From the NCBI GenBank assembly GCA_041662065.1, contig JBAZTE010000004.1, forward strand, positions 197,620 through 261,619: a stretch of 64,000 bases of DNA, given 5' to 3'. The notes beneath the pieces are model-generated. The model did no database searches. It saw nothing but the letters and a program-made list of their open reading frames with translations, and had not been told where the DNA came from. Made by a program: the position numbers and the translations under genes. Shown piece after piece: positions 1 to 64,000 of the stretch (position 1 is its first letter; every line of letters starts with the position of its first letter). Source of the DNA: Bacteroidales bacterium (GTDB lineage Bacteria; Bacteroidota; Bacteroidia; Bacteroidales; UBA12481).

Positions 1-1717
1 CGCAATTATTTAGCAATTTCAAAACTCCTTCGGCGTAATTCTGATACTTTTCGCTGATTGGTAGTACGATAGCCTGATCCGGGGTCAGCCAGATGGGGAA
101 CTTCCCGGCAGTGTGTTCAATCAGTACCGCCACAAACCGCTCCATCGATCCGAACGGCGCCCGGTGAATCATCACGGGCCGATGTTTCTGATTGTCCTGT
201 CCAATATACTCTAATTCAAAGCGTTCCGGCAGGTTATAATCCACCTGGATGGTACCCAGCTGCCACTTTCTCCCAATGGCATCCTTCACCATAAAATCGA
301 GCTTCGGTCCGTAAAAGGCAGCCTCGCCCGGAACAGTCACGCTTATCAACCCTTTTTCTTCGGCTACCTCGATAATAGCCTTCTCTGCTTTATCCCAGTT
401 TTCATCCGAGCCGATGTACTTATCGGGAGTATTCTTGTCGCGCAAAGAAATTTGCGTGGTAAAGTCTTTGAAATCAAGTGTTTTAAAGATATAAAGCACG
501 ATGTCGATTACCTTCGAAAACTCTTCCTTGATCTGGTCGGGACGGCAGAAAATATGTGCATCATCCTGGGTAAAGCCTCTCACCCGGGTCAACCCATGGA
601 GTTCACCACTTTGCTCATAGCGGTATACGGTACCGAACTCGGCCAAACGAACCGGCAGGTCTTTATAGGAGCGGGGCTTGTACTTGTAAATCTCACAGTG
701 GTGCGGACAGTTCATGGGTTTCAGCAGAAACTCCTCGCCTTCAACCGGGGTATGGATCGGCTGGAATGAGTCCTTGCCGTATTTGGCATAGTGACCGGAA
801 GTCACATACAACTCCTTTTGTCCGATATGCGGGGTCATCACCCCTTCATACCCATATTCTTTCTGTATTTTTTTCAGGAAGTTTTCCAGGCGCTCCCTCA
901 GTGCGGCACCTTTCGGCAACCACAAGGGCAAACCGCTGCCTACCCGGGCGCTGAAAGTGAACAGCTCCAGGTCGCGGCCCACTTTCCGGTGATCACGCTT
1001 TTTGGCTTCCTCCAGCAATACCAGATATTCATCGAGCATGCTTTTCTTCGGGAAAGTGATGCCGTAAATGCGGGTGAGCTGCTTGCGCTTCTCGTCGCCG
1101 CGCCAGTAAGCGCCGGCCAGACTGACCACCTTGATGGCCTTGATGGGCGAGGTATCCGGCAGGTGAGGCCCGCGGCACAGATCGGTAAACGATCCATGTT
1201 TATAAAGCGTGATGGTTCCGTCTTCCAGATCGCTGATCAGTTCCACCTTGTATTCGTCGCCTTTGGCTTTAAACAGGTCGAGAGCCTCTTTCTTGGTGAT
1301 GTCCTCGCGGTTGAATGCTGATTTTTTTGCCGCCAGCTCGATCATCTTATGCTCGATATCGATTAGCTCATTCTCCGATAAAGCCTTATCTCCGAGGTCG
1401 ATATCATAATAAAAGCCGCTCTCGATAGCCGGACCGATACCGAATTTTGTTCCCGGATAAAGGTTCTCGATCGCTTCAGCCATCAGATGCGCCGATGAGT
1501 GCCAGAAAGCATGCTTGCCCTCGGCATCATCCCACTTGTGCAAACGGATGGTGGAGTCTATATTGATAGGCCGCGTGAGGTCGATCACCTCACCGTTGAC
1601 GGTTATGGCCAGCACTTCTTTGGCCAACTGCGGACTCAGACTCAGCGCGATTTCCAGACCGGTAGTTCCGACGGGGTATTCCTTGACACGGCCATCGGGG
1701 AAAGTTATATTGATCAT
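1..1717 (-). CDS. thrS: threonine--tRNA ligase; the 3' end runs off the left edge of the window
   Basis: I translated the minus strand from the ATG (complement of 1715-1717): [74 protein letters not shown]. This is the ThrRS domain order. It is absent from the ORF track because it is open at the window edge. Confidence 0.95.
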
Positions 1718-1740
1718 AATGAGTGTGTAAGCAGGTTAAA

Positions 1741-1880
1741 ACCCTCAGCCTGAAGGCTGGGGTTAGTATAGTCTATCGATTTAGTCCTATTTCCTATTAT
1801 CATTATTCATAGACAGTTATGGTCAGACCAGCAACGTATGATCGGCAGAGTTCACTAACCCCAGCCTTCAGGCTGGGGGG
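1741..1880. repeat. composite element bounded by two inverted GC hairpin units (CCCyCAGCCTGAAGGCTGGGGTTAGT ... ACTAACCCCAGCCTTCAGGCTGGGG)
   Basis: The hairpins at 1741-1767 and 1843-1880 are in opposite orientation. The motif CGGCAGAGTTCACTAACCCC recurs, reverse-complemented, at 19216-19235. Confidence 0.6.
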
Positions 1881-1938
1881 TGCCGATCGTATGGGAGTAT
1901 ACAGGCATAGGGGCGCAGACCTCAGGCCGGTAAATAAG

Positions 1939-1965
1939 TAACCCCGGACTGAAGCCCGGGGTTAG
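1939..1965. repeat. third hairpin of the same family (TAACCCCGGACTGAAGCCCGGGGTTAG), directly 3' of tRNA-Leu
   Basis: Stem CCCCGG..CCGGGG flanked by TAAC/GTTAG. It abuts the tRNA 3' end at 1966 and may act as a terminator. Confidence 0.5.
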
Positions 1966-2049
1966 TGCCCAGAACAGGAATCGAACCTGCACATCCTTGC
2001 GAATACTAGTCCCTGAAACTAGCGCGTCTACCAATTTCGCCATCTGGGC
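1966..2049 (-). tRNA. tRNA-Leu (anticodon CAG), class II with a long variable arm
   Basis: The reverse complement GCCCAGATGGCGAAATTGGTAGACGCGCTAGTTTCAGGGACTAGTATTCGCAAGGATGTGCAGGTTCGATTCCTGTTCTGGGCA folds as a cloverleaf. Anticodon loop TTCAGGG, T-loop TTCGATT. Confidence 0.9.
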
Positions 2050-2071
2050 GTTTTTCAAAAAGAACGACTCG

Positions 2072-2155
2072 TGCCCAGGACAAGAATCGAACTTGCACAA
2101 CCTTACGATTACATGGCCCTCAACCATGCGCGTCTACCATTTCCGCCACCTGGGC
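2072..2155 (-). tRNA. tRNA-Leu (anticodon GAG), class II
   Basis: Reverse complement GCCCAGGTGGCGGAAATGGTAGACGCGCATGGTTGAGGGCCATGTAATCGTAAGGTTGTGCAAGTTCGATTCTTGTCCTGGGCA. Anticodon loop TTGAGGG. Confidence 0.9.
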
Positions 2156-2184
2156 TAAGGGTGTGCAAAGATAAATATTTTTTG

Positions 2185-3045
2185 TTATTTCCAAAGTGCC
2201 AGCAGATCTTGTACCTGAAAAGATCGGATTTCACTGTCCGAATTCACATAGTCCTCTGCCAGCCGCTCAAGGCAGATCCTGATGAAATGGATATTCGGTC
2301 TTGGTTCATAGTTAGTTGCCTTCAGCGGAAGCGACTGCCGGATCAAAAATGTGGTGATATCATCGCGCGAATGAAGCGACCCTTTATCCCCCGGATTGAT
2401 GTAAAAAAGCACGTCAAAAAGTTCGGGATCGATACTGGCCTCGGTGATCAGCGGCATATCCACATACGCCAGGATCGGGTATTCAGGCATCTCTACCACA
2501 TATACCGGCAGGTCAAGTTCCTGGGCAACAATGGCATACAGCAAAACGAGCGAATGTTCGTTGGCCTTGCCCGATTCCAGCACCCGGTTGATGAAATTAT
2601 TGCCGGCGGATTCAGGATGTTTTTCATTCAGGCGGATCCTCCCTTTATCGAAAAACAACCGGTTAAATACCCTGATTTTCTCAATTGCAGTCAATGATTC
2701 AGATATCTCCAGCCAGATAGCCTCCCTCATGGGCTTGATCATCCGGGTAAACTCCTCCGGTTTCATATCCGGGAACTGGTAGCGCGTCATCAGCCAGGCG
2801 CCATGGATGAGTTTCGGTACACGGCTGCTGAGCCACTCCCTGAACTCCGTTTTTAGTTGCGCGAACTGCAATATCTTGACCAGTTCCTCGATATGCCCGT
2901 GCAGCACCGGCGACAGCGTATCCCGCGCCGCCTGCTCCAGCTCCGGCAGCATGGCAGGCCCCACCTCCAGAATTTTCTGGCTGACAGTCTCGAACACCAC
3001 TTTGTCCGGGTCATCGAGTAACTTTATAAGTGCCTCTTCGTTCAT
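2185..3045 (-). CDS. transglutaminase-like (SirB1/UPF0162, Transglut_core2-type) family protein
   Basis: 286-aa ORF. The segment AGNNFINRVLESGKANEHSLVLLYAIVAQELDLPVYVVEMPEYPILAY resembles the Transglut_core2 core, recognised from memory only. Confidence 0.5.
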   Translation of the reverse strand: MNEEALIKLLDDPDKVVFETVSQKILEVGPAMLPELEQAARDTLSPVLHGHIEELVKILQFAQLKTEFREWLSSRVPKLIHGAWLMTRYQFPDMKPEEFTRMIKPMREAIWLEISESLTAIEKIRVFNRLFFDKGRIRLNEKHPESAGNNFINRVLESGKANEHSLVLLYAIVAQELDLPVYVVEMPEYPILAYVDMPLITEASIDPELFDVLFYINPGDKGSLHSRDDITTFLIRQSLPLKATNYEPRPNIHFIRICLERLAEDYVNSDSEIRSFQVQDLLALWK

Positions 3046-3062
3046 AATTTGTTCGTTAAGAT

Positions 3063-3179
3063 TTGAACGCGGATTATCGCGGGTCCCTTCGGGAGCGCGG
3101 ATTTTCGCAGATTTTTAAAAATTAAAAAGACCCGTCTTAATCCGCGTTGCCGAAGGCATCCGCATAAATCCGCGTTCAA
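3063..3179. repeat. roughly 117-bp imperfect palindromic GCGGAT-rich element, copy A
   Basis: The outer arms TTGAACGCGGATT / AATCCGCGTTCAA are a perfect 13-bp inverted repeat. The right half is about 85% identical by eye to 4715-4768. Confidence 0.6.
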
Positions 3180-3183
3180 TTCT

Positions 3184-4053
3184 TCATACCACCGCATCAA
3201 GCATGTTAGCTATAAGTTTATCAAGTAACGGGTTGTAGTCGCCGATGAAGCTGCCGGCCATGCGGTTGGCGATGATCAGGCAGACCGTGAGCGCATCGTG
3301 GCCCAGGATCTCAGCAAGGCCATAGAGGGCCGACGATTCCATTTCGAAATTGCTGGTTCGCAGTTCCCCGAACCGGAATGCCTGCAGCCGTTCATTCAAA
3401 TCGGGTACCGCCAACGGAGCACGCAGCCGCCGGCCTTGCGGACCATAAAATCCATGCGCGGAAACGGTGATGCCGGCTGTGCTGAACGGTTCAACCAGCT
3501 TCAGCAGCCGCTTCGAACCCTGCACCACGTAAGGTTTCGGTAATTGCTCAGGCCACCGCACCGACTCCAGGAACGATCTTTCAAAACGAGCCCGTAACGT
3601 GTCCGGTGTCCGTTGATAATATTTCATGACCCCATCCAGGCCCACCGACCACACCGATGACACCGCGGTACCTGCCTCAAGGTCGGGCTGCAGTGAACCC
3701 GAGGTGCCGATACGGATCAGGTTCAGCTTGCGTTTAACCGGCTTATCCTGCCTTAAATCCAAATCGATATTGGCCAGCGCATCCAGCTCATTCACCACGA
3801 TATCGATATTGTCGGTACCGATGCCGGTGCTGACCACCATTATTTTATCATGGTGATAATAACCGGAGATGGAGATGAATTCGCGATTCTCCGCGAGCTT
3901 TTCCAAGTTCTCCAGATGCCGCCCCACGAATTCCACCCGGCCCGGATCGCCCACCAGCAGTATGGTATCGGAGATCTGGTCCGGACAGAGCCTCAGATGA
4001 AAAATGGATCCGTCGGGATGTAATATAAGTTCTGATTCGCTGTAGATGGTCAT
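3184..4053 (-). CDS. nucleoside phosphorylase (PNP/UDP family, uridine-phosphorylase-like)
   Basis: 289 aa. Contains LLVGDPGR, IRIGTSGSL and FEMESSALYGLA motifs typical of the PNP_UDP_1 fold. Confidence 0.8.
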   Translation of the reverse strand: MTIYSESELILHPDGSIFHLRLCPDQISDTILLVGDPGRVEFVGRHLENLEKLAENREFISISGYYHHDKIMVVSTGIGTDNIDIVVNELDALANIDLDLRQDKPVKRKLNLIRIGTSGSLQPDLEAGTAVSSVWSVGLDGVMKYYQRTPDTLRARFERSFLESVRWPEQLPKPYVVQGSKRLLKLVEPFSTAGITVSAHGFYGPQGRRLRAPLAVPDLNERLQAFRFGELRTSNFEMESSALYGLAEILGHDALTVCLIIANRMAGSFIGDYNPLLDKLIANMLDAVV

Positions 4054-4162
4054 ATTATGGGTAAATATTCCGAACTAAAATACACAATGCAAAGGCATCA
4101 TGCTCACGCTTGATGAACCTTTTTTCTAATTTTATCGCCAAAATGATTAATTTTTGACCAAT

Positions 4163-4621
4163 ATGATTCAAAGAATACAAACCATTTACCTGCTGATCAG
4201 CCTCATCGCCTGGACCATGCTCTTTTTCTTCCCGTTCATCGGGTTCACCCAGGATGCCGGCGAAGCGTGGAAACTTTATGCCGGCGGCATCAAGGAAGTG
4301 GCTACCGGAAAAGTGCTGATGGTAACCCTGCCGATGGTCATCCTGTTCGTGCTGGTTGAACTGCTGACCCTGTTTTCCGTAATAACCTACAAGCTCAGGG
4401 CCTTCCAATTGAGGCTCACCGTCCTGTCCATGATGCTCCAGATACTATCTTATGGCATTATCGCCTTATATGTCATCCAGGGTAAAAACCTTCTCAACGC
4501 CCATCCCGCACTGCTCTTCTTCTCCGCCATGCCTCTGGTCGCCGCCATCTGCAGCTTCCTCGCCTTCCGCGGCATCCGTCGCGACATGCTTCTGCTGCGA
4601 GGGCTCGATCGGTTGCGGTAA
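4163..4621 (+). CDS. DUF4293-type small membrane protein
   Basis: The MIQRIQTIYLLISLIAW start and four hydrophobic helices are characteristic of a Bacteroidota family. I prefer the ATG at 4163 over the ORF-track start at 4154. Confidence 0.6.
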   Translation: MIQRIQTIYLLISLIAWTMLFFFPFIGFTQDAGEAWKLYAGGIKEVATGKVLMVTLPMVILFVLVELLTLFSVITYKLRAFQLRLTVLSMMLQILSYGIIALYVIQGKNLLNAHPALLFFSAMPLVAAICSFLAFRGIRRDMLLLRGLDRLR

Positions 4622-4655
4622 AATAGATGATGGACGTGGGGAAAATTGATGATGG

Positions 4656-4768
4656 CATGCGGATGACGCGGATGCCTGCGGCAGCGCGGATTAAGACGGA
4701 TTTTTTATTATTTAAAGATCCGCGAAAATCAGCGTTACCGAAGGTACCCGCGTAAATCCGCGTTCCAA
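4656..4768. repeat. GCGGAT-rich palindromic element, copy B
   Basis: Shares ..CGCGGATTAAGACGGATTTTTT.. and ..CCGAAGG.ACCCGCGTAAATCCGCGTTCCAA with copy A. Lies between the convergent genes DUF4293 and pyrI. Confidence 0.6.
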
Positions 4769-4776
4769 TCTTCTTC

Positions 4777-5259
4777 TCAGTGTATCTCCAAATGCTCTGC
4801 GTCAGTAATCTTCTCGCAGTACCTGCACTTTAGCGCCACGGGGCTTTTGTGGACCACATCGAAGCGCGTGACCATCTGCTCGTGATTGCTGATGCACTTG
4901 GGATTCATGCACTTGGCGATGCCGGTGATGGTATCGGGTACCACGACCACCCGCTTTTCAATGACCTCGTAGTCGCGGATGATATTCAGCTTGGCATCCG
5001 GAGCCACCAGTGATATCTTATTGAGGTCCTCATCCTTGAAAAAGATCTCGGCCACCTTGATAATGGCTTTCTTGCCGAGTTTCTTGCTCTCCAGGTTGAA
5101 CCCGAAGGTGACCTGCTGGTCGATCTTGTTGAGACCCAATATATTGATTACGCTGAACAGGCTCTGCGAGGGGATATGGTCGATGACGGTGCCGTTCTTG
5201 ATGGCATTGACTTTCAGTTCTTTCTTGGCTTCCATGGTTGCAGAAATTTTACTTGACAC
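4777..5259 (-). CDS. pyrI: aspartate carbamoyltransferase regulatory subunit
   Basis: [14 protein letters not shown] plus a C-terminal Zn-binding region CxxxxC..CxxC ([18 protein letters not shown]). Lies immediately downstream of pyrB. The start could instead be the internal Met at 5235. Confidence 0.9.
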
Positions 5260-6157
5260 CTAATATTTTCGAAATGATCGCCATCCGGGTATACACCCCG
5301 TTTTGTGCCTGCTGGAAATAATAGGCCTTGGGGTTAGCATCCACATCATAATTGATCTCGTTGACCCTCGGTAGCGGATGCAGAATCTTCATATTGGGTT
5401 TAGTGTTGGCCAGCATGGAATTCCTCAGGATATACACGTTTTTAACTTTCTCATATTCAAGTGGATCGGAGAAGCGTTCTTTCTGTACCCGGGTCATATA
5501 TACGATATCGGCATCGGCCATGTTATCGGCCAAATCCTTGTATTCATGGTATTCAACACCTTTCTTGTCGAGCAAAATCTTGTATTCCTGAGGCATCTTG
5601 AGTTCATCGGGGGCGATGAAAATGAACACCGGGTTGAAATCCGCCATGGCAATCAGCAGCGAATGCACGGTGCGGCCATATTTAAGGTCACCGATCATGC
5701 AGATTTTCAGATTTTCCAGCCGGCCCTGTGTTTTGCGGATGGAATACATGTCGAGCAGCGTCTGTGTGGGGTGCTGATGGGCGCCGTCGCCTGCATTCAC
5801 GATTGGCACGGGCGATACCTCGCTCGCATATTTGGCGCTGCCCTCCAGCGGATGGCGCATCACGATGAGATCGCTGTAATTGGATACCGTGAGGATGGTG
5901 TCTTTCAGCGTTTCCCCTTTGGAGGTGCTCGATGAGGCGGAATCCGAGAAGCCGATCACCCGGCCGCGCAAACGGTTCACGGCCGACTCAAAACTCAGGC
6001 GTGTGCGGGTCGACGGTTCAAAAAACAGGGTGGCCACCACATGTCCTTTCAGGATATCCTGGTTGGGCTTCTTTTCAAATTCAGCTGCAAGGTCCAGGAT
6101 CTGCAGCATCTCATCCTGATTGTAATCAGTGATGGATACAAGGCTTCTTCCTTTCAT
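5249..6157 (-). CDS. pyrB: aspartate carbamoyltransferase catalytic subunit
   Basis: 302 aa with the [17 protein letters not shown] and HPLPR signature motifs. Confidence 0.95.
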
Positions 6158-6271
6158 GGGTCGGTGTTTTTTAAAGCGAAGTTTTGTAAAAATAGCTTAA
6201 CCCCGATGGTTTTGCATTATAAACCTTGGAGATGTTTTAACAATTTTATCCACAACGGCTACGTGGGTATA

Positions 6272-6310
6272 ATCGACAGCAGTGTCATTCCCGCGAAAGC
6301 GGGAACCGCC
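6272..6310. repeat. GC hairpin repeat ATCGAyAG.AGTGTCATyCCCGCGAAAGCGGGrACCGCC (copy 1 of 3)
   Basis: Stem TCCCGC/GCGGGA. About 41 nt match the reverse complement of 14503-14540, and the core also occurs at 16686-16710. Abuts the yigZ stop codon. Confidence 0.65.
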
Positions 6311-6910
6311 TCACGCTGGCAGTATTTTAACCATTTCCACCCTTCCCAATTGCCCAACCAACCCCTCCGCCGCACCCTCTCTGACCTGAACCGTCATCTT
6401 GCAGTCGATCGCGAAATCCTGTGAAATGATTTCAGCTTTCGAATCCTTGATGAGGTGCATGACCTCATTCATGGCCGGGTACTGAAAGGCGATGGAAATG
6501 CGGGTATTGAATGTTTTTTCGATAATAATTGCGGTTTGCAGACTTTCCTTCGCTGCGGTTCGATAAGAGGTAATGAGACCGCCGACCCCAAGCAATATCC
6601 CCCCGAAATACCGGATCACCACGATCAGGACATTGGTGAGTTCATAAGATTGGATTTGTCCGAGTATGGGCTTTCCGGCCGAATTTGCCGGCTCCCCGTC
6701 ATCATTTACTCGGTAACATGTATCCCCCTTGCCGATACGGTATGCATAACAGTGATGCCGCGCATCGTGAAATTCCTTCCGCAAGGCAGCCAGAATATCC
6801 TTCACCTCGTCGACCGATTCCACCGGGTACGCCCGGGCAATAAACCGGCTGCCCTTTGATTTGTAAAGGCCGTCGGAGGGTTGTCGGATGGTTTTGTAGG
6901 TGTCGGACAT
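6311..6910 (-). CDS. YigZ/IMPACT (UPF0029) family protein
   Basis: 199 aa. KGSRFIA..HHCYAYRIG..DDGEP.. matches the IMPACT N-terminal domain pattern. Confidence 0.85.
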   Translation of the reverse strand: MSDTYKTIRQPSDGLYKSKGSRFIARAYPVESVDEVKDILAALRKEFHDARHHCYAYRIGKGDTCYRVNDDGEPANSAGKPILGQIQSYELTNVLIVVIRYFGGILLGVGGLITSYRTAAKESLQTAIIIEKTFNTRISIAFQYPAMNEVMHLIKDSKAEIISQDFAIDCKMTVQVREGAAEGLVGQLGRVEMVKILPA

Positions 6911-6950
6911 AGGTGGGGTAAAGGTAGCGGAAATCGTGAAGCGGAAGAAA

Positions 6951-7001
6951 AGATCGGTGGACGAAGAAGAAGATCGGTGGACGAAAGAAAGATCGGTGGA
7001 C
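6951..7001. repeat. three direct copies of AGATCGGTGGAC spaced 19-20 nt apart
   Basis: Copies at 6951-6962, 6971-6982 and 6990-7001, each preceded by a GAAGAA-like spacer. They lie in the divergent region between yigZ and hicB. Confidence 0.7.
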
Positions 7002-7124
7002 CCGTCACGGCTAGTAGGATTTCTGTTGCAGGAACCGGCTGACTGACCGTGACCTTAAGCAGGAGCTGTCAATCATAACATTGTCTAAAGTATATTCATA
7101 TTAAAATGATGTAGCTTTGTAATC

Positions 7125-7337
7125 ATGAAAACATTGAAATACATAATTTATAAGGAAGGGAAACATTTTGTTTCCCAATGCCTTAACGTTGATATTGCCA
7201 GTTTTGGCAGTACAGTCGAAGAAGCTGCAAGCAATTTAAAGGAGGCGTTGGATTTGTATTTTGAAGATGATTCGGCAAAGCATAAATACAGAAAAATTCA
7301 GGACACTCTTGTTGGTGAATTGAGCATTCGATTTTAA
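7125..7337 (+). CDS. hicB: HicB-family antitoxin (short form)
   Basis: 70 aa. The pattern YKEGKHFVSQCLNVDIASFGSTVEEAASNLKEALDLYFED fits HicB/UPF0150. Its stop overlaps the hicA start (TAATG). Confidence 0.75.
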   Translation: MKTLKYIIYKEGKHFVSQCLNVDIASFGSTVEEAASNLKEALDLYFEDDSAKHKYRKIQDTLVGELSIRF

Positions 7338-7546
7338 TGACTAAACTTCCTTCATCCAGAGAAGTTATTTCGATTTTAGAAAGAAATGGCTTTGTTTTCA
7401 TTAGCCAAAAGGGCAGTCACTTGAAATTTAATAAAGGAGTCTTTACAGTTATCGTTCCTGCGGCACGTAAGGAAATTCCAATCGGAACATATAAATCGAT
7501 CGTTAGACAGTCCGGATTAAGCGAATCCGAATTCCGGAATTATTGA
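7337..7546 (+). CDS. hicA: HicA-family mRNA interferase toxin
   Basis: 69 aa. LPSSREVISILERNGFVFISQKGSHLKF is the YcfA/HicA signature. Confidence 0.85.
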   Translation: MTKLPSSREVISILERNGFVFISQKGSHLKFNKGVFTVIVPAARKEIPIGTYKSIVRQSGLSESEFRNY

Positions 7547-7576
7547 TGTAGAGACGTGCGGTCGCGCGTCTCTACA
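7547..7576. terminator. hairpin TGTAGAGACGTGCG-GT-CGCGCGTCTCTACA between convergent genes
   Basis: Stem of about 13 bp. A related GTAGAGACGTGCC..GGCACGTCTC hairpin occurs at 12279-12300. Confidence 0.5.
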
Positions 7577-7991
7577 TATTATTGCCAAGGTTTTCCAGCA
7601 ATCTATTTGTCTGATCTGCCAGAAATAGCGGTATGTTCAGCAGGCCGCTGTCAAACCGGAGATTCTGAAGAGAGAACCGGATACTTATTGGTGGCTGAAA
7701 TTGTCGCTGATATAGGGTGAGGCTCCTGCTCCTGATGCTTTCACCGGACTTAACCTCCACAGGAATAATATGATTTTTATGCTGTATTAAAAAGTCAACT
7801 TCGGCCTGGTTACCGGAAGTCCAATATCGCGGTATCACCTCAAATTGATTGACCATGCTTTGCAAGATGTAGTTCTCAGAGAGGGAACCCTTGAATTCAG
7901 TAAACAGGCGGTTCCCCTCTTTTGCTTCATGATGTCCCTCTCGATATTCATTTAATCTCATTTTAAGTGCGAATAACGTGATAATTATCAC
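7572..7991 (-). pseudogene. C-terminal fragment of an AAA ATPase with a DUF4143 domain
   Basis: Only about 120 aa of the C-terminal DUF4143-like part are present (..YWTSGNQAEVDFLIQHKNHIIPVEVKSGE..). There is no Walker A/B region upstream. Confidence 0.6.
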
Positions 7992-8033
7992 ATAATTGGC
8001 ATTTATAAGAAAAGATCGTCCCCCGATTTCCCC

Positions 8034-8063
8034 TTGAAATCCCGAATTATCCTGTTAAGTTTG
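8034..8063 (+). promoter_or_regulatory. candidate Bacteroidota-type promoter for rhaT-rhaA
   Basis: TAAGTTTG at 8056-8063 matches the TAnnTTTG -7 consensus, 24 nt before the rhaT ATG. A cTTG lies 19 nt upstream at 8033-8036, which is -33-like. Confidence 0.4.
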
Positions 8064-8086
8064 AAATCTTACAATAACGACCAAAC

Positions 8087-9145
8087 ATGAACGCACTGCT
8101 CGGAGTCATCTTTCATTCGATCGGCGGATTTGCATCCGGAAGTTTTTACATGCCATTCAATAAAGTGAAGGGCTGGGCCTGGGAGAGTTACTGGATTATC
8201 GGCGGATTATTTTCCTGGCTCATCGTGCCGCCGCTGGCCGCCTGGCTCACCGTGCCCGGATTCGCCGAAATCATCGCCGCCACCTCCGGCAGGATCATCT
8301 CAATCACCATCATGATGGGACTTTTGTGGGGAATCGGCGGATTAACATACGGACTCGGCGTTAGGTACTTGGGGATGTCGCTCGGGAATTCCATTATTTT
8401 GGGTTTGTGCTCGGCTTTCGGGGCGCTGGTACCCTCTATATATTATACCATCAACCCGACCGCCGGAAAAATATCTTTCACCGATATGCTGGCTAACCAG
8501 GGCGGACAGCTGGTGCTCATCGGAGTAGCCATCTGCCTGGCCGGTATCGCCATCACGGGTAAGGCCGGGATGATGAAGGAGCGGGAGATCGCCGGCAAGG
8601 AAGGCACCCGAACGGCCGACCAGGAGTTCAGCATCGTCAAAGGATTGATCATCGCCGTAATATCCGGAGTACTTAGCTCATTCTTCAATTTCGGCATCGA
8701 GGCAGGCAAGCCGATGGCCGAAGCAGCCGTAACCGCCGGGTTCAATCCGCTGTTCCAGAATAACGTCACCTTCGTGGTGCTGCTCTGGGGCGGACTCACC
8801 ACCAACCTCATCTGGACCACTATCCTGAACATTAAAAACCGCACCTACGGCAATTATGTCGATAAAGCCAAACCGCTGTTCAATAATTACCTTTTTTCCG
8901 CGATGGCCGGCACCATGTGGTTTATGCAGTTCTTCTTTTACGGGATGGGGGAGAGCAAACTCGGCAACGGCGCCAGCTCCTGGATCCTGCATATGTCGAC
9001 GATCATCCTCACCGCCAACATGTGGGGTATTTACCGTAAGGAATGGAAGGGCGTATCTTCCCCAACCATCCGCACTTTTGTCATCGGAATCGCAGTCATT
9101 ATATTGTCAGTGTTTATTGTCGGGATAGGAAATTCAATCAAATGA
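8087..9145 (+). CDS. rhaT: L-rhamnose/H+ symporter
   Basis: 352 aa, colinear with E. coli RhaT (GGFASGSFYMPFNKVKGWAWESYW.. versus ..[20 protein letters not shown]..). Confidence 0.9.
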   Translation: MNALLGVIFHSIGGFASGSFYMPFNKVKGWAWESYWIIGGLFSWLIVPPLAAWLTVPGFAEIIAATSGRIISITIMMGLLWGIGGLTYGLGVRYLGMSLGNSIILGLCSAFGALVPSIYYTINPTAGKISFTDMLANQGGQLVLIGVAICLAGIAITGKAGMMKEREIAGKEGTRTADQEFSIVKGLIIAVISGVLSSFFNFGIEAGKPMAEAAVTAGFNPLFQNNVTFVVLLWGGLTTNLIWTTILNIKNRTYGNYVDKAKPLFNNYLFSAMAGTMWFMQFFFYGMGESKLGNGASSWILHMSTIILTANMWGIYRKEWKGVSSPTIRTFVIGIAVIILSVFIVGIGNSIK

Positions 9146-10410
9146 GTACAACTGATTTAACGGAAAGGGCTTACGCGATTGCCCGTGAGCAATATGCAAA
9201 GCTTGGGATCGATACCGATCAGGCGATCGCCCGGATGGATGAAGTGGTGGTTTCCCTGCATTGCTGGCAGGCCGATGATGTAGGCGGATTTGAAACGCCC
9301 GATGCCTCCCTTACAGGTGGTGGCATCCAGGCTACCGGCAATTATCCCGGAAAAGCCACTACCATTGAGGAAATGCGAAAGGACCTTGAAAAGGTATTAA
9401 CCTTGCTTCCAGGTAAGTACCGGCTGAGCCTGCACGCATCATACGGCGATTTCCAGAGCAAGCGGGTCGACCGCGACCAGATTGAACCGGCCCATTTTCA
9501 GTCGTGGATCGACTGGTGTAAAAAGATGGGCATCGGGATGGATTTTAACCCGACATTCTTTTCACACCCTAAGGCTGCAGCAGGATTCACTTTATCCTCC
9601 AAAGATGAGGGCATCCGTAAGTTTTGGGTGGAGCATCTGAAGCGATGCCGCAGGATAGCCGCCGAAATGGGAAAACAGGTGGGAACGCCTTGCGTGATGA
9701 ACATCTGGGTGCCAGATGGATCGAAGGATGTCCCCATCAACCGGAACGGACATCGCGCTTTGCTCAAACAATCGCTCGATGAGGCGCTGGCCATCGAATA
9801 TCCGAAAGAACACCTGAAAGATGCACTGGAGAGCAAGCTCTTCGGTATTGGCGCCGAATCGATGACCGTAGGATCCCATGAGTTTTACCTCGGATATGCC
9901 ATCACAAATAATAAATTGATTTGCCTTGATAACGGGCATTTTCACCCCACTGAGCAGGTTGGCGACAAAATCTCCTCCTGCCTGCTGTATGTCGATGAAC
10001 TCCTGCTCCACCTGACCCGTCCGGTCCGTTGGGATTCCGACCACGTGGTCACTCTTAACGAAGATATGCAGATGATTGTCTACGAGATTATTCGTAATAA
10101 CTTCCTCAACCGTGTCCACATCGGGCTCGACTTTTTCGATGCCTCGATCAACAGGCTTGGGGCGTACGTCATTGGCTCGAGAGCGACCAAAAAGGCCTTT
10201 ATGCAGGCATTCTTGGAGCCCACCGCAGATTTACTCGGGATGGAAGAAAAAGGCCAGAATTTCGAGCGCCTGGCGCTCCTCGAAGAACTGAAAACGAAGC
10301 CGTTCGGAGCCGTCTGGGACTATTATTGCCTGAAAGAAGGGGTGCCGGTAGCGGAGGATTATATTGATGAGGTACAAGCCTATGAAAAGGCCGTCCTTTC
10401 AAAACGATAA
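9142..10410 (+). CDS. rhaA: L-rhamnose isomerase
   Basis: From MSTTDL the protein is colinear with E. coli RhaA (HCWQ.DDV.GFE, TGGIQATGNYPGKA, HFHPTE, RPVRWDSDHVV, HIGLDFFDASINR). The ATGA overlaps the rhaT stop. I ignore the ORF-track extension from 9043. Confidence 0.92.
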   Translation: MSTTDLTERAYAIAREQYAKLGIDTDQAIARMDEVVVSLHCWQADDVGGFETPDASLTGGGIQATGNYPGKATTIEEMRKDLEKVLTLLPGKYRLSLHASYGDFQSKRVDRDQIEPAHFQSWIDWCKKMGIGMDFNPTFFSHPKAAAGFTLSSKDEGIRKFWVEHLKRCRRIAAEMGKQVGTPCVMNIWVPDGSKDVPINRNGHRALLKQSLDEALAIEYPKEHLKDALESKLFGIGAESMTVGSHEFYLGYAITNNKLICLDNGHFHPTEQVGDKISSCLLYVDELLLHLTRPVRWDSDHVVTLNEDMQMIVYEIIRNNFLNRVHIGLDFFDASINRLGAYVIGSRATKKAFMQAFLEPTADLLGMEEKGQNFERLALLEELKTKPFGAVWDYYCLKEGVPVAEDYIDEVQAYEKAVLSKR

Positions 10411-10440
10411 TTAACGGATGGGCACCACTTGTTTCTTATC

Positions 10441-10537
10441 TCTTAAATCTAATTTTTGCCTTCTGCCTTTTGCCTTCTGCCCTGGTTCAAGGCATAAGGC
10501 ACAAGGCAGAAGGCAAAAATTAGTTGTAAGATTTAAG
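10441..10537. repeat. hairpin built from opposed heptamer arrays (NTGCCTT)x4 / (AAGGCAN)x4; likely rhaA terminator
   Basis: Left heptads at 10456-10483 and right heptads at 10489-10516, with outer arms TCTTAAATCT / AGATTTAAGA. Confidence 0.65.
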
Positions 10538-10560
10538 AAAAGAAAATAAAAAGTCAACAA

Positions 10561-12279
10561 ATGAGGTATTTCTGTTTCCTTTCGTTTGTTTTAATTAGTT
10601 GCGGTGGTGGCCTTTTCGGTCAGCAGGAGCCCATTGTTCGTAAGCCGGTTACGCCAACGCGTATTGTTTGGATGTCGGATACCACTGGGGCGTTCATCAA
10701 ACATCCAGAATATCTGCTGAGGGTGGGGAACGGACAGGCTGATTTATCCTCGGATAAACTGGTTTATCTGGAGAACAAAGAGGGGCAACGGTCATCGATG
10801 ATCCTGGATTTTGGGAAGGAGCTGCAGGGGGCGATACAGATCATTACGGGGATTACAGGGAGCAAGAAGCCGGTGAAAGTAAGGGTGAGGCTGGGGGAGT
10901 CGGTGTCGGAGACGGGATCGGAGATCGGGGAGGGGAGTACGGCCACGAATGATCATGCCATGCGCGATTTTGAGCTGACGCTGCCGTGGCTGGGGAAGAT
11001 TGAGATGGGCAATTCAGGGTTCCGGTTTGTTCGGATCGATCTGCTGGGGGAGAACAGCACAGCTTGTCTGAAGGAAATCAGCGCGATATCCATTTACCGG
11101 GATATACCATACCTCGGGAGTTTTACCTGTAACGATCCTTTATTGAACAAGATATGGCTGACGGGCGCCTATACCGTGCATCTCAATATGCAGGAATTCC
11201 TGTGGGACGGCATCAAGCGCGACCGGCTGGTGTGGGTGGGCGACATGCATCCGGAGGTGCGGACGATACTCTCGGTTTTCGGCAACAGCGAGGTGATCCC
11301 GAAGAGTCTCGACCAGGTGCGCGACATTACACCGGTCACCGAATGGATGAACGGCATCAGCTCCTATTCGATGTGGTGGGTGATCATACACCGTGACTAC
11401 TACAACCATAACGGCAACCTGGCCTACCTGAAAGAGCAGCAGGTTTATTTAACCGCCCTTTTAATGAAATTCTGTTCGATGGTCGATGAAAACGGGAAGG
11501 AAAAACTCGATGGCAACCGGTTCCTCGACTGGCCCAGCAGTCCGGATAAAGGAGCAGTGGATGCCGGTTACCAGGGGTTGTTATTAATGACATTGAAAGC
11601 CGGTGCCGAGCTGATCGGCATTCTGGGCGACAAAACTACCGAAAAGCTTTGTCTGGATAAGATCAAACCTATGTCGGGCATCACCTTTCCCGAGGTGAAA
11701 TCCAAGCAGGCAGCGGCCTTGATCAGTCTGGCCAACCTCATGCCACCTCTGGAGGCCGACAAGATATTGGCCAAAGACGGAGCCCGGAATGTATCCACTT
11801 TTTACGGCTATTACATGCTACAGGCCAGGGCCAAGGCCGGCAGCTACACCGATGCGCTCAACCTGATCCGTGAATACTGGGGTGGGATGATCAGTCTGGG
11901 TGCCACCACTTTCTGGGAAGACTTCAACATCGACTGGCTAAGCAATGCCGGCCGCATCGATGAACTGCCCAATGGCCGGCAGGTGGATGTCCACAAAACC
12001 TATGGCGATTTCTGTTACAAGGGCTACCGCCACAGCTTCTGTCATGGCTGGGCATCGGGACCCACGGCCTATCTTTCCGAATACGTCCTTGGCGTACATA
12101 TCCTCGAGCCTGGCTGCCGCAATATCCGCATAGAGCCACATATGGGCGACCTTCAATGGGTGGAAGGCACTTACCCAACCCCGTTCGGCGTCATTAAAAT
12201 TCGCCATGAGAAGCAGTTTGATGGTACGGTAAAAACCATATACACCGCCCCAAAAGGTATATTCGTCGAAATTATGTAG
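10561..12279 (+). CDS. GH78-like alpha-L-rhamnosidase-family lipoprotein (six-hairpin glycosidase)
   Basis: 572 aa with a lipobox-like LISCGG. DGIKRDRLVWVGDMH resembles the GH78 D-R-x-x-W-x-G-D motif. C-terminal HGWASGPT. Sits next to rhaTA. Confidence 0.6.
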   Translation: MRYFCFLSFVLISCGGGLFGQQEPIVRKPVTPTRIVWMSDTTGAFIKHPEYLLRVGNGQADLSSDKLVYLENKEGQRSSMILDFGKELQGAIQIITGITGSKKPVKVRVRLGESVSETGSEIGEGSTATNDHAMRDFELTLPWLGKIEMGNSGFRFVRIDLLGENSTACLKEISAISIYRDIPYLGSFTCNDPLLNKIWLTGAYTVHLNMQEFLWDGIKRDRLVWVGDMHPEVRTILSVFGNSEVIPKSLDQVRDITPVTEWMNGISSYSMWWVIIHRDYYNHNGNLAYLKEQQVYLTALLMKFCSMVDENGKEKLDGNRFLDWPSSPDKGAVDAGYQGLLLMTLKAGAELIGILGDKTTEKLCLDKIKPMSGITFPEVKSKQAAALISLANLMPPLEADKILAKDGARNVSTFYGYYMLQARAKAGSYTDALNLIREYWGGMISLGATTFWEDFNIDWLSNAGRIDELPNGRQVDVHKTYGDFCYKGYRHSFCHGWASGPTAYLSEYVLGVHILEPGCRNIRIEPHMGDLQWVEGTYPTPFGVIKIRHEKQFDGTVKTIYTAPKGIFVEIM

Positions 12280-12300
12280 AGACGTGCCGTGGCACGTCTC
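12279..12300. terminator. hairpin GAGACGTGCC-GT-GGCACGTCTC overlapping the stop codon
   Basis: Perfect 10-bp stem. Same family as 7547-7576. Confidence 0.5.
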
Positions 12301-12324
12301 CCTCTGAATCCCGCGAGAGGTGAG

Positions 12325-12456
12325 GCAGTTATCCACAAATTTGCACAAACCAAATCTAAAAAAATTGCACAAATTTTAAGAGCCCCGCAAAGCGGGGCCG
12401 CAATTTGTGTAATTTTCTTTAAAAGAAGAATTTGTGGATAATTTGTGGATAACTGC
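12325..12456. promoter_or_regulatory. inverted-repeat-bounded palindromic element with three perfect DnaA-box 9-mers, upstream of upxY
   Basis: GCAGTTATCCACAAATT at 12325-12341 has its exact reverse complement at 12440-12456. TTATCCACA lies at 12329-12337 and TGTGGATAA at 12433-12441 and 12444-12452. The central hairpin is GCCCCGCAAAGCGGGGC (12382-12398). TAGATTTG (TAnnTTTG) lies on the minus strand at 12351-12358. Confidence 0.55.
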
Positions 12457-12665
12457 TCTAAACTATCATTTTTTTTCTACCCTGAATTTGGAAGTTTAAA
12501 TGATAACTATTATTTTCGTTTCCCGAAGTAGCAAAGCTTCGCAGGCGCCCAAACCTGCAACCAATATGACATTGGTGTTAATCATTAAACGTTGTTTGAA
12601 AAAATATTTCGACTAAAATGAGTAGAATTCCTACTCGTTTTATTATATATTTGCTACAAGAATCT

Positions 12666-13181
12666 ATGCTGACCTTATCGAAAACATATCACTGGTTTGC
12701 TCTTTACACCATGAGCCGGCAGGAGAAGGTGGTTCATTCCGACCTCACGGAGGACGGTTTTGAGTCGTATCTCCCCTTGCTGCGTACTAAACGGAAGTGG
12801 TCCGACCGACTGAAATGGATCGATGAGCCCATGTTCCGGGGGTATGTGTTTGTCAGGGTCAGCAATAAGGAATACTACAAGATCCTGCAGCACCGTGCCG
12901 TACTGAAGTACATTGCCTTCGGCGGCAAGCCCAGTGTAATCCCCGATCATCATATGGAGGCCCTTATGCGGGCATTGAGCGAAAACCTGGATTTCGAGAT
13001 CACCAGCGACCGTTTTAAGCCGGGGCAGGTCGTTTTAGTTACTGCGGGACCCATGTGCGGCTGCAGTGGCGAGATCTTGAAGTACTCAGGTAAAAAGCGG
13101 CTTCTGGTACGGATCGGCGATATCGGATATTCGATGATGGTGGAGATGCCGGCGGGGTGTTTGGAGACTGTGAGACTATGA
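12666..13181 (+). CDS. UpxY-family (NusG-like) transcription antiterminator
   Basis: WFALYT..REK.V...L...G.E.YLPL......WSDR.K....P.F.GYVFV plus a C-terminal KOW-like GQVVLVTAGPMCG. The ORF track starts at 12618, but the Met at 12666 fits family length better. Confidence 0.85.
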   Translation: MLTLSKTYHWFALYTMSRQEKVVHSDLTEDGFESYLPLLRTKRKWSDRLKWIDEPMFRGYVFVRVSNKEYYKILQHRAVLKYIAFGGKPSVIPDHHMEALMRALSENLDFEITSDRFKPGQVVLVTAGPMCGCSGEILKYSGKKRLLVRIGDIGYSMMVEMPAGCLETVRL

Positions 13182-13195
13182 GACTGTGAGACTGT
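13164..13195. repeat. octamer tandem repeat (GAGACTGT)x4 spanning the upxY stop codon
   Basis: Units GAGACTGT, GAGACTAT, GAGACTGT, GAGACTGT. They encode the last five codons (ETVRL) and the TGA at 13179-13181. Confidence 0.75.
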
Positions 13196-13369
13196 AAGAC
13201 AACAATTTGGGGTTATTAAAATATTGTTGAGGTGACAGTACCCATTATGGGACTGAGGTGGCGAAGCTGCAGGAAGGCGACACGAAGCACGGTTGAGTAG
13301 TTGCTGGTAATAAGTGAGTTACGTGCGAAACTTCTTCTCAACTCTGTAACAATTTTCTAAAACAAACCA

Positions 13370-14128
13370 GTGTTCTTCGTTCTTTCCAAGCTGCTTTCGT
13401 TTTTCACCGATCCGGTTTTTTGGATCCTTGGGTGTTTTATTCTTGCGTTCCTGTTGAAGAAGAGATTATGGAAAAGGATCCTCTTTATAAGTGGGATTAG
13501 CCTATTTGTGATTTTGGGAAACGGAGCGCTTATTTCCCTGGCTGAACAGAAGTGGGTTAAAACCATTGTAAACCCTTTGCCATCAGATGTTGTATATGAA
13601 TATGCGCTGATACAAGGTGGATTTGGGGATTTCAATCCATTTACCGGTAAAACCCAAATATTTTCGGAGGCTGAACGTATCATTGAACCCGTCCGCCTCT
13701 ATCGTTTAGGCAGGATTAAGAAGCTATATGTCACGGGTGATAATACTTTTTCAACTTTCAGGTTTCCGGAGTCGAAGGAAGTTTTCATAGCCTACCTGGA
13801 GAGTCTGGGTGTATCTGCGAACGACATTATTCTGGAGGATGTATCATTAAATACCTGGCAGAGTGCACAGCGAACGAAAACGCTCTTGGGTGAGTCGTTT
13901 GACGGCAAGAATAGTTTGCTGGTCACCAGCGCGATACACATGAAACGCACGATTAGATGTTATCGCAAAGCTGGCATCAATCCGCTTCCATTTGCCACAT
14001 CGGTTCCGGTACCCTATAAATTAGATATCACCAATTTCGGATTTGGTTCCAACAATCTGTATCGCTGGAGGAATCTGGTACATGAGTGGGTGGGGATATT
14101 TACGTACCGGATAGCAGGATATATATAA
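13370..14128 (+). CDS. YdcF/DUF218 family protein
   Basis: 252 aa with N-terminal TM helices, LYVTGDN, and SAIHMKR in the DUF218 arrangement. GTG start. Confidence 0.7.
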   Translation: MFFVLSKLLSFFTDPVFWILGCFILAFLLKKRLWKRILFISGISLFVILGNGALISLAEQKWVKTIVNPLPSDVVYEYALIQGGFGDFNPFTGKTQIFSEAERIIEPVRLYRLGRIKKLYVTGDNTFSTFRFPESKEVFIAYLESLGVSANDIILEDVSLNTWQSAQRTKTLLGESFDGKNSLLVTSAIHMKRTIRCYRKAGINPLPFATSVPVPYKLDITNFGFGSNNLYRWRNLVHEWVGIFTYRIAGYI

Positions 14129-14240
14129 TAGCCAATTGTTAACGTCAACGCCGTCGCAGTGATAACAAGAGCACACTTGAATCTTCAACTCGGCATTCGG
14201 AACTCTAAATTCGAATCTCCTCATTCTTACTTCAATAACC

Positions 14241-15488
14241 TTGGACTACCAGCCCATCATCGATTTCATTAAGTCCCTCTATTCGGATAAGCCTGTTATC
14301 GCCTTGCATGAGCCGTCATTTTCCGGCAACGAGAAAAAGTATATGGCCGAGTGCATTGATAGCACCTATGTTTCGTCGGTGGGGCCGTTTGTGGGGAGAT
14401 TTGAAGAGGCGGTGGCGAAGTTTGTAGGGCAGGGTAGAGGTCCCGCCGCAAGCCTCAGTGCGGAGGGGGGGGGTCCTCGCGCGGGCCTCGGTGCTAAGGA
14501 GGGCGGTCCCCGCTTTCGCGGGGATGACACTTCTATCGATGTAAAGGCGGTAGCGTGCGTGAATGGTACGGCAGCATTGCATTTGGCGCTTATGGTAGCG
14601 GGAGTGAAGGCCGGTGATGAGGTGATCACACAACCGCTAAGCTTTATTGCAACCGCCAATCCGATAGTTTATTTAGGAGCCAAACCCATTTTCATTGACG
14701 TTGACTCCGATACTTTGGGAATGAGCCCCATCGCATTACGTGCTTTTCTTGAATCCCGTTTCGGTCGTGAAGCGAAACACGTGAAGCGCGGCGCTAAGCG
14801 CATAGCAGCATGTGTGCCAATGCACACCTTTGGTAACCCATGCCGGATAGATGAAATTGTGGAGGTATGCAACGAATACGGTATTCCAGTTATTGAGGAT
14901 GCGGCAGAAAGCATAGGAAGCTATTATAAAGGACAACACACTGGCACTTTCGGCCTAATGGGCGTATTGAGCTTTAACGGCAACAAAACCATCACCACGG
15001 GCGGGGGAGGGATGATCGTGACGCGTGACGCGAAACTCGTGACGCGGTTAAAACACCTCTCTACGCAGGCCAAAATACCCCATCCGTGGGAATTTGCGCA
15101 CGATGCGATCGGATATAATTATCGTCTGCCTAATATAAACGCGGCCCTTGGACTGGCACAGATGGAAACCATCGAAAGCAAACTCGAATCGAAGCGTTTG
15201 TTGGCAAAAAAATATGCTGATTTCTTTGCTGAAATGGGAATCCCAACCATTCAGGAAATTCCGGGAGTCCGATCGAATTTCTGGCTCAACGGGATGTTCC
15301 TCGAAAACAGTCAACAGCGCAATGAGTTTCTGCAATTAGCTGTCAGCCAGAATGTCCATTGCCGGCCGACCTGGGAACTTCTGCCGACACTGGAGATGTA
15401 CAAGCAATATCAATGCGAGGACATCACAAACGCCAAACTCATAAGCGATACATTGGTCAATATACCCAGCTCTCCTGTTTTTGTTTAA
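14241..15488 (+). CDS. DegT/DnrJ/EryC1/StrS (LegC-like) sugar aminotransferase carrying a 37-codon in-frame repeat insertion
   Basis: LHEPSFSGNEKKYMAECIDSTYVSSVGPFV..FE, NGTAALHLAL, SFNGNKTITTGGGGM. TTG start. The insertion is at 14430-14540. Confidence 0.85.
   Translation: MDYQPIIDFIKSLYSDKPVIALHEPSFSGNEKKYMAECIDSTYVSSVGPFVGRFEEAVAKFVGQGRGPAASLSAEGGGPRAGLGAKEGGPRFRGDDTSIDVKAVACVNGTAALHLALMVAGVKAGDEVITQPLSFIATANPIVYLGAKPIFIDVDSDTLGMSPIALRAFLESRFGREAKHVKRGAKRIAACVPMHTFGNPCRIDEIVEVCNEYGIPVIEDAAESIGSYYKGQHTGTFGLMGVLSFNGNKTITTGGGGMIVTRDAKLVTRLKHLSTQAKIPHPWEFAHDAIGYNYRLPNINAALGLAQMETIESKLESKRLLAKKYADFFAEMGIPTIQEIPGVRSNFWLNGMFLENSQQRNEFLQLAVSQNVHCRPTWELLPTLEMYKQYQCEDITNAKLISDTLVNIPSSPVFV
14430..14540 (+). 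repeat. 111-nt GC-rich repeat block (three GGTCC.CGC-type units) inside the aminotransferase CDS
   Basis: Read as QGRGPAASLSAEGGGPRAGLGAKEGGPRFRGDDTSID. The last unit GGTCCCCGCTTTCGCGGGGATGACACTTCTATCGAT is the reverse complement of the intergenic repeat at 6272-6310. Confidence 0.75.
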
Positions 15489-15543
15489 TTAAATACTGCA
15501 GCACAAACATAATGTTTCTCAAGCATAATTATTATATTTGCTG

Positions 15544-16708
15544 ATGGACTTTGTAAACCGGTCAGTTGAACTTGATCTGCTTAGATCTGCACTGAAGCGC
15601 GAAAATCGACAATTGGTCATCGTGATGGGGCGTCGAAGAATCGGAAAATCCAGGCTGATACGGGAGGTTTTGCGATCAGACGATATATATATGCTTGCAG
15701 ATCAAAGTGATGCTACAATTCAACGAAGCTATTTGGCTTCTGCAGTTGCACCGGTAATACCAGGCTTTAATGAGGTGGTTTACCCAACCTGGGATAGTCT
15801 CCTAAGCCAGTTAAACCGAAGATGCAAAAAGGGAACGCTGATCTGTCTGGATGAATTCCCGTACCTGGTTAAAAGCGCCCCCGAATTGCCCAGTATAATA
15901 CAGCGGCTGACTGATAATCGCGAAGAACTGAATTTTCACCTGATTCTATGCGGCTCTTCTCAACAAATGATGAGCAAATCCGCTGGGTGTTTTGCATGAA
16001 GAGCCGACTCGTCTGTTTCTTGATGATTTGCGCACTACTATTCAGGCCGATTCCCTTCTGAGCGTGATCGGGAATGGTTGCCACCGCCTGTCAGAGATTG
16101 CCGCAAGATTGCAAAAGCCGGCCACCCATCTGAATCACCCTCTGAATACATTAATCGAACTGGGATTTGTCAGACGCGATATTCCATACGGCGAATCAAT
16201 CCGGTCTACCAAGCGCACTTTATACCGCATTTCCGATCCCTTCCTGCGGTTCTATTTCAGGTATGTGTCGCCCAACCGGTCTTTGCTGGTTCTTGATCAT
16301 ACTGGTGCCGTCAATCAGCAGATCAGATCTGGCTTTGCTCATTTTACCGCATCTCAGTGGGAGCAGATTTGCCGCGAGTCCATTCACGGGATCTACCCGG
16401 ATATTTCATGGCTGCCGGCTCAATCCTGGTGGGGAAACGACCGAAACAGCAAACCTCTGGAATTTGATCTGGTCAGCGAAACCGCCGATCGAAAAACCAT
16501 GCTGATCGGAGAATGCAAATGGAGCGATAAGATCAATCCAGAAGCGGTACTCACTGAATTGAAAGAAAAGACCAGCCGACTCCACTGGCTCGAGGGCCGT
16601 AATATACAATATGTATTGTTCACCAAATACCGGCATCCTGGCCCTCCGGAATTGAAAATTGTTAGTGCTGAGGAGGTGGTGAAGTGGTCCCCGCTTTCGC
16701 GGGGATGA
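15544..16708 (+). pseudogene. AAA ATPase (Arch_ATPase type) with DUF234 C-terminus, disrupted near 15990
   Basis: The Walker A GRRRIGKS is in ORF 15538-15999. The wHTH/DUF234-like part (LYRISDPFLRFYFRYV..ECKWS) is in ORF 15992-16708 in another frame. TATATTTG lies at 15533-15540. Confidence 0.65.
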
Positions 16709-16710
16709 CA
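16686..16710 (+). repeat. GC hairpin repeat GGTCCCCGCTTTCGCGGGGATGACA (copy 3)
   Basis: Supplies the last codons (WSPLSRG) and the TGA stop of the ATPase ORF. Confidence 0.7.
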
Positions 16711-16756
16711 GAAAACTTTGTTATATTATTGGTAACTTTGGAGAAAGAAAAAACAA

Positions 16757-17002
16757 ATGGAAGCAATTCACATTGAAATAATTAACCCTAAGGCTAAACG
16801 GATCTTAAAAAGCCTTGAGGAATTAGATCTCATACGAATCAGTAAACCAAAGGATTATGTAAAGGATTTAAAACAACTTCTTGCCAGGTTAAGGTTAAAA
16901 CAAACTGTTAGCTTGTCCTTGGATGAAATCACTGCCGAAGTTGAAGAGTTTAGAGCTGAACGATATGGCGAGAAAAAAAATAGAGCAAACCAAATGCATT
17001 GA
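16757..17002 (+). CDS. small hypothetical protein (81 aa)
   Basis: Clean ORF in an intergenic slot. I recognise no family. Confidence 0.35.
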   Translation: MEAIHIEIINPKAKRILKSLEELDLIRISKPKDYVKDLKQLLARLRLKQTVSLSLDEITAEVEEFRAERYGEKKNRANQMH

Positions 17003-17043
17003 TTATTAAGTGTTTTTGGTTTTAGGCAAGATGAATATCATTC

Positions 17044-18423
17044 ATGAATAAAGAAGAAATTTTACATATCATTAAACAAGGCGAAAGTGAAAGAATAGAG
17101 TTTAAAACTTCTTTCGGTAAAGAAGTTATTGAAAGTATTGTTGCTTTCTCAAATGCAAAAGGTGGGAAAGTAATTGTCGGGGTAAATGATAATAAGAATA
17201 TTGGCGGAATTACTGTTTCTGATGAAAGCATCCAAATTTGGCTGAATCAAATCAAACAGAATACCAATCCGCAAGTTATTCCGGACGTGCAAATTTTTGA
17301 GTTAAACAACAGGAACACTGTTGTTTTCGATGTCATGGAATATCCAATAAAGCCAGTTGCCTACCGAAATAAATACTTCAAACGAATTGCCAATTCGAAC
17401 CATTTAATGAGTCTCGATGAGATTACAAATGAACATCTCAAAACAATAAACAGTAGTTGGGATTTTTATCCGGATCCTAATCACGGTATCGAGCATATTT
17501 CGTCTGAAAAAATCAAACATTTTATCAGTAAAATAGAACAAAGGACTCAAAGCAAAATTGAACTTTCGCCTTTTGATTTCCTTACCAGGTTAGAAATCAT
17601 CCGTAACAATCAACTTTCCTTCGGCGGCTATTTACTGTTTGCAAAAGATTATTGCATGATCAGCGATGTTCAGGTTGGTCGTTTTAAAAGCGAAATAACC
17701 ATTATTGACAGCATCACATTAAACGCCGATTTGCTGACGGAAACCGATGAAATTATCGCTTTCATTAAAAAGCACTTAATGGTTGAATACATCATTACAG
17801 GCGAGCCTCAACGGACCGAACGCTTTGATTATCCTCTCGATGCCATACGCGAAATTGTTATCAATATGATTGTGCATCGCGATTATAGGGATAGTAGTGC
17901 GAGTATTATAAAAATTTTTGACAATCGAATTGAATTTTATAATCCGGGAAACTTATATGGAGGCATAACAATTGAAGACCTGCTTTCAGGAAATTACAGT
18001 TCAAAAACACGAAACAAATTAATAGCAAGGGCATTTAAAGAAATCGGACTGATTGAACGTTACGGTTCTGGAATCATGCGGGTACGCAGAATTTGTAAAG
18101 AGTTTGGCATTAATGAACCGAAATTTGAAGAAATATTTGACGGATTTAAAGTGACTCTCTTCAAACAAAAGCTAAATGTCACAAATGTCGGTAAAGATGT
18201 CGGTAAAGATGTCGGTAAAGATGTCGGTAAAGAGTTGACTGGAAGTATAGCAGAAGTATTTAAGTTAATACATCTTAAGCCAGAGATAACAATTCCTGAA
18301 ATTGCAGTGATTACAAAATACACGCAAAGAACTGTTGAAAGAGATATATCGCACTTAAAAGAGTTAAATTTGATTAAGCGACTTGGAGGTCGAAAAGAGG
18401 GCAAATGGGAGATTGCTCAGTAG
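17044..18423 (+). CDS. AlbA_2 (Schlafen-type divergent AAA) / HATPase_c_4 / C-terminal wHTH protein
   Basis: ESERIEFKTSFGKEVIESIVAFSNAKGGKVIVGV (AlbA_2); a central REIVINMIVHRDY; C-terminal ..TQRTVERDISHLKELNLIKRLG (HTH). Confidence 0.75.
   Translation: MNKEEILHIIKQGESERIEFKTSFGKEVIESIVAFSNAKGGKVIVGVNDNKNIGGITVSDESIQIWLNQIKQNTNPQVIPDVQIFELNNRNTVVFDVMEYPIKPVAYRNKYFKRIANSNHLMSLDEITNEHLKTINSSWDFYPDPNHGIEHISSEKIKHFISKIEQRTQSKIELSPFDFLTRLEIIRNNQLSFGGYLLFAKDYCMISDVQVGRFKSEITIIDSITLNADLLTETDEIIAFIKKHLMVEYIITGEPQRTERFDYPLDAIREIVINMIVHRDYRDSSASIIKIFDNRIEFYNPGNLYGGITIEDLLSGNYSSKTRNKLIARAFKEIGLIERYGSGIMRVRRICKEFGINEPKFEEIFDGFKVTLFKQKLNVTNVGKDVGKDVGKDVGKELTGSIAEVFKLIHLKPEITIPEIAVITKYTQRTVERDISHLKELNLIKRLGGRKEGKWEIAQ
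18187..18234 (+). repeat. 12-nt tandem repeat GTCGGTAAAGAT x4 (VGKD)n in the inter-domain linker
   Basis: Three exact units plus GTCGGTAAAGAG. Confidence 0.8.
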
Positions 18424-18618
18424 ACTCTCCTTAATGCCTTCGATTAAATACAAGGGAATTCGTAGAGTTATTCTTGACACTAATTTCTTGACCTTCAGAA
18501 TTGCAGTTTGAATCAGACGCTGTCAACCGACACTTCGACTCCGCTCAGCGTCCGCAACCGGCACCAATGCTCTCTTCAATTAGCATATTATCATATTAGC
18601 TCATTAGCATATTAAAAA

Positions 18619-19152
18619 ATGCTTGATACTCTCGTTACTAGTAAAACCCGCCTTAAGCTTATCCTGAAATTCTTTCTTAATCCATGCAGTTCTGCGTATC
18701 TGCGTGGGTTAGCCGAGGAGTTCGGGGAGAGCAGTAATGCGGTCCGTTTGGAGCTGAACCGTTTCGAAGAAGCGGGGCTCCTGGAGTCGGAGGCCGACGG
18801 TAATAAGAAATTGTACCGCGCTAACCTGAAACATCCGCTGTATAACGACATCCATAGCATCATCCGCAAAACAATCGGGATCGACCAGATTGTCGTTGAG
18901 GTGGTAGCCAAATTGGGTGATGTGGAGGAGGCTTACATAACCGGCGATTTTGCAGTGGGGAAAAATGGAAAGACTGTTGATATCCTATTGATTGGCACGG
19001 AGATACATAAAGATTTTCTGCTTAAACTGATCGATAAAGCCGAAGCACTCATCAAACGCAAAATACGGTACCTGATTCTCACACCTGCCGAAGCAACTGT
19101 CCACCTCGGGAACGGGAACGGGGCCATGTTGATTTGGCGTAGGGACGCCTAA
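18619..19152 (+). CDS. winged-helix (ArsR-like) transcriptional regulator with a C-terminal nucleotidyltransferase-like domain
   Basis: SSAYLRGLAEEFGESSNAVRLELNRFEEAGLL is an HTH pattern. Lies directly upstream of wza-like genes. Confidence 0.55.
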   Translation: MLDTLVTSKTRLKLILKFFLNPCSSAYLRGLAEEFGESSNAVRLELNRFEEAGLLESEADGNKKLYRANLKHPLYNDIHSIIRKTIGIDQIVVEVVAKLGDVEEAYITGDFAVGKNGKTVDILLIGTEIHKDFLLKLIDKAEALIKRKIRYLILTPAEATVHLGNGNGAMLIWRRDA

Positions 19153-19199
19153 TTGCGTCCATAATGGAGCTTGCACAAAAAGGGAATTGGGACAAAAAG

Positions 19200-19290
19200 C
19201 CCCAGCCTGAAGGCTGGGGTTAGTAAACTCTGCCGAAGTTAACCAAGTCAAATCGACAGACTTCACTAACCCCATGGCTTTAGCCTGGGG
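19200..19290. repeat. second copy of the CCCCAGCCTGAAGGCTGGGGTTAGT composite hairpin element
   Basis: 19200-19235 and 19255-19290 are inverted units homologous to 1741-1880. Confidence 0.65.
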
Positions 19291-19340
19291 ATTGCCCCCC
19301 CTGCGAATTAGTTTATAAAAAGAACATAACAACGTTTTAT

Positions 19341-22300
19341 ATGAAATCACACAATCTCAGAATGCCACTTTATTATATTTTGGCATTGGTTGTATCTTTC
19401 CTTTTGGCAGCATCACCCGCTTTAGAGGCTCAAACCGTTTCACCTGCCATGATGCAAATGGTACAAGGAGAATTGAAAAAACGAGGCCTGACTGAAACGG
19501 AGGTACGCACCAGGTTGCTGCAAAAAGGAATTGATCTGGAGAAGGTTCCTCCGGCTGAGTTGCCTCAATATCAGGCGCGGGTAACCGCAGTATTGGATGA
19601 GCTTGAGGCAGAAAAAAAAGCAGGGGCAAAAACGGCTCCTGTACAAACAGCCACAGGTCAGCCCATCAATATTAATGTCGGGAATACCGGCACGGCAACC
19701 GACTCGACAAAAGTTGCTGCGGTTCCGGTGACCACTCCCAAGGAAGCAGCGGCTGAAGCTTCTCAACGTGTCATTCAAGCGGAAGCGGTGAAAAAAGAAG
19801 GACCTTCAACCATTTACGGTCATTCACTATTCACCGACCATTCTCTGGATGTTTTCCGTACCACCGACGGTGCACAGGCTCCTGACACATACGTACTTGG
19901 CGAAGGAGATGAAATCCACATCTCCATTTTCGGAGCTTCTCAAACTGATATTCAGCAACGGATTTCTCCCGATGGATTCATCCAACCTACCGGAGTCGCC
20001 AAAATATTTCTGAAAGGCTTAGCTCTTGCGCAGGCTCGCGAAGTGATCAAGAAAAATTTATCCGCAGCCTATTTATTCAGAGGAGACCAATTAGCCGTCA
20101 CCATCGTAACCGCCAGAACCATCATGGTCAACGTATTTGGGGAAGCCAGAATAACCGGGGGATTTAATCTGTCAGCGCTTAACTCCGCATTTAACGCCTT
20201 GTCGGCTGCAGGAGGTCCAACCGATATTGGGTCAGTCCGTGAAATTCAGTTGATCCGGGGAAATGAGCGGAAGACCATTGATGTTTACGCTTTTATGAAT
20301 GATCCGGCTATACAGTTTAAATTCGATCTTCAGAATAACGACATTCTGTTCGTTCCGATCATCAAAAAGCTGGTCAGTATTGAAGGTGCAGTTAACAGAC
20401 CCATGTCATATGAAATGCTGGCCAGCGAAACGCTGACCGACCTGATTCGATTTGCCGGCGGATTAAAGATGAACGTTTATCCCGATTTCGTGCAAATCCA
20501 ACGGTATGTTAACGGGGAAGAGAAATTGATGGAGTGGAATCTGTCAGAAGTCAGTTCCGGTAAAATTCAGGTACCGCTATTGAATGGAGATGTCATTCGC
20601 ATTAAATCAGTCGGAAAACCCATGGATCAATATGTGGATGTAGAAGGTAGTGTCTACTACCCGGGTCGTTTCGACTTGTTGGCAAATCCAACCCTTAGCA
20701 GCCTGCTCAAAAAAGCCAAACCAACGTATCAGGCTAAAACAGATATCCTGTTTGTTGAACGTACCCGGCCCGATGAAACGGTTGAATTACTGACATTGCC
20801 TTTCCCGGAAACAGAAACCGGGGCAAATGATTTTGTGCTTCAAGCCCGTGATCGCATTCGTATTATGGATCAGGCAACTTATCGCGATGTGTCTACCATC
20901 ATCGTGACCGGACAGGTTCGGCAACCTTTCGAAAAAACCTTTTCACTAACCGATCGCCTTACCGTGAAAGAAGCCATCGAACTGGCCGGCGGTTTAAAAA
21001 ACAGTGCTTATCCAATAGCCTATATATTGAGACGCAACCTGTTCAACCCGGTTGAAATGAAGTACATCCGCATCGAATTAAGTAGTTCTGATGGTTTTCA
21101 GTTACAACCAGGTGACCAACTTAATATTTTCGACAATACCAGTTTTACCGATGTTGGCGAAGTCAGCGTTTTGGGTGCCGTAAGACAGCCGTTTAAAAAG
21201 ACATTTGCCGTTACCGACCGGCTTACTATTAAACAGGCTATCGAGATTGCAGGTGGCGTAAAAGCCACCGTTTACCCTGTTGCCTATATTTTCAGACGTA
21301 ACCTGATCAACCCGGTCGAAGTGAAATACATCCGAATCGATTTGAGCCTGGCTGACAACATGGAACTGCAAGCAGGGGACCAACTGAATATCTATGACAA
21401 TACCACTTACACTAATGTTGGTGAGTTAACGGTATTTGGAGCTGTTAAAAACCCGAATGGTTTTACGTATGATCCTTCAATGACCGTTCGTGATCTCCTG
21501 ACCAATGCCGGTGGATTCAACGTTGGAGCGGCTTTCGATAGGGTAGAGGTCTTCCGCCTCATTTTCTCTACAACAGAGAAGACAAAACTCGAATTGATCA
21601 CCCTGCAGGTGGATTCAAGCTACCAGGTTGTAAGTCCGAAGGATTTTAAACTGCAACCTTATGACCAGGTCATTGTCCGATTGACTCCTGAATTTACCCT
21701 GGGTCGTACCGTTGAACTTTCCGGTCAGGTGAAATACCCCGGCAAGTATGTGTTAGAATCCAAACAAACAACGTTCAGCGATGTCGTTATCATGGCAGGC
21801 GGTTTGCTCGATGATGCCGATCCGTATGGCACCAGGTTGTTTCGTACTTACAACAACCGTGGTAATATCAGCATGAACCTGAGGGCGGCAATGACTCATA
21901 AAGGTAATATCTCTAAAAACCCGATCCTGTTCGAAGGAGATGTAATCAATATCAATCGCCTTGAAAATACCGTATCCATCCTTGAGAACGGTACCCGCAT
22001 GGCACAATATTCGGTTAATCCGGAAAACCATGCGATCAGAAATATCGTTTTTCAGGGACCGAACTCGGCAGCTTGGTACATACGGAATTATGCAGGTGGT
22101 TTTTTGAAGGAAGCCGACCGCAACAGTGTCACCGTAACTCTTCCCAATAATCAAATGGTATCCACCAAGCGGTTTTTATTTTTCAGGGACTATCCTACGG
22201 TGAAATCCGGATCAACGATTACGCTGCAAATGAAACCGCCAAAAGTAGAAACAGCACCGGCAGAAAAAAAGAAAGTTGACTGGGACGCCATCTGGACTAA

Positions 22301-22361
22301 AACTTTAGCATTTTCGACAACCATGGTCACTCTCTTAGTATTATACACACAGCTCAAATAA
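19341..22361 (+). CDS. polysaccharide export outer-membrane protein, Wza-like with multiple SLBB domains (copy 1)
   Basis: 1006 aa with a signal peptide, a Poly_export-like YVLGEGDEIHISIFG, repeated SLBB modules and a C-terminal hydrophobic helix. Confidence 0.85.
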   Translation: MKSHNLRMPLYYILALVVSFLLAASPALEAQTVSPAMMQMVQGELKKRGLTETEVRTRLLQKGIDLEKVPPAELPQYQARVTAVLDELEAEKKAGAKTAPVQTATGQPININVGNTGTATDSTKVAAVPVTTPKEAAAEASQRVIQAEAVKKEGPSTIYGHSLFTDHSLDVFRTTDGAQAPDTYVLGEGDEIHISIFGASQTDIQQRISPDGFIQPTGVAKIFLKGLALAQAREVIKKNLSAAYLFRGDQLAVTIVTARTIMVNVFGEARITGGFNLSALNSAFNALSAAGGPTDIGSVREIQLIRGNERKTIDVYAFMNDPAIQFKFDLQNNDILFVPIIKKLVSIEGAVNRPMSYEMLASETLTDLIRFAGGLKMNVYPDFVQIQRYVNGEEKLMEWNLSEVSSGKIQVPLLNGDVIRIKSVGKPMDQYVDVEGSVYYPGRFDLLANPTLSSLLKKAKPTYQAKTDILFVERTRPDETVELLTLPFPETETGANDFVLQARDRIRIMDQATYRDVSTIIVTGQVRQPFEKTFSLTDRLTVKEAIELAGGLKNSAYPIAYILRRNLFNPVEMKYIRIELSSSDGFQLQPGDQLNIFDNTSFTDVGEVSVLGAVRQPFKKTFAVTDRLTIKQAIEIAGGVKATVYPVAYIFRRNLINPVEVKYIRIDLSLADNMELQAGDQLNIYDNTTYTNVGELTVFGAVKNPNGFTYDPSMTVRDLLTNAGGFNVGAAFDRVEVFRLIFSTTEKTKLELITLQVDSSYQVVSPKDFKLQPYDQVIVRLTPEFTLGRTVELSGQVKYPGKYVLESKQTTFSDVVIMAGGLLDDADPYGTRLFRTYNNRGNISMNLRAAMTHKGNISKNPILFEGDVININRLENTVSILENGTRMAQYSVNPENHAIRNIVFQGPNSAAWYIRNYAGGFLKEADRNSVTVTLPNNQMVSTKRFLFFRDYPTVKSGSTITLQMKPPKVETAPAEKKKVDWDAIWTKTLAFSTTMVTLLVLYTQLK

Positions 22362-22426
22362 TCAGTTGGTCCAATATTTATTCGTGCTAATCTGGGTATA
22401 ATTCTTTATTCTTTAACTTTTATAAA

Positions 22427-23536
22427 ATGACCGAACAACAGATACAACCAGTTATGGAAAACGAGGACGAAATAGACTTGCTTAAACTGGTCAAAACTAT
22501 TTGGAACGGACGTAAAACCCTTTTGATTTCACTTTTTGCCGGAACCATTCTGGGAGTCTTCATAGCAAGGTATTCACCTAAAGAATACACGGCTACGACA
22601 GTCATGGTGCCACAAACTGGCGCCAGAGGTCAGTCTCAACTGGGTGGATTGGCTGCATTGGCAGGTTTGAGCCTTAATAGTGAGCAAAGTTCAGAATTAT
22701 CCCCATTCATTTACCCCACCATTGTAAGGAGCATACCTTTCAAACTTGAATTGATGAATGCTCTAATCAAGTGCAGTGATTTTAAACAACCAGTTTCACT
22801 TTTTGACTATTACAGCAGAAAACGGAAACCGTCGATAATTGGTGCGGTAAAAAAATATACCATCGGACTTCCTGGTGTTATTATCGGTGCTTTCAAAAGA
22901 AAACAAAAGGAATTGGTACTCCCAAATGTTTCATCTAATGACCTCATTCATCTTACCGGAGCTCAAAATGCTGTAAAGAATGCGTTGGATGGAGCTATTT
23001 CATTGGAGATAAGTTCAAAGCAAGGTTTGATTACACTTAATGTTCGAATGGCTGAAGCTTTGGCCGCAGCTCAAGTTGCGCAAATAGCACAAAGTTTGCT
23101 TCAACGTTACATCACCGAATTCAGGATAAAAAAGGCCCAAGCCGACCTTGATTTCATTCAGGAGCGTTACATAGTAGCCAAGGCCGAAGCAGAAAAATAC
23201 CAAGTCAATGTGGCGCTAAATACAGACCGTTCTAAGAATTTTACCAGCAGTTTGCCCCAGGTTGAAAACGCCAGAACCCTAACCTTGTACTCTATTGCCA
23301 GCAGTGTTTTCCAGGATTTGGCAAGACAACTCGAGCAAGCCAAAATTCAGGTTAAAAAAGACACACCCGTGTTTACTATCATTGAACCGGTTAGCATACC
23401 GATTACGACATCCAAACCACAAAAAGTCAAGATAATATCGATCTGGGTATTTTTAGGTGGTATGGTCGGTCTGGGATGGATTTTCGGAAAGCATTATCTT
23501 CCTGGCTTGCGAAAAAAATGGTCAGAAGTTGAATAA
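22427..23536 (+). CDS. Wzz-type chain-length determinant protein without a kinase domain (copy 1)
   Basis: 369 aa with N- and C-terminal TM helices, a coiled-coil middle and a PxxP-like C-terminus (EPVSIPITTSKP). Confidence 0.8.
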   Translation: MTEQQIQPVMENEDEIDLLKLVKTIWNGRKTLLISLFAGTILGVFIARYSPKEYTATTVMVPQTGARGQSQLGGLAALAGLSLNSEQSSELSPFIYPTIVRSIPFKLELMNALIKCSDFKQPVSLFDYYSRKRKPSIIGAVKKYTIGLPGVIIGAFKRKQKELVLPNVSSNDLIHLTGAQNAVKNALDGAISLEISSKQGLITLNVRMAEALAAAQVAQIAQSLLQRYITEFRIKKAQADLDFIQERYIVAKAEAEKYQVNVALNTDRSKNFTSSLPQVENARTLTLYSIASSVFQDLARQLEQAKIQVKKDTPVFTIIEPVSIPITTSKPQKVKIISIWVFLGGMVGLGWIFGKHYLPGLRKKWSEVE

Positions 23537-23573
23537 CTTGCAACTTGCAACCTGCAACCTGCAACCTGCAACA
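23537..23573 (+). repeat. GCAACCN heptamer array (about 5 units)
   Basis: CTTGCAA CTTGCAA CCTGCAA CCTGCAA CCTGCAA starts on the base after the wzz stop. Confidence 0.85.
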
Positions 23574-23581
23574 CTCTTACT

Positions 23582-25936
23582 ATGAAATATAAATACTTCT
23601 TATTAGCCCTCCTTCTCCTTGGAGCGCTCTCTTTCCCGCAATTCTCTCCGGCGCAGGAAATACAGAACGTAAAAGTCTCTGAGCTCACCGATGCCCAGAT
23701 CAAGCAATTGATGTCGGAGGTTTCGAAGCTTGGGATGTCGATGGAGGATGCGGCTGCACTGGCAAAGATGCGGGGTGCAACCGATGCACAGATCAAGGAT
23801 CTGATGGGACGAATTCTGACCATGAATCAGGCAAAGGAGAAAGACAGCACTCTGACGAACAAGGCTCAAGGCTCAAGGCTCAAGAATGAAGATTTAATGA
23901 AGAAAGAGAGGATAGGTAAGAAAGAGAAGAAAGAGGTGGATTCAATCGGAGTTGAGCGGAGGATCTTCGGTTTCGATTTGTTTAATAATGAGAACCTTAC
24001 TTTTGAACCCAGTGTAAACATCCAGACTCCCAAAGAGTATGTCATTGGTATCGGGGATGAGTTCATCATAAACATCTGGGGAGGATCCGAAGCACTTTAC
24101 CAATCAAAGGTGGACAAGAACGGCGCTATTCAGATTCCACAGATCGGGCCGATCTACGTGAACGGATTGTCCTATGAGGTGGCTGAATCCTTGATTCGCA
24201 AACGCCTGGCCAGTATTCACAACGGATTGGCAGGACTCAATCCCAATACTTATGCCATCGTTAATCTCGGTGGTCTTCGAAGTATTCAGATTACCGTGGT
24301 GGGCGATGTCATGACCCCTGGTACCTATACGTTACCGGCAACAGCGTCGCTCTTCAATGCCTTATACCAATCGGGTGGCCCCAATAAAACAGGTTCCTTC
24401 CGGGACATCCGGTTGATTCGAAATGGAAAGATATTGAGACACATAGATATTTACAATTTCCTGGTCAATGCCGATGCAACCGATAATATTCCATTGCGGG
24501 ACCAGGATGTAGTCTTTATTCCCACCTATCAAAAACGGGTCAGTGCCGATGGAGAATTCCTGCGTAATGGACTTTTTGAAATGAAAGGTCAGGAAACGCT
24601 TGGTGACCTGATTCATTTTACAGGCGGATTCACCAATAAAGCATTTCAATTCCAGGTAGCTGTCAATCGCAGAACTTCAACCGAAATGAAATTGCAGGAT
24701 ATCGATCCCGCAAGTTGGGGAAGTTTTGTCATGGAAAACGGGGATTCGGTAAAAGTGGGGAACATTCTGGACCGTTATGCTAACCGGGTTAAGATCGGGG
24801 GAGCCGTATTCCGTCCGGGTACGTTCGAACTGGTGAATGGCATGACGCTTCTTGATTTGATCACTAAAGCCGGAGGACTAAAGGAAGATGCCTACCTCAA
24901 CCGGGGCCAGATTCTCCGGTTAAAGGATAACGGCGATACGTTGTCAGTTGCTTTTGATGTGGCCAGTGTTTCTGCAGGAATTGAAACCGTTCCGTTATTT
25001 CGCGAAGACTCGGTATCCATAAAAACGGGTGTGGAATTGCGCGAAGAATATTATGTTGAAATACAGGGAGAAGTGAATAATCCGGGCGAGAAATCCTATT
25101 ACGATAATATGACGGTTCAGGATTTGGTATACCTGGCAGGAGGGTTTAAGGAGAGCGCCGATGTTAACGTGATCGAAATCGCCAGACGCCTGACTCATGA
25201 TGAAGCTGCTATACTGAGTGATTCGCTGGGTCATGTATTCACCGTCAGCGTACCCAGAGATTTAAAACCCGGGACCGATGATTCCAGATTTATTCTACGA
25301 CCATTTGATCTCGTATCGGTTAGAAAGGCTCAGGGTTACAGGGATCAGGGAAGTGTTGCTGTATCGGGTGAAGTACTCTATGCCGGTTATTATTCAATAA
25401 AGAGCAGGCAAAACCGGATCAGCGACCTGATCAAATGGTCAGGTGGACTGACCCCCGATGCCTATGTGGATGCAGCCAGACTATATAAAACAGATTCGAT
25501 TCCGGTTGGGATTGACCTTAAAAAGATATTGATTGATCACGGCAGCCGGCTGAATATGATTCTGGATCCAGGGGATTCCCTGTATATTCCCAAACAGCCG
25601 CAAATAGTCAATATCGTTGGTCAGGTACAAAAACCCTTTGCAAATACCTTTATTCCGAATAAGGGAGTCAAGTATTATGTTAAAAATGCAGGGGGATGGG
25701 CAGAATCTCCGGCTAAAAGAAGCATTTACGTGACCTATCCGGACGGGAGTTCCGACAACACCCGGACTTTTATCGTCCATCGTTATCCTCCGATCAAGCC
25801 AGGAAGTACAATCGTCATACCAAAAGAACCCGTAAAACCTCCTAAACCCGACAGAACAGCCGTCTGGCTGGCACTGGCCAGTACCATGTCTTCTATTGCA
25901 CTGACACTGGTGACGATATTGAATTTGACGAAGTAG
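23582..25936 (+). CDS. polysaccharide export protein, Wza-like with SLBB domains (copy 2)
   Basis: 784 aa with a signal peptide, YVIGIGDEFIINIWG, SLBB modules and a C-terminal helix. Confidence 0.85.
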   Translation: MKYKYFLLALLLLGALSFPQFSPAQEIQNVKVSELTDAQIKQLMSEVSKLGMSMEDAAALAKMRGATDAQIKDLMGRILTMNQAKEKDSTLTNKAQGSRLKNEDLMKKERIGKKEKKEVDSIGVERRIFGFDLFNNENLTFEPSVNIQTPKEYVIGIGDEFIINIWGGSEALYQSKVDKNGAIQIPQIGPIYVNGLSYEVAESLIRKRLASIHNGLAGLNPNTYAIVNLGGLRSIQITVVGDVMTPGTYTLPATASLFNALYQSGGPNKTGSFRDIRLIRNGKILRHIDIYNFLVNADATDNIPLRDQDVVFIPTYQKRVSADGEFLRNGLFEMKGQETLGDLIHFTGGFTNKAFQFQVAVNRRTSTEMKLQDIDPASWGSFVMENGDSVKVGNILDRYANRVKIGGAVFRPGTFELVNGMTLLDLITKAGGLKEDAYLNRGQILRLKDNGDTLSVAFDVASVSAGIETVPLFREDSVSIKTGVELREEYYVEIQGEVNNPGEKSYYDNMTVQDLVYLAGGFKESADVNVIEIARRLTHDEAAILSDSLGHVFTVSVPRDLKPGTDDSRFILRPFDLVSVRKAQGYRDQGSVAVSGEVLYAGYYSIKSRQNRISDLIKWSGGLTPDAYVDAARLYKTDSIPVGIDLKKILIDHGSRLNMILDPGDSLYIPKQPQIVNIVGQVQKPFANTFIPNKGVKYYVKNAGGWAESPAKRSIYVTYPDGSSDNTRTFIVHRYPPIKPGSTIVIPKEPVKPPKPDRTAVWLALASTMSSIALTLVTILNLTK
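23860..23884 (+). repeat. heptamer array (CAAGGCT)x3.5 inside wza copy 2
   Basis: CAAGGCTCAAGGCTCAAGGCTCAAG is read as (K)AQGSRLK. Confidence 0.8.
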
Positions 25937-25952
25937 GGAAGAGGGGGAGGAT

Positions 25953-26036
25953 GCGGGTTGCTGGTTGCTGGTTGCTGGTTGCTGGTTGCTGGTTGCAAGT
26001 TGCTGGTTGCAAGTTGCGGGTTGCTGGTTGTGGGTT
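25953..26036 (-). repeat. GCAACCN heptamer array, complement orientation (about 12 units)
   Basis: GCGGGTTGCTGGTTGCTGG...GTTGTGGGTT. Ends at the stop codon of the four-helix-bundle gene. Confidence 0.9.
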
Positions 26037-26400
26037 AGGTACGCCAGTTGTCTTCGACGTATTGGATGAAGTTATTTATTTGCTTACCAAGACCTTCATA
26101 TTCTGATATTAACTCATCAATTGGGTGTTGTTCAAAATGCAGAATATTTATCAAGTCCAACTGCGACATGGATTCATCACATGACGCTTGGGCAAAAATG
26201 AGATATCTTATAAATTCCATTTTGTACCGTCTCCGACCATAACCTTCGGCGATATTATCCTTAATGCTTTTAGATGATCTCCGAACCTGACTCCCCTGCT
26301 CATACATTTCATATTTAGGTAATGTCATGGTCATATGATGAACACGAATGGCCAGATTAAAAGCCTTTTGGTAAATCTCCAAATCTCTAAAACTTTTCAT
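26035..26400 (-). CDS. four-helix-bundle protein (23S rRNA intervening-sequence protein family)
   Basis: MKSFRDLEIYQKAFNLAIRVHHMT..LPKYEMYEQGSQVRRSSKSIKDNIAEGYGRR is the family signature. The ORF-track N-terminal extension to 26505 only translates the repeat array. Confidence 0.85.
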   Translation of the reverse strand: MKSFRDLEIYQKAFNLAIRVHHMTMTLPKYEMYEQGSQVRRSSKSIKDNIAEGYGRRRYKMEFIRYLIFAQASCDESMSQLDLINILHFEQHPIDELISEYEGLGKQINNFIQYVEDNWRT

Positions 26401-26413
26401 AGTATCTATTTTT

Positions 26414-26458
26414 AACCTGCAACCAGCAACCAGCAACCAGCAACCCGCAACCAGCAAC
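26414..26458 (+). repeat. GCAACCN heptamer array (about 6.5 units)
   Basis: AACCTGCAACCAGCAACCAGCAACCAGCAACCCGCAACCAGCAAC, inverted relative to 25953-26036. Confidence 0.9.
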
Positions 26459-26486
26459 AATATATAGACGCTAAATCCTGCCTCCA

Positions 26487-27569
26487 ATGGAAAAATCCCC
26501 ACCAAATCAAATCGACCTTTTCTCGATAGCCAAAACCTTGTGGCAGGGTCGGAAAACGGTCTTGTTATGGGTTATGATTGTTGTGATTGTTGGTTTGGTA
26601 ATTGCATTCTCCAGCCCCCGCGTTTACACAGCACGGACTGTTATGGTGCCGCAGGTGCAGTCGAAGAGTTCGGGCCTGGGGAGCCTGGGGAGTTTGGGAG
26701 GATTAGCGGCGATGGCCGGGATAAATCTGAGTAATCTGAATGCAGGCACAGAGGATATTTCACCGTTGGTGTATCCTGAGATTGTAAGAAGTTATTCGTT
26801 CCAGAAAGAAATTATGTATACACCACTCACCTGGAGATCGGTTGGTATGCCGGTCAGTTTGGTTGAGTATGTGCAGAAGTATCAGAGAATCGGATTATTT
26901 GGCAAGGTCAAGAAGGCCATTTTCAGGCTGCCGCGGACGGTTAAATCATGGTTTGCCAGGGAAGAAAGACCGATGGTTGCCGCTGCCGGTGATTCTTTAA
27001 CCCGGATCAGCGAAAACGAACAGGAATTGTGGGATGACATGTCTGAATCCCTGACCTTAAGCGTGGATAAGAAGAATGGTTTTATCACACTCACGGCATT
27101 GGGCCCCGAACCTCTGGTGACGGCCCAAATTGCCGATAAGGCAATGAACCTGCTGCAATCGAGGATCACGGAATTCCGCATCGAAAAGGCCCGGGAGAAC
27201 CTGAATTTCATACAGGGACGTTTCGATGACAAGAAAAAGGAATTTCAATCCACCCAGGATCGTCTGGCCCGCTTCCGCGACGGAAACCAGGGCATGAACT
27301 CCAACCGGGTGAAAACCGAGGAGGACCGTTTGCAAAGTGAATACCAGCTGGCATTCACGGTTTATTCGGAATTGGCAAAACAACTCGAGAGCGCTAAAAT
27401 TTCAGTAAAGGAGGACACCCCCGTTTTTTCAATCATCGAATCGGTTATTGTTCCGGTTAATCCTTCGAAGCCCAGGAAACTGGTGATTCTTATGTTTAGC
27501 TTCCTTTTGGGTGGTTTTTTAGGTATTGGTTTCCTGTTTGCCAAACAGCATTGGAACGAAGCAACCTGA
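26487..27569 (+). CDS. Wzz-type chain-length determinant protein (copy 2)
   Basis: 360 aa, colinear with 22427-23536 (..RKT.L......G...A..SP..YTA.TVMVPQ.. and ..ITEFRI.KA...L.FIQ.R..). Roughly one-third identical by eye. Confidence 0.8.
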   Translation: MEKSPPNQIDLFSIAKTLWQGRKTVLLWVMIVVIVGLVIAFSSPRVYTARTVMVPQVQSKSSGLGSLGSLGGLAAMAGINLSNLNAGTEDISPLVYPEIVRSYSFQKEIMYTPLTWRSVGMPVSLVEYVQKYQRIGLFGKVKKAIFRLPRTVKSWFAREERPMVAAAGDSLTRISENEQELWDDMSESLTLSVDKKNGFITLTALGPEPLVTAQIADKAMNLLQSRITEFRIEKARENLNFIQGRFDDKKKEFQSTQDRLARFRDGNQGMNSNRVKTEEDRLQSEYQLAFTVYSELAKQLESAKISVKEDTPVFSIIESVIVPVNPSKPRKLVILMFSFLLGGFLGIGFLFAKQHWNEAT

Positions 27570-27573
27570 CGTG

Positions 27574-28833
27574 ATGAGTCAATTCCGTTCAGGCATTGTT
27601 GGAAAGATTCGCCGGCATGGGGGTATTATCCAGAATTTTTCCTACCTGTCTGTCATCCAGCTGGTTAATCTCCTGGTAACCCTGGCAACCTATCCTTTTC
27701 TAATCCGGGTGCTCGGAAAGGAAGTGTTCGGATTGGTGGTGTACGCGCAGGCGATCATAACCTATCTGGTTGTACTCATCAGTTTCGGATTCCAGATCAG
27801 TGCAACACGGGAAGTTTCCATTCACCGGAATGATCCACGGAAGCTTAATGAGATATTCAGCAGTGTTCTGATTTTAAAGGGTTTATTATTCCTCGCTTCC
27901 GTTGGCCTGTTATTCCTGATAACCTTATTCATCCCGCAGGCCCGTGAACATAAGGTTCTTTTCCTTCTGAGCATGTTTACCTGCTTTTATGAGTTTATCT
28001 TTCCTTTCTGGTTTTTCCAGGGGATCGAAAAGATGGGTTATCTGACCCTCATAACCCTCATAACCAAACTAACTTTCTTTATCCTGATATTCCTGTTCAT
28101 CCGCAGCAAAAAAGACTATCTGCTGGTACCCCTGTTTAATGGGATCGGGTCGGTTCTTGCCGGTGTTATTTCCATCTGGATTGCGGTGGTCCGTGAAAAA
28201 GTCCGTTTCAGTTTCCAGCCATTCCATCGTCTTTGGCACTACTTTCGGGAAAGCAGCGCCCTCTTTGTTTCGAATTTCGCCAATCAGGTTTATGTAAATG
28301 CCAATAAAGTAATCGTAGGACTTTCATTGGGTATGGGAGAGGTCGCCCTGTATGATCTGGCAGAAAAGATCGTCCTGGCCATGAAAATCCCTCAAAACAT
28401 GTTGAATCAGGCGATTTTCCCAAAAATAATCAAGGAGCGCAATGTGGCATTTTCGAAAAAAATTCTCCTGTATTCCATGGTTGGCCAGGCAGCTTTTTTC
28501 TTTCTTATAGTCTTAACGTCTTCGGTCTTAGTTCTTCTTCTCGGTGGCAGGGAAATGTCGCAATCTACCGGTTTGTTACGCCTGTTGGCCTTAACCGTTC
28601 CCGTTAATGCAATCAGCAGCTTCCTTGGAATCCAGTTCCTTGTGGCGCATGGATTTAAAAGACTCTATACGAGGGTCATCGTTTTGTCGGTCGTGTTGTA
28701 TGCTTTGATGTGCACCGGGTTATGGGTAAATGGTTCAATAAGCCTGATTTCGGTTATCCTGGCTACCATCGCGACTGAAGTATTTGGTTTGGTTGCGATG
28801 ATGGTTATGGTGGGGAGGAGGAGGTTGGGGTGA
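27574..28833 (+). CDS. wzx: Wzx-type oligosaccharide flippase (copy 1)
   Basis: About 420 aa with 12 or more hydrophobic helices. N-terminal NFSYLSVIQLVNLLVTLATYPFLIRVLG is typical of the polysaccharide-biosynthesis (Wzx) family. Confidence 0.8.
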   Translation: MSQFRSGIVGKIRRHGGIIQNFSYLSVIQLVNLLVTLATYPFLIRVLGKEVFGLVVYAQAIITYLVVLISFGFQISATREVSIHRNDPRKLNEIFSSVLILKGLLFLASVGLLFLITLFIPQAREHKVLFLLSMFTCFYEFIFPFWFFQGIEKMGYLTLITLITKLTFFILIFLFIRSKKDYLLVPLFNGIGSVLAGVISIWIAVVREKVRFSFQPFHRLWHYFRESSALFVSNFANQVYVNANKVIVGLSLGMGEVALYDLAEKIVLAMKIPQNMLNQAIFPKIIKERNVAFSKKILLYSMVGQAAFFFLIVLTSSVLVLLLGGREMSQSTGLLRLLALTVPVNAISSFLGIQFLVAHGFKRLYTRVIVLSVVLYALMCTGLWVNGSISLISVILATIATEVFGLVAMMVMVGRRRLG

Positions 28834-28836
28834 AGT

Positions 28837-28890
28837 GGGTTGCGGGTTGCAAGTTGCTGGTTGCAAGTTGCTGGTTGCTGGTTGCTGGTT
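28837..28890 (-). repeat. GCAACCN heptamer array, complement orientation (about 8 units)
   Basis: GGGTTGCGGGTTGCAAGTTGCTGGTTGCAAGTTGCTGGTTGCTGGTTGCTGGTT, starting 4 nt after the wzx stop. Confidence 0.9.
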
Positions 28891-28940
28891 AGACAAGGCA
28901 TTCAGTGGGATAATTTGTGAAATAATTCAGGTCATTTTTT

Positions 28941-30269
28941 GTGTCAATTAGTGGAAGTAATTCTGTCCGTTGGCTGAAGAATGTCAACCCTGCAGAATGG
29001 GTTGATTTCCTGCTGATCAGCTATTTGTATTGGGTGGCGTTCGAGTGGACCATTCTTTCGAGGTTGGGGAATTACGGACTGATACAGGTGATCAGGAATA
29101 CGGTTGATCTGATTCCGATTGTCCTTTTACTGATCAGTATCATTGTTCTGAATCCAAAATTCAAAAGCCCTGAACTCAGGATATTCTCCGGTTTCGCCTT
29201 AATCATCATACTTTCGGCGATATCCTTGATTCTTGAGAGTACTGGGATCGCTCCTGTAACCGGCTATATCGGTGTTACAGTAAGATTTGTTCCGCTCATT
29301 GTTCTGGTCAGGTATACCAGCGTTGATTTTCAGCGGAAGTTGTTTAGTCAGGTAAGGATCATTTACTGGCTGCTCGCTGGACTCGGCCTGCTGAGTTTGT
29401 TCGGCAAAGATTGGTTCAACGGTCTTTTCCTGCCTTCGGTGGATGTTTTCGGTGAGGTAGTACCCACCACCTACAAGGATCCGGGAATAGGTGCCACGTT
29501 TATCAATACCGTAGAATTTGCCTTCTTTCTTCTCGGTCTTACGATTATCTATCTGGAGGGATCGCAATCAAAAAGGGAAAAGCTCTTTGTCAGCCTTCTG
29601 TCTTTTGTCTTATGTCTTTTGTCTTTCTCCATAGCTTCTGTCTTAGGTCTTTTTCTCATCTTCTTCCTCCGCAGTACCCGGAAAGTACTGGTAGCCACGG
29701 TTTTTACCGGATTGCTCATCATCGCTTTCCTGTTTTTCAATGGTTTTATCGTCCAGCTGCTCGGGATGGATATAAAATACTGGATTGAAATCTCGTCCGA
29801 GTTCAACCGGTTGGGCTACCTGACAAAAGTGTTCCCGGAGTTTTTGCACGGAGGCTTCAAGGATCTGTTCCTGGGAATGGGTTATGATGCCGGAGTGGTT
29901 GACCTGAAGTTGGCCAACTACCACAACACTCCGTTCGTGATGATCAACAACGAGAATAACCTGAAGTACCTGAAAGATGTATATTGGCTATCCATCCTGA
30001 TCGTCCAGGGATTCATCGCGTTCATTACCACTTTCTATATCCTGGTATCCGTTTGGATGGGCGCCGGGCGTGAAGGATCCGAAGCAAACTACCGGGCAGT
30101 AAAAATTTTTATTCTTTTGGCTTTATTCCTGGGGATGTTTAACCAGATTCTGGATATGAAAGCTTTTTCCTTTTGTTTCTGGCTGATGGCCGGAATGGCA
30201 CTGAATAAACCGGCTATTCTGACAGAGATATCGTTTGTTAAAACCCGTTTGTCGGGTGAAACCGCATGA
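28941..30269 (+). CDS. O-antigen polymerase/ligase-like (Wzy-type) polytopic membrane protein
   Basis: 442 aa with about 11 TM helices and a larger loop. Located between wzx and glycosyltransferases. GTG start. Confidence 0.55.
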   Translation: MSISGSNSVRWLKNVNPAEWVDFLLISYLYWVAFEWTILSRLGNYGLIQVIRNTVDLIPIVLLLISIIVLNPKFKSPELRIFSGFALIIILSAISLILESTGIAPVTGYIGVTVRFVPLIVLVRYTSVDFQRKLFSQVRIIYWLLAGLGLLSLFGKDWFNGLFLPSVDVFGEVVPTTYKDPGIGATFINTVEFAFFLLGLTIIYLEGSQSKREKLFVSLLSFVLCLLSFSIASVLGLFLIFFLRSTRKVLVATVFTGLLIIAFLFFNGFIVQLLGMDIKYWIEISSEFNRLGYLTKVFPEFLHGGFKDLFLGMGYDAGVVDLKLANYHNTPFVMINNENNLKYLKDVYWLSILIVQGFIAFITTFYILVSVWMGAGREGSEANYRAVKIFILLALFLGMFNQILDMKAFSFCFWLMAGMALNKPAILTEISFVKTRLSGETA

Positions 30270-31624
30270 AGAGACTGAAAGTACTGGTTTCAGCCCATGA
30301 ATTATCGCCATACCAGGGCTCCGAATGTGCAGTCGGGTGGAACCTGGTTACCCGGATAGCCCGTTATCACGACGTTACAGTTCTGTATGCGCGTGGCAGC
30401 CAGTTTTTCCCGGATGCTTACGAAACGGCCATCAGGAATTATTATACAGAGAACAAAAACGAGTTTAACATAAAATTTATTGCAGTTCCGCAACCCGATA
30501 CCACACTCTGGCTGGCAGCGATAAACAAGCGGATATCCAGGAACAGCTCCAGTATCGGCGTACCGTTTCTCTACTTCATCGGTTACCGGCTGTGGCAAAA
30601 AAGCGCCTACCGCATGGCCAAAACACAGGAACCATTTGACATCATCCATCATTTAACGTCCGTAACATTCAGAGAACCGGGTTATTTGTGGAGATTGCCA
30701 GTGCCCTTCGTATGGGGTCCAACGGGTGGAACCACAAATATTCCTATTCGTTTTTATCCGTTTATTGGGATCCGTGCTGCCAGTCATGAAGCTTTCCGTG
30801 CGATAACCAACCGACTGACACTTTGGTTCAGTTACAAGATTAGCCGGGCGATGAAAAAAAGCTCGCTGATCTACGCTTTTTCAGCGGAGGATCAGGCCTT
30901 GTTTCAAAGGAGGATGGTGAAGAGGGTGGAGGTGATGCTGGAGACCGGATGCGGGGAGGATGATGCAAGTTCCAATCAACCAGCAACCAGCAACCAGCAA
31001 CCTGCAACTTCCAATCATCTCCGCGTCCTCTGGTGCGGACGGTTGGTCAACTCTAAAGCGCTGGATATTTTACTTAAGGCCCTGGCAGGAGATCAGGATT
31101 TGATGAATCGGGTAAAGCTCACTATTGTGGGCGACGGTCCTTTGCGCAGTAAGTATGAAAAGCTGATCAAAAAGCTCTTCCCTCCAACCTGTAACCCGCA
31201 ACCTGCAACAAATATCTCTTTCACCGGCTGGCTCCCAAGGGATCAGGTAGTCCGCTGCATGAGGCAATCCGATGTGCTGGTCCATACCAGTTATCGGGAG
31301 GGTACCTCACACGTGATCCTTGAGGCACTATCTGCCGGCTTACCGGTAATCTGTCACGACATCAGTGGCATTTCCATCGCTGTGACCGGGGAATGCGGAA
31401 TCAAGGTTCCTTTAGTATCCTATAAAAAGAGCGTTCTCGGTTTCCGCGACGCGATTAGGGTTGCTAGTTGCAAGTTGCAAGATGCAAGTTGCTCCACACA
31501 AACTGCAACCGGCAACCTGCAACCTGCAACAAATCTCCGCTCGGGTGCCCTGAACAGGGCAAAAGAACTCTCCTGGGACTCGCTGGCCGAACGCATCTCC
31601 ACCGCTTATAATGATCTGCAATGA
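30266..31624 (+). CDS. GT4-family glycosyltransferase carrying three in-frame heptamer arrays
   Basis: GT-B layout. C-terminal domain ..VLWCGRLVNSKALDILLKAL.., ..SYREGTSHVILEALSAGLPVICHD.. (E-x7-E region). Confidence 0.8.
   Translation: MKRLKVLVSAHELSPYQGSECAVGWNLVTRIARYHDVTVLYARGSQFFPDAYETAIRNYYTENKNEFNIKFIAVPQPDTTLWLAAINKRISRNSSSIGVPFLYFIGYRLWQKSAYRMAKTQEPFDIIHHLTSVTFREPGYLWRLPVPFVWGPTGGTTNIPIRFYPFIGIRAASHEAFRAITNRLTLWFSYKISRAMKKSSLIYAFSAEDQALFQRRMVKRVEVMLETGCGEDDASSNQPATSNQQPATSNHLRVLWCGRLVNSKALDILLKALAGDQDLMNRVKLTIVGDGPLRSKYEKLIKKLFPPTCNPQPATNISFTGWLPRDQVVRCMRQSDVLVHTSYREGTSHVILEALSAGLPVICHDISGISIAVTGECGIKVPLVSYKKSVLGFRDAIRVASCKLQDASCSTQTATGNLQPATNLRSGALNRAKELSWDSLAERISTAYNDLQ
30969..31016 (+). 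repeat. GCAACCN array flanked by the 9-nt direct repeat TTCCAATCA, inside GT4 gene 1
   Basis: TTCCAATCA at 30969-30977 and 31008-31016. The 30 nt between is ACCAGCAACCAGCAACCAGCAACCTGCAAC. One repeat copy plus the array is 39 nt. Confidence 0.8.
31184..31210 (+). repeat. short GCAACCN array inside GT4 gene 1
   Basis: CCAACCTGTAACCCGCAACCTGCAACA is read as PTCNPQPAT. Confidence 0.7.
31458..31531. repeat. inverted pair of heptamer arrays (potential hairpin) inside GT4 gene 1
   Basis: GGGTTGCTAGTTGCAAGTTGCAAGATGCAAGTTGC (31458-31493) faces CTGCAACCGGCAACCTGCAACCTGCAACA (31503-31531). Read as VASCKLQDASCSTQTATGNLQPAT. Confidence 0.75.
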
Positions 31625-32871
31625 AGGTTCTCCTCATTAACAGGAATGACTTTGTGGATGGGGGAGCGGACCGGGTGTTTCTGAATACGTTTGATTTGTT
31701 GCAGGTTGCAGGTTGCGGGTTGCAGGTTGAGAAGTTTACAAGGGAAGATGTCGGGATGGAGACAATAGTTGATCCCCGCTCCTTATCAGTCTGGAAAAAG
31801 TTGCTGCATGTCAGAGACTATCTGTATAACCGTCGGGTGGCAGGTTGTCTGGATCGCAAAATCCAGGTGTTTCGTCCGGATGTGGCACATGTGCACCTGT
31901 TTTACGGGACCCTGTCAACCTCCATTTTAAAGGTTCTAAAAAAGAAAAAAGTACCGGTTGTCCTTACCGTACATGATTACCGGTTGCTTTGTCCGGCAAA
32001 TGCCATGCTCGACCGCCACGGACACATCTGTGAAAAGTGCTATAGAACAAAATATTATCAGTGTTTTATTAAACGGTGCTCCGGGGGAAATCTGTTTTTC
32101 AGCACAGTGATCATGCTGGAAGCCTACCTGAGAAAATGGATGTATAAACCAATAAAATTGATCGATCGCTTTATTTTCGTCAGTGATTTTAGCCGCAACA
32201 AGCATATTGAATTCGATCCGCGGTATATGGCAAAATCCATCCGGCTCTACAACATGGCCGACGAAAAACCTGGTATAATTCCAATAAAGGGTGACTATCT
32301 CCTCTTCTATGGAAGAATATCAAAGGAAAAAGGCCTGTTAACCCTGATCGAAGCAGTTAAAAACATTCAAGTAAAACTGATCATCGCCGGCCGCGGCCCT
32401 CAGGAAGAGGAAATAAAAAGACTGATAGACTATAAGACTATAAGACCCGCAACCAACAACCCGCAACCCGCAACCCGCAACCAGCAACCCGCAACCAGCA
32501 CCATCGACTTTGCCGGCTTCCTCTCAGGCAGCGAACTCGGGCAATTGATCCTTGGCTGCTCATTCGTGGTAGTTCCCTCGGAATGGTATGAAAACAATCC
32601 CATGACGGTGGTTGAGGCCTTCGCGCTGGGCAAGCCGGTCATCGGATCGCGGATCGGGGGGATACCCGAATTGGTAACTTCTGAAACCGGTTTTTTATTC
32701 GAACCCGGTAATCCTCTCTCACTGGCGGAGGCAATTGAAAAAGCTGTCAATCTATCCACAGAAAAATATAAAATGATGAGTGTTTCCTGCCGCGAATTTG
32801 CCAACATGAACTTTGACCGCAGGAAACATCTGGAACAACTTACCGGGATTTACCAACAAGTTGTGAATTGA
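31621..32871 (+). CDS. GT4-family glycosyltransferase carrying two in-frame heptamer arrays
   Basis: GGADRVF.., YGRISKEKG, PSEWYENNPMTVVEAFALGKPVIGSRIGGIPELV (E-x7-E). Confidence 0.85.
   Translation: MKVLLINRNDFVDGGADRVFLNTFDLLQVAGCGLQVEKFTREDVGMETIVDPRSLSVWKKLLHVRDYLYNRRVAGCLDRKIQVFRPDVAHVHLFYGTLSTSILKVLKKKKVPVVLTVHDYRLLCPANAMLDRHGHICEKCYRTKYYQCFIKRCSGGNLFFSTVIMLEAYLRKWMYKPIKLIDRFIFVSDFSRNKHIEFDPRYMAKSIRLYNMADEKPGIIPIKGDYLLFYGRISKEKGLLTLIEAVKNIQVKLIIAGRGPQEEEIKRLIDYKTIRPATNNPQPATRNQQPATSTIDFAGFLSGSELGQLILGCSFVVVPSEWYENNPMTVVEAFALGKPVIGSRIGGIPELVTSETGFLFEPGNPLSLAEAIEKAVNLSTEKYKMMSVSCREFANMNFDRRKHLEQLTGIYQQVVN
31696..31729 (-). repeat. GCAACCN array (complement orientation) inside GT4 gene 2
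   Basis: GTTGCAGGTTGCAGGTTGCGGGTTGCAGGTTG is read as LQVAGCGLQVE. Confidence 0.8.
32446..32502 (+). repeat. GCAACCN array (about 8 units) inside GT4 gene 2, preceded by a GACTATAA x2 octamer repeat
   Basis: CCGCAACCAACAACCCGCAACCCGCAACCCGCAACCAGCAACCCGCAACCAGCACC is read as RPATNNPQPATRNQQPATST. Confidence 0.85.
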
Positions 32872-32873
32872 CC

Positions 32874-33566
32874 ATGAAGCGCCTGATCAACACTATTGTC
32901 CGTAAGCTCGGAAGATCCGGCTACCGGTTGGATGACCATATCTCTTCTTACAGTCTTCTGGTCTTATTAGTCTCAAAGTCTTGCCAGCTGGTCCGGGGTT
33001 TGTGCCTCAAGGCTACGCTGAAAAAATCATCCGGACTGCTCTTTGTGGGCAGAAGATGCCGGATCAGGTACCGACACCTGATCACAACCGGAAAAACGCT
33101 GACTCTGGGTGATTATGTTGAAATCAATGCCCTCTCAAAAGCGGGGGTTCACCTGGGCGACAATGTGTCCATACTGAAAGGAACAATCATAGAATGTACC
33201 GGGGTCATGCGTAACCTGGGTGAAGGACTGACGATCGGGAACAATGTTGGGATCGCGCAGAACGGTTTTATCCAGGTCAGGGGGAAGGTGGTGATCGGCG
33301 ACAACGTCATTTTCGGACCGAATGTTTCCGTTTTCTCGGAGAATCACGTATTTGACAATCCGGATATCCCGGTTTCCATTCAGGGGGAGACCCGAAAAGG
33401 AGTCACCATTGAGGAAGGTGCCTGGATCGGCACCCGTGCTGTGATCCTCGACGGCGTAACGGTAGGCAGGAACAGCATTGTGGCCGCCGGGAGTATAGTC
33501 ACACGCGACGTGCCTGCATACACCGTGGTGGGCGGAGTGCCGGCGAAAGTACTTAGAAGCAGATAG
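32874..33566 (+). CDS. left-handed beta-helix (hexapeptide-repeat) O-acetyltransferase
   Basis: Hexapeptide repeats GDNV.I..G..I.., IGNNVGI, IGDNVIFGPNV, IGTRAVILDGVTVG, with C-terminal VGGVPAKV. Confidence 0.8.
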   Translation: MKRLINTIVRKLGRSGYRLDDHISSYSLLVLLVSKSCQLVRGLCLKATLKKSSGLLFVGRRCRIRYRHLITTGKTLTLGDYVEINALSKAGVHLGDNVSILKGTIIECTGVMRNLGEGLTIGNNVGIAQNGFIQVRGKVVIGDNVIFGPNVSVFSENHVFDNPDIPVSIQGETRKGVTIEEGAWIGTRAVILDGVTVGRNSIVAAGSIVTRDVPAYTVVGGVPAKVLRSR

Positions 33567-33614
33567 TTGCTAGTTGCTAGTTGCTAGTTCAACCAGCAAC
33601 CAGCAACCCGCAAC
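33567..33614. terminator. imperfect hairpin formed by (GTTGCTA)x3 facing (CAACCAG/C)x3.5
   Basis: Starts on the base after the TAG stop. The arms pair with about one mismatch per heptad. There is no T-tract, so terminator function is uncertain. Confidence 0.45.
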
Positions 33615-33637
33615 AAAAAGACCTCTAACACACTATC

Positions 33638-34531
33638 ATGAAACGAATCTACATCGCCGGATGCGGTGGTATGCTGGGTGATGCATTTTATGTGCGGTTT
33701 AAAGATACGTACAAGCTGAAATGCACCGACATCGATGTGAATTCCGACTGGCTTTCTTTCCTGGATTTCAGGGATTTGGAGGCCTACCGGAAAGATGTCA
33801 GGGAATTCAGGCCGGATTATCTGTTTCATTTGGGAGCGTATACTGACCTGGAGTATTGCGAAATGAATCCGGATGACACCTATCGTACAAACACTGAGGC
33901 AGTTGCGAATGCCGTTATAATCGCCAACGAACTGGATATCCCTTTGCTGTATATCAGCACTGCCGGGATCTTCGACGGCAAAAAGGATGTATATGATGAT
34001 TGGGATCTTCCCAATCCGATTGGTGTATATGCCCGGTCGAAGTATCTGGGAGAAAGGCATGTGGTGGAAAATGTTGAGAAACATCTGGTTTGCCGCGCCG
34101 GCTGGATGATGGGAGGTGGCCCGGGGAAGGATAAGAAATTCATCGGAAAACTGATGAGGCAGATCGGGGAGGGGAGCCAGGAACTGTTTATCGTGACGGA
34201 TAAGGATGGAACACCGACTTTTACCCATGATTTTGCCCTGAACGTGAAGGAACTCATCGAAAAGGAGCGCTGGGGGCTGTATAATATGGCCTGCGAAGGT
34301 TTTACCAGCCGGATGGAGGTTGCACAGGAACTGATCAGGTTACTGAACCTCCGGGAGAAGATTACCATCACCCCTGTTTCCTCGGATTACTACCGGGGAA
34401 CCTATTTTGCCCAGCGCCCTCCGAGTGAGCGCCTGGTAAACCGTAAACTGAGGAATCTCGGACTGAACCGCATGCGTAACTGGAGGATCGCACTGAAGGA
34501 TTATCTCGATAATCACTATTACGGGAATTGA
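33638..34531 (+). CDS. RmlD-like NAD(P)-dependent sugar reductase (SDR family)
   Basis: IYIAGCGGMLG (Rossmann fold), YARSKYLGE (YxxxK), about 297 aa as in dTDP-4-dehydrorhamnose reductases. Confidence 0.7.
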   Translation: MKRIYIAGCGGMLGDAFYVRFKDTYKLKCTDIDVNSDWLSFLDFRDLEAYRKDVREFRPDYLFHLGAYTDLEYCEMNPDDTYRTNTEAVANAVIIANELDIPLLYISTAGIFDGKKDVYDDWDLPNPIGVYARSKYLGERHVVENVEKHLVCRAGWMMGGGPGKDKKFIGKLMRQIGEGSQELFIVTDKDGTPTFTHDFALNVKELIEKERWGLYNMACEGFTSRMEVAQELIRLLNLREKITITPVSSDYYRGTYFAQRPPSERLVNRKLRNLGLNRMRNWRIALKDYLDNHYYGN

Positions 34532-34536
34532 GGACG

Positions 34537-35592
34537 ATGCGGAAAATCGCCATTATCGGATCTCACGGAATATATGCCAATTATGGCGGTTGGGACGAAC
34601 TGGTCCGGAATCTTGCCGAACGGAAACCGGAAGATCTGCAATACATCATCTTTAATTCGGCCGGCTATCCTGCTCAAAAAGAACCTCCTGATGGAGTAAG
34701 CATCCGGCAGTTGAAATTCAGGGCCGATGGATACCAGGGTCTGTTTTACGATTTCTGGTCGATCCTGGTCTGCTGGCGGAAAGCAAATACCCTGCTGCTC
34801 CTGGGCGCCCAGGGAATTCCACTGGCCGCTTTTCTGCGCCTGTTTCGCAAATTCAGGATAGTCGCCAATGCCGGCGGATTCGAATGGGAGCGGCCGAAAT
34901 TCGGTTTTTTTCTTAAACGATATCTGAAGTGGTGTTTCAATCTGAGCATGCGATACGCCGATACTGTTATCCTGGATAACCCCCATTACCGGAATTTTCT
35001 ACCCGAAAAGGTGAAGGCTGATGTCAAAGTTATACCCTATGGCGGTGAAATCGATACCAGCCTGGAAGTGAATGAAGGATTACTCGAAAAATACCCGTTT
35101 CTGGACAAGCCCTATTTTCTATCGGTCAGCCGCCCATTAAAGGATAATCAGCTGGAGGAGCTGTGCAGCAGCTTTATTGGATCGGACCACACACTGGTGC
35201 TGATTTCGAATTTTTCCAGCACTCCCTACGGGATATCGGTATTGAAGAAGTACAGGAGTATCGGTAACCTGATACTGATCAACGGGCTCTATGTGAAGCC
35301 GGAACTCGACCTCATCCGCCGGAAATGCAAGGCCTATATCCATACCCATACACTCTGCGGAACCGCACCTTCATTGGTTGAGATGATAATCGCCCAAAGG
35401 CCGGTCCTTTCGGTCGATAACCCCCAAAACAGGAACACCCTTCGGGAGGAAGGGTTTTTCTATAAATCCTTTACACAGGTTCACGAATTGATTAACAACG
35501 ATTCCGATCTGTCGCGGTACATTCCCCCGAAAGAGCTCTGCGACCGGTATCAATGGAGTACTATCGTTGCTGAATATGAATCAACCTTCTGA
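34537..35592 (+). CDS. DUF1972-type GT4 glycosyltransferase
   Basis: N-terminal KIAIIGSHGIYANYGGWDELVRNLAE matches the DUF1972 pattern (IIG.RGIPA.YGGFET). Confidence 0.7.
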   Translation: MRKIAIIGSHGIYANYGGWDELVRNLAERKPEDLQYIIFNSAGYPAQKEPPDGVSIRQLKFRADGYQGLFYDFWSILVCWRKANTLLLLGAQGIPLAAFLRLFRKFRIVANAGGFEWERPKFGFFLKRYLKWCFNLSMRYADTVILDNPHYRNFLPEKVKADVKVIPYGGEIDTSLEVNEGLLEKYPFLDKPYFLSVSRPLKDNQLEELCSSFIGSDHTLVLISNFSSTPYGISVLKKYRSIGNLILINGLYVKPELDLIRRKCKAYIHTHTLCGTAPSLVEMIIAQRPVLSVDNPQNRNTLREEGFFYKSFTQVHELINNDSDLSRYIPPKELCDRYQWSTIVAEYESTF

Positions 35593-36628
35593 TAAAAAGA
35601 AAATCCTGATCACCGGCGCCTATGGTTTCGTTGGCACTAATCTTTTGAAGGAGTTATGCAATGATTATCAATTAATTGCCCTTGACCTGGAATCCACCTC
35701 ACCCCCAACCCCCTCTCCCGCGCTCCCTTCGGTCACGGGAGAGGGGAAGGAGCCCTATTCAGACTTCTTCTCTTGGCAGGATCTGGATTCCATCCCCTGG
35801 GATACCCTCGACACCATCATCCACCTGGCTGGAAAGGCCCACGATACACGAAACATTGCTGATGAAAAGGAGTACTTTGAAGTCAATGTCGGGCTGACGG
35901 AAAAAATCGCTGAACGGTTTCAAAACTCGACTGCCCGTAAACTGATCTGTTTCAGCTCAGTAAAAGCAGTCGCCGATTCTTTTCCGGAAGGATTCTTAAC
36001 CGAAGAGACAACCCCGGCTCCAACCACGCCATACGGCCGATCCAAACTCGCCGCCGAGAAAATACTTCTGCAACCCGCAACCCGCAACCAACAACCTGCA
36101 ACCTGCAACCTGCAACCTGCAACCAGCAACCAGCAACCTGCAACCCGCAACCTCCTCTACCTCCTCCGCCCCTGCATGATCCACGGCCCCGGCAACAAAG
36201 GCAACCTGAACGAACTCGTCCGGTTTGTAAAAACAGGACTTCCCTGGCCGCTGGGCGCTTTTGAAAACCAGCGTTCCTTCACTTCAATTGCCAATTTGGT
36301 TTTTGTAATCAGGCAACTGATCGATAAGGAGATAGAGCCGGGCATTTACCAGGTGGCCGACGATGAACCGCTTTCAACGAATGAATTGATCAGGATGATT
36401 GCGTACTCGATGGGTAAAAGAGCGCGGATAATGAAACTTCCACCGGGTTTGATCAGGGGGCTGGCCCGATTGGGCGACCGTTTACCTTTTCCCCTGAACA
36501 GTGAACGTCTGCAGAAACTCACTGAATCCTACCGGGTCTCGAATCAGAAACTGAAAAATGCCCTCGGCATCGAACGAATGCCCGTAACCGCTGCCGAGGG
36601 GATGAGAAATACTCTTAAAACATTTTAG
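35576..36628 (+). CDS. NAD-dependent epimerase/dehydratase with two in-frame repeat insertions
   Basis: ILITGAYGFVGTNL, YGRSKLAAE (YxxxK), LRPCMIHGPG. Precedes the initiating sugar transferase. Confidence 0.8.
   Translation: MNQPSDKKKILITGAYGFVGTNLLKELCNDYQLIALDLESTSPPTPSPALPSVTGEGKEPYSDFFSWQDLDSIPWDTLDTIIHLAGKAHDTRNIADEKEYFEVNVGLTEKIAERFQNSTARKLICFSSVKAVADSFPEGFLTEETTPAPTTPYGRSKLAAEKILLQPATRNQQPATCNLQPATSNQQPATRNLLYLLRPCMIHGPGNKGNLNELVRFVKTGLPWPLGAFENQRSFTSIANLVFVIRQLIDKEIEPGIYQVADDEPLSTNELIRMIAYSMGKRARIMKLPPGLIRGLARLGDRLPFPLNSERLQKLTESYRVSNQKLKNALGIERMPVTAAEGMRNTLKTF
35710..35746 (+). repeat. GC hairpin CCCCTCTCCCG-N15-CGGGAGAGGGG inside the epimerase CDS
   Basis: Perfect 11-bp stem. Translated as part of ..TPSPALPSVTGEGKE.. 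Confidence 0.75.
36069..36152 (+). repeat. GCAACCN array, exactly 12 units (84 nt = 28 codons), inside the epimerase CDS
   Basis: Units counted by hand. Read as LQPATRNQQPATCNLQPATSNQQPATRN. Confidence 0.9.
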
Positions 36629-37315
36629 ATGAAGAGGTCATTTGACATTGTAATAAGTTTTCTCGCGATGGTCGTGGCTCTTCCTTTCATGATCCCGGTG
36701 ATGATCATTCTTAAACTGACCGGAGAGCACTATGTGTTCTATCGCCAGGCACGGGTCGGGCAACACGGGAAGAGCTTCAGGATGTATAAATTCTCCACCA
36801 TGCTGCTTAAGAGCCCCGAACTGCTCAGTGGCGACATCACACTCAGGAAAGATCCGCGGGTACTGCCTTTCGGCCGCTTTCTGAGGATCACCAAGATCAA
36901 TGAGATCCCTCAACTGATCAATGTGTTTAAGGGAGATATGTCATTGGTGGGTCCGCGGCCGATGCCCCCGGCTAATTTCAGCTTTTATACCCCCGGGGCT
37001 CAGGCGATGATCCTGAAACTTCAGCCCGGCATGACGGGTGTCGGGACCATCATCTTCCGGGAGGAGGAAGAGATGCTGGCCTCCAGCCCGCTGGGCCCCG
37101 AAGAGACTCACCGCCAATGGATGAGCCCGCACAAGGCCCGCCTCGAAGAATGGTACCTGAACAATCGCTCGCTTTGGGTCGATCTGAAAATCCTGTTCCT
37201 GACCCTCTGGGTGATACCATTCAAGGACAGCGCGCTGCCGTACCGGGTACTGAAGGGGCTGCCAGAGTTTCCGGGGGAGCTGAGAAAGGCGGCTGGCAAT
37301 GGGCGTGGCAATTAG
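36629..37315 (+). CDS. initiating phosphoglycosyl (bacterial sugar) transferase, small PglC/WbaP-C-terminal type
   Basis: KRSFDIV.S......LPF, RVG..GK.F.MYKF.TM, DPRV..FGRFLR...I.E.PQL.NV..G.MSLVGPRP. Confidence 0.9.
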   Translation: MKRSFDIVISFLAMVVALPFMIPVMIILKLTGEHYVFYRQARVGQHGKSFRMYKFSTMLLKSPELLSGDITLRKDPRVLPFGRFLRITKINEIPQLINVFKGDMSLVGPRPMPPANFSFYTPGAQAMILKLQPGMTGVGTIIFREEEEMLASSPLGPEETHRQWMSPHKARLEEWYLNNRSLWVDLKILFLTLWVIPFKDSALPYRVLKGLPEFPGELRKAAGNGRGN

Positions 37316-37460
37316 AGGTTGCGATTGTTATGATGGTTGTGATTGTTATGATAGTTATGATGGTTATGATGGTATGACCCAACCACAACAACCACAACAA
37401 CCATAACCACCATAACAACCATAACCACCATAACAACCATAACCACCACAACAACCACAA
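37316..37460. repeat. roughly 145-nt imperfect hairpin built from opposed 9-mer arrays (GTTATGATG-like / CAACCATAA-like)
   Basis: Left arm of about 7 units (37316-37378), right arm of about 9 units (37380-37460). Starts right after the TAG stop and ends 9 nt before the next GTG start. Confidence 0.8.
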
Positions 37461-37469
37461 CTTCTCTCC

Positions 37470-38900
37470 GTGCTCTCCAAATACCTCTACAACCTCCTCT
37501 TCATCCTCAGTAACATCCTGTTCCCGGTAGTCACCTTTTCCTGGGCAGCGCGGGTTCTGGGGCCGGAAGGGATTGGAAAAGTGCAGGTGGTGCTCAATTT
37601 CGCCCAGTATTTTGTTCTGATCGCCGCCCTGGGAATACCGGCATACGGGATGAGGGAGGTGGCCAAAGTGGTTGGGGACCCTACCAAACTCTCCAGACTG
37701 TTTTCCGAACTTTTAGTGATCAACCTGTTGACGACATTCGTTCTTTGTACCATTTATTTTATTGTTATATCATCAATCGGGTGGTTTCAACCGGATATCC
37801 ATCTTTATTATTTAGGAGGTGCCCTCGTTCTATCCGGTTTTCTAACCATCGACTGGTTTTATACCGGATCGGAACAGTTCAGATACCTATCGCTGAGGTC
37901 AGTGATAATAAAATCAATTTCCCTTGTTGCCCTGATTCTATTTGTGAGAACACCGCATGACCTGATTATCTATCTGTTTATCAATGTTCTGGCTACCATT
38001 ACGACCAATTTATGGAATCTGTTGAACCTGCCGGTGAAAATAAAGATCAGGTTGCGGAAACTGGAGTTGCGAAAGCACATGCCGGGTCTGCTGATTCTCT
38101 TTGGAACTACCCTGGTAATCAGCATGTATACCGTTATGGATATTTTGTTACTGGGGTTCCTGACAGATAACCGGTCGGTGGGTTTCTACACGGCGGCTAT
38201 CAAGATCAGCAAGATCATGATTCCGCTGATTGCCTCACTGGGAGTGGTGCTGATACCGAAAATTACAAGGAGTCTGGCCGAAGACGATATGAAATCCCTG
38301 AACACATTGACCGGCCAATCCTTTGCTTTCATCTGTTTGCTGGGCGTGCCGGTTTCGGCAGGTTTGCTGGTGTTTGCGCCTGAGATCATGCTCCTCTTTT
38401 CAGGATCAGGATTTACTGAAGCGATACCTGTCATGCAGATGACGTCCGCACTGGCATTGATCATCGGACTCGGGCACTTGTTCGGCCTGCAACTTTTAGT
38501 CCCGGGAGGTTATGAAAAGAAGTACCTGTATGCCACGATTCTGGGCATGATTACCAGCCTGGTTATCAATCTTACACTAATCCCTGTTATCCGTGAGAAG
38601 GGAGCAGCATTGGCCATTGTCCTCAGTGAGGCAGTGGTAACCGGGATGGCCTGGTATTACGTAAAAAAACTTTTACCTCTGAAATTCAACTGGTCCCTGA
38701 TACTAAATGCCGTCCTGGCCTGCCTGGTTTTTATTCCGGTTGCCATTCTGTTACGGAAATTAATTCCCGGACCGGTTCTGCGATTGACATTGGCAGTAGT
38801 TGTTTCTGCCGGGTTCTATTTTCTGATCCAGATAGCGGTTTTCCGGGAAAAACATGTCCGGGAGGCGGCCCTCCTGCTGGTAAACAACTGGTTAAGATAA
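37470..38900 (+). CDS. wzx: Wzx-type flippase (copy 2)
   Basis: 476 aa, polytopic. The N-terminal pattern ..ILFPVVTFSWAARVLGPEGIGKV is typical of the polysaccharide-biosynthesis/MOP family. GTG start. Confidence 0.75.
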   Translation: MLSKYLYNLLFILSNILFPVVTFSWAARVLGPEGIGKVQVVLNFAQYFVLIAALGIPAYGMREVAKVVGDPTKLSRLFSELLVINLLTTFVLCTIYFIVISSIGWFQPDIHLYYLGGALVLSGFLTIDWFYTGSEQFRYLSLRSVIIKSISLVALILFVRTPHDLIIYLFINVLATITTNLWNLLNLPVKIKIRLRKLELRKHMPGLLILFGTTLVISMYTVMDILLLGFLTDNRSVGFYTAAIKISKIMIPLIASLGVVLIPKITRSLAEDDMKSLNTLTGQSFAFICLLGVPVSAGLLVFAPEIMLLFSGSGFTEAIPVMQMTSALALIIGLGHLFGLQLLVPGGYEKKYLYATILGMITSLVINLTLIPVIREKGAALAIVLSEAVVTGMAWYYVKKLLPLKFNWSLILNAVLACLVFIPVAILLRKLIPGPVLRLTLAVVVSAGFYFLIQIAVFREKHVREAALLLVNNWLR

Positions 38901-38904
38901 TCTG

Positions 38905-39900
38905 ATGATTCCGGACGTTTCGGTCATTATTGTCAATTTTAATACGGAGGATTACCTGGTTGAGTGCATCGGCTCGGTATTCGAACAGACCGGGAGCCGG
39001 CAAGTTGAAATTATCGTCGTGGATAATGCCTCCGACGTGGATCCCTCAGCAAAGATCACGGCTATTTATCCACACGTCAGGATGATCCGGAATACGATGA
39101 ACCGGGGATTCGGTGCCGCCAACAATACCGGCGCCGCTGAGGCAAGAGGGAAATTCCTGTTTTTTTTGAATCCGGATACCGTTCTGCTGAACGACAGTAT
39201 CGGGATCTTCCATCGATTTATGAATTCCGATAATAGAACTGACCGGGTGGTTGCTTGTGGGGGGAACCTGGTCAGATCGGACAAATCCCCGGCTCCTGCC
39301 TGGGGTAATCTTCCAACCCTCAGCTTGCTGTTCAGCGACTTGGGATTCAGAAAGTTATATAAAAATTATTATGAAAGCCGGTTGGCCACCAACGGTTACT
39401 GCAATTCTCAAGAAGACAGACCGGTACCATACATTGCCGGGGCCGACCTGTTCATACGGAAAGATATATTCCTCAAGCTAGGCGGATTCAGTGAACAGTA
39501 CTTCATGTATTTTGAGGATGCGGATCTCGGTTACCGGCTGAAACGGGAAGGATATAAAACATACCTGTTGCCGGAAGCTAAAATCCTTCATCATGAAAGT
39601 CTGAGTACCAGGAATGGCAACGGATTCAATTACCGGAAATATGAATTGCTGGAAAAAAGCAAATATCTCTATTTCAAAAAAAATCACGGTTTTATCGCGG
39701 CTCATGTCGCAAAAGATTTACAATTGATCTCTCTTCTTGTCTACGCTATTGCTCATCGTTTAGCTAACGTGCAACTTGCAACCAGCAACCCGCAACCAGC
39801 AACCCGCAACCCGCATCCTGTAACCCGCAACCCGCATCCTGTAACCAGCAACCCGCAACCCGCAACCCGCAACCTTTTGAAAATCACCCTCGATGCCTGA
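38905..39900 (+). CDS. GT2-family glycosyltransferase with a heptamer-array C-terminal tail
   Basis: VSVIIVNFNT, VVDNASDV, FLNPDT (DxD region), YFMYFEDADLGYR. Confidence 0.85.
   Translation: MIPDVSVIIVNFNTEDYLVECIGSVFEQTGSRQVEIIVVDNASDVDPSAKITAIYPHVRMIRNTMNRGFGAANNTGAAEARGKFLFFLNPDTVLLNDSIGIFHRFMNSDNRTDRVVACGGNLVRSDKSPAPAWGNLPTLSLLFSDLGFRKLYKNYYESRLATNGYCNSQEDRPVPYIAGADLFIRKDIFLKLGGFSEQYFMYFEDADLGYRLKREGYKTYLLPEAKILHHESLSTRNGNGFNYRKYELLEKSKYLYFKKNHGFIAAHVAKDLQLISLLVYAIAHRLANVQLATSNPQPATRNPHPVTRNPHPVTSNPQPATRNLLKITLDA
39770..39874 (+). repeat. GCAACCN array, exactly 15 units (105 nt = 35 codons), forming the GT2 C-terminus
   Basis: Units counted by hand, including the variants CGCATCC/TGTAACC. 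Read as (V)QLATSNPQPATRNPHPVTRNPHPVTSNPQPATRN. Confidence 0.9.
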
Positions 39901-41020
39901 TATCAGAGTCAAACGCATTCTTCTGATTTTCGGCACACGGCCCGAAGCAATCAAGATGGCCCCGCTGGTGATGGAGTTTGCCAGGCACAAAGATCTCTTT
40001 GAAACCCGGGTATGCGTTACGGCCCAGCACCGGCAGATGCTCGATCAGGTACTTGATTTTTTTCAGATCAACCCGGACTACGATCTCAACATCATGAAAA
40101 CGGATCAGGAGCCTGCAGACGTTGCAGCTTCCGTTTTAACCGCATTAAGGCCTGTTTTTAACGATTTCAAGCCCGATTATGTAATGGTCCAGGGTGATAC
40201 CACTTCAGCAGTCGCGGCTGCCCTGGCCGCTTTTTACGAGGGTATTCCGGTGTGCCATGTCGAGGCGGGTTTACGGACCCACACGAATAAATTGCCTTTC
40301 CCCGAGGAGATGAACCGTCAACTGATCAGCCGTATGGCGGATTGGAACTTTGCACCGACCGACACTTCCAAAGAAAACCTGACCCGGGAGAATATTCCGG
40401 AAACCACAATCCTTGTATCCGGGAATACCGTGGTTGATGCACTTTTGTGGACTTTAAAGCGAGCCGAGTCAGAAGCTGGAGAAGAGGTATCGGGTATCAG
40501 GTATCAGGTTTCGGGAAAACCGTTTATCCTTGTAACAGGACACAGAAGGGAGAATTTAGGAGAGGGCATCGACCATATCTGCGAGGTATTGGCCGAACTG
40601 GCGCGTACCAGCGAGTATGACATTGTTTACCCGGTGCATCTGAATCCTAAGGTTCATGACCCGGTTTATGCCCGCCTGCAAGGAATCGATGGGATTCATT
40701 TGATTCCACCTGTTTCCTATCCGGCCTTTGTCTGGTTGATGAAAGAATGCCTGTTCATACTAACCGACAGCGGAGGGATCCAGGAAGAGGCCCCCGCCCT
40801 CGGCAAACAGGTACTCGTTATGCGTGAAGCCACCGAACGGCCGGAAGCATTGGAAAGCGGAATGGTAAAGCTGATTGGAACCGACCCCCGGAGAATCATT
40901 TCGGAATGCCGTTCGCTCATCGGTGAACCAGATACCACCTTTGCGCAGTCCGCGGGAAGTAATCCTTTCGGAAACGGGGATGCGGCACGGAGAATCGTCA
41001 ATTTTATGATGGAACTATGA
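39893..41020 (+). CDS. wecB: UDP-N-acetylglucosamine 2-epimerase (non-hydrolysing type)
   Basis: ILLIFGTRPEAIKMAPLV, TAQHRQMLDQVL, VQGDTTS, HVEAGLRT, TDSGGIQEEAP. Confidence 0.9.
   Translation: MPDIRVKRILLIFGTRPEAIKMAPLVMEFARHKDLFETRVCVTAQHRQMLDQVLDFFQINPDYDLNIMKTDQEPADVAASVLTALRPVFNDFKPDYVMVQGDTTSAVAAALAAFYEGIPVCHVEAGLRTHTNKLPFPEEMNRQLISRMADWNFAPTDTSKENLTRENIPETTILVSGNTVVDALLWTLKRAESEAGEEVSGIRYQVSGKPFILVTGHRRENLGEGIDHICEVLAELARTSEYDIVYPVHLNPKVHDPVYARLQGIDGIHLIPPVSYPAFVWLMKECLFILTDSGGIQEEAPALGKQVLVMREATERPEALESGMVKLIGTDPRRIISECRSLIGEPDTTFAQSAGSNPFGNGDAARRIVNFMMEL
40486..40513 (+). repeat. heptamer array (GGTATCR)x4 inside wecB
   Basis: GGTATCG GGTATCA GGTATCA GGTTTCG is read as (E)VSGIRYQVSG. 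Confidence 0.8.
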
Positions 41021-42108
41021 GCTATATAGCTTTTGTCTCAACGTTTCCGAACGAAACGAATATGCGGGATGGTTATTTCCGGAGGGTCCATCATGTCGAC
41101 CAGGTATTCCGCGATGAAAACCGGATTCACCTGGACATCCGGTTTGGGAGAAACCTGGTAAAAAAGATCGATCGCAGGGACGACCGGATGAAGGTGATGC
41201 ATCTGAATGCCTTCCTCCATTTTTTCCTGATCTGGTCGGTATTGAAGAAATCAGGCGTTGTTTATATCCATTCCATAGCCAAGATTCCCTGCGTCCTCGT
41301 CCAGTTGATGATACTGAAACGCCGGGTCCCTCTGGTGCTTGATTTGCATGGGGTTATGGTGGATGAGCGGAGGCTGGCCGGGCATGCATTGGGGGCTCTT
41401 TTTTATTCGCAGGTTGAGAAGTTTTGTTTCCGCTGGTGCCGTTTAACGGTGAATGTTTCGGAGGTGATGAAGAATCATTTCCGCGATAAATACCCCGGAT
41501 ACAAAGGCGAGGCGCTGGTATTCCCTGCCAACTCAAACGAAACCGTCGACGTGAATGAGGATCCCATTGCACAGGAAGCCGTCAGCAGGCAATTGGGATT
41601 CAGTCCCGGAGATGTCATATTCCTTTACAGCGGCAATTGTCAGAAGTGGCAAAATGTGGACCTGATGATGGAGATCATCAAAAAGCATACAGCCGGCAAT
41701 TATAAATTCCTCATCCTGAGCGGACAGAAGAACCGGTTTGAAAAACTGATACACCACCACCGGATCAGCGAGGACTCCATCCGGGTACTTTCCGTCAAAC
41801 CCGAAGATCTGTGGAAATACTATCAGATCGCCCATTACGGGTTCATCCTGCGCGATGATATCCTGGTCAACCGGGTGGCTAATCCGACCAAGCTGGCCGA
41901 GTACCTGCAATACGGGATCACGCCGGTAGTCAAGCTCGCGGAGATCGGGGACTATGATCAGTATGGGTATGAATATATCCGCTTCAAGGACTTGAATATA
42001 GGACTGATTGCCAGAAAGAGCAGTAAAAATAGGGAGGTATACCGGCTTATCAACCAACAATACAGAAACGAAGTTGTCAGGGTGTCAGTACATAGGTTAC
42101 TTAGTTAG
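41017..42108 (+). CDS. probable GT-B fold glycosyltransferase
   Basis: 363 aa with a two-domain alpha/beta pattern (..VIFLYSGNCQKWQNVDLMMEII.., ..NPTKLAEYLQYGITPVV). Family not recognised with certainty. Confidence 0.45.
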   Translation: MSYIAFVSTFPNETNMRDGYFRRVHHVDQVFRDENRIHLDIRFGRNLVKKIDRRDDRMKVMHLNAFLHFFLIWSVLKKSGVVYIHSIAKIPCVLVQLMILKRRVPLVLDLHGVMVDERRLAGHALGALFYSQVEKFCFRWCRLTVNVSEVMKNHFRDKYPGYKGEALVFPANSNETVDVNEDPIAQEAVSRQLGFSPGDVIFLYSGNCQKWQNVDLMMEIIKKHTAGNYKFLILSGQKNRFEKLIHHHRISEDSIRVLSVKPEDLWKYYQIAHYGFILRDDILVNRVANPTKLAEYLQYGITPVVKLAEIGDYDQYGYEYIRFKDLNIGLIARKSSKNREVYRLINQQYRNEVVRVSVHRLLS

Positions 42109-42172
42109 GGGACAAAAGTCTCTTTTACAAAATACGTTGTAGCTCATTACATTAATAATTTTATAGAAAAAG

Positions 42173-43123
42173 ATGAAAAATCGATTTGGGCTGGTGGGCG
42201 CTGCGGGTTATATCGCGCCACGACATATGAAAGCCATTAAGGATACCGGTAATGATTTAGTTGCAGCTCTTGATCCTAACGATAGTGTTGGAATAATCGA
42301 CTCCTATTTCCCCAATACGGATTTTTTCATTGAACCTGAGAGGTTTGATAGACATTTATACAAATTGAGAAGGACTGGATATCCAATTGATTATATTTCA
42401 ATTTGCTCTCCTAATTATCTTCATGATGCACATATCAGGATGGTATTACGGAATGGTGCGAATGCTATTTGTGAGAAACCGATCGCGCTGAATCCCTGGA
42501 ATATCGACGCGCTACAGGAGGTTGAAGCGGATACAAAGCAACGAGTGTTCACCATGCTTCAACTCCGGCTTCATCCGGCTATCTTGAAGCTAAAAAAGGA
42601 GATTGAAGAATCCCCACATGATAAAGTCTTCGATGTTGACCTTCTCTACATCGCTTCGCGAGGAAAATGGTATCACTATTCCTGGAAAGGAGATGTCAAA
42701 AAATCTGGCGGGGTGGCAACCAATATCGGGGTTCATTTTTACGATATGCTGCATTTTGTTTTTGGCGAAGTGAAACTTAACGTGGTGCACTACCGTGACG
42801 ATCAAAAAGTGGCAGGATATTTGGAATATCAACGTGCACGAGTCCGGTGGTTCCTTTCAGTGGATGCCAACGACCTCCCTGAAAGCGCCCGCCTAAAAGG
42901 CCAGCGCACTCATCGGTCAATTATCATTGATGGACAGGAAATCGAGTTTTCGGATGGATTCACCGACTTGCACACCCGGGTGTATGAAGACATCCTTTCA
43001 GGGGGCGGTTTTGGACTAGAGACCAACCGGGTCGCCATTCAAACGGTATCGGATATCCGTAAAAAGACGCCAATAGGAATGAAGGGTGAGTATCATCCGC
43101 ATTTGAAGTTGATTTTACGATGA
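42173..43123 (+). CDS. Gfo/Idh/MocA oxidoreductase, WbpB/WlbA-like (UDP-GlcNAcA 3-oxidase type)
   Basis: FGLVGAAGYIAPRHMKAIKDTGN, ICSPNYLH, EKP.., and C-terminal FSDGFTDLHTRVYEDILSGGGFGLE, as I recall for WbpB homologues. Confidence 0.75.
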   Translation: MKNRFGLVGAAGYIAPRHMKAIKDTGNDLVAALDPNDSVGIIDSYFPNTDFFIEPERFDRHLYKLRRTGYPIDYISICSPNYLHDAHIRMVLRNGANAICEKPIALNPWNIDALQEVEADTKQRVFTMLQLRLHPAILKLKKEIEESPHDKVFDVDLLYIASRGKWYHYSWKGDVKKSGGVATNIGVHFYDMLHFVFGEVKLNVVHYRDDQKVAGYLEYQRARVRWFLSVDANDLPESARLKGQRTHRSIIIDGQEIEFSDGFTDLHTRVYEDILSGGGFGLETNRVAIQTVSDIRKKTPIGMKGEYHPHLKLILR

Positions 43124-43154
43124 GTGTCAGGATTTGCTAACATCCAGTATTATT

Positions 43155-43174
43155 CTGATTGTCTTGTCAATCAG
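43155..43174 (+). terminator. small hairpin CTGATTG-N6-CAATCAG followed by AAATTTT
   Basis: 7-bp stem, 32 nt after the stop at 43123. Weak. Confidence 0.3.
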
Positions 43175-43201
43175 AAATTTTGAACCAATACAATATTGCC
43201 A

Positions 43202-44065
43202 ATGATGATAAATAGTCAGCCAGAACAAGAGTCTTGGGATCTTGTTCTAACGCCGAAAAAGGCAGTCTTTGATCTTCAATTGGGTCAAATCTGGCGTTAC
43301 CGTGACCTGCTCATGTTGTTTGTTAGGAGAGACATTGTTTCATTTTACAAACAAACCATTTTAGGCCCGGTTTGGTTTTTTATTCAGCCAGTCTTCACCA
43401 CCATCATTTTTACCTTTGTTTTTGGCAAACTGGCCGGCCTCTCAACTGACGGTCTGCCTCAGCCGCTATTCTATCTGGCTGGCATCACCGGTTGGAATTA
43501 TTTTGCGGATTGTTTGACAAAAACTTCAACAACTTTTAGGGATAATGCTGCTATCTTTGGTAAGGTGTATTTTCCAAGGATCATAAGTCCTTTGAGTATT
43601 ATAATTTCCAACCTGCTCAAATTCGCCATTCAAATGCTGTTGTTTGTTGGGATGGCTGTTTTTTATCTGTTTAAAGGGGTAACGATGACAACCGGTTTGG
43701 AATTAATATTATTCCCTATTTTTGTCATATTAATGGCCATGCAGGGACTCGGATTGGGTATGATGATTACAGCCATGACCACCAAGTACCGAGACCTATC
43801 CTACCTGGTAACCTTCGGCGTTCAACTCATGATGTACACTACCACGGTTATATATCCCTTATCCAGTATAAGCGGGAAAATGTATTGGATCGTTGCTCTG
43901 AATCCTATGACATTTATCATCGAGGGCATTAAGGCATGCACTCTCGGTGTAGGTATTCTTACTCCGCAGACCTTTTTATATTCCTCCATTGTCAGTGTGG
44001 TGCTTTTTGGACTGGGAATTTTGATTTTTAACAAGGTGGAAAAGAAATTTATAGATACCATTTGA
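43202..44065 (+). CDS. wzm: ABC-2 type polysaccharide exporter permease
   Basis: About 287 aa with six TM helices. LL..FV.RD....YKQT.LGP.W...QP is typical of Wzm/TagG/KpsM. Confidence 0.85.
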   Translation: MMINSQPEQESWDLVLTPKKAVFDLQLGQIWRYRDLLMLFVRRDIVSFYKQTILGPVWFFIQPVFTTIIFTFVFGKLAGLSTDGLPQPLFYLAGITGWNYFADCLTKTSTTFRDNAAIFGKVYFPRIISPLSIIISNLLKFAIQMLLFVGMAVFYLFKGVTMTTGLELILFPIFVILMAMQGLGLGMMITAMTTKYRDLSYLVTFGVQLMMYTTTVIYPLSSISGKMYWIVALNPMTFIIEGIKACTLGVGILTPQTFLYSSIVSVVLFGLGILIFNKVEKKFIDTI

Positions 44066-44066
44066 T

Positions 44067-45365
44067 ATGTCTTTAGTTATTAAGGTTGAAAATCTCTCCA
44101 AGGCCTATCAAATTGGGCAATTTGGCACAGGAACTCTTTCCCAAGATCTCAAACGCTGGTGGGCATTGTCAAGGGGAAAGGAAGATCCTTTCTTAAGAAT
44201 CGGAGAAACCAACGATCGCTCCAAGAAAGGTGAGAGCAACATCGTTTGGAGTTTGAGGGGACTGAATTTTGAAATTGAACAGGGCGAAGCGATTGGAATC
44301 ATTGGAAAGAATGGTGCCGGTAAAAGTACGTTACTTAAGATTCTCAGTCAGGTGACAACCCCCACTACCGGCAAAGTCAAAATGAAAGGCCGCGTGGCCA
44401 GTCTGCTTGAAGTTGGGACGGGTTTTCATCCGGAACTCACAGGAAGAGAAAACATCTTCTTAAACGGTGCGATCCTTGGGATGCGAAAAGATGAAATTAC
44501 TCGTAAGTTTGATGAAATCGTTAGTTTCTCAGGTGTGGAACGATATATCGATACACCTGTTAAACGCTATTCTTCAGGTATGTATGTTCGATTGGCATTT
44601 GCTGTTGCAGCACACCTGGAAAGCGAAATACTTGTTGTGGATGAAGTTCTTGCTGTTGGCGATGCGGAATTTCAAAAGAAGTGCATTGGTAAAATGGGGG
44701 ACATCAGCCAATCTGAAGGGCGCACTGTTTTATTTGTCAGTCATAACATGTCATCAGTTAAAGCGCTTTGTGGTAAGTCCATCTTATTGAAAAACGGACA
44801 GGTTGAGCTAATTGATGATTCCGAGCGGGTAATTGATTATTATTTAAACGGACAGGTCAATAATCTTAACGGAATAATTCCCCTAGATTATCCACGAAAA
44901 CATTCAAAAAATCAAACCAGATTTAATTCTATCAAATTATTGAACAACAAACACGAATTAAGTTCAACATTTTACTTCAGAGAGAAAATCAGCTTTGAGA
45001 TAGATTTTACAGCCCTTGAAGATTTAGATGATATGGTATTTGTGGTGCTTATCACTAATATTGAAGGAAATCCATTGATCTATTCGGATTCTTTTCATAG
45101 AAGATTTAATGGCTTTAAAATAACAAAAGGTTCGCACCTCATAAGTGGTTTTTTTGAAACGAAATTGTTGCCGGGAAGTTATAACATTTCACTTGCATGC
45201 TCTCGGACACTGGATGGATTAACATATGAAATGATTGAGCAAGTTTTTGAATTTGACATATTAAGACAAGCCGGTACGGAGATTGTTTCAGATTATAAGT
45301 GGAATGTAATCCATGGCTTCGTTGTCGACTCATCGGAAATGGAAATATCTAAAACAAATTTATGA
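44067..45365 (+). CDS. wzt: ABC polysaccharide exporter ATPase with a C-terminal carbohydrate-binding-type domain
   Basis: Walker A GKNGAGKST, signature YSSGM, Walker B ILVVDE, then a beta-rich extension of about 180 aa, as in Wzt. Confidence 0.9.
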   Translation: MSLVIKVENLSKAYQIGQFGTGTLSQDLKRWWALSRGKEDPFLRIGETNDRSKKGESNIVWSLRGLNFEIEQGEAIGIIGKNGAGKSTLLKILSQVTTPTTGKVKMKGRVASLLEVGTGFHPELTGRENIFLNGAILGMRKDEITRKFDEIVSFSGVERYIDTPVKRYSSGMYVRLAFAVAAHLESEILVVDEVLAVGDAEFQKKCIGKMGDISQSEGRTVLFVSHNMSSVKALCGKSILLKNGQVELIDDSERVIDYYLNGQVNNLNGIIPLDYPRKHSKNQTRFNSIKLLNNKHELSSTFYFREKISFEIDFTALEDLDDMVFVVLITNIEGNPLIYSDSFHRRFNGFKITKGSHLISGFFETKLLPGSYNISLACSRTLDGLTYEMIEQVFEFDILRQAGTEIVSDYKWNVIHGFVVDSSEMEISKTNL

Positions 45366-46342
45366 ATATCAATGGATCGAAAATTCTTGTCATAGGCGGC
45401 GCTGGTTTTATCGGGAGCTTCGTGGTATCTGAACTACTCAAGGAAAATGTGGCCGCAGTGGTGGTTTACGACAACTTCACCAGAGGCAAAATAGGTAACC
45501 TGACTGAGCAACTCAACGATCCTCGCTGCACTATTTTTCCTGACGGTGGGGATATACGCGATCTTGACGTTCTTGACGCTGCAATAAAAGGTAAGGATTA
45601 TGTGATTAGCCTTGCAGCCATGTGGTTATTGCATTGTAAGGATTATCCCAGAACGGCTTTTGAGGTAAATATTACCGGTACTTTTAATGTACTTGAAGCT
45701 TGTGTTAAGCATAATATTAAAAAACTGGTCTGGTCATCCTCTGCATCGGTATATGGGGACGCAGTTGAGCTTCCCATGACCGAAAGTCATCCATTTACTA
45801 ATAAAAACTTTTATGGTGCCACGAAAATTGCTGGTGAAGCTATGGCAACTGCGTTCAATGATCGATATAGCCTTCCTGTTATTGGTCTTCGATATATGAA
45901 CGTTTATGGACCTCACCAGGACCAGACTGCTGCCTACACTGGAGTGATACCCATTATGCTTAACAAGATTGAGGCGAACGAGTCACCCGTGATTAATGGT
46001 GATGGTAGTCAGGCCTATGATTTCATTTATGTGGAAGATGTTGCCCGCTGTAATGTGCTAGCCCTAAAAAGTGAGGTGAATTTCGGCATTTATAATGTAG
46101 GCACCGAAGTGCAAACTTCCATAAGGGAGCTTTGTAACCTTATTCTTGAGCTTAAATCTTCACTGGTAAAGGTTACCTACAAACCCTATTCTGCCGATGA
46201 TGCAAGGGCATTGGTCCAAAATCGCATAGGCTCACGAGCTAAAGCTGAAAAAGAACTCAGTTTCAAGTACAAGTTCGAATTAAAGGCGGGGCTTCAAAAA
46301 CTTTGCGAGTGGCGTATTGCTACAGGTCTAGACAGGCGATAA
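45362..46342 (+). CDS. NAD-dependent epimerase/dehydratase (extended SDR)
   Basis: ILVIGGAGFIGS, SSSASVYG, YGATKIAGE (YxxxK). Confidence 0.8.
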   Translation: MNINGSKILVIGGAGFIGSFVVSELLKENVAAVVVYDNFTRGKIGNLTEQLNDPRCTIFPDGGDIRDLDVLDAAIKGKDYVISLAAMWLLHCKDYPRTAFEVNITGTFNVLEACVKHNIKKLVWSSSASVYGDAVELPMTESHPFTNKNFYGATKIAGEAMATAFNDRYSLPVIGLRYMNVYGPHQDQTAAYTGVIPIMLNKIEANESPVINGDGSQAYDFIYVEDVARCNVLALKSEVNFGIYNVGTEVQTSIRELCNLILELKSSLVKVTYKPYSADDARALVQNRIGSRAKAEKELSFKYKFELKAGLQKLCEWRIATGLDRR

Positions 46343-46477
46343 ATAATGTTTTTAAAAAATATCACTTTTATGAACTTACCCAAAGCGGTTTCATTTCTGT
46401 GTGCTGGAACCTGTTTTTTGACAACATCAGAAAAGATCTAGGTTTAACAATTTATCTTAGTTAATTAAATATAAAAG

Positions 46478-47581
46478 ATGAAAATTCCCCTTATCAAGCC
46501 TTATATCACAGAGGACATTAAGAAAAGAGTGCTGGACGTACTGGACAGCGGATACTTGACTGAAGGTCCTGTAACTCAGGAGTTTGAGAAAGTGTTTGCA
46601 TCCTATGTGAATGCAAAACATGCTATCGCGGTAACTTCTTGCACAACCGGCCTTGAAATTGCACTCAGAGCAATGGGAATTGGACAAGGTGATGAAGTAA
46701 TAGTACCTGATTATACTTACCCTGCAACAGCTTCTGTTGTGACTATTGTTGGGGCTCACTGTGTTATTGTGGATGTGGATGCCTCAAATATGCTGATTGA
46801 TTATGATGCCATTGAGAAAGCCATAACCCCCAAAACAAAAGCTATTATTCCGGTTTCGCTTTTTGGTAATCCTTTGGACTATGATAGATTGAATCAAATC
46901 AAAGAAAAGCACAATTTATATATTCTGGAAGATGCGGCTTGTTCAATTGGAGCCGAATACAAAGCGGAGAAAGTGGGTATTTTTGCTGATATTACAGTTT
47001 TCAGTTTACATCCAAGGAAGTTCATAACCACCGGTGAAGGAGGCATGATTACAACAGAAAATGATGCATGGGCCGAATGGATGAATTCTTATAAGCATTT
47101 CGGTATGGCTATAAACAATACTTCGAGAGAAGGTATCCGGTTTGATATTGTCGGGACAAATTATAAACTCACTAATTTTCAGTCAGCCATTGGTTTAGGT
47201 CAGATGGAACACATTGATGACCTTCTGCAAAGGAGAAGATTTCTTGCTTCAAGATATAACAACCAGTTTGGACATGTTTCAGGTATTAAACTGCCAACAG
47301 TTGTTAATGATGGGAGGCACTCCTTCCAATCCTACTGTATCTTGACCCCCTTGAGGGATAAAATCATGAATACGCTGAGACAACAAGGATTGGAGGTTCA
47401 GATAGGAACATACGCCTTACATATGCACCCTGCTTTCCAAAACGCCCAATCCTTTACCCATTCAGGTGATTTCAAAGGAAGTATTGCATCATTTAATCAT
47501 TGTCTTACTCTACCCTTGTTCCATGATTTATCAGAAACCGAACAAGACTACTTGATTAACAAAGTACTAGAATTTATCTAA
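46478..47581 (+). CDS. DegT/DnrJ/EryC1/StrS sugar aminotransferase
   Basis: LTEGPV...[42 protein letters not shown] (PLP lysine region). Confidence 0.9.
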   Translation: MKIPLIKPYITEDIKKRVLDVLDSGYLTEGPVTQEFEKVFASYVNAKHAIAVTSCTTGLEIALRAMGIGQGDEVIVPDYTYPATASVVTIVGAHCVIVDVDASNMLIDYDAIEKAITPKTKAIIPVSLFGNPLDYDRLNQIKEKHNLYILEDAACSIGAEYKAEKVGIFADITVFSLHPRKFITTGEGGMITTENDAWAEWMNSYKHFGMAINNTSREGIRFDIVGTNYKLTNFQSAIGLGQMEHIDDLLQRRRFLASRYNNQFGHVSGIKLPTVVNDGRHSFQSYCILTPLRDKIMNTLRQQGLEVQIGTYALHMHPAFQNAQSFTHSGDFKGSIASFNHCLTLPLFHDLSETEQDYLINKVLEFI

Positions 47582-47582
47582 T

Positions 47583-49460
47583 ATGTGTGGAATTGTTGGA
47601 GTTTTTAATCTTGATGGCAAGCACTTTTTGTTGAGTAATCTCGTCAGGATGGCGGAGACCATGAACCACCGCGGACCGGACGGTAAAGGTTTTTACGTTA
47701 AAGAGAACATAGCCCTAGGCCATAAACGATTGTCAATTTTGGACCTCAGCGAAAAGGGTGCACAACCAATGACCTCCAAGGATGGACATTGGGTGGTTAT
47801 TTTTAATGGTTGCATTTACAATTACCTTGAAATCAAGCTGGAATTAAAAGAGAAGGGGCATTCTTTTGTATCAAATAGTGATACTGAAGTCATTACTGAA
47901 GGACTTTCTGAATACGGCCCTGCCATTTTTGAGAGATTTAATGGCATGTTTGCCATTGGTGCTTGGAATACAGAGGAAAAAGCACTCTATCTAAGTCGTG
48001 ACCGTTTTGGTGTAAAGCCACTTTATTATTGGTTTAATGGAGCAACAATTGTGTTTGCCTCTGAGATTAAGGCTATATTAAAACATCCTGATTATCACAT
48101 TGATGTTGACCTTGGGGCATTAAATGAGTATTTTACATTTCAAAACCTTTTTACTTATCGAACTCTATTCAAAGATATAGCTCTACTACCACAAGCAAAT
48201 ACTATTCGGGTTGATAGTAGAAGTGTTTTTGTAAAACATCGTTCCTGGTGGGATTATAATTTCTCTAAACCGGAAGAGAAAATGACCTTTGAGGAAGCTC
48301 GCTCTGGAACGTTGCGATTGTTTAAACAAGCCGTTCAGCGTCAAATGATTGCGGATGTACCAGTTGGCTCCTATCTTTCAGGGGGCATGGATTCGGGTTC
48401 AATTACAGCAGTAGCTTCTCGCCTTACTGATCGTTTATCTACATTTACCTGTGGTTTTGATATGAGTACCGTATCAGGAAGGGAATCCAATTTTGATGAA
48501 CGCAGAGATGCCGAGCTAATGGCAAGCTATTTTAATACTGAACATTTTGAACAGGTAATAAATGCTGGGGATATACGTTGGTCTTTGCCAAAAGTGGTAT
48601 ATCATTTGGAGGATCTTCGGGTAGGTATGTCCTATCCCCATTATTACATTTCTCGTCTGGCTTCCCGATTTGTAAAGGTATGCTTACAAGGAACCGGTGG
48701 TGACGAACTTTTTGGAGGTTATCCCTGGCGTTATTATCATGTTTTTGATTCTATCTCACAGAAAAACTTTTTTGATTCTTATTACGGATTTTGGCAACGA
48801 TTAGTTCCAGATGACCTTAAAAGTGAGTTGTTTACTTCCTTAGTATTCAAACAAATTGACCTTAAGGAACCAAGAACCATTTTTGAAAGAGTTTTTACTT
48901 TCAATGATAAGTTAAAATACGAACGGCCTGAAGATTATATACAGAACTCACTATACTTTGAAATAAAAACATTTCTACACGGTTTGTTAATTGTCGGCGA
49001 TAAACTCTCCATGGCTAATGGGCTCGAAGAACGTTTCCCCTTTTTGGACAATGACTTGGTGGATTTTGCAATGAAAATTCCTGTTAAGCATAAGCTAGGG
49101 AGGTTGGAACACGAGATTAAAAGGATAGACGAAAATATGTCCAGAAAAAAAACGAAATATCATGAATATGACGATGGAAAGAATGTTTTGAGGAAAGCTA
49201 TGCAGGAATTGATACCTGAACAAATTATTAACCGGAATAAGCAAGGCTTTTCTGCACCTGACGAAAGTTGGTATCGTGGTGAGAATGCCGCCTATGTGAA
49301 GGAAATATTGATAAACCGTAAAACTGTTTGTGCGGATTTTATTAATCAAGATTACATTAAAAAAATTGTTACGGAACATACTAGCTTGGGAAGAAACCAC
49401 CGCCTCTTGATATGGAGTTTTTTGAATTTTGAAATGTGGACGAAGACGTTTCTATATTAA
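47583..49460 (+). CDS. asparagine synthase (glutamine-hydrolysing)-like amidotransferase, copy 1
   Basis: N-terminal MCGI nucleophile, HRGPDG, and the PP-loop SGGMDS. Confidence 0.9.
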   Translation: MCGIVGVFNLDGKHFLLSNLVRMAETMNHRGPDGKGFYVKENIALGHKRLSILDLSEKGAQPMTSKDGHWVVIFNGCIYNYLEIKLELKEKGHSFVSNSDTEVITEGLSEYGPAIFERFNGMFAIGAWNTEEKALYLSRDRFGVKPLYYWFNGATIVFASEIKAILKHPDYHIDVDLGALNEYFTFQNLFTYRTLFKDIALLPQANTIRVDSRSVFVKHRSWWDYNFSKPEEKMTFEEARSGTLRLFKQAVQRQMIADVPVGSYLSGGMDSGSITAVASRLTDRLSTFTCGFDMSTVSGRESNFDERRDAELMASYFNTEHFEQVINAGDIRWSLPKVVYHLEDLRVGMSYPHYYISRLASRFVKVCLQGTGGDELFGGYPWRYYHVFDSISQKNFFDSYYGFWQRLVPDDLKSELFTSLVFKQIDLKEPRTIFERVFTFNDKLKYERPEDYIQNSLYFEIKTFLHGLLIVGDKLSMANGLEERFPFLDNDLVDFAMKIPVKHKLGRLEHEIKRIDENMSRKKTKYHEYDDGKNVLRKAMQELIPEQIINRNKQGFSAPDESWYRGENAAYVKEILINRKTVCADFINQDYIKKIVTEHTSLGRNHRLLIWSFLNFEMWTKTFLY

Positions 49461-49473
49461 GAGAATTATCAAT

Positions 49474-50454
49474 ATGGAAAAGTATCAAGTAATTAGAAAT
49501 GGCCAGACATATTTGCTGGATGAAATTCTTCCTAATATAATCCCGGGATTCTCTGAATACAAATTCGATCAATACTATTTATACCCTTCAAAAAGCAAAA
49601 ATAATTGGGAATCCTTTTTAATTGAAAGAATTAAAGTTCATCTAGCAATTTCTGAAAATGAAATAATTTATTTCTTCGATCAAAATCAAGCATGTTTAAT
49701 TGGGGTTAGATTTTCCGAATGGGATAAAACACATTTCGGTTTGGCTATTGCCCATGTTACAATTTTTTACCATACTGGTGGATATTCCAAGCAAAGTATT
49801 TCTGGAATACTCAGAAGTTTAATGAAAATTTTCCAAATAAGATCTGTAGGTTTTGTATCCATAAGAATAAATGGTGATGACTTGGATTTCATACACGCTT
49901 TTGAAAATGCGGGTTTTAGCTATTTCGAAAATGTAATATGGCCTATTAAAATGCGTCCTCAAGAACTTATATTGCAACCTGATGAAATCAGGTTAATAAA
50001 AGAAAACGAATTGCCAATAGTACAGGGAATAGCCTCAAATTTCCAGTACCAACGTGGTCATTATCATTGTGAAAAAGCTTTTGATATACAAAAAGTTAAT
50101 TCCATGTATGCAAAATGGGTAACCTCCGCATGGGAAAGGAAAGAAAATATCATTGTAATTCAGCACGACGGTCAAGTAGCAGGATATTTTATTTCAGCGA
50201 TTGATGAAAAATTATCAAAGGTTCTTGGGTATAAATATGGTAGAATGAAATCACTTGCACTTGATGGATCTTTTCGCGGCTTCGGGTTAGGGAAAAGACT
50301 ATTTAATGGAACTTGCCAAGTACTTTTCACCCAAGGTGCGGAAATAATAGATTCAGGTTATTCAACTAAAAATCACATTTCTGCAAAACTGCATTCTCAA
50401 TCTGGATTTTATTCAGTGTACGAAGAAGTAACCTTACATAAATGGTTACGATAA
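49474..50454 (+). CDS. GNAT-type N-acetyltransferase with an uncharacterised N-terminal half
   Basis: The C-terminal region ..VAGYFISA..LALDGSFRGFGLGKRLF.. fits GNAT motif A (R/Q-x-x-G-x-G/A). Confidence 0.5.
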   Translation: MEKYQVIRNGQTYLLDEILPNIIPGFSEYKFDQYYLYPSKSKNNWESFLIERIKVHLAISENEIIYFFDQNQACLIGVRFSEWDKTHFGLAIAHVTIFYHTGGYSKQSISGILRSLMKIFQIRSVGFVSIRINGDDLDFIHAFENAGFSYFENVIWPIKMRPQELILQPDEIRLIKENELPIVQGIASNFQYQRGHYHCEKAFDIQKVNSMYAKWVTSAWERKENIIVIQHDGQVAGYFISAIDEKLSKVLGYKYGRMKSLALDGSFRGFGLGKRLFNGTCQVLFTQGAEIIDSGYSTKNHISAKLHSQSGFYSVYEEVTLHKWLR

Positions 50455-50466
50455 CAGTGTATTTCT

Positions 50467-51189
50467 ATGTATGATTTTGGTAACATTAGAGATATTAAGG
50501 TTCAAGAACCGGAATCATGGACAAAAAAAATGTTTATCACCATAGATATTGATTGGTGCTGTGATGAGATTTTAAAATATTGCATTGATTTAATTGAAGA
50601 AAACGATATTTGTGCAACATGGTTTATTACGCATGAAACTTCACTATTACAGCGGTTAAGAGAAAATCCACATTTTGAAATAGGAATTCATCCCAACTAT
50701 AATCCGCTTCTGAAAGGCAACTTTCAATATGGAAGTAATAGTAGAACTGTTATTAAGCATTTTATGGACATAGTTCCTGAAGCTGTTTCTGTAAGGTCGC
50801 ATTCATTAACGCAAAGTTCAAGTTTTTATAATGATTACCAAGATTTGGGTTTAAAATTTGATTGTAATGAGTTCATGCCTTTTTATTCCGGTATTTGTCT
50901 CAAACCTTACACATTATGGAATACTAATATTATAAGGGTACCTTATTTTTGGGAAGATGATGTTGTTTGTCAGTTAGCTTATACTAAAATTGAGGAAACA
51001 TTTTCAACCACTGGTTTGAAGATCTATGATTTTCATCCTATTCACATTTTTTTGAACAGCGAAAATTTGCATCGCTACGAACAGACAAGACATCTTCATC
51101 ACAAACCTGATGAACTGTCACTATATAAAAATGATGGAGTGGGAATAAGAACTCAGTTATTAAGACTTTTATCATTGGCTCATAGGTGA
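50467..51189 (+). CDS. polysaccharide-deacetylase-like protein (WbmS-like, low confidence)
   Basis: FITIDIDWCCDE, ATWFITH, EIGIHPNYN resemble the NodB-like/WbmS pattern, from memory. Confidence 0.4.
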   Translation: MYDFGNIRDIKVQEPESWTKKMFITIDIDWCCDEILKYCIDLIEENDICATWFITHETSLLQRLRENPHFEIGIHPNYNPLLKGNFQYGSNSRTVIKHFMDIVPEAVSVRSHSLTQSSSFYNDYQDLGLKFDCNEFMPFYSGICLKPYTLWNTNIIRVPYFWEDDVVCQLAYTKIEETFSTTGLKIYDFHPIHIFLNSENLHRYEQTRHLHHKPDELSLYKNDGVGIRTQLLRLLSLAHR

Positions 51190-51253
51190 TATTAATATTG
51201 CAAAGCAAGCAACCGTATTATTATTGTATAGTTTTCATGATGAATAAAGTAAA

Positions 51254-52177
51254 ATGTTAAAAGTTGCGATCATCGGACGAAGTGAAATAATGTATGATAT
51301 TGCTTTGAAATTAGAAGAAGCAGGCCACCTTATTGTATGCATTATCACTGCAAAAGAGGCACCCGAATACTCGGTCAAAGCTAATGACTTTTATGATTTG
51401 GCTAAGGTCTTAAATGTCCCCTTTGCTCAATCAGCTGATATCCTTAAATATAAGGAATTGATACACAATTCATCAGCAGACATTGGAGTAAGCATCAATT
51501 TTTCAGGTATTATACCTGGATCAATTACTTCTATGTTTCCTTTTGGTATCCTCAATGCACATGGTGGTGATTTGCCTCGTTACCGTGGAAATGCCTGTCA
51601 AGCTTGGGCGATTTTGAATGGTGAGGATAAAATCGGCTTGTGTATCCATCGCATGATTGGTGGTGAACTCGATAGTGGAGACATCATTGCTCGTGAATAC
51701 CTCCCTATCGATTACAACACCAAGGTTACTGATGTATGGGAATGGTTTAAGCGACGAATACCAGCACTTTTTGTGCAAGCAGTAAATCAACTTTCTATTG
51801 ACCCAGCATTTGTTTTGGAAATTCAGTCGAAAGACCCGAAAGATGCGCACCATTGTTATCCGCGTTTGCCAGAAGATGGCCGGATTGTTTGGCGGCAATC
51901 TGCATTATCGGTATTACGTCTGATAAACGCTTCCAACAAACCTTATGCCGGCGCGGTCTGTGACTTTGAGAGGCAACAGTTTATCATTTGGGATGCGGAA
52001 TTGGTGGAGGAGTTCGAGAATTTCTGCGCCGTTCCAGGGCAGATCACCCGAATCGGTAATGGGTTTGTTGAGGTGGCTTGTGGTGAGGGGAAAATCAGGA
52101 TTTTGTCAGCGGAATATGGTGGCGAGGTGTCAAGTCCGAATGTCTGGATCAAGTCAATTAGAAAACGTCTCACATGA
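51254..52177 (+). CDS. formyltransferase-family protein (sugar N-formyltransferase/Fmt-like)
   Basis: NAHGGDLPRYRGNACQAWAILNGEDKIGLCIHRM..ELDSGDII matches the N.H.SLLP.YRG .. H .. D.G catalytic pattern. Confidence 0.8.
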   Translation: MLKVAIIGRSEIMYDIALKLEEAGHLIVCIITAKEAPEYSVKANDFYDLAKVLNVPFAQSADILKYKELIHNSSADIGVSINFSGIIPGSITSMFPFGILNAHGGDLPRYRGNACQAWAILNGEDKIGLCIHRMIGGELDSGDIIAREYLPIDYNTKVTDVWEWFKRRIPALFVQAVNQLSIDPAFVLEIQSKDPKDAHHCYPRLPEDGRIVWRQSALSVLRLINASNKPYAGAVCDFERQQFIIWDAELVEEFENFCAVPGQITRIGNGFVEVACGEGKIRILSAEYGGEVSSPNVWIKSIRKRLT

Positions 52178-53553
52178 TTTTCATTGAAAACCAACCCATA
52201 AATCGTCAAGCAAACCACCAGGATTTTACGGTTGATGCCTATCGTCAACTCATCAATCTAGCTTTGGCTTCTTACCAGCCGGCAGATTATCAGGCGATAC
52301 CTTGGGGCCAGAGGTTTATTCTTTGGCGCCACGACTGTGATTATTCTTTGAATCGCTCACTGGATTTGGCAAGGATCGAGGCAGATGAAGGTATTAAATC
52401 GACCTTTTTTGTTAATCCTCACTGCGAGTTCTATAATTTATTGGAGAGTGGCCAACTCGCACTGATAAAAGAAATTGCCCGACTCGGCCATGATATCGGA
52501 TTGCATTTTGACGCTACCTTTTACGCCACAGCATTAGAGCGTGAACTGCATGAGCAGGTATCTCGAGAGGCCGATCTTCTTGAGCAATTCTTTGGTATCA
52601 GACCCGCTGCATTCAGCTTTCATAACCCCTCTAATTTTCATCTGACCTGCGAGGCGGAAACATACGGTGGATTGGTGAACTGTTATTCAAAGCGCCTTAA
52701 GACGGAAGTGTCCTATTGCTCTGATTCAAATGGCTATTGGCGTTTTCGGCGTTTATACGATGTGCTCTCCGATGCAAAAGATTCCTACCTGCAGGTGCTC
52801 ACGCATCCTGGTTGGTGGCAGGACAAACCAATGCCACCTAGGCAACGTATTTTCCGCTCAGCTTACGGCAGAGCCAAGGCCACAATGGGCCTCTACGACC
52901 AGATTCTTGAAACCTATAGGCGTGAAAATCTTGCGGGAGCGGCCCAGGTGATCAACTTCCTTAAGCCCATCAACCCAAGGCTCTTTGAACTCTGCGACTA
53001 CCTCTGGAACACTGAGCAGTTTCAGGCTCTATTTATCGAACTGTGGGGCCTCCACGAAAGCCAGATTAAAGCATTATGCAATTCAATGATAACTATGGAA
53101 TGGAAAATTCCTGACAGTGAGATAAATGTTTTTTTTAATGAATCCAAATTAGAAATTGATGGCTGGCAAATTTTTAACGTCACTTTTGGTGTTATTTGGC
53201 AACAAGTTACTGGTCACAAGGATTCGGATCATTTAGAATGGATCAATGTTAGAAATCAATTGATTCGTGGAGGAACAACCATGGAGGGATTTTGTCTGGA
53301 AGATGGATGTGTTTACCTGTGTGATGTAATTAAAACAGTAGCTAAGTGGGGACGGAAACAGCATTTCCATTACGATGGTCTTGGTTACAATAGCTCGATT
53401 GGCATTGCAAAGTGTGGAATAGCAGACGAAGTAAAAAAAGAGGAGGGTGAAAAGATAGTTGATAAAAACCAGCAGTTTATAATGCAAAGGTGGAGTGAGT
53501 ATAAAGCTGTTATTAGGAAGGTTAGTGACCAAAATAGATTACTTTTACGTTAA
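52174..53553 (+). CDS. polysaccharide-deacetylase-like N-terminal domain fused to an unrecognised C-terminal half of about 200 aa
   Basis: WRHDCDYSLNRSLDLARIEADEGIKSTFFV, GHDIGLHFD. I recognise no motif in the C-terminal half. Confidence 0.4.
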   Translation: MIFIENQPINRQANHQDFTVDAYRQLINLALASYQPADYQAIPWGQRFILWRHDCDYSLNRSLDLARIEADEGIKSTFFVNPHCEFYNLLESGQLALIKEIARLGHDIGLHFDATFYATALERELHEQVSREADLLEQFFGIRPAAFSFHNPSNFHLTCEAETYGGLVNCYSKRLKTEVSYCSDSNGYWRFRRLYDVLSDAKDSYLQVLTHPGWWQDKPMPPRQRIFRSAYGRAKATMGLYDQILETYRRENLAGAAQVINFLKPINPRLFELCDYLWNTEQFQALFIELWGLHESQIKALCNSMITMEWKIPDSEINVFFNESKLEIDGWQIFNVTFGVIWQQVTGHKDSDHLEWINVRNQLIRGGTTMEGFCLEDGCVYLCDVIKTVAKWGRKQHFHYDGLGYNSSIGIAKCGIADEVKKEEGEKIVDKNQQFIMQRWSEYKAVIRKVSDQNRLLLR

Positions 53554-53605
53554 GTTTGCACTTTGAAAATATCCAAGTATTCCTTTACTCCATCACCTAA
53601 GTTTG
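53551..53605 (+). promoter_or_regulatory. two TAAGTTTGCA boxes (TAnnTTTG -7-like) upstream of the LbH acyltransferase gene
   Basis: TAAGTTTG at 53551-53558 and 53598-53605, in a 144-nt intergenic gap. There is no good -33 box. Confidence 0.3.
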
Positions 53606-53697
53606 CATTAGAGAACCTGTTAATAATTAGAATTCTTATCATATTATCATCAAACAATTTTATCAGCGCATAGATATTATTTAAAGAGGTCAAGAAT

Positions 53698-54603
53698 ATG
53701 TTAAATACACCTGTTTCAAAACTAATTTCTGTTATCCCAGATGTGGTCTCTATTTTGGGTGACTATTCTTCAATTTCAATAAATTCCGTAATGCCAATAG
53801 GGGAAGCGGATGAAAATTCGCTGTCATGGATTCGAGCCGATATTGTTAATAAAATTGAAATAGCAAACTCAACAAAAGCAGGATTAGTAATCTGTGAAGA
53901 ATCAGGAGATATCGATTTTTCTATTTACGCCACGAATAAGAAATGTTTTGTTATTACAAAGAATGCTAAACTCGCTGTGATTAGAATTGTAGAACTCATT
54001 TATCCAAAACAAAAGAGCGGAATACATGAAAGCGTAGTAATTGCCTCAAATGCAAGAATTGGTCTGAATGTTACTATTGGTCCTAATTCAAATATTGGCG
54101 ATTCGTTTATAGGAGACAATGTAAAAATAGGTATGAATTGCATAATACATGATCGAGTTTGCATAAGTAATGGTGCTTTCATTCATGATAATTCAATAAT
54201 TGGTGGTGAAGGATTTAATTATGTTAAAGATAATCTCGGTATTTCTATAAAATTTCCATATATAGGTGGTGTGGAAATTGGCAGTAATGTAGAAATTGGC
54301 TCATTTAGTTATATTAGTTCTGGCGTTCTTGGAAAAACAAAAATTGATTCTGGTGCTAAAATTGGTCAATATTGTTATATTGGGGGTAATGTGTTTATTG
54401 GACTAAATACTCATATTAGGACTCGATCAACGATATGCGGTAGTGCTAAGGTAGGGACTGAGGTAATGATAGCACCTGCTGTAACAATTAGAGATGACAT
54501 CTCAATAGGTAATAATTCCATTATTGGGATGGGATCAATTGTTACCAAAAATGTTCCTTCCGGAGAAACATGGTATGGAAATCCCGCAACAAAAAGAAAA
54601 TAA
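53698..54603 (+). CDS. LpxD-like left-handed beta-helix N-acyltransferase
   Basis: 301 aa. An N-terminal non-repeat domain is followed by many hexapeptide repeats (IG.N..IG, IGDNVKIG, IGSNVEIG). Confidence 0.75.
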   Translation: MLNTPVSKLISVIPDVVSILGDYSSISINSVMPIGEADENSLSWIRADIVNKIEIANSTKAGLVICEESGDIDFSIYATNKKCFVITKNAKLAVIRIVELIYPKQKSGIHESVVIASNARIGLNVTIGPNSNIGDSFIGDNVKIGMNCIIHDRVCISNGAFIHDNSIIGGEGFNYVKDNLGISIKFPYIGGVEIGSNVEIGSFSYISSGVLGKTKIDSGAKIGQYCYIGGNVFIGLNTHIRTRSTICGSAKVGTEVMIAPAVTIRDDISIGNNSIIGMGSIVTKNVPSGETWYGNPATKRK

Positions 54604-54605
54604 GA

Positions 54606-55739
54606 ATGAAGAAGAGTATTATTTTTTTGACTCCTGATTATCACTGTTCCTTTTTTTACAGGGATGAGTTAAGAAAACTTGGCTGGAAAGCAGATATTTT
54701 TGTCCCTGCCTGGTACCCTCTAAAACTACTGTACTCCAAAAAGGATATAATAACAAATCATAGGGAATTAAGCAATAAAAATAATCTAATTTATCATATT
54801 AAAAATTTCTATAAATATAAATACTTTTTTTTCTATGGAGGGCTAGAGCAGTATTCTGTAATTATGTATATTTTTCATCGTATATTCTATCATCATTATT
54901 TAAGTAGAATATTTAATTATCCAAAATTTAGAATAGAACTATCGTTGGCTAAGTTGTTGAGAATAAAAATAATATACCTTCCAACAGGAGTGCCTGATGA
55001 AGATATGCCCCATATACTTGAAAAATTAGGAAATGAGGAAACTGGACTTAAATTCGAAGATTCGAAAAAAATGAAAAGGATCTTTAAAGTTATAAGAAGA
55101 TATTCAGACCTCAACATTGGACAAGGTACATTTAACTCAAGTCAATTTAAAGCAAGACATATCAAGTATAAATCAATAGATCTAAATCTTTGGCACCCAA
55201 ATATAAAAATACCTGATGATTACAAATTGCCCCAAACGAAAAACCTAAGGATTCTTCATTCAAGCATGTTCTCTGATGAGCGTATCAAAAAGCATGGTGG
55301 AGATATCAAAGGATCATTCTTTGTACAAAAAGCTGTCGAAAAATTAAAAGATGAAGGTTATAATATTGAGTTCCTCTTTATCAAAGACGTTTCATCGAAT
55401 CAGATGAGATTCCTTCAGGTCCAAGCTGACATCGTTGTTGAACAATTAATAAGAGGTTGGTGGGGATCAACCGGAGTAGAGACCATGGCTTTGGGCAAGC
55501 CTGTTGTTTGTTATTTAAGGCCAGAATGGAAGGAGTTTTTTTTCAAAACGTTTCCCGAATATGATGAGCTTCCTATAGTTGAAGCGAATAAAGTGAATAT
55601 CTATGATGTATTAAAGAATCTGGTGGAGGATGAGCAATTCAGAATAAATGCGGGAAGAAAATCTAGAGAATTTGCCGAAAGACATTTTAATCCAGAAACC
55701 AATGCAAAGGAATTGGAAGGGATTCTTTTAAAATTATAA
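54606..55739 (+). CDS. probable GT-B/CgeB-like glycosyltransferase
   Basis: C-terminal ..GWWGSTGVETMALGKPVVCYL.. is typical of GT-B C-terminal domains. The N-terminus is not recognised. Confidence 0.45.
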   Translation: MKKSIIFLTPDYHCSFFYRDELRKLGWKADIFVPAWYPLKLLYSKKDIITNHRELSNKNNLIYHIKNFYKYKYFFFYGGLEQYSVIMYIFHRIFYHHYLSRIFNYPKFRIELSLAKLLRIKIIYLPTGVPDEDMPHILEKLGNEETGLKFEDSKKMKRIFKVIRRYSDLNIGQGTFNSSQFKARHIKYKSIDLNLWHPNIKIPDDYKLPQTKNLRILHSSMFSDERIKKHGGDIKGSFFVQKAVEKLKDEGYNIEFLFIKDVSSNQMRFLQVQADIVVEQLIRGWWGSTGVETMALGKPVVCYLRPEWKEFFFKTFPEYDELPIVEANKVNIYDVLKNLVEDEQFRINAGRKSREFAERHFNPETNAKELEGILLKL

Positions 55740-55754
55740 TGTTAATTGTAGATT

Positions 55755-57677
55755 ATGTGTGGTATTGCTGGTATTAAATACTTAATAGATTCTAAGCAGG
55801 AATTGCATCACCACTTAATGGTGATGGGCGAATTGATAAAACATCGCGGCCCGGATGGCAGCGGAGTTTGGGTTCATGAATCCAATCAGGTGGGGTTTGC
55901 ACATCAAAGATTGAGCATCATCGATTTATCTGAGAATGCCAGTCAGCCCATGACCGACCATGAGGGAAATTGGATCGTTTACAATGGTGAAATCTATAAT
56001 TACAGGGAAGTTCGGGATGAGTTAGGGAAGGAATTTTTTCGGACACAATCGGATACGGAAGTTATTTTGCATGCTTACCGAAGATGGGGGAAAGGTTGTG
56101 TAAGCAAGTTTAGGGGCATGTTCGCTTTTGCCATCTGGGATGAAAAAGAGCAGATACTGTTTTGCGCCAGAGATCACTTTGGCATTAAGCCATTTTACTA
56201 TACTGTAATTAATCATACATTTTACTTTGCTTCGGAAATCAAAGCACTACTTCCATTCCTGGATTCCATCAGAACGGATATTGAGGGGCTGAAAGATTAC
56301 CTGACCTTCCAACTATGTCTTGGGGAAAAAACACTTTTCGAAGGAGTGAAAGAATTGCTTCCAGCTCATTGGATGACAATAAATGCTTCAGAAATAAAAA
56401 TCAACAAGTATTGGGAAGTATACTTTGAGCCCGATTATTCAAGAACCAGCTTTTATTTTGAAGAGAAACTAAGGGAGCTTTTAGAAGATTCGATAAAGGT
56501 TCACTTGCGAAGTGACGTACCTGTCGGATCGTATATAAGTGGTGGCCTGGACTCCAGTGCAATTGCCTCCATTGCATCAAACCATCAGAATCTTGGAGAT
56601 ATGATGGGATTCACTGGAAAATTTTCAGAATATGGGCCGCAATTTGATGAGAGTCGATACGCGCAATTGATCGCCGATGAAAAGAAGTTCCTCCTCAAAA
56701 CCATTGATATTAAAGCACAAGATTTTATCCAGAATATTCAAAAGGTCATCTATCACCTGGATTATCCTGTCGCAGGACCTGGGTCTTTCCCTCAATTCAT
56801 GGTTTCAAAACTGGCAGCTAAGGATAGAAAAGTGGTGTTGGGAGGTCAGGGTGGGGATGAGATATTTGGTGGATACACCCGTTATTTAATAGCATATTTC
56901 GAACAATGCATCAAAGCAGCCATCGATGGATCTTCAAACAATGGAAATTTCGTGGTTACCTACGAATCCATCATCCCGAATTTGGTTGCATTGCAAAACT
57001 ATAAACCTATGTTACGCCAATTTTGGAGTGAGGGTTTATTCGAAAGTATGGACAGGCGATACTTTCAATTGATTAACCGTGCTCCAGACCTGGGTGACGA
57101 AATTCGTTGGGATTGCCTCGAACCCTACTCCGCGCGGCAAACCTTTTCAGCAATATTCAATGGTCAAAATGTTAAAAAGGAGTCCTATTTCGACTTGATG
57201 ACCCATTTCGATTTCAAAACACTACTTCCGGGGTTGCTGCAAGTGGAAGATCGCATGAGCATGGCCCATGGATTGGAATCAAGGGTGCCCTTGCTCGATA
57301 GAGCAATTGTCGAATTAGCGGCGACTATTCCTGCGGATATCAAGTTCAAAAATGGGAATATGAAGCATATTCTCAAACAGGTCGTGAGGCCATGGCTGCC
57401 TAAAGAAATCTTTGAAAGAAAAGACAAAATGGGTTTTCCGACCCCATTCAATGACTGGATCAAAGGAGAAGCCGGGGAATTTGTATTCGACATTTTGGGA
57501 TCACAAGCGGCCCTCAACAGAGATATCATTGATAACCGAAAAGTACTGGAGAAGCTTGACAAAGAAAGTCATTATGGAAGAAAAATTTGGGGTCTGTTAA
57601 GTTTGGAACTATGGAATCAGGAGTTTATTGATAAAGGACAAATGTTTAAAAATTATCTAAATAGAAATTACGAATGA
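55755..57677 (+). CDS. asparagine synthase-like amidotransferase, copy 2
   Basis: MCGIAG, HRGPDG, and the PP-loop SGGLDSS. Confidence 0.9.
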   Translation: MCGIAGIKYLIDSKQELHHHLMVMGELIKHRGPDGSGVWVHESNQVGFAHQRLSIIDLSENASQPMTDHEGNWIVYNGEIYNYREVRDELGKEFFRTQSDTEVILHAYRRWGKGCVSKFRGMFAFAIWDEKEQILFCARDHFGIKPFYYTVINHTFYFASEIKALLPFLDSIRTDIEGLKDYLTFQLCLGEKTLFEGVKELLPAHWMTINASEIKINKYWEVYFEPDYSRTSFYFEEKLRELLEDSIKVHLRSDVPVGSYISGGLDSSAIASIASNHQNLGDMMGFTGKFSEYGPQFDESRYAQLIADEKKFLLKTIDIKAQDFIQNIQKVIYHLDYPVAGPGSFPQFMVSKLAAKDRKVVLGGQGGDEIFGGYTRYLIAYFEQCIKAAIDGSSNNGNFVVTYESIIPNLVALQNYKPMLRQFWSEGLFESMDRRYFQLINRAPDLGDEIRWDCLEPYSARQTFSAIFNGQNVKKESYFDLMTHFDFKTLLPGLLQVEDRMSMAHGLESRVPLLDRAIVELAATIPADIKFKNGNMKHILKQVVRPWLPKEIFERKDKMGFPTPFNDWIKGEAGEFVFDILGSQAALNRDIIDNRKVLEKLDKESHYGRKIWGLLSLELWNQEFIDKGQMFKNYLNRNYE

Positions 57678-58603
57678 AATATTTAAAAGCAATAGCCTCC
57701 ATGATCATAAATGATTTAAGACAAAATAAAAAAAGATCAGCTGCCAGGAAAGGTTCTGCTGCTTATTGGACTTCTCATATGGTGGCTGATGAGACGTTTA
57801 AGGATCGTGAATCATCCTTAGATCATTTTCATTGGAGGAATGCCCAGTATCCCGGTTATATTGAATTGATGCCTGTTTCAGGCTATGATAACAAGGTAAT
57901 TGTTGATTACGGATGTGGACCAGGTAATGATTTGGTTGGATTTACAGAATTCTCGAAACCCCAAAAGTTATATGGTTTAGATGTATCAAAAACTGCTTTA
58001 ATTGCCTCTGAAAAGCGTTTAAAATTGCATAGAGGGAAAATAGATTTGATACATATTGAAGAAAACGAAAATAAAATACCGCTTCCTGACAAATCTGTTG
58101 ATTTGATTCATAGTTCAGGTGTCCTGCATCATTGTAAGAATTTAGATGCAATTCTTATGGAGTTTTATCGAATTTTAAAGGACGATGGACAAATTCAAAT
58201 AATGATTTACAATTACGATAGTTTATGGTTACATTTATATACTGCGTACATGCATCAAATTGAACGTAATTTATATGCAGATTTAGATATACGAAAAGCT
58301 TTTAAACATACTACAGACGGACCCGATTGCCCTATATCAAAATGTTATAAGTCTGATGAATTTACATCCTATGTTGAACAATTCGGTTTCATAGGGAAGC
58401 TTAAAGGGGTATCCATTTCACTAACAGAGTTATCCATATTACCAAAGAGATTTGATGCTATTCAAAATAGGAAACTACCACGAGAACATCGGGAGTTTTT
58501 GAGTGAGATCATTTTTGATGAAAAAGGTTGGCCACTTTACAAGAATCAAGTGGCAGGTATTGATTCGTGTTTTAGTTTAAAAAAGAAACAGAAAAAAGAA
58601 TGA
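57674..58603 (+). CDS. class I SAM-dependent methyltransferase
   Basis: Motif I VIVDYGCGPGNDL; motif II region VDLIHSSGVLHH. Confidence 0.8.
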   Translation: MKYLKAIASMIINDLRQNKKRSAARKGSAAYWTSHMVADETFKDRESSLDHFHWRNAQYPGYIELMPVSGYDNKVIVDYGCGPGNDLVGFTEFSKPQKLYGLDVSKTALIASEKRLKLHRGKIDLIHIEENENKIPLPDKSVDLIHSSGVLHHCKNLDAILMEFYRILKDDGQIQIMIYNYDSLWLHLYTAYMHQIERNLYADLDIRKAFKHTTDGPDCPISKCYKSDEFTSYVEQFGFIGKLKGVSISLTELSILPKRFDAIQNRKLPREHREFLSEIIFDEKGWPLYKNQVAGIDSCFSLKKKQKKE

Positions 58604-59535
58604 AAGTAATCATTACAGGTGGTCTTGGACAAATTGGATCACACATTGCGGAAATGCTCCTGGAGCGGGGGGATCAAGTTCTGGTTATTGATAACCTAGC
58701 AACTGGAAGAAAAGAACACCTACATAGCTATCCGAATCTTCAATTAGTGGTTGATACTATTGCCAAAAGAGAAATGGTATTCAGCCTGACGGAAGAATTC
58801 CAACCGGATGTCATTGTGCATACTGCTGCTTCATATAAAGATCCGGATGATTGGTATAACGATACTCTAACCAATTGTGTTGGAGGAGCAAACATCGTAC
58901 AAGCTGCTAAAACTTTCAGAGTAAAGCGATTTATTTATTTCCAGACGGCCCTGTGTTATGGTCAGAAACCACAGGAGCAACCGATCACATTCAAACATCC
59001 TCGTATTCCTTCCGGAAGCAGTTATGCCATAACCAAGACAACAAATGAATTGTTTGTTGAACTGTCTGGTATCGATTATGTAACATTCCGTCTTGCCAAT
59101 GTAATAGGACCCAGGAACGTCGCCGGTCCATTGCCAATATTCTACCAAAGGCTGAAAGACGGCAAAAAATGTTTTGTAACCAGGTCACGTCGCGATTTTG
59201 TCTTTGTGAAAGATCTTGCAAAAACGGTTCTCAAAGCTTGCGATGGTACTGGGTATGGTGTATACCATTTCTCAACCGGCAATGACGTTTCTATTAAAGA
59301 GCTCTATGATGCTGTAGTCAAAGCCATGGGTTTTACTGAATACCCTGAACCGGAAATCAAAGACATCGGCCCGGATGATGTATTCTCCATTCTGTTAGAT
59401 CCGTCAAGAACTTATACCGATTTTGGGAGGATTGATTTCACGCCCATAGAAACAACGGTTGCGGAGGCTATACAATACTATAAAACCTACGGTACACTTG
59501 GAGAATACACACATTTACGCGAAGAAAAGAACTAA
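58600..59535 (+). CDS. NAD-dependent epimerase/dehydratase (SDR), tandem paralogue 1
   Basis: VIITGGLGQIGSH, YAITKT (YxxxK). Confidence 0.85.
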   Translation: MKVIITGGLGQIGSHIAEMLLERGDQVLVIDNLATGRKEHLHSYPNLQLVVDTIAKREMVFSLTEEFQPDVIVHTAASYKDPDDWYNDTLTNCVGGANIVQAAKTFRVKRFIYFQTALCYGQKPQEQPITFKHPRIPSGSSYAITKTTNELFVELSGIDYVTFRLANVIGPRNVAGPLPIFYQRLKDGKKCFVTRSRRDFVFVKDLAKTVLKACDGTGYGVYHFSTGNDVSIKELYDAVVKAMGFTEYPEPEIKDIGPDDVFSILLDPSRTYTDFGRIDFTPIETTVAEAIQYYKTYGTLGEYTHLREEKN

Positions 59536-59540
59536 GATAG

Positions 59541-60467
59541 ATGAGATTACTAATTACCGGAGGCGCCGGATGCCTTGGATCAAATTTGATTGAGCGTTAT
59601 CTGCCCCAAGACCATGAAATATGTGTCATCGACAATTTTGCTACAGGCAAACGGGAAGTAGTTCCGGAGGTGAACGGTCTCAATTTGGTTGAAGGTTCGG
59701 TTAGCGATATGAAATTAGTGTTTGATGTCTTTGAGCATTTTAGGCCTGACATTGTCATTCATAGTGCAGCTTCTTACAAGTATCCGACAGCATGGGGGGA
59801 AGATACCTCCACCAATGTCCTGGGATCTATTCATATCGCAAAGGCAGCGGAGAAGTTCAAAGTACAAAAAATCATCAACTTTCAAACTGCACTGTGCTAT
59901 GGTCGACCGGCGAAAGTACCCATTCCGATTGATCATCCGACGGCTCCGTTTACAAGTTATGGGATTTCTAAAACGGCCGGTGAAGCCTATCTGATGAAAA
60001 GTGGATTGCCAGTCATATCCCTCCGTTTAGCGAACATTTGCGCTCCTCGACTAGCCATTGGACCCATTCCAACATTCTATAAACGTCTGAAGGCAGGTCA
60101 AAATTGTTTTTGCAGCGATACCATACGTGATTTTCTGGACATTCATGATTTTTATTCGTTGATGGACAGGATTTTATTTGCCAGTGATCAACTGGGTATT
60201 TATAATGTTTCGACGGGTGTAGGGAATTCAATCCTGGATGTACTCAATACAGTTGCGGAGTATCTCAAAATGAATGTATCGGAAGTTCCGATAGTTCCAC
60301 CTGGTGCAGACGATGTACCCAAAGTTGTTCTTGATCCCTCCGCTACGGAGCGGGTGTTTAATTGGAAAGCTGATATCGATTTTAAAAAGACTATTATAAA
60401 CCAGCTGGAATGGTACGATAAATATGGAGTGAACGATATCTTCAGCCATCTGGCCGGATCGAAGTGA
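59541..60467 (+). CDS. NAD-dependent epimerase/dehydratase (SDR), tandem paralogue 2
   Basis: LLITGGAGCLGSN, YGISKT. Colinear with 58600-59535 (..VIDNFATGKRE.., ..FQTALCYG..). Confidence 0.85.
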   Translation: MRLLITGGAGCLGSNLIERYLPQDHEICVIDNFATGKREVVPEVNGLNLVEGSVSDMKLVFDVFEHFRPDIVIHSAASYKYPTAWGEDTSTNVLGSIHIAKAAEKFKVQKIINFQTALCYGRPAKVPIPIDHPTAPFTSYGISKTAGEAYLMKSGLPVISLRLANICAPRLAIGPIPTFYKRLKAGQNCFCSDTIRDFLDIHDFYSLMDRILFASDQLGIYNVSTGVGNSILDVLNTVAEYLKMNVSEVPIVPPGADDVPKVVLDPSATERVFNWKADIDFKKTIINQLEWYDKYGVNDIFSHLAGSK

Positions 60468-60482
60468 TTAAAAAAGACATAT

Positions 60483-61559
60483 ATGATATTAACAAACTCT
60501 AAAATACTCATAGTAGGTGGAGCAGGTTTTGTCGGAAGTAACCTGGCGCATCACTTACTGGACCTTCATGCTCCACAAAGCGTATGGATCATTGATAACC
60601 TGCTTTCATCAGATATTTCCAATGTACCAAACGACTCGAGGGTAAACTTCGTTTTCGGATCTATTGCTAACGACAAGATATTGAACGCTCTACCGACGAA
60701 CCTTGATGTGGTCTTTCATTTGGCGTGTTACCACGGAAATCAGTCTTCAATAGCTGATCCTTTGGCTGATCACGCAAACAACACTGTCACCAGTCTGAAG
60801 CTCTTCGATTTGCTAAAGGGTTTTAAGAATCTCAAAAAGGTTGTATATGCAGCTGCTGGTTGCGCAGTAGCTGAAAAGACCTTCGGTGACGCGAAGCCAA
60901 CATCTGAAGATGCGCCTGTTTCTTTATTTCATGATAGCCCTTATTCCATATCTAAGCTAATCGGTGAGATGTATGGAAACTATTACTTTCGGCAATATGG
61001 ATTTCCTTTCGTAAAGGCACGTTTTCAGAATGTATATGGCCCAAGGGAAATTTTAGGTGCTGGAAGATGGCGGGGCACACCTCATACGATTTGGCGTAAT
61101 GTTATACCCACCTTCATTTGGAAGTCATTGCATGGTGAAGCCTTACCGCTCGATAATGCAGGTAATGCAAGTCGAGATTTTATTTTTGTGGAGGATATTG
61201 TACGCGGATTAATTGCATGTATTGAGTACGGTGAGCCAGGGCAAGCCTATAATCTTGCTACGGGGGTTGAGACCAATATGCTTGAGTTAGCAAACAGGAT
61301 CAATGTCATTACTGGCAACAAATCTTCGGTTTACCTTCGACCGGCCCGAGATTGGGATCGATCTGGTAAACGATTTGGTGCGACTGAAAAGTCGCGAGAC
61401 AAACTTGGTTTCGTTACGGAAACAGATATCCAGAAAGGTTTAGAAAGAACAGTAGAATGGACAAGAGTGAATCAGAAGCTAATCGAGAGAACCATAGCAA
61501 ATCATGATCTAATTATGGCACAACTCAATAGAGATTCACGGCAAAGCGAGAAAACATGA
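60483..61559 (+). CDS. NAD-dependent epimerase/dehydratase (SDR), tandem paralogue 3 (longer)
   Basis: ILIVGGAGFVGSN, YSISKLIGE. Confidence 0.85.
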   Translation: MILTNSKILIVGGAGFVGSNLAHHLLDLHAPQSVWIIDNLLSSDISNVPNDSRVNFVFGSIANDKILNALPTNLDVVFHLACYHGNQSSIADPLADHANNTVTSLKLFDLLKGFKNLKKVVYAAAGCAVAEKTFGDAKPTSEDAPVSLFHDSPYSISKLIGEMYGNYYFRQYGFPFVKARFQNVYGPREILGAGRWRGTPHTIWRNVIPTFIWKSLHGEALPLDNAGNASRDFIFVEDIVRGLIACIEYGEPGQAYNLATGVETNMLELANRINVITGNKSSVYLRPARDWDRSGKRFGATEKSRDKLGFVTETDIQKGLERTVEWTRVNQKLIERTIANHDLIMAQLNRDSRQSEKT

Positions 61560-62626
61560 AAATTGCCACAATTGTCGGCGCACGTCCCCAGTTTATTAAA
61601 GCCGCAGTAGTTTCAAGGGTGATACGTGATACGGATGGTATTGATGAAAAACTGATCCATACCGGGCAGCATTTCGACACCAATATGTCGGACGTATTTT
61701 TCGATGAGCTCGACATTCGCATGCCGGATTATAACCTTGGTATTGGCGGAGGCACTCACGGCCAGAATACGGGACGCATGATTGAGGCTATTGAAAATGT
61801 GTTGATCGAACTTCGCCCGGAGAAAGTGCTCGTTTATGGTGACACCGACTCAACCCTTGCCGGGGCACTCGCAGCCGCAAAGCTGCATATTCCTATAGCA
61901 CATGTCGAGTCGGGGTTGCGCTCGTTCAATCGGCGCATGCCCGAAGAAATAAACCGAGTGTTGACAGATCATGCCGCCGACTTGCTCTTTGCTCCAACCG
62001 ATACCTCTGTACTTAATCTGAGAAATGAAGGAATAGATGCGGGGAAGGTATATCAAGTTGGCGATGTGATGTACGATGCAACACTTTTCTACTGCAATCG
62101 CACCAGGCGTCCACCGAGTTTTGAGGGATTTTCAGAGAATTTTGTGCTTTGTACGATTCACCGTGCTGAAAACACTGACGATATCTTACGCTTGAATCGA
62201 ATTCTAGATGCTCTTAGTACAATTTCTTCTGAGTATACGGTCATCCTTCCAATTCACCCGAGAACAGCTGGTGTGATAAAAAAAATGCCACAAACCAAGA
62301 AAAATTCCAATTTTAAGATTATTGAACCTATGGGATTTCTGGAAATGCAATGGTTATTACAACATTGTAAAGTCGTTATAACAGATAGTGGAGGGGTTCA
62401 GAAAGAGGCTTATTTTCACCAAAAGCCATGTGTGACGATTCGTGATGAAACGGAGTGGGTGGAATTAATAAGGTTAGGTGTTAACAAATTAGCGCCACCT
62501 TTGGCGAATAATAATATTCTCGATTGCTTTTATTCAATGCTGAATAAGACCATCCAAAATGATCATTCACTCTATGGTAAAGGTGATGCAGGATGGCAAA
62601 TAGTTGGATTACTTTCTAATGAATAA
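61556..62626 (+). CDS. UDP-N-acetylglucosamine 2-epimerase family, second copy (WbpI/WecB-like)
   Basis: IVGARPQFIKAA, HTGQH, YGDTDSTLAGALAA, HVESGLRS, TDSGGVQKEA. Confidence 0.9.
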   Translation: MKIATIVGARPQFIKAAVVSRVIRDTDGIDEKLIHTGQHFDTNMSDVFFDELDIRMPDYNLGIGGGTHGQNTGRMIEAIENVLIELRPEKVLVYGDTDSTLAGALAAAKLHIPIAHVESGLRSFNRRMPEEINRVLTDHAADLLFAPTDTSVLNLRNEGIDAGKVYQVGDVMYDATLFYCNRTRRPPSFEGFSENFVLCTIHRAENTDDILRLNRILDALSTISSEYTVILPIHPRTAGVIKKMPQTKKNSNFKIIEPMGFLEMQWLLQHCKVVITDSGGVQKEAYFHQKPCVTIRDETEWVELIRLGVNKLAPPLANNNILDCFYSMLNKTIQNDHSLYGKGDAGWQIVGLLSNE

Positions 62627-62685
62627 TACAATTTAGTTAGCCAAAACTTTGTTAAGAATCCACCAATCTAAGAGGGAATTTAAAC

Positions 62686-63984
62686 TTGAATAGAGAGCTA
62701 CAAATACTTGTTTTGCACGGCATGGGCCCCAAAAAAGGATGGTTTTCTGGGATTGCCGATACTGAGCTGATGTTCCCGAAATACGATAGAAAAAATAGAT
62801 ACTTGGTTCATAACTGTTATTTGAATCCACCAACAGTGCTTCAGAAATCAGAATTTGATGGCGTTTTGATTATGTCCACTTTTTTAGATAAAATAGTCGG
62901 GAATGGATTAAATAGTAAATTCTCAAAGAGATATGATTTTTTAAAGAAATTCGATTGTGTGAAAATCGCTTTTCCTCAGGATGATTATTGGTACTCCGAG
63001 GTGCGAGACACATTTTACGTCGATTGGGGTATTGACCGAGTTTACCCTGTAATTTCACCTGAATCATGGGATGAATTGATTCCAAGATTCTTAGCGACTG
63101 GAAAATCTGTAAAGCAAGGTTATACATGTTATGTTACTGATTATATTCGAAAAGCTCAATCGTTATCAAAACCATGGAATGATCGTAAGAATTGGGTTGT
63201 CTATCGTGCAACAAAGATACCCAAAGCCCCAAATCAATTTGGTATTATTAAAGGCATAATTGGTGAACGTTTCAAGGATGCACTTAAAGATAAAACCATT
63301 GGTAGCATTGATATATCTACTGATCCCAGGAAAATAATTAATGGCGACAATTGGATATGTTTTGTTTCAAATTCCAGATCAATTCTTGGAAGTAATAGTG
63401 GAAGCAGTGTATTGCTTCGTAATCATACTGTATTTAAAGAAATAAATGATTACAAACTTGCAAACCCAATTGCGAACCTTATTGAGGTTGAAGAAAAAGT
63501 AATCCACGAAAATGACAGAAATAAAAATTATACAGCGATATCACCTAGGAATCTGGAAGCTGCCTCATTAGGAACGCTTCAATTATTAGTTCCAGGACCT
63601 TATAGTGGGATGCTTAAACCATATATACATTATGTACCATTAATTGAGGATTGCTCTAATATTGATGAAGTACTGTCGTACCTAAATGATGAAAAGAAAG
63701 CTCTGAAAATTGTCGAGCTTTGTCGGGAAAATCTTCTGAATATGCCGGAACTTCAGGTTGAATCTCTGATAAAAGAAATTATAACACTTATTGGATCAAA
63801 AGCAACTGAAGACACTTCGCAAAATTCACGATTATGCTTTAACAAAGCTGAAAGAAAATTTCATAGGAACATTATGTATCAAATGATGATGCGACCAGTG
63901 AGACAGTTATCGCGTGCTATAATAATGTGTATTTTCCCTAAAAAAATATTAGCTAGAGTGATTGAATATAGGAATAGACAATAA
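62686..63984 (+). CDS. hypothetical protein, possibly a CgeB-like glycosyltransferase
   Basis: 432 aa with a TTG start. ISPRNLEAASLGTLQLLVPG resembles the Glyco_trans_1_2 (CgeB) C-terminal pattern. Weak. Confidence 0.35.
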   Translation: MNRELQILVLHGMGPKKGWFSGIADTELMFPKYDRKNRYLVHNCYLNPPTVLQKSEFDGVLIMSTFLDKIVGNGLNSKFSKRYDFLKKFDCVKIAFPQDDYWYSEVRDTFYVDWGIDRVYPVISPESWDELIPRFLATGKSVKQGYTCYVTDYIRKAQSLSKPWNDRKNWVVYRATKIPKAPNQFGIIKGIIGERFKDALKDKTIGSIDISTDPRKIINGDNWICFVSNSRSILGSNSGSSVLLRNHTVFKEINDYKLANPIANLIEVEEKVIHENDRNKNYTAISPRNLEAASLGTLQLLVPGPYSGMLKPYIHYVPLIEDCSNIDEVLSYLNDEKKALKIVELCRENLLNMPELQVESLIKEIITLIGSKATEDTSQNSRLCFNKAERKFHRNIMYQMMMRPVRQLSRAIIMCIFPKKILARVIEYRNRQ

Positions 63985-64000
63985 TTAAGAATGTCTATAT

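Follow-up and report, generated by a model that had tools for sequence, protein, structure and literature searches.

A probable cluster of CGTC-1-type repeats tolerated in a loop of a LegC-family aminotransferase from an uncultured Bacteroidales

A segment of 111 nt lying in frame within a LegC-family sugar aminotransferase gene is probably a tolerated, ancient intragenic cluster of a CGTC-1-type REP, housed in a permissive surface loop of the enzyme. The gene belongs to a 64-kb window, by which we mean the whole stretch of DNA that was analysed. To judge from the orthologous loci, the insertion is neither recent nor private to its source genome, and is common to the whole clade of closest orthologues. 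Within the insert, the hairpin is conserved as nucleotides, not as a peptide.

The insert and its host gene

The host gene, the insert and its parts are as follows.

14241..15488, + strand: host gene, an ORF of 415 aa with a TTG start, for a LegC-family (DegT/DnrJ/EryC1) sugar aminotransferase
14430..14540, + strand: in-frame insert of 111 nt, QGRGPAASLSAEGGGPRAGLGAKEGGPRFRGDDTSID (36-37 aa, Gly/Pro/Arg-rich), with no counterpart in solved homologues
14439..14471, + strand: unit A, 33 nt, starts with GGTCC; moderately stable hairpin, fold z-score -1.8
14472..14504, + strand: unit B, 33 nt, starts with GGTCC; folds no better than shuffles
14505..14540, + strand: unit C, a CGTC-1-type REP hairpin (14505-14528) with a shared 3' flank ACACTTCTATCGAT; z -3.0
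14465..14473, + strand: run of nine G at the unit A/B junction, in coding sequence, from a homopolymer scan of the window

The ORF reads exactly as the original prediction had quoted it, with the insert set between FEEAVAKFVG and VKAVACVNGT in an otherwise intact LegC/DegT frame. The G+C content of the insert is about 68%, compared with 45% for the window. In alignments to solved homologues, query residues 22-62 correspond to chain residues 6-46 and query 103 onward to chain 51 onward, and this jump therefore leaves about 36-37 residues (nt 14430-14540) as extra. The motif stretch had been expected to be contiguous in other family members, and in most of them it is. The distance from E55 to N108 is 16 residues in 101 of 117 homologues but 52 in the window LegC.

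Three units begin with GGTCC, at 14439, 14472 and 14505, and are thus spaced by 33 nt. The three hairpin units first proposed hold for these start points but not for the folding, which is strong in unit C only, modest in unit A and lacking in unit B. In unit A, CCCGCCGCA pairs with TGCGGAGGG across an 8-nt loop with one mismatch. Its 3' half is similar to the 5' flank of the dispersed element, and homologous units lie upstream of the REP in loci L081, L082, L083 and L002. Unit B resembles a degenerate REP that lacks the loop (GGTCCTCGC-GCGGGC), and behind it comes the 5'-flank motif CTCGGTGCTAAGGAGGGC; the same motif, as CAGTGCGAAGGAGGGC, also precedes an intergenic REP in L085 at 9766-9781. 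The core of unit C is a 24-nt hairpin, GGTCCCCGCTTTCGCGGGGATGAC, with stem TCCCCGC/GCGGGGA and loop TTTC. On the opposite strand it reads TGTC-ATCCCCGC-GAAA-GCGGGGAC-CG, and the peptide encoded by the unit is GPRFRGDDTSID.

Units A and B are identical at 23 of 33 positions, a value reached by 0 of 20,000 shuffles, with 15/33 for B and C and 11/33 for A and C. Tandem Repeats Finder called no array in 14350-14620 because the 33-nt units are too diverged, and the term tandem array is owed solely to the A-B identity test. Folded as RNA, the whole block gives z = -0.7, which is unremarkable for its composition. Searching the window for units A and B with up to three mismatches returned the legC copy and no other. 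No direct repeats border either the block or the REP, and the sole inverted repeat is the hairpin itself. Rfam returned no family at the gathering threshold across the window, nor at an E-value of up to 10 in 14300-14700, and a promoter and terminator scan found nothing at the hairpin.

The host gene has every appearance of an intact family member. It scores 497.8 bits against NCBIfam TIGR04181, for which the curated cut-off is 420, and 7e-79 against Pfam PF01041. All 62 columns that are invariant across the 117 homologues are retained, among them N108-G109-T110, D220 and K249, which we take to be the PLP-contacting residues. The AlphaFold model has a confident canonical fold (pLDDT 89, pTM 0.88) and superposes on GDP-perosamine synthase, PglE and 7b0m with TM scores of 0.85-0.88, normalised to the target. 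Residues 68-98 alone fall below a pLDDT of 50, in a coil predicted to be disordered and flanked by helix 49-62 and strand 102-106. Among insert-bearing orthologues, dN/dS of the legC core is 0.05-0.14 with dS saturated; for the window gene and its closest relative, L083, it is 0.089 at a dS of 1.17. The core evolves under strong purifying selection. Two observations concern the locus itself: legC is the first biosynthetic gene after an UpxY-like antiterminator in what is a polysaccharide locus, and the adjoining ATPase_2/DUF234 gene is broken into two ORFs.

Further copies and conservation among orthologues

Two other copies of the element lie in the window.

6272..6310, - strand: intergenic copy with core 6284-6307, GGTTCCCGCTTTCGCGGGAATGAC on the minus strand
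16686..16710, + strand: exact copy of the 25-nt REP core, with an exact 24-mer match at 16686-16709

Three REP copies in 64 kb compare with a chance expectation of 0 matches. The core at 6284-6307 (-) has 2 mismatches to that at 14505-14528 (+), and the similarity of the 6272-6310 copy to the legC copy runs into both flanks for about 40 nt, with 4 mismatches and 1 gap. The last unit is close to the reverse complement of this repeat, as originally claimed. The 6272..6310 copy begins 3 nt past the stop codon of a UPF0029 gene, 6311..6910 (-), and its orientation relative to transcription is the same as that of the legC copy. The original prediction of a dispersed intergenic repeat was correct for the recurrence at 16686, which is exact, but not for the intergenic setting there: a DUF234 ORF, 15992..16708, takes its TGA stop and its last eight codons (WSPLSRG) from this copy. 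The window thus has one intragenic copy, one that runs across a stop codon and one set 3 nt behind a stop codon. The copy at 16686 is only doubtfully orthologous to the one near 9257 in L083, the flanks of the two diverging right at the element.

The exact 24-mer is found in at least 120 genome stretches from many phyla. Its hosts include Alpha-, Beta- and Gammaproteobacteria, Chloroflexi, Gemmatimonadota and a Porphyromonadaceae MAG, among others, mostly as head-to-head dimers, and many of the proteobacterial copies share the ending ...GGGAACC. Closer to legC, REP copies also stand just upstream of the gene in L085 and L061, with dimers occurring in L061. A literature search with the literal sequence CCCGCGAAAGCGGG returned irrelevant papers only.

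DNA was compared for ten close orthologue loci. Each has an insert at this loop, in frame and stop-free despite changes in length. Protein comparison puts these inserts at 14-48 aa beyond the canonical length. In eight loci the hairpin has the same orientation and the same frame (forward copies in frame, 8/8), in L084 it is inverted, and L086 has (CCGATAC)x4 instead. In a neighbour-joining tree the clade has 100% bootstrap support, and the forward REP occurs on each of its two main branches. Inserts across the clade are built from the same repeat, and a conserved insert made of something else, which would have spoken against the original prediction, was not encountered.

What is kept in these inserts is the DNA. 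Third-position identity is 0.82 in the REP versus 0.38 at synonymous sites of the core. Of the stem cells in the alignment 95% are paired, with double changes at two pairs, one from CG to GC (three sequences) and one from GC to AU (two sequences); the stem is degraded in L081 and L087. The encoded peptide varies among orthologues, from PRFRGDD to PDVRRDD, PGLRRDD and PRFHGDD, and the inverted hairpin of L084 encodes HSRESGNP while L086 encodes a heptamer-repeat peptide. In L083 and L085 the rarer stem variants found in legC (CCCGGC/GCCGGG and CCCGAC/GTCGGG) equal another REP copy in the same locus, with at least 25 nt identical. Homogenisation by the dominant REP variant of each genome is most likely the cause of the conservation of the hairpin at the DNA level, a reading drawn from three genomes with 2-3 copies each. 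The window is uninformative on this point because its shared variant is also the commonest one.

Origin of the loop and competing explanations

A small head-to-tail cluster of a selfish CGTC-tagged REP would have landed in a loop of legC and expanded there since. The loop in question, apparently permissive, connects helix 49-62 with the first beta-strand and lies some 9 residues ahead of N108-G109-T110. Five of the six hairpin reading frames are open, and in-frame copies can therefore survive selection. The insert would then be translated as a disordered Gly/Pro/Arg-rich loop in an enzyme that probably remains functional; we infer both translation and retained activity from the gene sequences and the structural model. 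Insertion presumably predates the split of the closest-orthologue clade. Later, units would have been gained and lost, one insert would have been replaced, and the element would have inserted once more, independently, the other way round; the dominant REP variant of each genome may still overwrite or convert the intragenic copies.

The hairpin has outlasted the saturation of synonymous sites among the orthologues, and it might itself be a functional nucleic-acid element in legC, either an mRNA structure tuning translation or stability or a site for a recombinase or DNA-binding protein, with the loop as its price. The third-position identity and the compensatory stem changes described above would fit such a role, as would the lack of conservation of the peptide itself and the REP copies just upstream of legC in L085 and L061. 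We nevertheless consider it unlikely. The forward form is missing from two orthologues of the clade (none in L086, inverted in L084) and the stem is degraded in two others. Homogenisation accounts for the match between the stem variants and other copies of the same genome, with no need for a local function. Neither an Rfam family nor a terminator-like pattern marks the site, and the same element occurs in unrelated contexts across many phyla. It is highly improbable that the loop was selected for its amino acids as an adaptive feature of the protein, for example as a linker, interaction motif or RGD tripeptide. The loop is occupied in the whole clade, and R-G-D is present in the window, L002 and L003, with an altered form in L087. 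However, both length and sequence vary freely, one orthologue encodes the opposite hairpin strand and another a heptamer repeat, third positions and base pairing are conserved where residues are not, and the segment is predicted to be disordered.

The original prediction had set a tolerated loop beside inactivation without a stop codon, and the evidence strongly favours the former. A Gly/Pro/Arg-rich segment of 37 aa 9 residues before the NGT motif is a point in favour of inactivation, and the split of the neighbouring ATPase_2/DUF234 gene indicates that decay does occur in the locus. A pseudogene that has yet to acquire a stop codon is still hard to credit, given a full-length ORF with every family-invariant residue kept, the low dN/dS both among insert-bearing orthologues and between the window gene and L083, an insert that is in frame and stop-free in all ten orthologues, and a model that is confident outside the loop. 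The nine-G run raises the possibility of a different fate, namely that legC is a slipped-strand, phase-variable (contingency) surface-polysaccharide gene. This run is the sole G/C homopolymer of at least 8 nt in the 64-kb window, as well as the longest of any base, and it falls within a gene of a polysaccharide locus; in Campylobacter, Neisseria and Haemophilus, glycan genes undergo on-off switching through poly-G tracts. However, the corresponding run never exceeds G5 in the orthologues, the same in-frame sequence appears in protein records of three sources, and slipped-strand poly-G switching is not known as a habit of Bacteroidales, where invertible promoters are mostly used. We regard phase variation here as very improbable. 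An assembly chimera or sequencing artefact, finally, has practically no chance of being the explanation. Assemblers can be misled by repeats, and the sequence comes from a metagenome-assembled genome, but NCBI, JGI and ENA all have records of the identical protein, in the case of ENA from a separate contig of 14,918 bp. Inserts at this codon position also occur in ten orthologues that come from different samples and were built by different assemblers, and the insert is in frame with clean flanks.

A tolerated REP cluster thus remains our preferred reading. Less likely, though worth stating, is that its hairpin is no passive fossil at all, and is either, like other copies at fixed, orthologous sites, actively kept identical to the REP variant now prevailing in each genome by CGTC-specific copy-correction or re-insertion, or is itself a selected RNA or DNA element at the head of a UpxY-controlled polysaccharide operon. 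In that case, the legC locus would be a natural reporter of CGTC REP propagation. Selfish DNA within protein-coding genes is a phenomenon known best from Rickettsia, and the tolerated cluster would carry it over to uncultured, free-living Bacteroidales and to a polysaccharide-locus sugar aminotransferase. The case also provides an unusually clean comparative series, one loop in about a dozen orthologues with saturated synonymous sites, in which the DNA repeat is conserved and the peptide drifts. Such a series bears on how CGTC-type REPs move without a dedicated transposase and on their homogenisation within genomes. For annotation and structure prediction, the lesson is that low-complexity loops derived from REPs are to be expected in otherwise ordinary enzymes, and the helix-to-strand loop before the NGT motif may be a permissive insertion site usable for engineering DegT-family enzymes.

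Comparison with known repeat families

Several classes of element were considered and rejected. GTAG REPs and REPINs, which are mobilised by RAYTs, resemble the present element in being short extragenic palindromes, often arranged as dimers and at times found within genes, but no GTAG is present at either end of the hairpin. A MITE is ruled out, there being neither IS-matching terminal inverted repeats nor a target-site duplication, and 37 aa is too short for an intein. An intron or translational bypass is ruled out by the lack of an Rfam match and by a segment that is in frame and stop-free in all orthologues.

The dRS3 copies of Neisseria are integration targets for filamentous prophages, and nothing comparable to such integration or to dRS3-like RS mosaics was seen at the window copies. 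The dRS3/NIME elements differ in that dRS3 copies border RS elements in intergenic mosaics. They are alike in hairpin type, ATTCCC-N8-GGGAAT, and in their clustered arrays (PMC3733652).

The RPEs of Rickettsia are likewise palindromic repeats that enter coding regions in frame and are tolerated there. In work by Ogata et al. in 2000 and later, RPE-encoded segments are reportedly placed at protein surfaces. The legC insert shares the trait of an in-frame insertion at a permissive site of a functional gene, as suggested by its frame, the dN/dS values and the predicted disordered loop. RPEs differ in being a hallmark of an obligate intracellular alphaproteobacterium, and RPE-1 is longer, at about 100-150 nt. 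R. felis has 728 RPEs, of which 85 lie within ORFs (PMC1166351). The link drawn here to RPEs consists of the published equation of RPE-6 with CGTC-1 (PMC3733652) and of matching encoded peptides.

The hairpin of unit C fits the published CGTC-1 family of CGTC-tagged REPs (Di Nocera, De Gregorio and Rocco 2013, BMC Genomics 14:522; PMC3733652), to go by its TGTC tag, GC-rich stem and 4-nt GAAA loop. The family, which includes Neisseria dRS3 and Rickettsia RPE-6, is characterised by a CGTC or TGTC tag, with TGTC and CCTC accepted as variants, a GC-rich stem of about 8 bp, a 4-nt loop and a short CCA-like tail (PMC3733652). In all three window copies and all related-locus copies the tag strand reads TGTCAT..., and every window copy has the 4-nt loop GAAA/TTTC. 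The published stem is 8 bp with complementary A/T at the first and second positions (PMC3733652). The ATCCCCGC/GCGGGGAC stem has seven Watson-Crick pairs including the second-position T-A, but its closing pair is A.C (G.T on the other strand) instead of the canonical A-T; seven Watson-Crick pairs and a non-canonical closing pair are common to all three window copies. The tail is CCA at 16686 and CCG at 14505 and 6284. Head-to-head dimers are a tendency and not a requirement of the family (PMC3733652), and the window copies are singletons or head-to-tail units. As for peptides, the encoded PRFRGDD matches CGTC-1 products such as DSRFRGND, listed for Rickettsia conorii, and SRFRGND, VIPAKAGI and SFPRKRES are also reported as REP-encoded (PMC3733652).

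Copies of CGTC-1 are dispersed and mostly intergenic, and they lie near ORF 3' ends or overlap them (PMC3733652). They are reported from many phyla, among them the Bacteroidetes with Gramella forsetii, and neither a dedicated transposase nor an association with RAYT is known for them (PMC3733652). Distinct from that description are the extra conserved flanks seen here, of about 16 nt (5') and 12-14 nt (3'), which are common to these Bacteroidales genomes. Intragenic in-frame copies and clusters encoding up to 43-82 aa have already been reported (PMC3733652). The phenomenon itself is therefore not new for CGTC-1; the legC case adds a host, an uncultured Bacteroidales, and a target, a LegC-family aminotransferase, both absent from that survey (PMC3733652).

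The legC gene and its surroundings

The open reading frame at 14241..15488 (+) encodes a 415-aa LegC-family aminotransferase, scoring 497.8 bits against NCBIfam TIGR04181 (cut-off 420) and matching Pfam DegT_DnrJ_EryC1 at 7e-79. Its translation, FEEAVAKFVG-QGRGPAASLSAEGGGPRAGLGAKEGGPRFRGDDTSID-VKAVACVNGTAALHLAL, matches the reading given in the original prediction, which placed a GC-rich hairpin-repeat block in frame within this gene. G+C in the insert is ~68%, against 45% across the window. The solved homologues 7b0m, PglE (1o61/4ztc) and GDP-perosamine synthase align to legC residues 22-62 and then from 103 on; because they have only ~4 residues of their own between these stretches, 36-37 legC residues (nt 14430-14540) are extra. 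The spacing from E55 to N108 is exactly 16 residues in 101 of 117 aligned family members and 52 in the window protein.

Fold-type I aminotransferases bind their cofactor at the C-terminal ends of the strands, and the N-terminal end of the first strand, which here follows the insert, would face away from it. AlphaFold2, run with the legC alignment, gave a model with pLDDT 89.1 and pTM 0.88 that superposes on solved sugar aminotransferases with a TM of 0.85-0.88 (normalised to target) and an rmsd of 2.4-3.3 Å. Between helix 49-62 and strand 102-106 the model has coil at residues 68-98, the sole segment below 50 pLDDT. Two other sites, in columns 201-245 and 387-404 of the protein alignment, hold long inserts in LegC homologues of greater distance: P0051, P0080 and P0082 have one after the LE..N segment, and P0026 and P0029 one after AQ[ML]E[ML]L. 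P0004 has an additional RRRGSLVT. The enzyme family accommodates inserted loops at several positions.

legC lies within a polysaccharide locus.

Gene order of the polysaccharide locus
12618-13181, UpxY-like NusG gene, first in order
DUF218 gene
14241-15488 (+), legC
15538-15999, ATPase_2 (AAA) N-terminal part
15992-16708, DUF234/HTH C-terminal part
AlbA_2/HATPase_c_4 gene
two Wza-like exporters, two Wzz-like proteins, flippase

The ATPase_2 and DUF234 frames overlap by 8 nt in different reading frames and look like one frameshifted gene, whose stop codon comes from a copy of a short palindromic repeat (REP) at 16686. More than 12 tandem arrays of a 7-nt unit, GCAACCN or its complement GGTTGCN, with 4-14 copies each, are scattered through the locus between 23535 and 39874, several in short inter-ORF gaps (for example 23535-23572, 25952-26030, 26414-26458, 28838-28890, 30977-31008, 31460-31530, 31698-31729, 32445-32500, 36068-36153 and 39771-39874). 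Arrays of 9 and 18 nt lie at 37317-37461. Two adjacent tRNA genes at 1966-2049 and 2072-2155 (-) are 81% identical over 85 nt (Rfam RF00005; repeat family D9).

The repeat, its copies and the orthologous site

Repeat units in the insert and copies in the window
14439, unit A, weaker hairpin (z -1.8)
14472, unit B, folding no better than shuffled sequence
14505, unit C, strong hairpin GGTCCCCGC-TTTC-GCGGGGATGAC (fold z about -3)
16686-16709, exact second copy of the 24-nt core of unit C; last eight codons and TGA stop of the DUF234 ORF
6284-6307, opposite strand, further copy of the core with 2 compensated mismatches; begins 3 nt past the stop codon of a UPF0029 gene

Three units beginning with GGTCC are spaced by 33 nt (11 codons). 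Units A and B are identical at 23/33 positions, which 0/20,000 shuffles reach, B and C at 15/33, and A and C at 11/33. The three predicted units stand, but only C is a strong hairpin, and TRF called no array on the insert. No copy of the core is expected in the window by chance, and both copies predicted for the last unit, at 6272-6310 and 16686-16710, were recovered. Each of the three window copies points the same way relative to the gene it touches. The legC and 6272-6310 copies are alike into both flanks, one of which has GAGG(G)CGG and the other ACACTNCTNTCGAT. The 5' motif CAGTGCGAAGGAGGGC stands before the intergenic copy of related locus L085 (9766-9815) and also makes up the 3' half of unit A and of unit B, which suggests that the insert is a head-to-tail cluster of one ~50-nt element whose two upstream hairpins have decayed.

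Copies occur elsewhere in related loci. REP copies lie between the UpxY-like gene and legC in L085 (9766-9850), and in L061 a REP dimer (about 1075-1125) precedes the start of legC by ~100 nt; the operon's 5' part therefore attracts the element repeatedly. L085 (complete genome OW818688.1) also has a PNPOx-like ORF at 1563-2024 with an in-frame REP on the opposite strand (1832-1857). The Pfam match ends exactly at the REP-encoded peptide, SVIPTKVGTS, and intragenic REPs in this group are thus not confined to legC.

Every one of the closest protein relatives, which come from Bacteroidales MAGs and metagenome contigs and are 69-80% identical, has a longer loop at exactly the same site, exceeding the canonical length by 14 to 48 aa. 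At the DNA level ten orthologue loci were compared, and eight of them share the hairpin, its orientation and its reading frame. The insert common to the clade is thus built from the dispersed repeat, and the refuting case named at the outset, a comparable insert made of something else, does not arise.

Hairpin and encoded peptide in the legC loop of the window and related loci
Window, GGTCCCCGCTTTCGCGGGGATGAC, PRFRGDD
L002, ...CGCCTTCGCG..., PRLRGDD
L003, forward hairpin, PRLRGDD
L087, stem partly degraded, PRFHGDD
L081, stem degraded, PRFREED
L082, GATCCCGACGTTCGTCGGGATGAC, PDVRRDD
L085, GGTCCCGACTTTCGTCGGGATGAC, PDFRRDD
L083 and near-identical L001, GGTCCCGGCCTTCGCCGGGATGAC, PGLRRDD
L084, opposite strand, TGTCATTCCCGTGAAAGCGGGAACC, HSRESGNP
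L086 (sister of L084), (CCGATAC)x4 in place of the hairpin
L088 (outgroup), 5 extra residues only

In a neighbour-joining tree of the core, a clade with 100% bootstrap support has the forward REP on each of its two main branches, and the subclade (99% support) in which L084 and L086 nest has it in all its other members. On this topology the insertion is ancestral to the clade and was repeatedly remodelled afterwards; the inverted hairpin of L084 is an independent insertion. L002 and L003 are 88% identical, yet the former has a long multi-unit insert and the latter a bare REP. Arrays of 7 nt also lie downstream of the REP in L083.

Maintenance of the hairpin and alternative explanations

Between orthologues, third-position identity averages 0.82 over the ten REP codons and 0.38 at core synonymous sites (identical residues, codon families >=4). 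Stem cells are paired in 95% of cases, against 34-53% in slid registers. Both partners have changed in two stem pairs, one going from CG to GC in three sequences and the other from GC to AU in two, and 0/500 shuffles reach the observed covariation score. What is conserved in the legC REP is nucleotide sequence rather than peptide. The rarer stem variants in legC recur in other REP copies of that genome: L083 has GGTCCCGGCCTTCGCCGGGATGACA both in legC and in a copy ~4 kb downstream, and L085 has GGTCCCGACTTTCGTCGGGATGACACTTCT both in legC and within the PNPOx-like ORF. A third L085 copy has a CCCCGC stem, and the CCCGAC variant is also present in L082, of another subclade than L085. Because four coordinated substitutions are unlikely to arise twice independently, copies may have been overwritten by the genome's active REP subfamily, through gene conversion or excision and re-insertion; with few copies to judge by, we put the chances at about even.

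That the legC hairpin is instead a functional nucleic-acid element, locally selected as RNA or DNA, we consider unlikely. The loop could also be an adaptive feature of the protein, but its peptide and length vary freely and we give this very little credence. Within the legC insert, nine G in a row at 14465-14473 could allow slipped-strand frameshifting in a surface-glycan gene, and no other G/C homopolymer in the window reaches 8 nt. The run is absent from all orthologues, and we hold it to be quite improbable as a switch.

The original prediction had left open whether the loop is tolerated or the gene inactivated without a stop codon. Among insert-bearing orthologues, core dN/dS is 0.046-0.139 over 361 ungapped core codons, with dS at or beyond saturation (0.63 to >2.7) and many pairs undefined under NG86. 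The window protein retains all 62 columns invariant in 117 homologues, including N108-G109-T110, D220 and K249. Such purifying selection and retention make a pseudogene highly doubtful and, together with the confidently predicted fold, strongly favour a tolerated loop. An assembly artefact, likewise raised at the outset, is scarcely credible: the identical insert-bearing protein was found at NCBI, JGI and ENA, in the last case on a separate contig of 14,918 bp, and the orthologues derive from many samples.

Relation to known repeat families

Scanned for GGTYCCCGCTTTCGCGGGRATGAC, 185,579 species-representative genomes gave at least 120 stretches with the exact 24-mer. Among the matches listed are Devosia, Sphingomonas, Sphingopyxis, Luteimonas and other Alpha-, Beta- and Gammaproteobacteria, as well as Chloroflexi/Dehalococcoidia, Gemmatimonadota, Hydrogenedentota, Kapaibacterium, a Porphyromonadaceae MAG and a CPR bacterium, and most of those listed (L089-L208) are head-to-head dimers, GTCAT...ACCCAG-N(about 30)-CTGGGT...ATGAC. 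The exact sequence also occurs in 46 IMG/VR viral contigs (L209-L254). In several proteobacterial and other loci (for example L129, L168 and L154) the hairpin is followed by tandem half-sites, GGGRATGAC every 15-20 nt.

Di Nocera et al. 2013 described CGTC-tagged REPs, of which family CGTC-1 has a CGTC/TGTC tag, an 8-bp stem that begins with A-T pairs and holds a loop of 4 nt, and a CCA tail, is identical to Neisseria dRS3 and Rickettsia RPE-6, is known in five phyla, including one Bacteroidetes, Gramella forsetii, and often lies at the 3' ends of ORFs, without a dedicated transposase (PMC3733652). In the window copies the tag is TGTC, the loop GAAA and the tail CCG or CCA, while the stem has 7 Watson-Crick pairs and an A.C pair that closes it; the hairpin appears to match this family.

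We propose that, in an ancestor of this Bacteroidales clade, the legC loop between helix and strand took up a CGTC-1-type REP. Five of the six reading frames of the hairpin are open, the one used at 16686 alone containing TGA; an in-frame copy in a permissive loop would therefore have been nearly neutral. The loop may then have become a local hot spot and gained more units, an inverted second REP and heptamer repeats such as litter these genomes. The enzyme stayed under purifying selection all along. The hairpin would remain recognisable because it is still a member of the genome's REP population.

Tolerance of a REP in coding sequence is already described. In R. felis 85 of 728 Rickettsia palindromic elements (RPEs) lie inside ORFs (PMC1166351), and in-frame intragenic REPs are on record, including clusters encoding 43-82 aa, with DSRFRGND, VIPAKAGI and SFPRKRES among the listed peptides (PMC3733652), the same as PRFRGDD of the window and the peptides of related loci. 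What our comparison adds is a series in which, at one fixed site within a gene, the repeat is maintained as nucleotide sequence and its stem variants are specific to the genome. The legC element behaves as do Rickettsia RPEs and the intragenic REPs of other bacteria. It works like a CGTC-1 REP and, by the features tested, mostly qualifies as one, whereas its singleton or head-to-tail arrangement, A.C closing pair, clade-specific flanks and Bacteroidales host set it apart from the family norm.

Follow-up and report, generated by a model that had tools for sequence, protein, structure and literature searches.

Tandem arrays of the seven-nucleotide unit GCAACCN recur both between and inside the genes of a bacterial polysaccharide locus, which raises the question as to what kind of repeat this is and how it can be tolerated within coding sequences. 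The window analysed here is a stretch of 64,000 nucleotides from a Bacteroidales metagenome-assembled genome (GCA_041662065.1, JBAZTE010000004.1:197620-261619).

The heptanucleotide arrays of the window

The two-unit pattern GCAACCNGCAACC, allowing up to one mismatch, has 72 matches in the window versus 0.16 expected from shuffles; all of them are confined to positions 23540-39874 and the rest of the window is devoid of any, in agreement with an earlier note on this DNA. Using TRF and a periodicity script, 14 runs were called, nine plus-oriented (GCAACCN) and five minus-oriented (NGGTTGC):

Plus-oriented runs: 23540-23573, 26419-26459, 30976-31009, 31184-31210, 31505-31531, 32449-32496, 33589-33615, 36070-36152, 39771-39874
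Minus-oriented runs: 25949-26031, 28838-28885, 31459-31478, 31697-31730, 33565-33584

The earlier note had listed 12 arrays; these are real, but two of them (31458-31531 and 33567-33614) are back-to-back inverted pairs, i.e., hairpins, hence the 14 runs. An assembly artefact, which it had contemplated, is refuted by an independent ENA contig (L205), 99.96% identical over 34238-36940, that contains the array lying there without any gap, and by orthologous arrays in two other loci, L203 and L204. The arrays are imperfect: the seventh base varies, variant units are present, and higher-order periods of 14 and 21 nt are superimposed. Five of the nine plus arrays end with GCAACA followed by A or T, like the 3' arms of the cassettes described below. 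Rfam matches in the window consist of two tRNAs only. Pure GCAACC[A/C/G/T] arrays are indeed free of stop codons in all six frames, as had been proposed, but this is not a special property of the unit: it is common to 8264 of the 16384 heptamers, about half of them, and the variant units GCAACTA, GTAACCC, and ACAACCT, all present in the window, carry stops in some frames.

A four-helix-bundle gene between inverted arrays

Two of the arrays constitute inverted arms around a minus-strand PF05635 gene encoding a four-helix-bundle (4HB) protein, an anatomy that had previously gone unmentioned:

25949-26031, minus strand: 3' arm of the 4HB cassette, 12 units, NGGTTGC on the plus strand (GCAACCN in gene sense), 3 nt past the 4HB stop
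26035-26400, minus strand: four-helix-bundle protein gene, 121 aa (PF05635 23S_rRNA_IVP; TIGR02436)
26419-26459, plus strand: 5' arm of the 4HB cassette, 6 units

The protein matches PF05635 (E = 1.2e-26), TIGR02436 (E = 5e-29), and the PDB entry 2gsc, XCC0516 (E = 6e-7). The 5' arm stops 14 nt short of the minus-strand 4HB ATG and 27 nt short of the wzz-2 ATG (26487), and in the RNA fold of 25940-26470 (minus strand) the two arms close a predicted stem of ~45 bp (z = -6.0). The cassette is located between wza and wzz genes, not in helix 25 or 45 of a 23S rRNA gene. In L203, an orthologue that is 88% identical occupies the equivalent place in the same orientation, with an orthologous 3' arm at 7064-7096; in both loci, the gene is antisense to the operon.

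This design of arms around a gene is general and is found in about 100 other loci. Among 80 metagenome loci encoding close homologues (61-73% identity), arrays, mostly of period 7, adjoin the gene on its upstream side in 54 cases and on its downstream side in 60, versus 16 of 88 other intergenic gaps of the same loci (p = 6e-11 upstream, 7e-14 downstream). The upstream and downstream flanks are mutually complementary in 63 of 75 of these loci, and 107 of 112 arm units, drawn from many host contexts, lie within two mismatches of GCAACCN. The junctions read stop-array-gene-array-ATG, and the TAA of the gene is often part of the downstream array. Of 42 loci, 32 have the gene running in the same direction as both neighbours, and 4 have the antisense arrangement of the window. 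More distant homologues (30-47% identity; 22 plasmid loci from cyanobacteria, Riemerella, Azospirillum, and Gemmatirosa) are flanked on both sides by period-7/8 arrays in 20 of 22 cases, with lineage-specific units; the two arm units are reverse complements within one mismatch in 12 loci, and arrays cover 23.5% of flank bases versus 1.1% of distal bases. In one of these loci, from Azospirillum (L371), the cassette lies inside a bacterial LSU rRNA gene, a classical intervening sequence (IVS) with a stem of heptamer arrays. Across loci, fold energy displays no asymmetry between sense and antisense (30 vs. 38, p = 0.32), a result that gives no support to selection on an RNA stem.

Our preferred reading, to which we assign a probability of roughly 0.55, is that the GCAACCN arrays belong to an IVS-type selfish cassette as its local repeat family, with gene-less derivatives tolerated in frame. 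The cassette is a small PF05635 four-helix-bundle gene (S23p, Avd-related) bracketed by inverted arrays of a 7-nt unit and arranged as 5'-(NGGTTRC)n ... gene ... (GYAACCN)n-3'. Whenever a transcript crosses the cassette, the arms can pair into a long stem, with the gene looped out and the flanking host sequences brought side by side again; by analogy with rRNA, the stem may be processed by RNase III in the host organism, and the 4HB protein may contribute some activity of its own. The remaining arrays (some ten single arms plus two "empty" hairpins) would be gene-less relatives that may descend from cassette arms or be maintained by exchange with them. They occupy tolerant sites, either stop/start junctions or disordered loops and linkers of four enzymes; the in-ORF copies would persist because only in-frame lengths survive selection, while the number of units would drift by slippage, partly in steps of 14 and 21 nt.

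In support of the link to the cassette, the solo arrays of the window share the arm unit and occur only from -2.5 to +14 kb of the cassette; the ends of the plus arrays noted above count in the same direction, and within the 80 loci 9 of 29 distal arrays have the same unit as the arms of the cassette they accompany, versus 11% in the control. Several observations count against the cassette reading. The antisense gene of the window and L203 represents a minority arrangement, and we know of no transposition or copying mechanism for PF05635 proteins. Of the distal arrays in the 80 loci, most (20 of 29) have a unit other than that of the arms. In a genome scan, a recognisable 4HB gene lies close to just 3 of 120 GCAACCN-array loci, so that arrays far outnumber cassettes and most are physically unlinked to one. 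Finally, period-7 arrays are already present in 18% of the ordinary intergenic gaps of these genomes; the cassette may have a preference for hairpins of arrays that were there beforehand, or be caught by them.

Gene-less arrays at gene junctions and within enzymes

Outside the cassette, arrays and hairpins are found at the following gene junctions of the window, the last two being related structures built from other units:

23540-23573, plus strand: solo array of 5 units (GCAACTT, GCAACCT three times, GCAACAC) in the gap from the wzz-1 stop (23536) to the wza-2 ATG (23582)
28838-28885, minus strand: solo array of 7 units, 4 nt past the wzx-1 stop (28833) and ahead of ORF 28941-30269
33565-33615, no strand assigned: gene-less junction hairpin, (AGTTGCT)3 then (GCAACCN)4
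10457-10515, no strand assigned: intergenic hairpin, arms (TGCCTTC)n and (GAAGGCA)n
37317-37461, no strand assigned: inverted arrays of 9/18-nt units, lying precisely in the gap that separates the Bac_transf stop (37315) from the flippase start (37470)

Three arrays had been described as beginning 0-4 nt after a stop codon; this holds for ORFs 22427-23536 and 27526-28833, but at ORF 32868-33566 the (AGTTGCT)3 arm overlaps the acetyltransferase TAG itself (33564-33566), and 22 nt separate the end of (GCAACCN)4 from the next ATG (33638). This hairpin folds with -24.2 kcal/mol (z = -5.5) on the plus strand and -38.9 kcal/mol on the minus strand; the values are -44.9 kcal/mol (z = -8.3) for 10457-10515 and -50.1 kcal/mol (z = -8.2) for 37317-37461.

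Such structures bear on a possible, though doubtful, alternative, namely that the arrays are ordinary long simple-sequence repeats (LSSRs) of a heptanucleotide that arose where they stand through replication slippage, with no descent from a cassette. The PF05635 gene would then be a separate passenger, a mobile gene inserting preferentially into the loops of pre-existing heptamer hairpins, and its arms would be host target sequence. Many-unit heptamer arrays are common without a cassette, as in the intergenic gaps counted above, at locus L121, and in the hairpins at 10457-10515 and 37317-37461; "empty" hairpins exist; and composition-matched control heptamers equal GCAACCN in viral contigs (62, 36, and 18 vs. 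37 stretches). The arm units are lineage-specific even though the protein is conserved, and bacteria have been reported to contain heptamer SSRs in excess (work cited in PMC4679880 and PMC4692102). In contrast, the arms of the Azospirillum 23S rRNA IVS must belong to the insert because rRNA helix 45 is without heptamer arrays, and slippage in place does not sit well with the near-uniformity of arm units across host contexts within the protein clade, nor with the incorporation of the gene's TAA into the downstream array.

Seven tracts lie in four ORFs:

30976-31009, plus strand: GT4-1 (30266-31624) site B, 5 units in frame, encoding SNQPATSNQQPATSN; interdomain linker
31184-31210, plus strand: GT4-1 site C, 4 units in frame, PPTCNPQPATN
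31459-31531, no strand assigned: GT4-1 site D, gene-less hairpin in the ORF, minus-type arm 31459-31492 and plus-type arm 31505-31531
31697-31730, minus strand: GT4-2 (31621-32871) N-terminus, 5 units in frame, encoding LLQVAGCGLQV
32449-32496, plus strand: GT4-2 loop, 7 units in frame, RPATNNPQPATRNQQPATS; orthologous array in L203 at 12219-12268
36070-36152, plus strand: epimerase (35567-36628), 12 units in frame, encoding QPATRNQQPATCNLQPATSNQQPATRN
39771-39874, plus strand: GT2 (38905-39900) C-terminal tail, 15 units with a 21-nt higher-order period, at the boundary with the next gene (ATG at 39893)

That these four ORFs stay open, as the earlier note had it, is borne out by Pfam matches and homologue alignments, which keep to one frame before and after the tracts, and its counts of 12 units (84 nt) and 15 units (105 nt) for the two longest are right. 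All seven tracts are in frame in the window, as are the orthologous ones in L203 and L204. When the insertion points are placed on predicted structures, a check that had been suggested, the in-ORF copies fall mostly in segments of AlphaFold pLDDT <50 between structured elements: residues 230-246, 311-313, and 410-420 for sites B, C, and D of GT4-1, and residues 175-191 of the epimerase, which link the catalytic helix to the following strand. The sites are hypervariable across the protein families, site B included, and other lineages carry other, unrelated 7-aa-periodic inserts there. At site B, L203 has (GACAACC)n; at sites C and D, it has an array at 10943-10975 and a minus-type array at 11209-11253, respectively. 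The site D hairpin folds with -32.5 kcal/mol on the plus strand (z = -3.7) and -42.7 kcal/mol on the minus strand. GT2 is 331 aa long in the window versus 300 aa for its P0002-locus orthologue. The array at 31697-31730 is not a loop insertion; it overlays the conserved GT4-2 family motif L..L...GH.V, which counts against the cassette reading.

Of the two options previously put forward, a selfish repeat tolerated in coding DNA comes nearer, given these low-pLDDT, hypervariable sites, even if the property it invoked, frame-neutrality through absence of stops, is nothing special among heptamers. The other, that the arrays are contingency loci in which gain or loss of 7 nt frameshifts two GT4s, the epimerase, and the GT2 to give combinatorial polysaccharide phase variation, is very improbable. 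As in the simple-sequence contingency loci of Haemophilus and Neisseria, short tandem units whose length is not a multiple of three lie in surface-structure genes, here for surface polysaccharide; unit numbers differ between species, and the heptamer count of the Coxiella IVS is strain-variable (PMC4990558). Unlike in those loci, however, the tracts are imperfect (longest perfect runs of ~4-5 units of 7 nt within the ORFs) and in frame across species, one of the seven would affect only a C-terminal tail, and like arrays are found at non-coding junctions and in housekeeping operons. No polymorphism was seen in the one independent assembly compared, L205, where the epimerase tract is identical, with the same 12 units.

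That selection acts on the encoded peptides themselves, which might serve as flexible linkers, is the most improbable of the explanations weighed. The arrays do lie in linkers and loops, and the one at 31697-31730 keeps the conserved G and V of the family motif; yet the same DNA unit, occurring in both orientations, yields unrelated peptides (QPATSN-type and VAGCGLQ-type), it also occurs outside ORFs, and other lineages have unrelated periodic peptides at those sites.

Comparison with the syntenic L203 locus gives an indication of age. The DNA is 72-78% identical, and arrays are present at eight shared sites in equal orientations, among them an array ahead of wza-2 (4671-4696, the counterpart of 23540-23573); because these sites are common to so diverged a locus, the arrays are old and not recent colonists. 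This bears on another explanation, an unlikely one, in which the arrays are functional operon elements, either protein-binding sites (possibly for a 4HB pentamer) or long-range RNA pairing partners, whose minus/plus pairs would organise, process, terminate, or stabilise a polysaccharide transcript of ~20 kb. At this level of divergence, the arrays have kept their positions, their orientations, and the GCAACC core, the array at 31697-31730 being identical at 33 of 34 positions to L203 11493-11523; the hairpins fold far better than shuffles, arrays lie close to stop and start codons, and a plus-type array comes next after every one of the five minus-type ones. However, this ordering is not significant (P = 0.063), fold energy lacks strand asymmetry, unit numbers of orthologous arrays differ freely between species (e.g., 12 in the window vs. 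about 5 in L203), and L204 has other units at the shared sites.

Known relatives and wider meaning

The closest parallels to a selfish cassette are the S23p IVSs of 23S rRNA in Leptospira, Coxiella, Brucella, and Xanthomonas (PMC4990558), in which a PF05635 ORF, mostly co-oriented with the host transcript, likewise sits in the loop of a long stem formed by complementary flanks; the Azospirillum cassette is such an IVS with heptamer-array arms. In Coxiella burnetii, 2-3 tandem GACAGAT repeats, variable in number between strains, lie by the ORF and RNase III cuts at the first of them (PMC4990558). In classical IVSs the stem loops the gene out and is cut by RNase III, whereas the stem of the window is a prediction. 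By comparison with S23p IVSs, the cassettes of the window and about 100 loci lie between protein-coding operon genes and not in rRNA helix 25/45; the gene of the window is antisense, and its unit is also present in many gene-less arrays, some in frame inside enzymes.

STRRs, with their units STRR1-3, belong to heterocystous cyanobacteria. They and other heptanucleotide LSSRs resemble the arrays described here in that a 7-nt unit specific to the genome is repeated in tandem at dispersed sites, mostly gene junctions, sometimes as inverted pairs and sometimes inside genes; the comparison made earlier is thus apt as a resemblance, dispersed tandem heptanucleotide arrays being present in the window. 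Described cases include GGGNATC in Xanthomonas and Nostoc (PMC4692102), TAACTGA in Beggiatoaceae (PMC4679880), and elements of four heptamers within and between genes of Geobacter metallireducens (PMC2700814). What differs here is the host, a Bacteroidales MAG, the unit GCAACCN, and the physical tie of arrays to a PF05635 gene, a link not found in the LSSR papers within the literature searched.

The recurrence of a gene with 7-nt arrays hints at an origin for bacterial seven-base repeats. It is tempting, if speculative and on balance rather unlikely, to propose that PF05635 (S23p/Avd-like) cassettes are the source, or a trans-acting partner, of the bacterial heptanucleotide-repeat excess. STRRs, the Xanthomonas/Nostoc GGGNATC repeats, the Geobacter elements, and the GCAACCN arrays would then be arms or solo derivatives of one ancient IVS-type class of transcript-parasitic elements, and classical rRNA intervening sequences would simply be those members that came to lie in rRNA; the period of 7 nt would mirror the way in which the pentameric protein, or a copying process assisted by it, reads nucleic acid.

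Two decades-old puzzles, the purpose of the 23S rRNA IVS with its S23p ORF and the over-representation of 7-nt repeats in some bacteria, come into one frame, as PF05635 genes lie between inverted 7-nt arrays in rRNA, cas operons, housekeeping operons, and a polysaccharide locus, and solo array copies, some of them translated, also occur. In practical terms, these findings account for odd low-complexity inserts in annotated enzymes and for contig breaks at PF05635 genes, and may explain a spurious "CRISPR association" of the family.

Two further resemblances concern the hairpins and the protein. Rickettsia palindromic elements (RPEs) and REP/MITE-like hairpins are also non-autonomous structured repeats found in frame at permissive protein sites or at junctions. 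The RPE comparison fits the two intragenic and junction hairpins but fails for the remaining, single-orientation arrays: RPEs are unique palindromes of 100-150 bp, whereas these are tandem 7-nt arrays, often single-armed, with 31459-31531 as the sole hairpin inside an ORF. Avd, which binds nucleic acid and a reverse transcriptase in diversity-generating retroelements, shares a homologous four-helix-bundle fold and family with the 4HB protein. Unlike in Avd systems, no reverse transcriptase, template repeat, or variable repeat is present near the gene of the window, whose neighbours encode Wza, Wzz, Wzx, and glycosyltransferases. For the homologue at L121, Pfam returns a weak match to bAvd.

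A PF05635 gene between inverted heptamer arrays

The GCAACCN arrays reported in the earlier note are present as described in the Wza/Wzz/Wzx/glycosyltransferase polysaccharide locus (+ strand). A pattern search with GCAACCNGCAACC (≤1 mismatch) gives 72 matches in the window against 0.16 expected, all within 23540-39874, and TRF with a periodicity script resolves them into 14 runs, each of 3-15 units; nine are oriented as GCAACCN and five as NGGTTGC. Two arrays listed there as single ones, at 31458-31531 and 33567-33614, turn out to be back-to-back inverted pairs whose hairpins fold far better than shuffled sequence; the window's hairpins fold better on the minus than on the plus strand. Seven runs lie, as claimed, within four ORFs, with homology running on in frame either side of each. 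An assembly artefact is excluded: across the epimerase array an independent contig from ENA matches at 99.96% identity without a gap, and related loci carry arrays at matching places. The repeat is indeed stop-free in all six frames, a trait to which the earlier note attached special weight; it is shared by half of all heptamers (8264 of 16384 as pure arrays) and was rejected as a distinguishing property. The locus (19341-43123) is composite, with genes for Wza, Wzz and Wzx-type flippases each present twice; ortholog-like loci (that of P0002, the closest syntenic locus, and L203) differ in the cassettes that separate the wza pair.

The features needed here are as follows.
25949-26031 (-), array arm 3' of the 4HB gene
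26035-26400 (-), 4HB gene, encoding a 121-aa four-helix-bundle protein
26419-26459 (+), array arm 5' of the 4HB gene
30266-31624 (+), GT4-1 gene
31621-32871 (+), GT4-2 gene
35567-36628 (+), epimerase gene
38905-39900 (+), GT2 gene

The 121-aa ORF between the two arms, overlooked in the earlier note, belongs to PF05635, the 23S rRNA intervening-sequence (IVS) protein family (E = 1e-26), which NCBI names "four helix bundle protein" (TIGR02436); the sole solved structural relative found is Xanthomonas XCC0516. In gene sense the cassette reads (NGGTTGC)6 - 14 nt - ATG ... TAA - 3 nt - (GCAACCN)12, and in RNA both arms are predicted to close into a stem of ~45 bp with the whole 4HB ORF in the loop, an anatomy that, as modelled, would be the architecture of a classical IVS. 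The remaining, solo arrays have the unit of the arms and are confined to about -2.5/+14 kb around the cassette; two of these elements are "empty" hairpins in which GGTTGC precedes GCAACC, the polarity of the cassette, and the others are single arms. The best-supported reading is an IVS-like cassette that rides on transcripts, together with gene-less derivatives: the heptamer-array arms would loop the 4HB cassette out of the transcript it rides, and the derivatives would be tolerated at gene junctions and in loops. PADLOC gave no match for the 4HB protein, and carriage by phages was rejected, as no close relative was found in the viral contigs searched.

Cassette architecture in close and distant homologues

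Scanning metagenomes with an alignment built from close homologues yielded 80 loci (61-73% identity), and in these the architecture of arms around a 4HB gene is general. Arrays, nearly all of period 7, adjoin the homologue upstream in 54/80 loci and downstream in 60/80; of the 88 other intergenic gaps, only 16 contain one (Fisher p = 6e-11 and 7e-14 against the cassette sides). Within the 250-nt flanks the share of sequence in period-7 arrays is 12-15%, compared with 0.8% for distal DNA as a whole and 6.1% for its non-coding part. Upstream units are of GGTTGC/GGTTAC type and downstream units their reverse complements, beginning 0-20 nt past the stop codon, which frequently lies within the first unit itself ("TAACCCG"). 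The flanks are complementary to one another in 63 of 75 loci, and 107 of 112 arm units lie within two mismatches of GCAACCN. The homologue is mostly co-directional with both neighbours (32/42) and fits exactly into the gap from a stop codon to the start codon that follows. Most contigs with close homologues are just ~1-3 kb long, and several predicted homologues have N-terminal extensions translated through the upstream array (P0121, a 100%-identical 4HB protein, has one), consistent with arrays that break short-read assemblies and mislead gene callers.

A tblastn search of annotated plasmids added 49 distant homologues (30-47% identity), mainly from heterocystous cyanobacteria and also from Riemerella, Azospirillum and Gemmatirosa. 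Period-7 or period-8 arrays stand on both sides in 20 of the 22 loci analysed; arrays account for 23.5% of the bases in the flanks, compared with 1.1% of those lying distally. Their units are lineage-specific (AGGGTGT/ACACCCT, GGTTTAA/TAAACCT, AGGGAAC/CTGTTCC, TGACAGG/CTGTCAC), the two being reverse complementary within one mismatch in 12 loci. In a distant Bacteroidota locus (L121, 85-1124) the 4HB gene follows an (AAGTCGG/GAGGTCGG)n array ~500 nt long, and the same unit recurs 3' of the gene before an inverted-like array; numerous further 7- and 8-nt arrays occur there, with a 21-nt x15 in-frame array in an epimerase homologue. Several distant cassettes are placed between cas genes; on the cyanobacterial plasmids L365, L367 and L370, cassettes with heptamer or 8-mer arms sit between cas6 and cas4 or cas10 and cmr3. 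Such insertion may be why "23S rRNA IVP" is listed as CRISPR-associated (PMC10910872).

The Azospirillum cassette lies within an LSU rRNA gene and is a classical IVS with a heptamer-repeat stem. This case weakens the main rival explanation, that cassettes home to array hairpins already present, because the arms there must belong to the insert. Several observations speak against the transcript-riding cassette: heptamer arrays are already common in the intergenic DNA of these genomes, most distal arrays carry another unit than the arms, the window copy runs antisense to the operon, and arrays far outnumber cassettes, a 4HB gene being found at only three of 120 GCAACCN loci. The strand asymmetry that would support selection at the RNA level is also absent; selection through G·U asymmetry was rejected, as sense and antisense energies do not differ across 68 cassette loci. 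Alternation of - and + arrays as a sign of paired long-range stems was likewise rejected (P = 0.063, not significant).

The genome scan behind these loci gave at least 120 GCAACCN stretches, spread over many phyla. In-ORF classification in the 120 loci is unreliable because stop-free arrays make spurious ORFs, and only homology-supported ORFs were used. Composition-matched control heptamers are as frequent as GCAACCN in viral contigs; the unit is not unusually abundant in nature relative to them, so that the cross-phylum matches reflect how abundant heptamer arrays are in general. One universal element was rejected on this ground and on the rarity of 4HB genes at these loci.

The GCAACCN/4HB system belongs with known kinds, heptanucleotide SSRs/STRR and S23p intervening sequences. 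In the Coxiella IVS, 2-3 tandem GACAGAT repeats, strain-variable in number, precede the S23p ORF, and RNase III cleaves at the first of them (PMC4990558). Literature searches on the repeat string and on any association of heptamers with four-helix-bundle genes turned up this case alone, and no paper generalising its repeat pattern or tying S23p IVS to dispersed heptamer repeats. Added here are a connection of these two kinds, both physical and statistical, and the solo copies in frame, conserved between species.

Persistence and siting of the solo arrays

The earlier note had offered two options, a selfish frame-neutral repeat or contingency loci switched by 7-nt frameshifts; the arrays behind both are real, and neither covers the cassette link. 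The related locus L203 matches the window in gene order, with DNA 72-78% identical overall and a 4HB gene (protein 88% identical) in the same position and orientation. It has GCAACC-type arrays at eight window sites in equal orientations and with different unit counts (12 units in the window's 3' arm, about 5 in L203), the unit having drifted to GACAACC at two; unit drift goes further in L204. The arrays are thus long-lived and change by gain, loss and drift of units, with the reading frame kept within genes, a pattern that, at the level of assemblies, does not fit hypermutable ON/OFF switches. Higher-order periods of 14 and 21 nt fit growth in larger steps, the 21-nt step preserving the frame.

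Gene junctions hold the arrays at 23540, 28838, 33565-33615 and, in the GT2 tail, 39771, where the GT2 stop overlaps the start of the next gene. Arrays within ORFs encode segments between structured elements with AlphaFold pLDDT below 50 (GT4-1 residues 230-246, 311-313 and 410-420; epimerase residues 175-191). These sites are hypervariable in family alignments, and other lineages have different 7-aa-periodic inserts there (TLNSEPE, QQSTVNS, ITHHSSL and others), which shows that permissive sites are repeatedly occupied by heptamer arrays. The exception, 31697-31730 (GT4-2 residues ~26-37; 33/34 identical in L203), looks as if it had overwritten resident sequence and not been inserted into a loop, since it overlays the family's conserved L..L...GH.V motif and adds only 2-3 residues. 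A second low-confidence insert in the epimerase (35696-35740, residues 44-58; STSPPTPSPALPSVTGEGK) is not heptamer-periodic and is shared only by the closest homologues.

Other repeats of the window

Short heptamer runs also occur within ORFs at 23860-23884 (CAAGGCT x3.6, wza-2), 29595-29626 (CTTTTGT x4.6) and 40485-40509 (AGGTATC x3.6, UDP-GlcNAc 2-epimerase). Rfam at gathering threshold finds two tRNAs only in the window; tRNA-Leu(CAG) and tRNA-Leu(GAG) stand in tandem at 1965-2155 (minus strand). An intergenic hairpin at 10457-10515 with arms (TGCCTTC)n/(GAAGGCA)n and A/T runs either side (-44.9 kcal/mol, z = -8.3) resembles a bidirectional terminator. A perfect 12-nt repeat x4.1 at 18185-18233 encodes (DVGK)4 within ORF 17044-18423, and inverted arrays of 9/18-nt units at 37317-37461 (-50.1 kcal/mol, z = -8.2) fit exactly between a sugar-transferase stop (37315) and a flippase start (37470).

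Follow-up and report, generated by a model that had tools for sequence, protein, structure and literature searches.

In the window, the 64-kb stretch of DNA analysed here, a single minus-strand gene for a small four-helix-bundle protein lies between wza-2 and wzz-2, two genes of a polysaccharide operon, and is bracketed by inverted arrays of a 7-nt repeat. The gene, its two arms, its neighbours, and related arrays in the same part of the window are listed below.

23535-23572, no strand assigned: solo array of the cassette's heptamer family, between wzz-1 and wza-2 (Tandem Repeats Finder, TRF)
23582-25936, plus strand: wza-2, the upstream neighbour, encoding a Wza-like polysaccharide export protein of 784 aa (Pfam Poly_export and SLBB)
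25937-25951, plus strand: G-rich spacer 3' of the wza-2 stop codon, outside the cassette at its left boundary, like the spacer in the gene-less relative L218
25952-26036, no strand assigned: left arm, with about 12 GGTTGCN units as read on the plus strand; read along the gene, it is a downstream AACCNGC array overlapping the stop codon (TRF and direct reading)
26035-26400, minus strand: gene for a four-helix-bundle protein of 121 aa (PF05635 / TIGR02436, 'S23p' family; profile matches, structure model, and dN/dS)
26401-26413, minus strand: spacer of 13 nt from the upstream arm to the ATG (direct reading)
26414-26458, no strand assigned: right arm, with about 6.4 GCAACCN units as read on the plus strand; read along the gene, it is an upstream NGGTTGC array (TRF; predicted folds pair it with the left arm)
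26459-26486, plus strand: conserved wzz-2 leader (AATATATAGACGC...), outside the cassette at its right boundary (motif shared with relatives)
26487-27569, plus strand: wzz-2, the downstream neighbour, encoding a Wzz chain-length determinant of 360 aa (Pfam Wzz and GNVR)
28838-28890, no strand assigned: solo array of the cassette's heptamer family in the GGTTGCN orientation, between a flippase gene and the next gene (TRF)
31460-31530, no strand assigned: adjacent inverted pair of the cassette's heptamer family, in frame in a glycosyltransferase coding sequence
33564-33614, no strand assigned: adjacent inverted pair of the cassette's heptamer family, an 'empty' gene-less hairpin in an intergenic gap (TRF; predicted fold)

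The open reading frame between the arms runs on the minus strand from an ATG at 26400 to a TAA stop at 26035-26037 and encodes 121 aa. As the original prediction had it, this is the only minus-strand gene in about 50 kb: the other Pfam-supported genes between 8.1 and 64 kb all lie on the plus strand, and the other minus-strand open reading frames in that interval overlap plus-strand genes. The protein matched PF05635 (23S_rRNA_IVP) with E = 1.2e-26 and 93.4 bits against a Pfam cutoff of 33.8, its sole Pfam match, as well as TIGR02436 ('four helix bundle protein') with E = 5e-29 and 100.7 bits against a cutoff of 24. An AlphaFold model of the monomer has four helices (pLDDT 88.6), and its best Foldseek matches were 2gsc and 2rld, with TM scores of 0.74-0.77. 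Both profile matches and the four-helix model bear out the initial assignment of the protein to the four-helix-bundle 23S rRNA-IVS family. The same fold had been ascribed to Avd, the accessory protein of diversity-generating retroelements (DGRs). The two do share a broad superfamily (TM 0.62-0.77 to 8ub7 and 4dwl), but the relationship is distant, at 7-10% identity, and 2gsc and 2rld are closer.

A homopentameric ring is a trait of PF05635/TIGR02436 proteins. Residues Q38-V-R-R-S-S-K-S-I-K-D-N-I-A-E-G53 carry the conserved S23p-family motif of the type GxxRxxxSxxxNxxE (PMC3936711), with Q38, R40, R41, K44, K47, D48, E52, and G53 invariant among the aligned sequences. Because dN/dS was 0.035-0.044 against the orthologs L082 and L083, with synonymous sites saturated, the protein is evidently under strong purifying selection and the gene functional. 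A PADLOC search gave no anti-phage defence match.

TRF placed the left array at 25952-26030 (period 7, 11.3 copies, 86% matches) and the right array at 26414-26458 (period 7, 6.4 copies, 92% matches); direct reading shows the left array continuing into the stop codon of the gene. The arrays are mutual reverse complements, and the predicted RNA fold of 25940-26470 closes, on either strand, with a terminal stem of about 44 bp (z = -6.0 and -6.7 versus shuffles). TRF, direct reading, and the predicted stem thus agree with the earlier description of a gene bounded by inverted arrays of about 12 GGTTGC and 6.5 GCAACC units. As in an rRNA intervening sequence (IVS), terminal inverted repeats enclose an open reading frame in a long predicted stem, while the neighbours are wza and wzz rather than the two sides of an rRNA helix. 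An Rfam search of the window returned two tRNAs only, with no rRNA and nothing at the cassette. The outer boundaries can be drawn from relatives: gene-less L218 has a comparable G-rich spacer 3' of its wza stop codon, and the leader motif AATATATAGACGC also precedes wzz in L082, L083, and L218.

Within the window alone, the flanking arrays are not special. Their heptamer makes up 14 arrays in the stretch from 23.5 to 39.9 kb, where heptamer arrays occupy all intergenic gaps longer than 20 nt and lie in frame within four coding sequences, and the middle positions of the unit differ among the arrays. The empty hairpin at 33564-33614 has a predicted fold of -24.2 kcal/mol (z = -6.3). Because heptamer arrays fill the locus, the local arrangement proves little, and the significance of the flanking arrays rests on other genomes.

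We compared 80 orthologous loci from Bacteroidota, Balneolota, Chlorobiota, and relatives; the source genome is absent from the GTDB representatives scanned, in which the best match was 72% identical. Within 150 nt past the end of the gene, AACNNGN arrays had a density of 3.77 per kb versus 0.01 per kb elsewhere, an enrichment of about 400-fold. Arrays of the reverse type occurred at 1.15 per kb upstream versus 0.01 per kb elsewhere (about 100-fold) and never downstream. A motif-agnostic scan for arrays of period 7, 14, or 21 detected them downstream in 69 of the 80 loci and upstream in 55, and the median array offsets across the set were 6 nt past the gene and 34 nt ahead of the ATG. The left array of the window agrees with this family rule in both position and polarity. 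The implication runs one way: in an array-centred metagenome search, an S23p-type gene lay near 3 of 57 GCAACCN arrays (5%), and most were solo, so that 'gene implies array' is largely true and 'array implies gene' is false.

The gene and its arrays were found in at least 12 unrelated operon contexts, and no shared wza/wzz synteny was found among the 80 loci; a recurring upstream neighbour of about 780 aa, considered as a possible Wza, was rejected as NuoF-like. In 68 of 80 loci the gene is co-directional with both neighbours, and the cassette usually sits in this way within housekeeping operons, for example lolE-lolD and nuoF-like/gltD-like, for which reason we rejected its reading as a terminator. 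The antisense orientation at wza-wzz is unusual for the family, yet fixed in this lineage.

The unit itself has a conserved core, with A-A-C and G fixed across phyla while the other positions drift. Its variable positions co-vary between the two arms of one locus (0.31 observed versus 0.12 expected; none of 2000 shuffles exceeded the observed value); both arms read AACCAGC in the window, and both read AACCTGC in the orthologous loci L082 and L083. Across the 80 loci the arms are about 77% identical in their best register, and the differences are mostly transversions. Changes compatible with G·U pairing showed no excess over A·C changes on either strand (87 versus 78). Given this lack of a G·U bias, the arms carry no positive sign that RNA pairing is under selection. 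Long-range duplex energies were split by strand between 38 and 37 loci, with control duplexes nearly as stable.

The same layout recurred outside the orthologous set. Nine divergent paralogs are array-flanked, with different inverted heptamers, and so are 8 of 10 plasmid or rRNA copies; the copies from cyanobacterial plasmids, Riemerella, and Azospirillum combine the same layout with subfamily-specific units. Throughout, the heptamer unit sequence follows the protein subfamily. The Azospirillum copy (L096) sits within 23S rRNA and is a true intervening sequence, with arms that are 7-nt periodic. Whether other family members are also array-flanked had been proposed as a check on the original prediction, which these counts uphold. 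Judged from sequence comparison, the association of arrays and gene spans at least five phyla with fixed polarity. The family-wide layout, including the paralog, plasmid, and rRNA copies, shows that array-gene-array cassettes travel as units through many operons.

A search for the empty site had likewise been proposed, and the wza-wzz site proved to be occupied in some relatives and empty in four, where related wza-wzz loci without the gene share their outer boundaries with the occupied site. Because occupancy varies among relatives and the cassette occurs in at least 12 operon contexts, it is mobile on evolutionary time scales. The first half of the suggestion that it was mobile or invertible therefore holds on those time scales, while the second does not, given a single orientation and no recombinase.

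Collectively, these findings suggest that the 0.5-kb segment is probably a widespread, conserved cassette of the IVS type situated outside rRNA, in which an S23p-family gene is bracketed by inverted arrays of about 7 nt with a subfamily-specific unit. Its architecture is that of S23p-encoding 23S rRNA intervening sequences, but it is lodged between polysaccharide-operon genes and not in an rRNA helix. In a transcript crossing the cassette on either strand, the two arms are predicted to fold into a long double-stranded stem. By analogy with rRNA intervening sequences, RNase III would process this stem, and processing could release the message of the gene and uncouple wza-2 from the wzz-2 part of the operon transcript. 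The cassette, which encodes no transposase or recombinase, may have spread as a selfish or semi-domesticated unit. A simple stem model leaves the tandem 7-mer arms and the fixed A-A-C and G unexplained. That A-A-C and G are fixed across phyla, in arms made of tandem 7-mers, points to sequence-specific recognition.

One way to account for such recognition is that the four-helix-bundle protein specifically binds its own heptamer, and perhaps maintains or spreads it, in a manner resembling REPIN-RAYT systems. We regard this as a tentative possibility that can coexist with the stem model; the gene-flanking arrays would be the 'home' copy, and solo arrays and gene-less hairpins would be targets or non-autonomous derivatives. 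Such binding would fit the correspondence between unit and protein subfamily, the retention of A-A-C-N-N-G-N across phyla despite synonymous saturation between close orthologs, and the solo arrays of the same heptamer family that fill the locus. In L009, the rare unit AACCGGC adjoins the gene and recurs in gene-less hairpins close by. Xanthomonas campestris has 186 dispersed GGGAATC arrays, one of which overlaps the start of XCC0516 (PMC4692102), the family member whose crystal structure is 2gsc, and the related Avd binds nucleic acid in an RNA-protein complex (PDB 8ub7). Against it, the 121-aa protein has no known catalytic motif, the middle unit positions are not uniform among the arrays of the window, and the correlation between unit and subfamily could arise simply because gene and arms are inherited together. 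The presence of the gene near only 5% of the sampled GCAACCN arrays is compatible with such binding but is not proof of it.

In its most general form, this proposal would make S23p proteins the trans-acting partners of the dispersed STRR-like heptamer repeats of Cyanobacteria, Bacteroidota, Xanthomonas, and others, with each subfamily recognising its own heptamer. The array-gene-array cassette would then be the autonomous form, and its derivatives or targets would be solo arrays, hairpins lacking the gene, and rRNA intervening sequences lacking an open reading frame. We put this forward as a speculation that is more doubtful than not; if true, the partnership of S23p proteins and heptamers would be comparable to REPIN-RAYT, built on a non-enzymatic ring that binds nucleic acid.

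Alternatively, the array hairpins may be intercistronic elements of the host that act in RNA processing or stability, with the gene a lodger in a pre-existing loop. Gene-less relatives carry other array hairpins at the same wza-wzz position and boundaries (9-mers in L218, GTGACRA heptamers in L219), gene-less hairpins occupy other gaps of the window, and rRNA intervening sequences replace helix tetraloops (PMC4990558). Independent targets would not yield a unit that follows the protein subfamily across at least 12 contexts in several phyla, however, and we consider this explanation unlikely.

Recombination between the arrays could also flip the gene and thereby gate read-through from wza-2 into wzz-2, as an invertible DNA switch. 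The inverted repeats flanking the segment are long enough for homologous recombination, and the orientation is contrary to the family norm of 68 co-directional loci in 80, which makes one past inversion plausible. Yet only one orientation was found. The window and L001, a second assembly of the strain that spans the cassette, have the gene antisense, as do L082, the P0004 contigs from several samples, and the P0006 contig, with 79-88% protein identity and saturated synonymous sites; all of these are consensus assemblies. The short-read contig L221 ends within the right-hand array, as expected for repeats, and is consistent with either orientation state. No recombinase was found in the 64 kb: as first reported, neither a recombinase nor a reverse transcriptase is among the 56 main open reading frames of the window scanned against Pfam. 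These observations run counter to the suggested inversion, and a switch of this kind is very unlikely.

It is also highly improbable that the arrays form a phase-variable simple-sequence repeat, in which heptamer slippage alters spacing or frame and so switches expression of the gene or of those beside it. The unit length, seven, is not divisible by three, and array copy number differs between species (12 versus 4-5 units downstream, 6.4 versus 4.5-8 upstream), but heterogeneous units damp slippage and, for the three genes in question, the arrays are not within coding sequence. Only two arrays of the window fall outside the combined coverage of L001 and L221, and every covered array is identical to that of the window; independent assemblies of the same strain thus gave no array difference wherever they overlap the window, and the arrays are also identical to one another in the four samples with the P0004 ortholog. 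In this lineage, the cassette is a fixed antisense insertion and not a switch. As a separate observation, the sole difference between the strain assemblies is a 12-nt unit in another gene.

Chance juxtaposition or a DGR remnant is scarcely credible, even though arrays fill all gaps in this part of the window and the fold resembles Avd, because chance is excluded by an enrichment of 100- to 400-fold over 80 independent loci, the Pfam-scanned open reading frames of the 64 kb include no reverse transcriptase, and the protein is nearer to the non-DGR structures 2gsc and 2rld.

An IVS-type cassette outside rRNA bears on two puzzles that are about 30 years old, namely the role of the S23p proteins of rRNA intervening sequences and the hundreds of tandem heptamer repeats in some phyla. 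Bacterial operons, cas operons among them, harbour many scattered copies of S23p-type genes. The comparisons described above show that S23p genes and heptamer arrays are physically coupled from Bacteroidota to Cyanobacteria and Proteobacteria, with fixed geometry and subfamily-specific units. This coupling merges the two puzzles into the questions of whether the protein binds its cognate repeat and whether RNase III or another factor acts on the hairpin. It also recasts rRNA 'intervening sequences' as one among the habitats of a more general cassette, which settles in the intergenic sites of operons. For the wza-wzz locus, the odd antisense gene reads as a fixed passenger cassette and not as a capsule on/off switch; orientation and repeat number are stable in this lineage.

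Intervening sequences of 23S rRNA are inserted in helix 9, 25, or 45 and are excised by RNase III without re-ligation. The Coxiella intervening sequence has 428 nt, with a 28-bp stem of terminal inverted repeats that RNase III cuts and an S23p open reading frame in the loop (PMC4990558). The cassette resembles the S23p-encoding intervening sequences of Leptospira, Coxiella, Brucella, and Azospirillum (L096) in its protein family, its size of about 0.43-0.5 kb, and the position of the open reading frame in the loop of a terminal inverted-repeat stem. Unlike them, it lies between protein-coding genes, antisense to them and outside rRNA, and its arms are overt tandem heptamer arrays; excision by RNase III would here be by analogy. 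It differs from DGRs in that no reverse transcriptase is adjacent in the 64-kb window and identity to Avd is only 7-10%.

Long simple-sequence repeats of heptamers have been described as the cyanobacterial STRR, as TAACTGA in Beggiatoaceae, Cyanobacteria, and Bacteroidetes, and as GGGAATC in Xanthomonas; they are mostly intergenic between co-directional genes, lie no more than about 50 nt from a start or stop codon, often form convergent pairs, and are transcribed (PMC4679880, PMC4692102). Our literature search returned no paper tying S23p or four-helix-bundle proteins to heptamer repeats, nor is the family mentioned in the supplement to the TAACTGA-repeat paper. The arrays of the window are like STRR-type repeats in being tandem 7-nt units in intergenic positions near the start and stop codons of co-directional genes. 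In contrast to the published STRR-type studies, they are tied with fixed polarity to an S23p-family gene and include in-frame copies in coding sequences.

REPIN-RAYT systems consist of a single gene flanked by inverted short repeats that are also dispersed, with a repeat class specific to the protein clade. The cassette differs from these systems in encoding a 121-aa helical bundle instead of an HUH/Y1 (IS200/IS605-like) tyrosine transposase, and in having tandem 7-mers where REPIN-RAYT has imperfect palindromes of 20-40 nt. What it shares with them is a flanked single gene, solo and hairpin copies dispersed intergenically in operons, and a repeat specific to the protein subfamily.

The minus-strand ORF of the cassette encodes 121 aa, with its limits taken from a reading of the sequence of 25600-26800 and an ORF listing. 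The features below include array limits from Tandem Repeats Finder.

25952-26030: left array, period 7, 11.3 copies, running into the stop codon of the gene
26400-26035, minus strand: four-helix-bundle gene, ATG at 26400 and TAA at 26035-26037
26414-26458: right array, period 7, 6.4 copies, starting 13 nt from the ATG
Neighbours, both plus strand: a 784-aa Wza-like exporter (wza-2) and a Wzz protein (wzz-2)

The two arrays are reverse complements of each other, and the protein matches PF05635 (E=1.2e-26) and TIGR02436 'four helix bundle protein' (E=5e-29). The original prediction, a minus-strand four-helix-bundle gene between inverted heptamer arrays with wza-2 and wzz-2 as neighbours, was thus confirmed. 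Its claim that this is the sole minus-strand gene in a plus-strand polysaccharide stretch also held, as the Pfam-supported genes between 8 and 64 kb of the window all lie on the plus strand. A NusG-family (UpxY-like) gene (12618-13181) lies ahead of the polysaccharide genes, which suggests processive antitermination of a long plus-strand operon interrupted by the antisense cassette. Two tandem minus-strand tRNA genes (1966-2049 and 2072-2155) form a 106-nt direct repeat, 81% identical. The predicted RNA fold of 25940-26470 has a ~44-bp terminal stem around the ORF on either strand, with energies of -170.7 and -180.0 kcal/mol (z = -6.0 and -6.7).

A confident AlphaFold model of the protein (pLDDT 88.6; input, 22 homologs) has four helices, and its nearest solved structures are Xcc0516 (2gsc) and BT_0352 (2rld), with TM 0.74-0.77. 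The proposed likeness to the fold of Avd, a protein of diversity-generating retroelements (DGRs), stands at the level of structure (TM 0.62-0.77), but identity is only 7-10% and Avd ranks after the two non-DGR proteins. As had been predicted, no reverse transcriptase or recombinase was found among the window's 56 main ORFs scanned against Pfam. The absent reverse transcriptase and the closer non-DGR structural relatives rule out a diversity-generating retroelement.

Arrays of the heptamer GCAACCN or its complement number 14 within 23.5-39.9 kb of the window, and each intergenic gap >20 nt in this interval holds a tandem-array element. Because of this, arrays beside one gene are unremarkable within the window alone, and the question was therefore moved to whether the gene family itself is tied to arrays. 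GCAACCN-type arrays also occur inside coding sequences (30977-31008, 31181-31209, 31460-31530, 31698-31729, 32445-32500, 36068-36153, and 39771-39874), namely those of two GT4 glycosyltransferases, an SDR epimerase, and a GT2 glycosyltransferase, with the frame kept. The unit is without stops in all six frames; QPATSNQQPATSN and VAGCKLQ are examples of the peptides that the internal arrays specify, and the epimerase array inserts 17 residues compared with 6kv9. Two of the glycosyltransferases were compared with those of L082, a locus with a cassette ortholog (proteins ~70% identical). The arrays are at the same positions and their length differences are in frame, two of them being 7 residues (three units).

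Other repeats were also observed. An inverted 9-mer pair, GATGGTTAT / CAACCATAA, fills the sugar-transferase/flippase gap at 37317-37461 (predicted hairpin, -46.7 kcal/mol, z = -6.6), and a hairpin of a different heptamer (TGCCTTC / CAAGGCA) lies in the rhamnose isomerase / rhamnosidase-like gap at 10454-10515 (-44.9 kcal/mol, z = -8.3). When 23500-40000 was compared with 41000-64000, all arrays fell in the former, Wzx/Wzy-type part (GC 46-49%), and none in the ABC-transporter (Wzm/Wzt) part (GC 37-44%); the two parts may differ in origin.

The 121-aa protein has >2900 homologs, many at 62-88% identity. Scanning one genome per species with a homolog alignment gave 80 loci, which span Bacteroidales, Prolixibacteraceae, Draconibacterium, Flavobacteriales, Cytophagales, Balneolales, Chlorobiota, and Melioribacteraceae. 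Period-7 arrays of AACNNGN, read in gene sense, numbered 45 in the 150 nt 3' of the gene (3.77 per kb) and 5 in the other 531 kb of these loci (0.01 per kb). For the reverse-complement type, the 300 nt upstream contained 27 arrays (1.15 per kb, versus 0.01 per kb elsewhere), and none lay downstream of the gene in the 80 loci. A motif-agnostic scan for period-7/14/21 arrays, bearing on the proposal that other family members are array-flanked, detected a downstream array in 69 of the 80 loci (median start 6 nt past the last conserved codon) and an upstream array in 55 (median end 34 nt before the ATG). The enrichment of the AACNNGN and reverse-complement types rules out chance juxtaposition. Read in gene sense, the window cassette fits the position and polarity rule exactly. 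The unit profile across the 80 loci was A.84, A.75, C.86, N, N, G.65, N, and its variable positions co-vary between the arms of one locus (0.31 versus 0.12 expected; exceeded in 0/2000 shuffles). In the window the two arms consist of AACCAGC, in the orthologous L082 and L083 of AACCTGC. Some loci (L012, L019, L042, L046, and L091) have a whole upstream hairpin, reverse then forward array, plus a downstream forward array, and L078 (5050-5900) has several successive hairpins on both sides of the gene; the cassette can therefore be compound.

Nine divergent paralogs found within the same loci each lie between inverted arrays of ~7-nt period with different units (GGTGAAC/GTTCACC, AATAGTG/..TCAC.., GGTATAT/ATATACC, TTGATAA/TTATCAA, and others). 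A plasmid protein search returned mostly cyanobacterial matches, and periodic arrays flank the gene in 8 of 10 fetched regions, clearly inverted in most of the eight. Units were GGGTGTR/YACACCC for Calothrix and Nostoc, AAGGGAA/TTCCCTT for Geminocystis, GGTTTAA/AAACCTT for Riemerella, and 8-mers for Picosynechococcus. An Azospirillum copy (ORF 1501-1854) is inside a 23S rRNA gene (Rfam LSU match 292-3354) and is a genuine intervening sequence, whose arms are also 7-nt periodic (GAGGACG GATGACA... / ...CCGTCCT CTGTCTT). Array unit sequence tracks protein subfamily. Of the 186 GGGAATC arrays scattered through Xanthomonas campestris, one overlaps with the beginning of XCC0516, whose protein is the crystallised family member, an overlap passed without comment by the authors (PMC4692102, supplementary file 2).

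The original prediction held that the cassette may be mobile or invertible. The gene with its arms recurs in at least 12 unrelated contexts, so the cassette travels as one unit on an evolutionary time scale. It is co-directional with both neighbours in 68 of the 80 loci, and these are ordinary operon partners (NuoF-like/GltD-like, frr/smc, RNase Y/DegT, purU/redoxin, glmM/aminotransferase, cysN/epimerase, lolE/lolD, lepA); because the cassette usually sits this way inside housekeeping operons, the arrays cannot be strong terminators. Plasmid contexts include cas6/cas4 and cmr2/cmr3, and presence of the family at cas loci was recorded earlier (PMC3936711). Antisense placement like that in the window occurred at only two of the 80 loci (hutU/hutI and ROK/AraC), and the wza/wzz site at none.

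Occupancy of that site varies among relatives. The three closest homologs (88%, 82%, and 79% identity) are all antisense between wza and wzz, with arrays shorter than the window's, while the suggested empty site, wza then wzz without the gene, was found in four relatives picked by Wzz similarity (85%, 83%, 73%, and 71%). The gene-less gaps (143-388 nt) contain other tandem-array hairpins. One of them, L218 (2840-3190), has inverted 9-mer arrays of the family at 37317-37461 where the window has the cassette; the outer limits are shared (G-rich spacer 3' of the wza stop, ATATATAGACGC ahead of wzz). Another, L219 (3357-3500), has GTGACRA heptamers, whose core (GTGA/TCAC) is that of units flanking a different four-helix-bundle subfamily (L002b, L014a, and L034b). 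The P0127 contig, also empty at this site, has on the upstream side an antisense PF05635 gene, followed by a 180-aa gene and then wza; members of the family turn up at differing positions in these polysaccharide loci.

Mobility is thus supported by context and occupancy, but orientation at the wza-wzz site does not vary among relatives. A metagenome contig of the same strain (L001) is identical to window 16023-27967 apart from a single 12-nt unit outside the cassette gene: a coding repeat (ATGTCGGTAAAG; 18185-18233) in a Schlafen/AlbA_2-HATPase_c_4 gene, with 4 copies in the window and 3 in L001, the only length polymorphism seen. L221, from an independent run, equals window 26420-36120 exactly, with both contig ends within arrays, and the arrays of the P0004 ortholog are identical in four samples. 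As far as consensus assemblies show, the shared orientation in L001 and relatives excludes an active invertible switch, and the identical arrays in the L001 and L221 overlaps exclude a phase-variable tract. The gene is under strong purifying selection (dN/dS 0.035-0.044 at dS about 2; wza is higher, 0.071), and the persistence of arrays at both ends while synonymous sites are saturated implies their maintenance as well.

The Coxiella intervening sequence is 428 nt long with a 28-bp terminal stem and an S23p ORF in the loop, and RNase III cuts it within the stem (PMC4990558). The window cassette shares this anatomy but sits outside rRNA. By this analogy, it is most likely that the arms fold into a long duplex in transcripts crossing the cassette, which is then processed; in the antisense arrangement of the window, processing would also separate the messages of wza-2 and wzz-2. 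Two findings caution against a stem as the whole account. The arms are only ~77% identical in their best register across loci and show no G·U-compatible bias. In addition, A-A-C..G is kept from phylum to phylum and changes with the protein subfamily, a pattern that resembles sequence-specific recognition.

In the literature searched, of which coverage was incomplete, we found no work linking S23p/four-helix-bundle proteins to heptamer repeats, and two heptamer-repeat papers leave the family unmentioned in their text (PMC4679880, PMC4692102). S23p intervening sequences are known in rRNA; we classify the present finding as an intervening-sequence-type S23p cassette outside rRNA, made of tandem heptamers. 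In an array-centred sample, GCAACCN arrays were mostly solo, with the gene within 700 nt for only 3 of 57, and adjacent inverted pairs in metagenome loci (L097-L216) and the window were GGTTGC...GCAACC in 11 cases and GCAACC...GGTTGC in none. RAYT transposases were recognised as REP partners because inverted copies of the cognate repeat lie on both sides of the gene and others are scattered elsewhere. The cassette follows the same genomic logic, with inverted cognate repeats around a gene and dispersed solo copies and hairpins, and a comparable partnership between the four-helix-bundle protein and heptamer repeats is possible.
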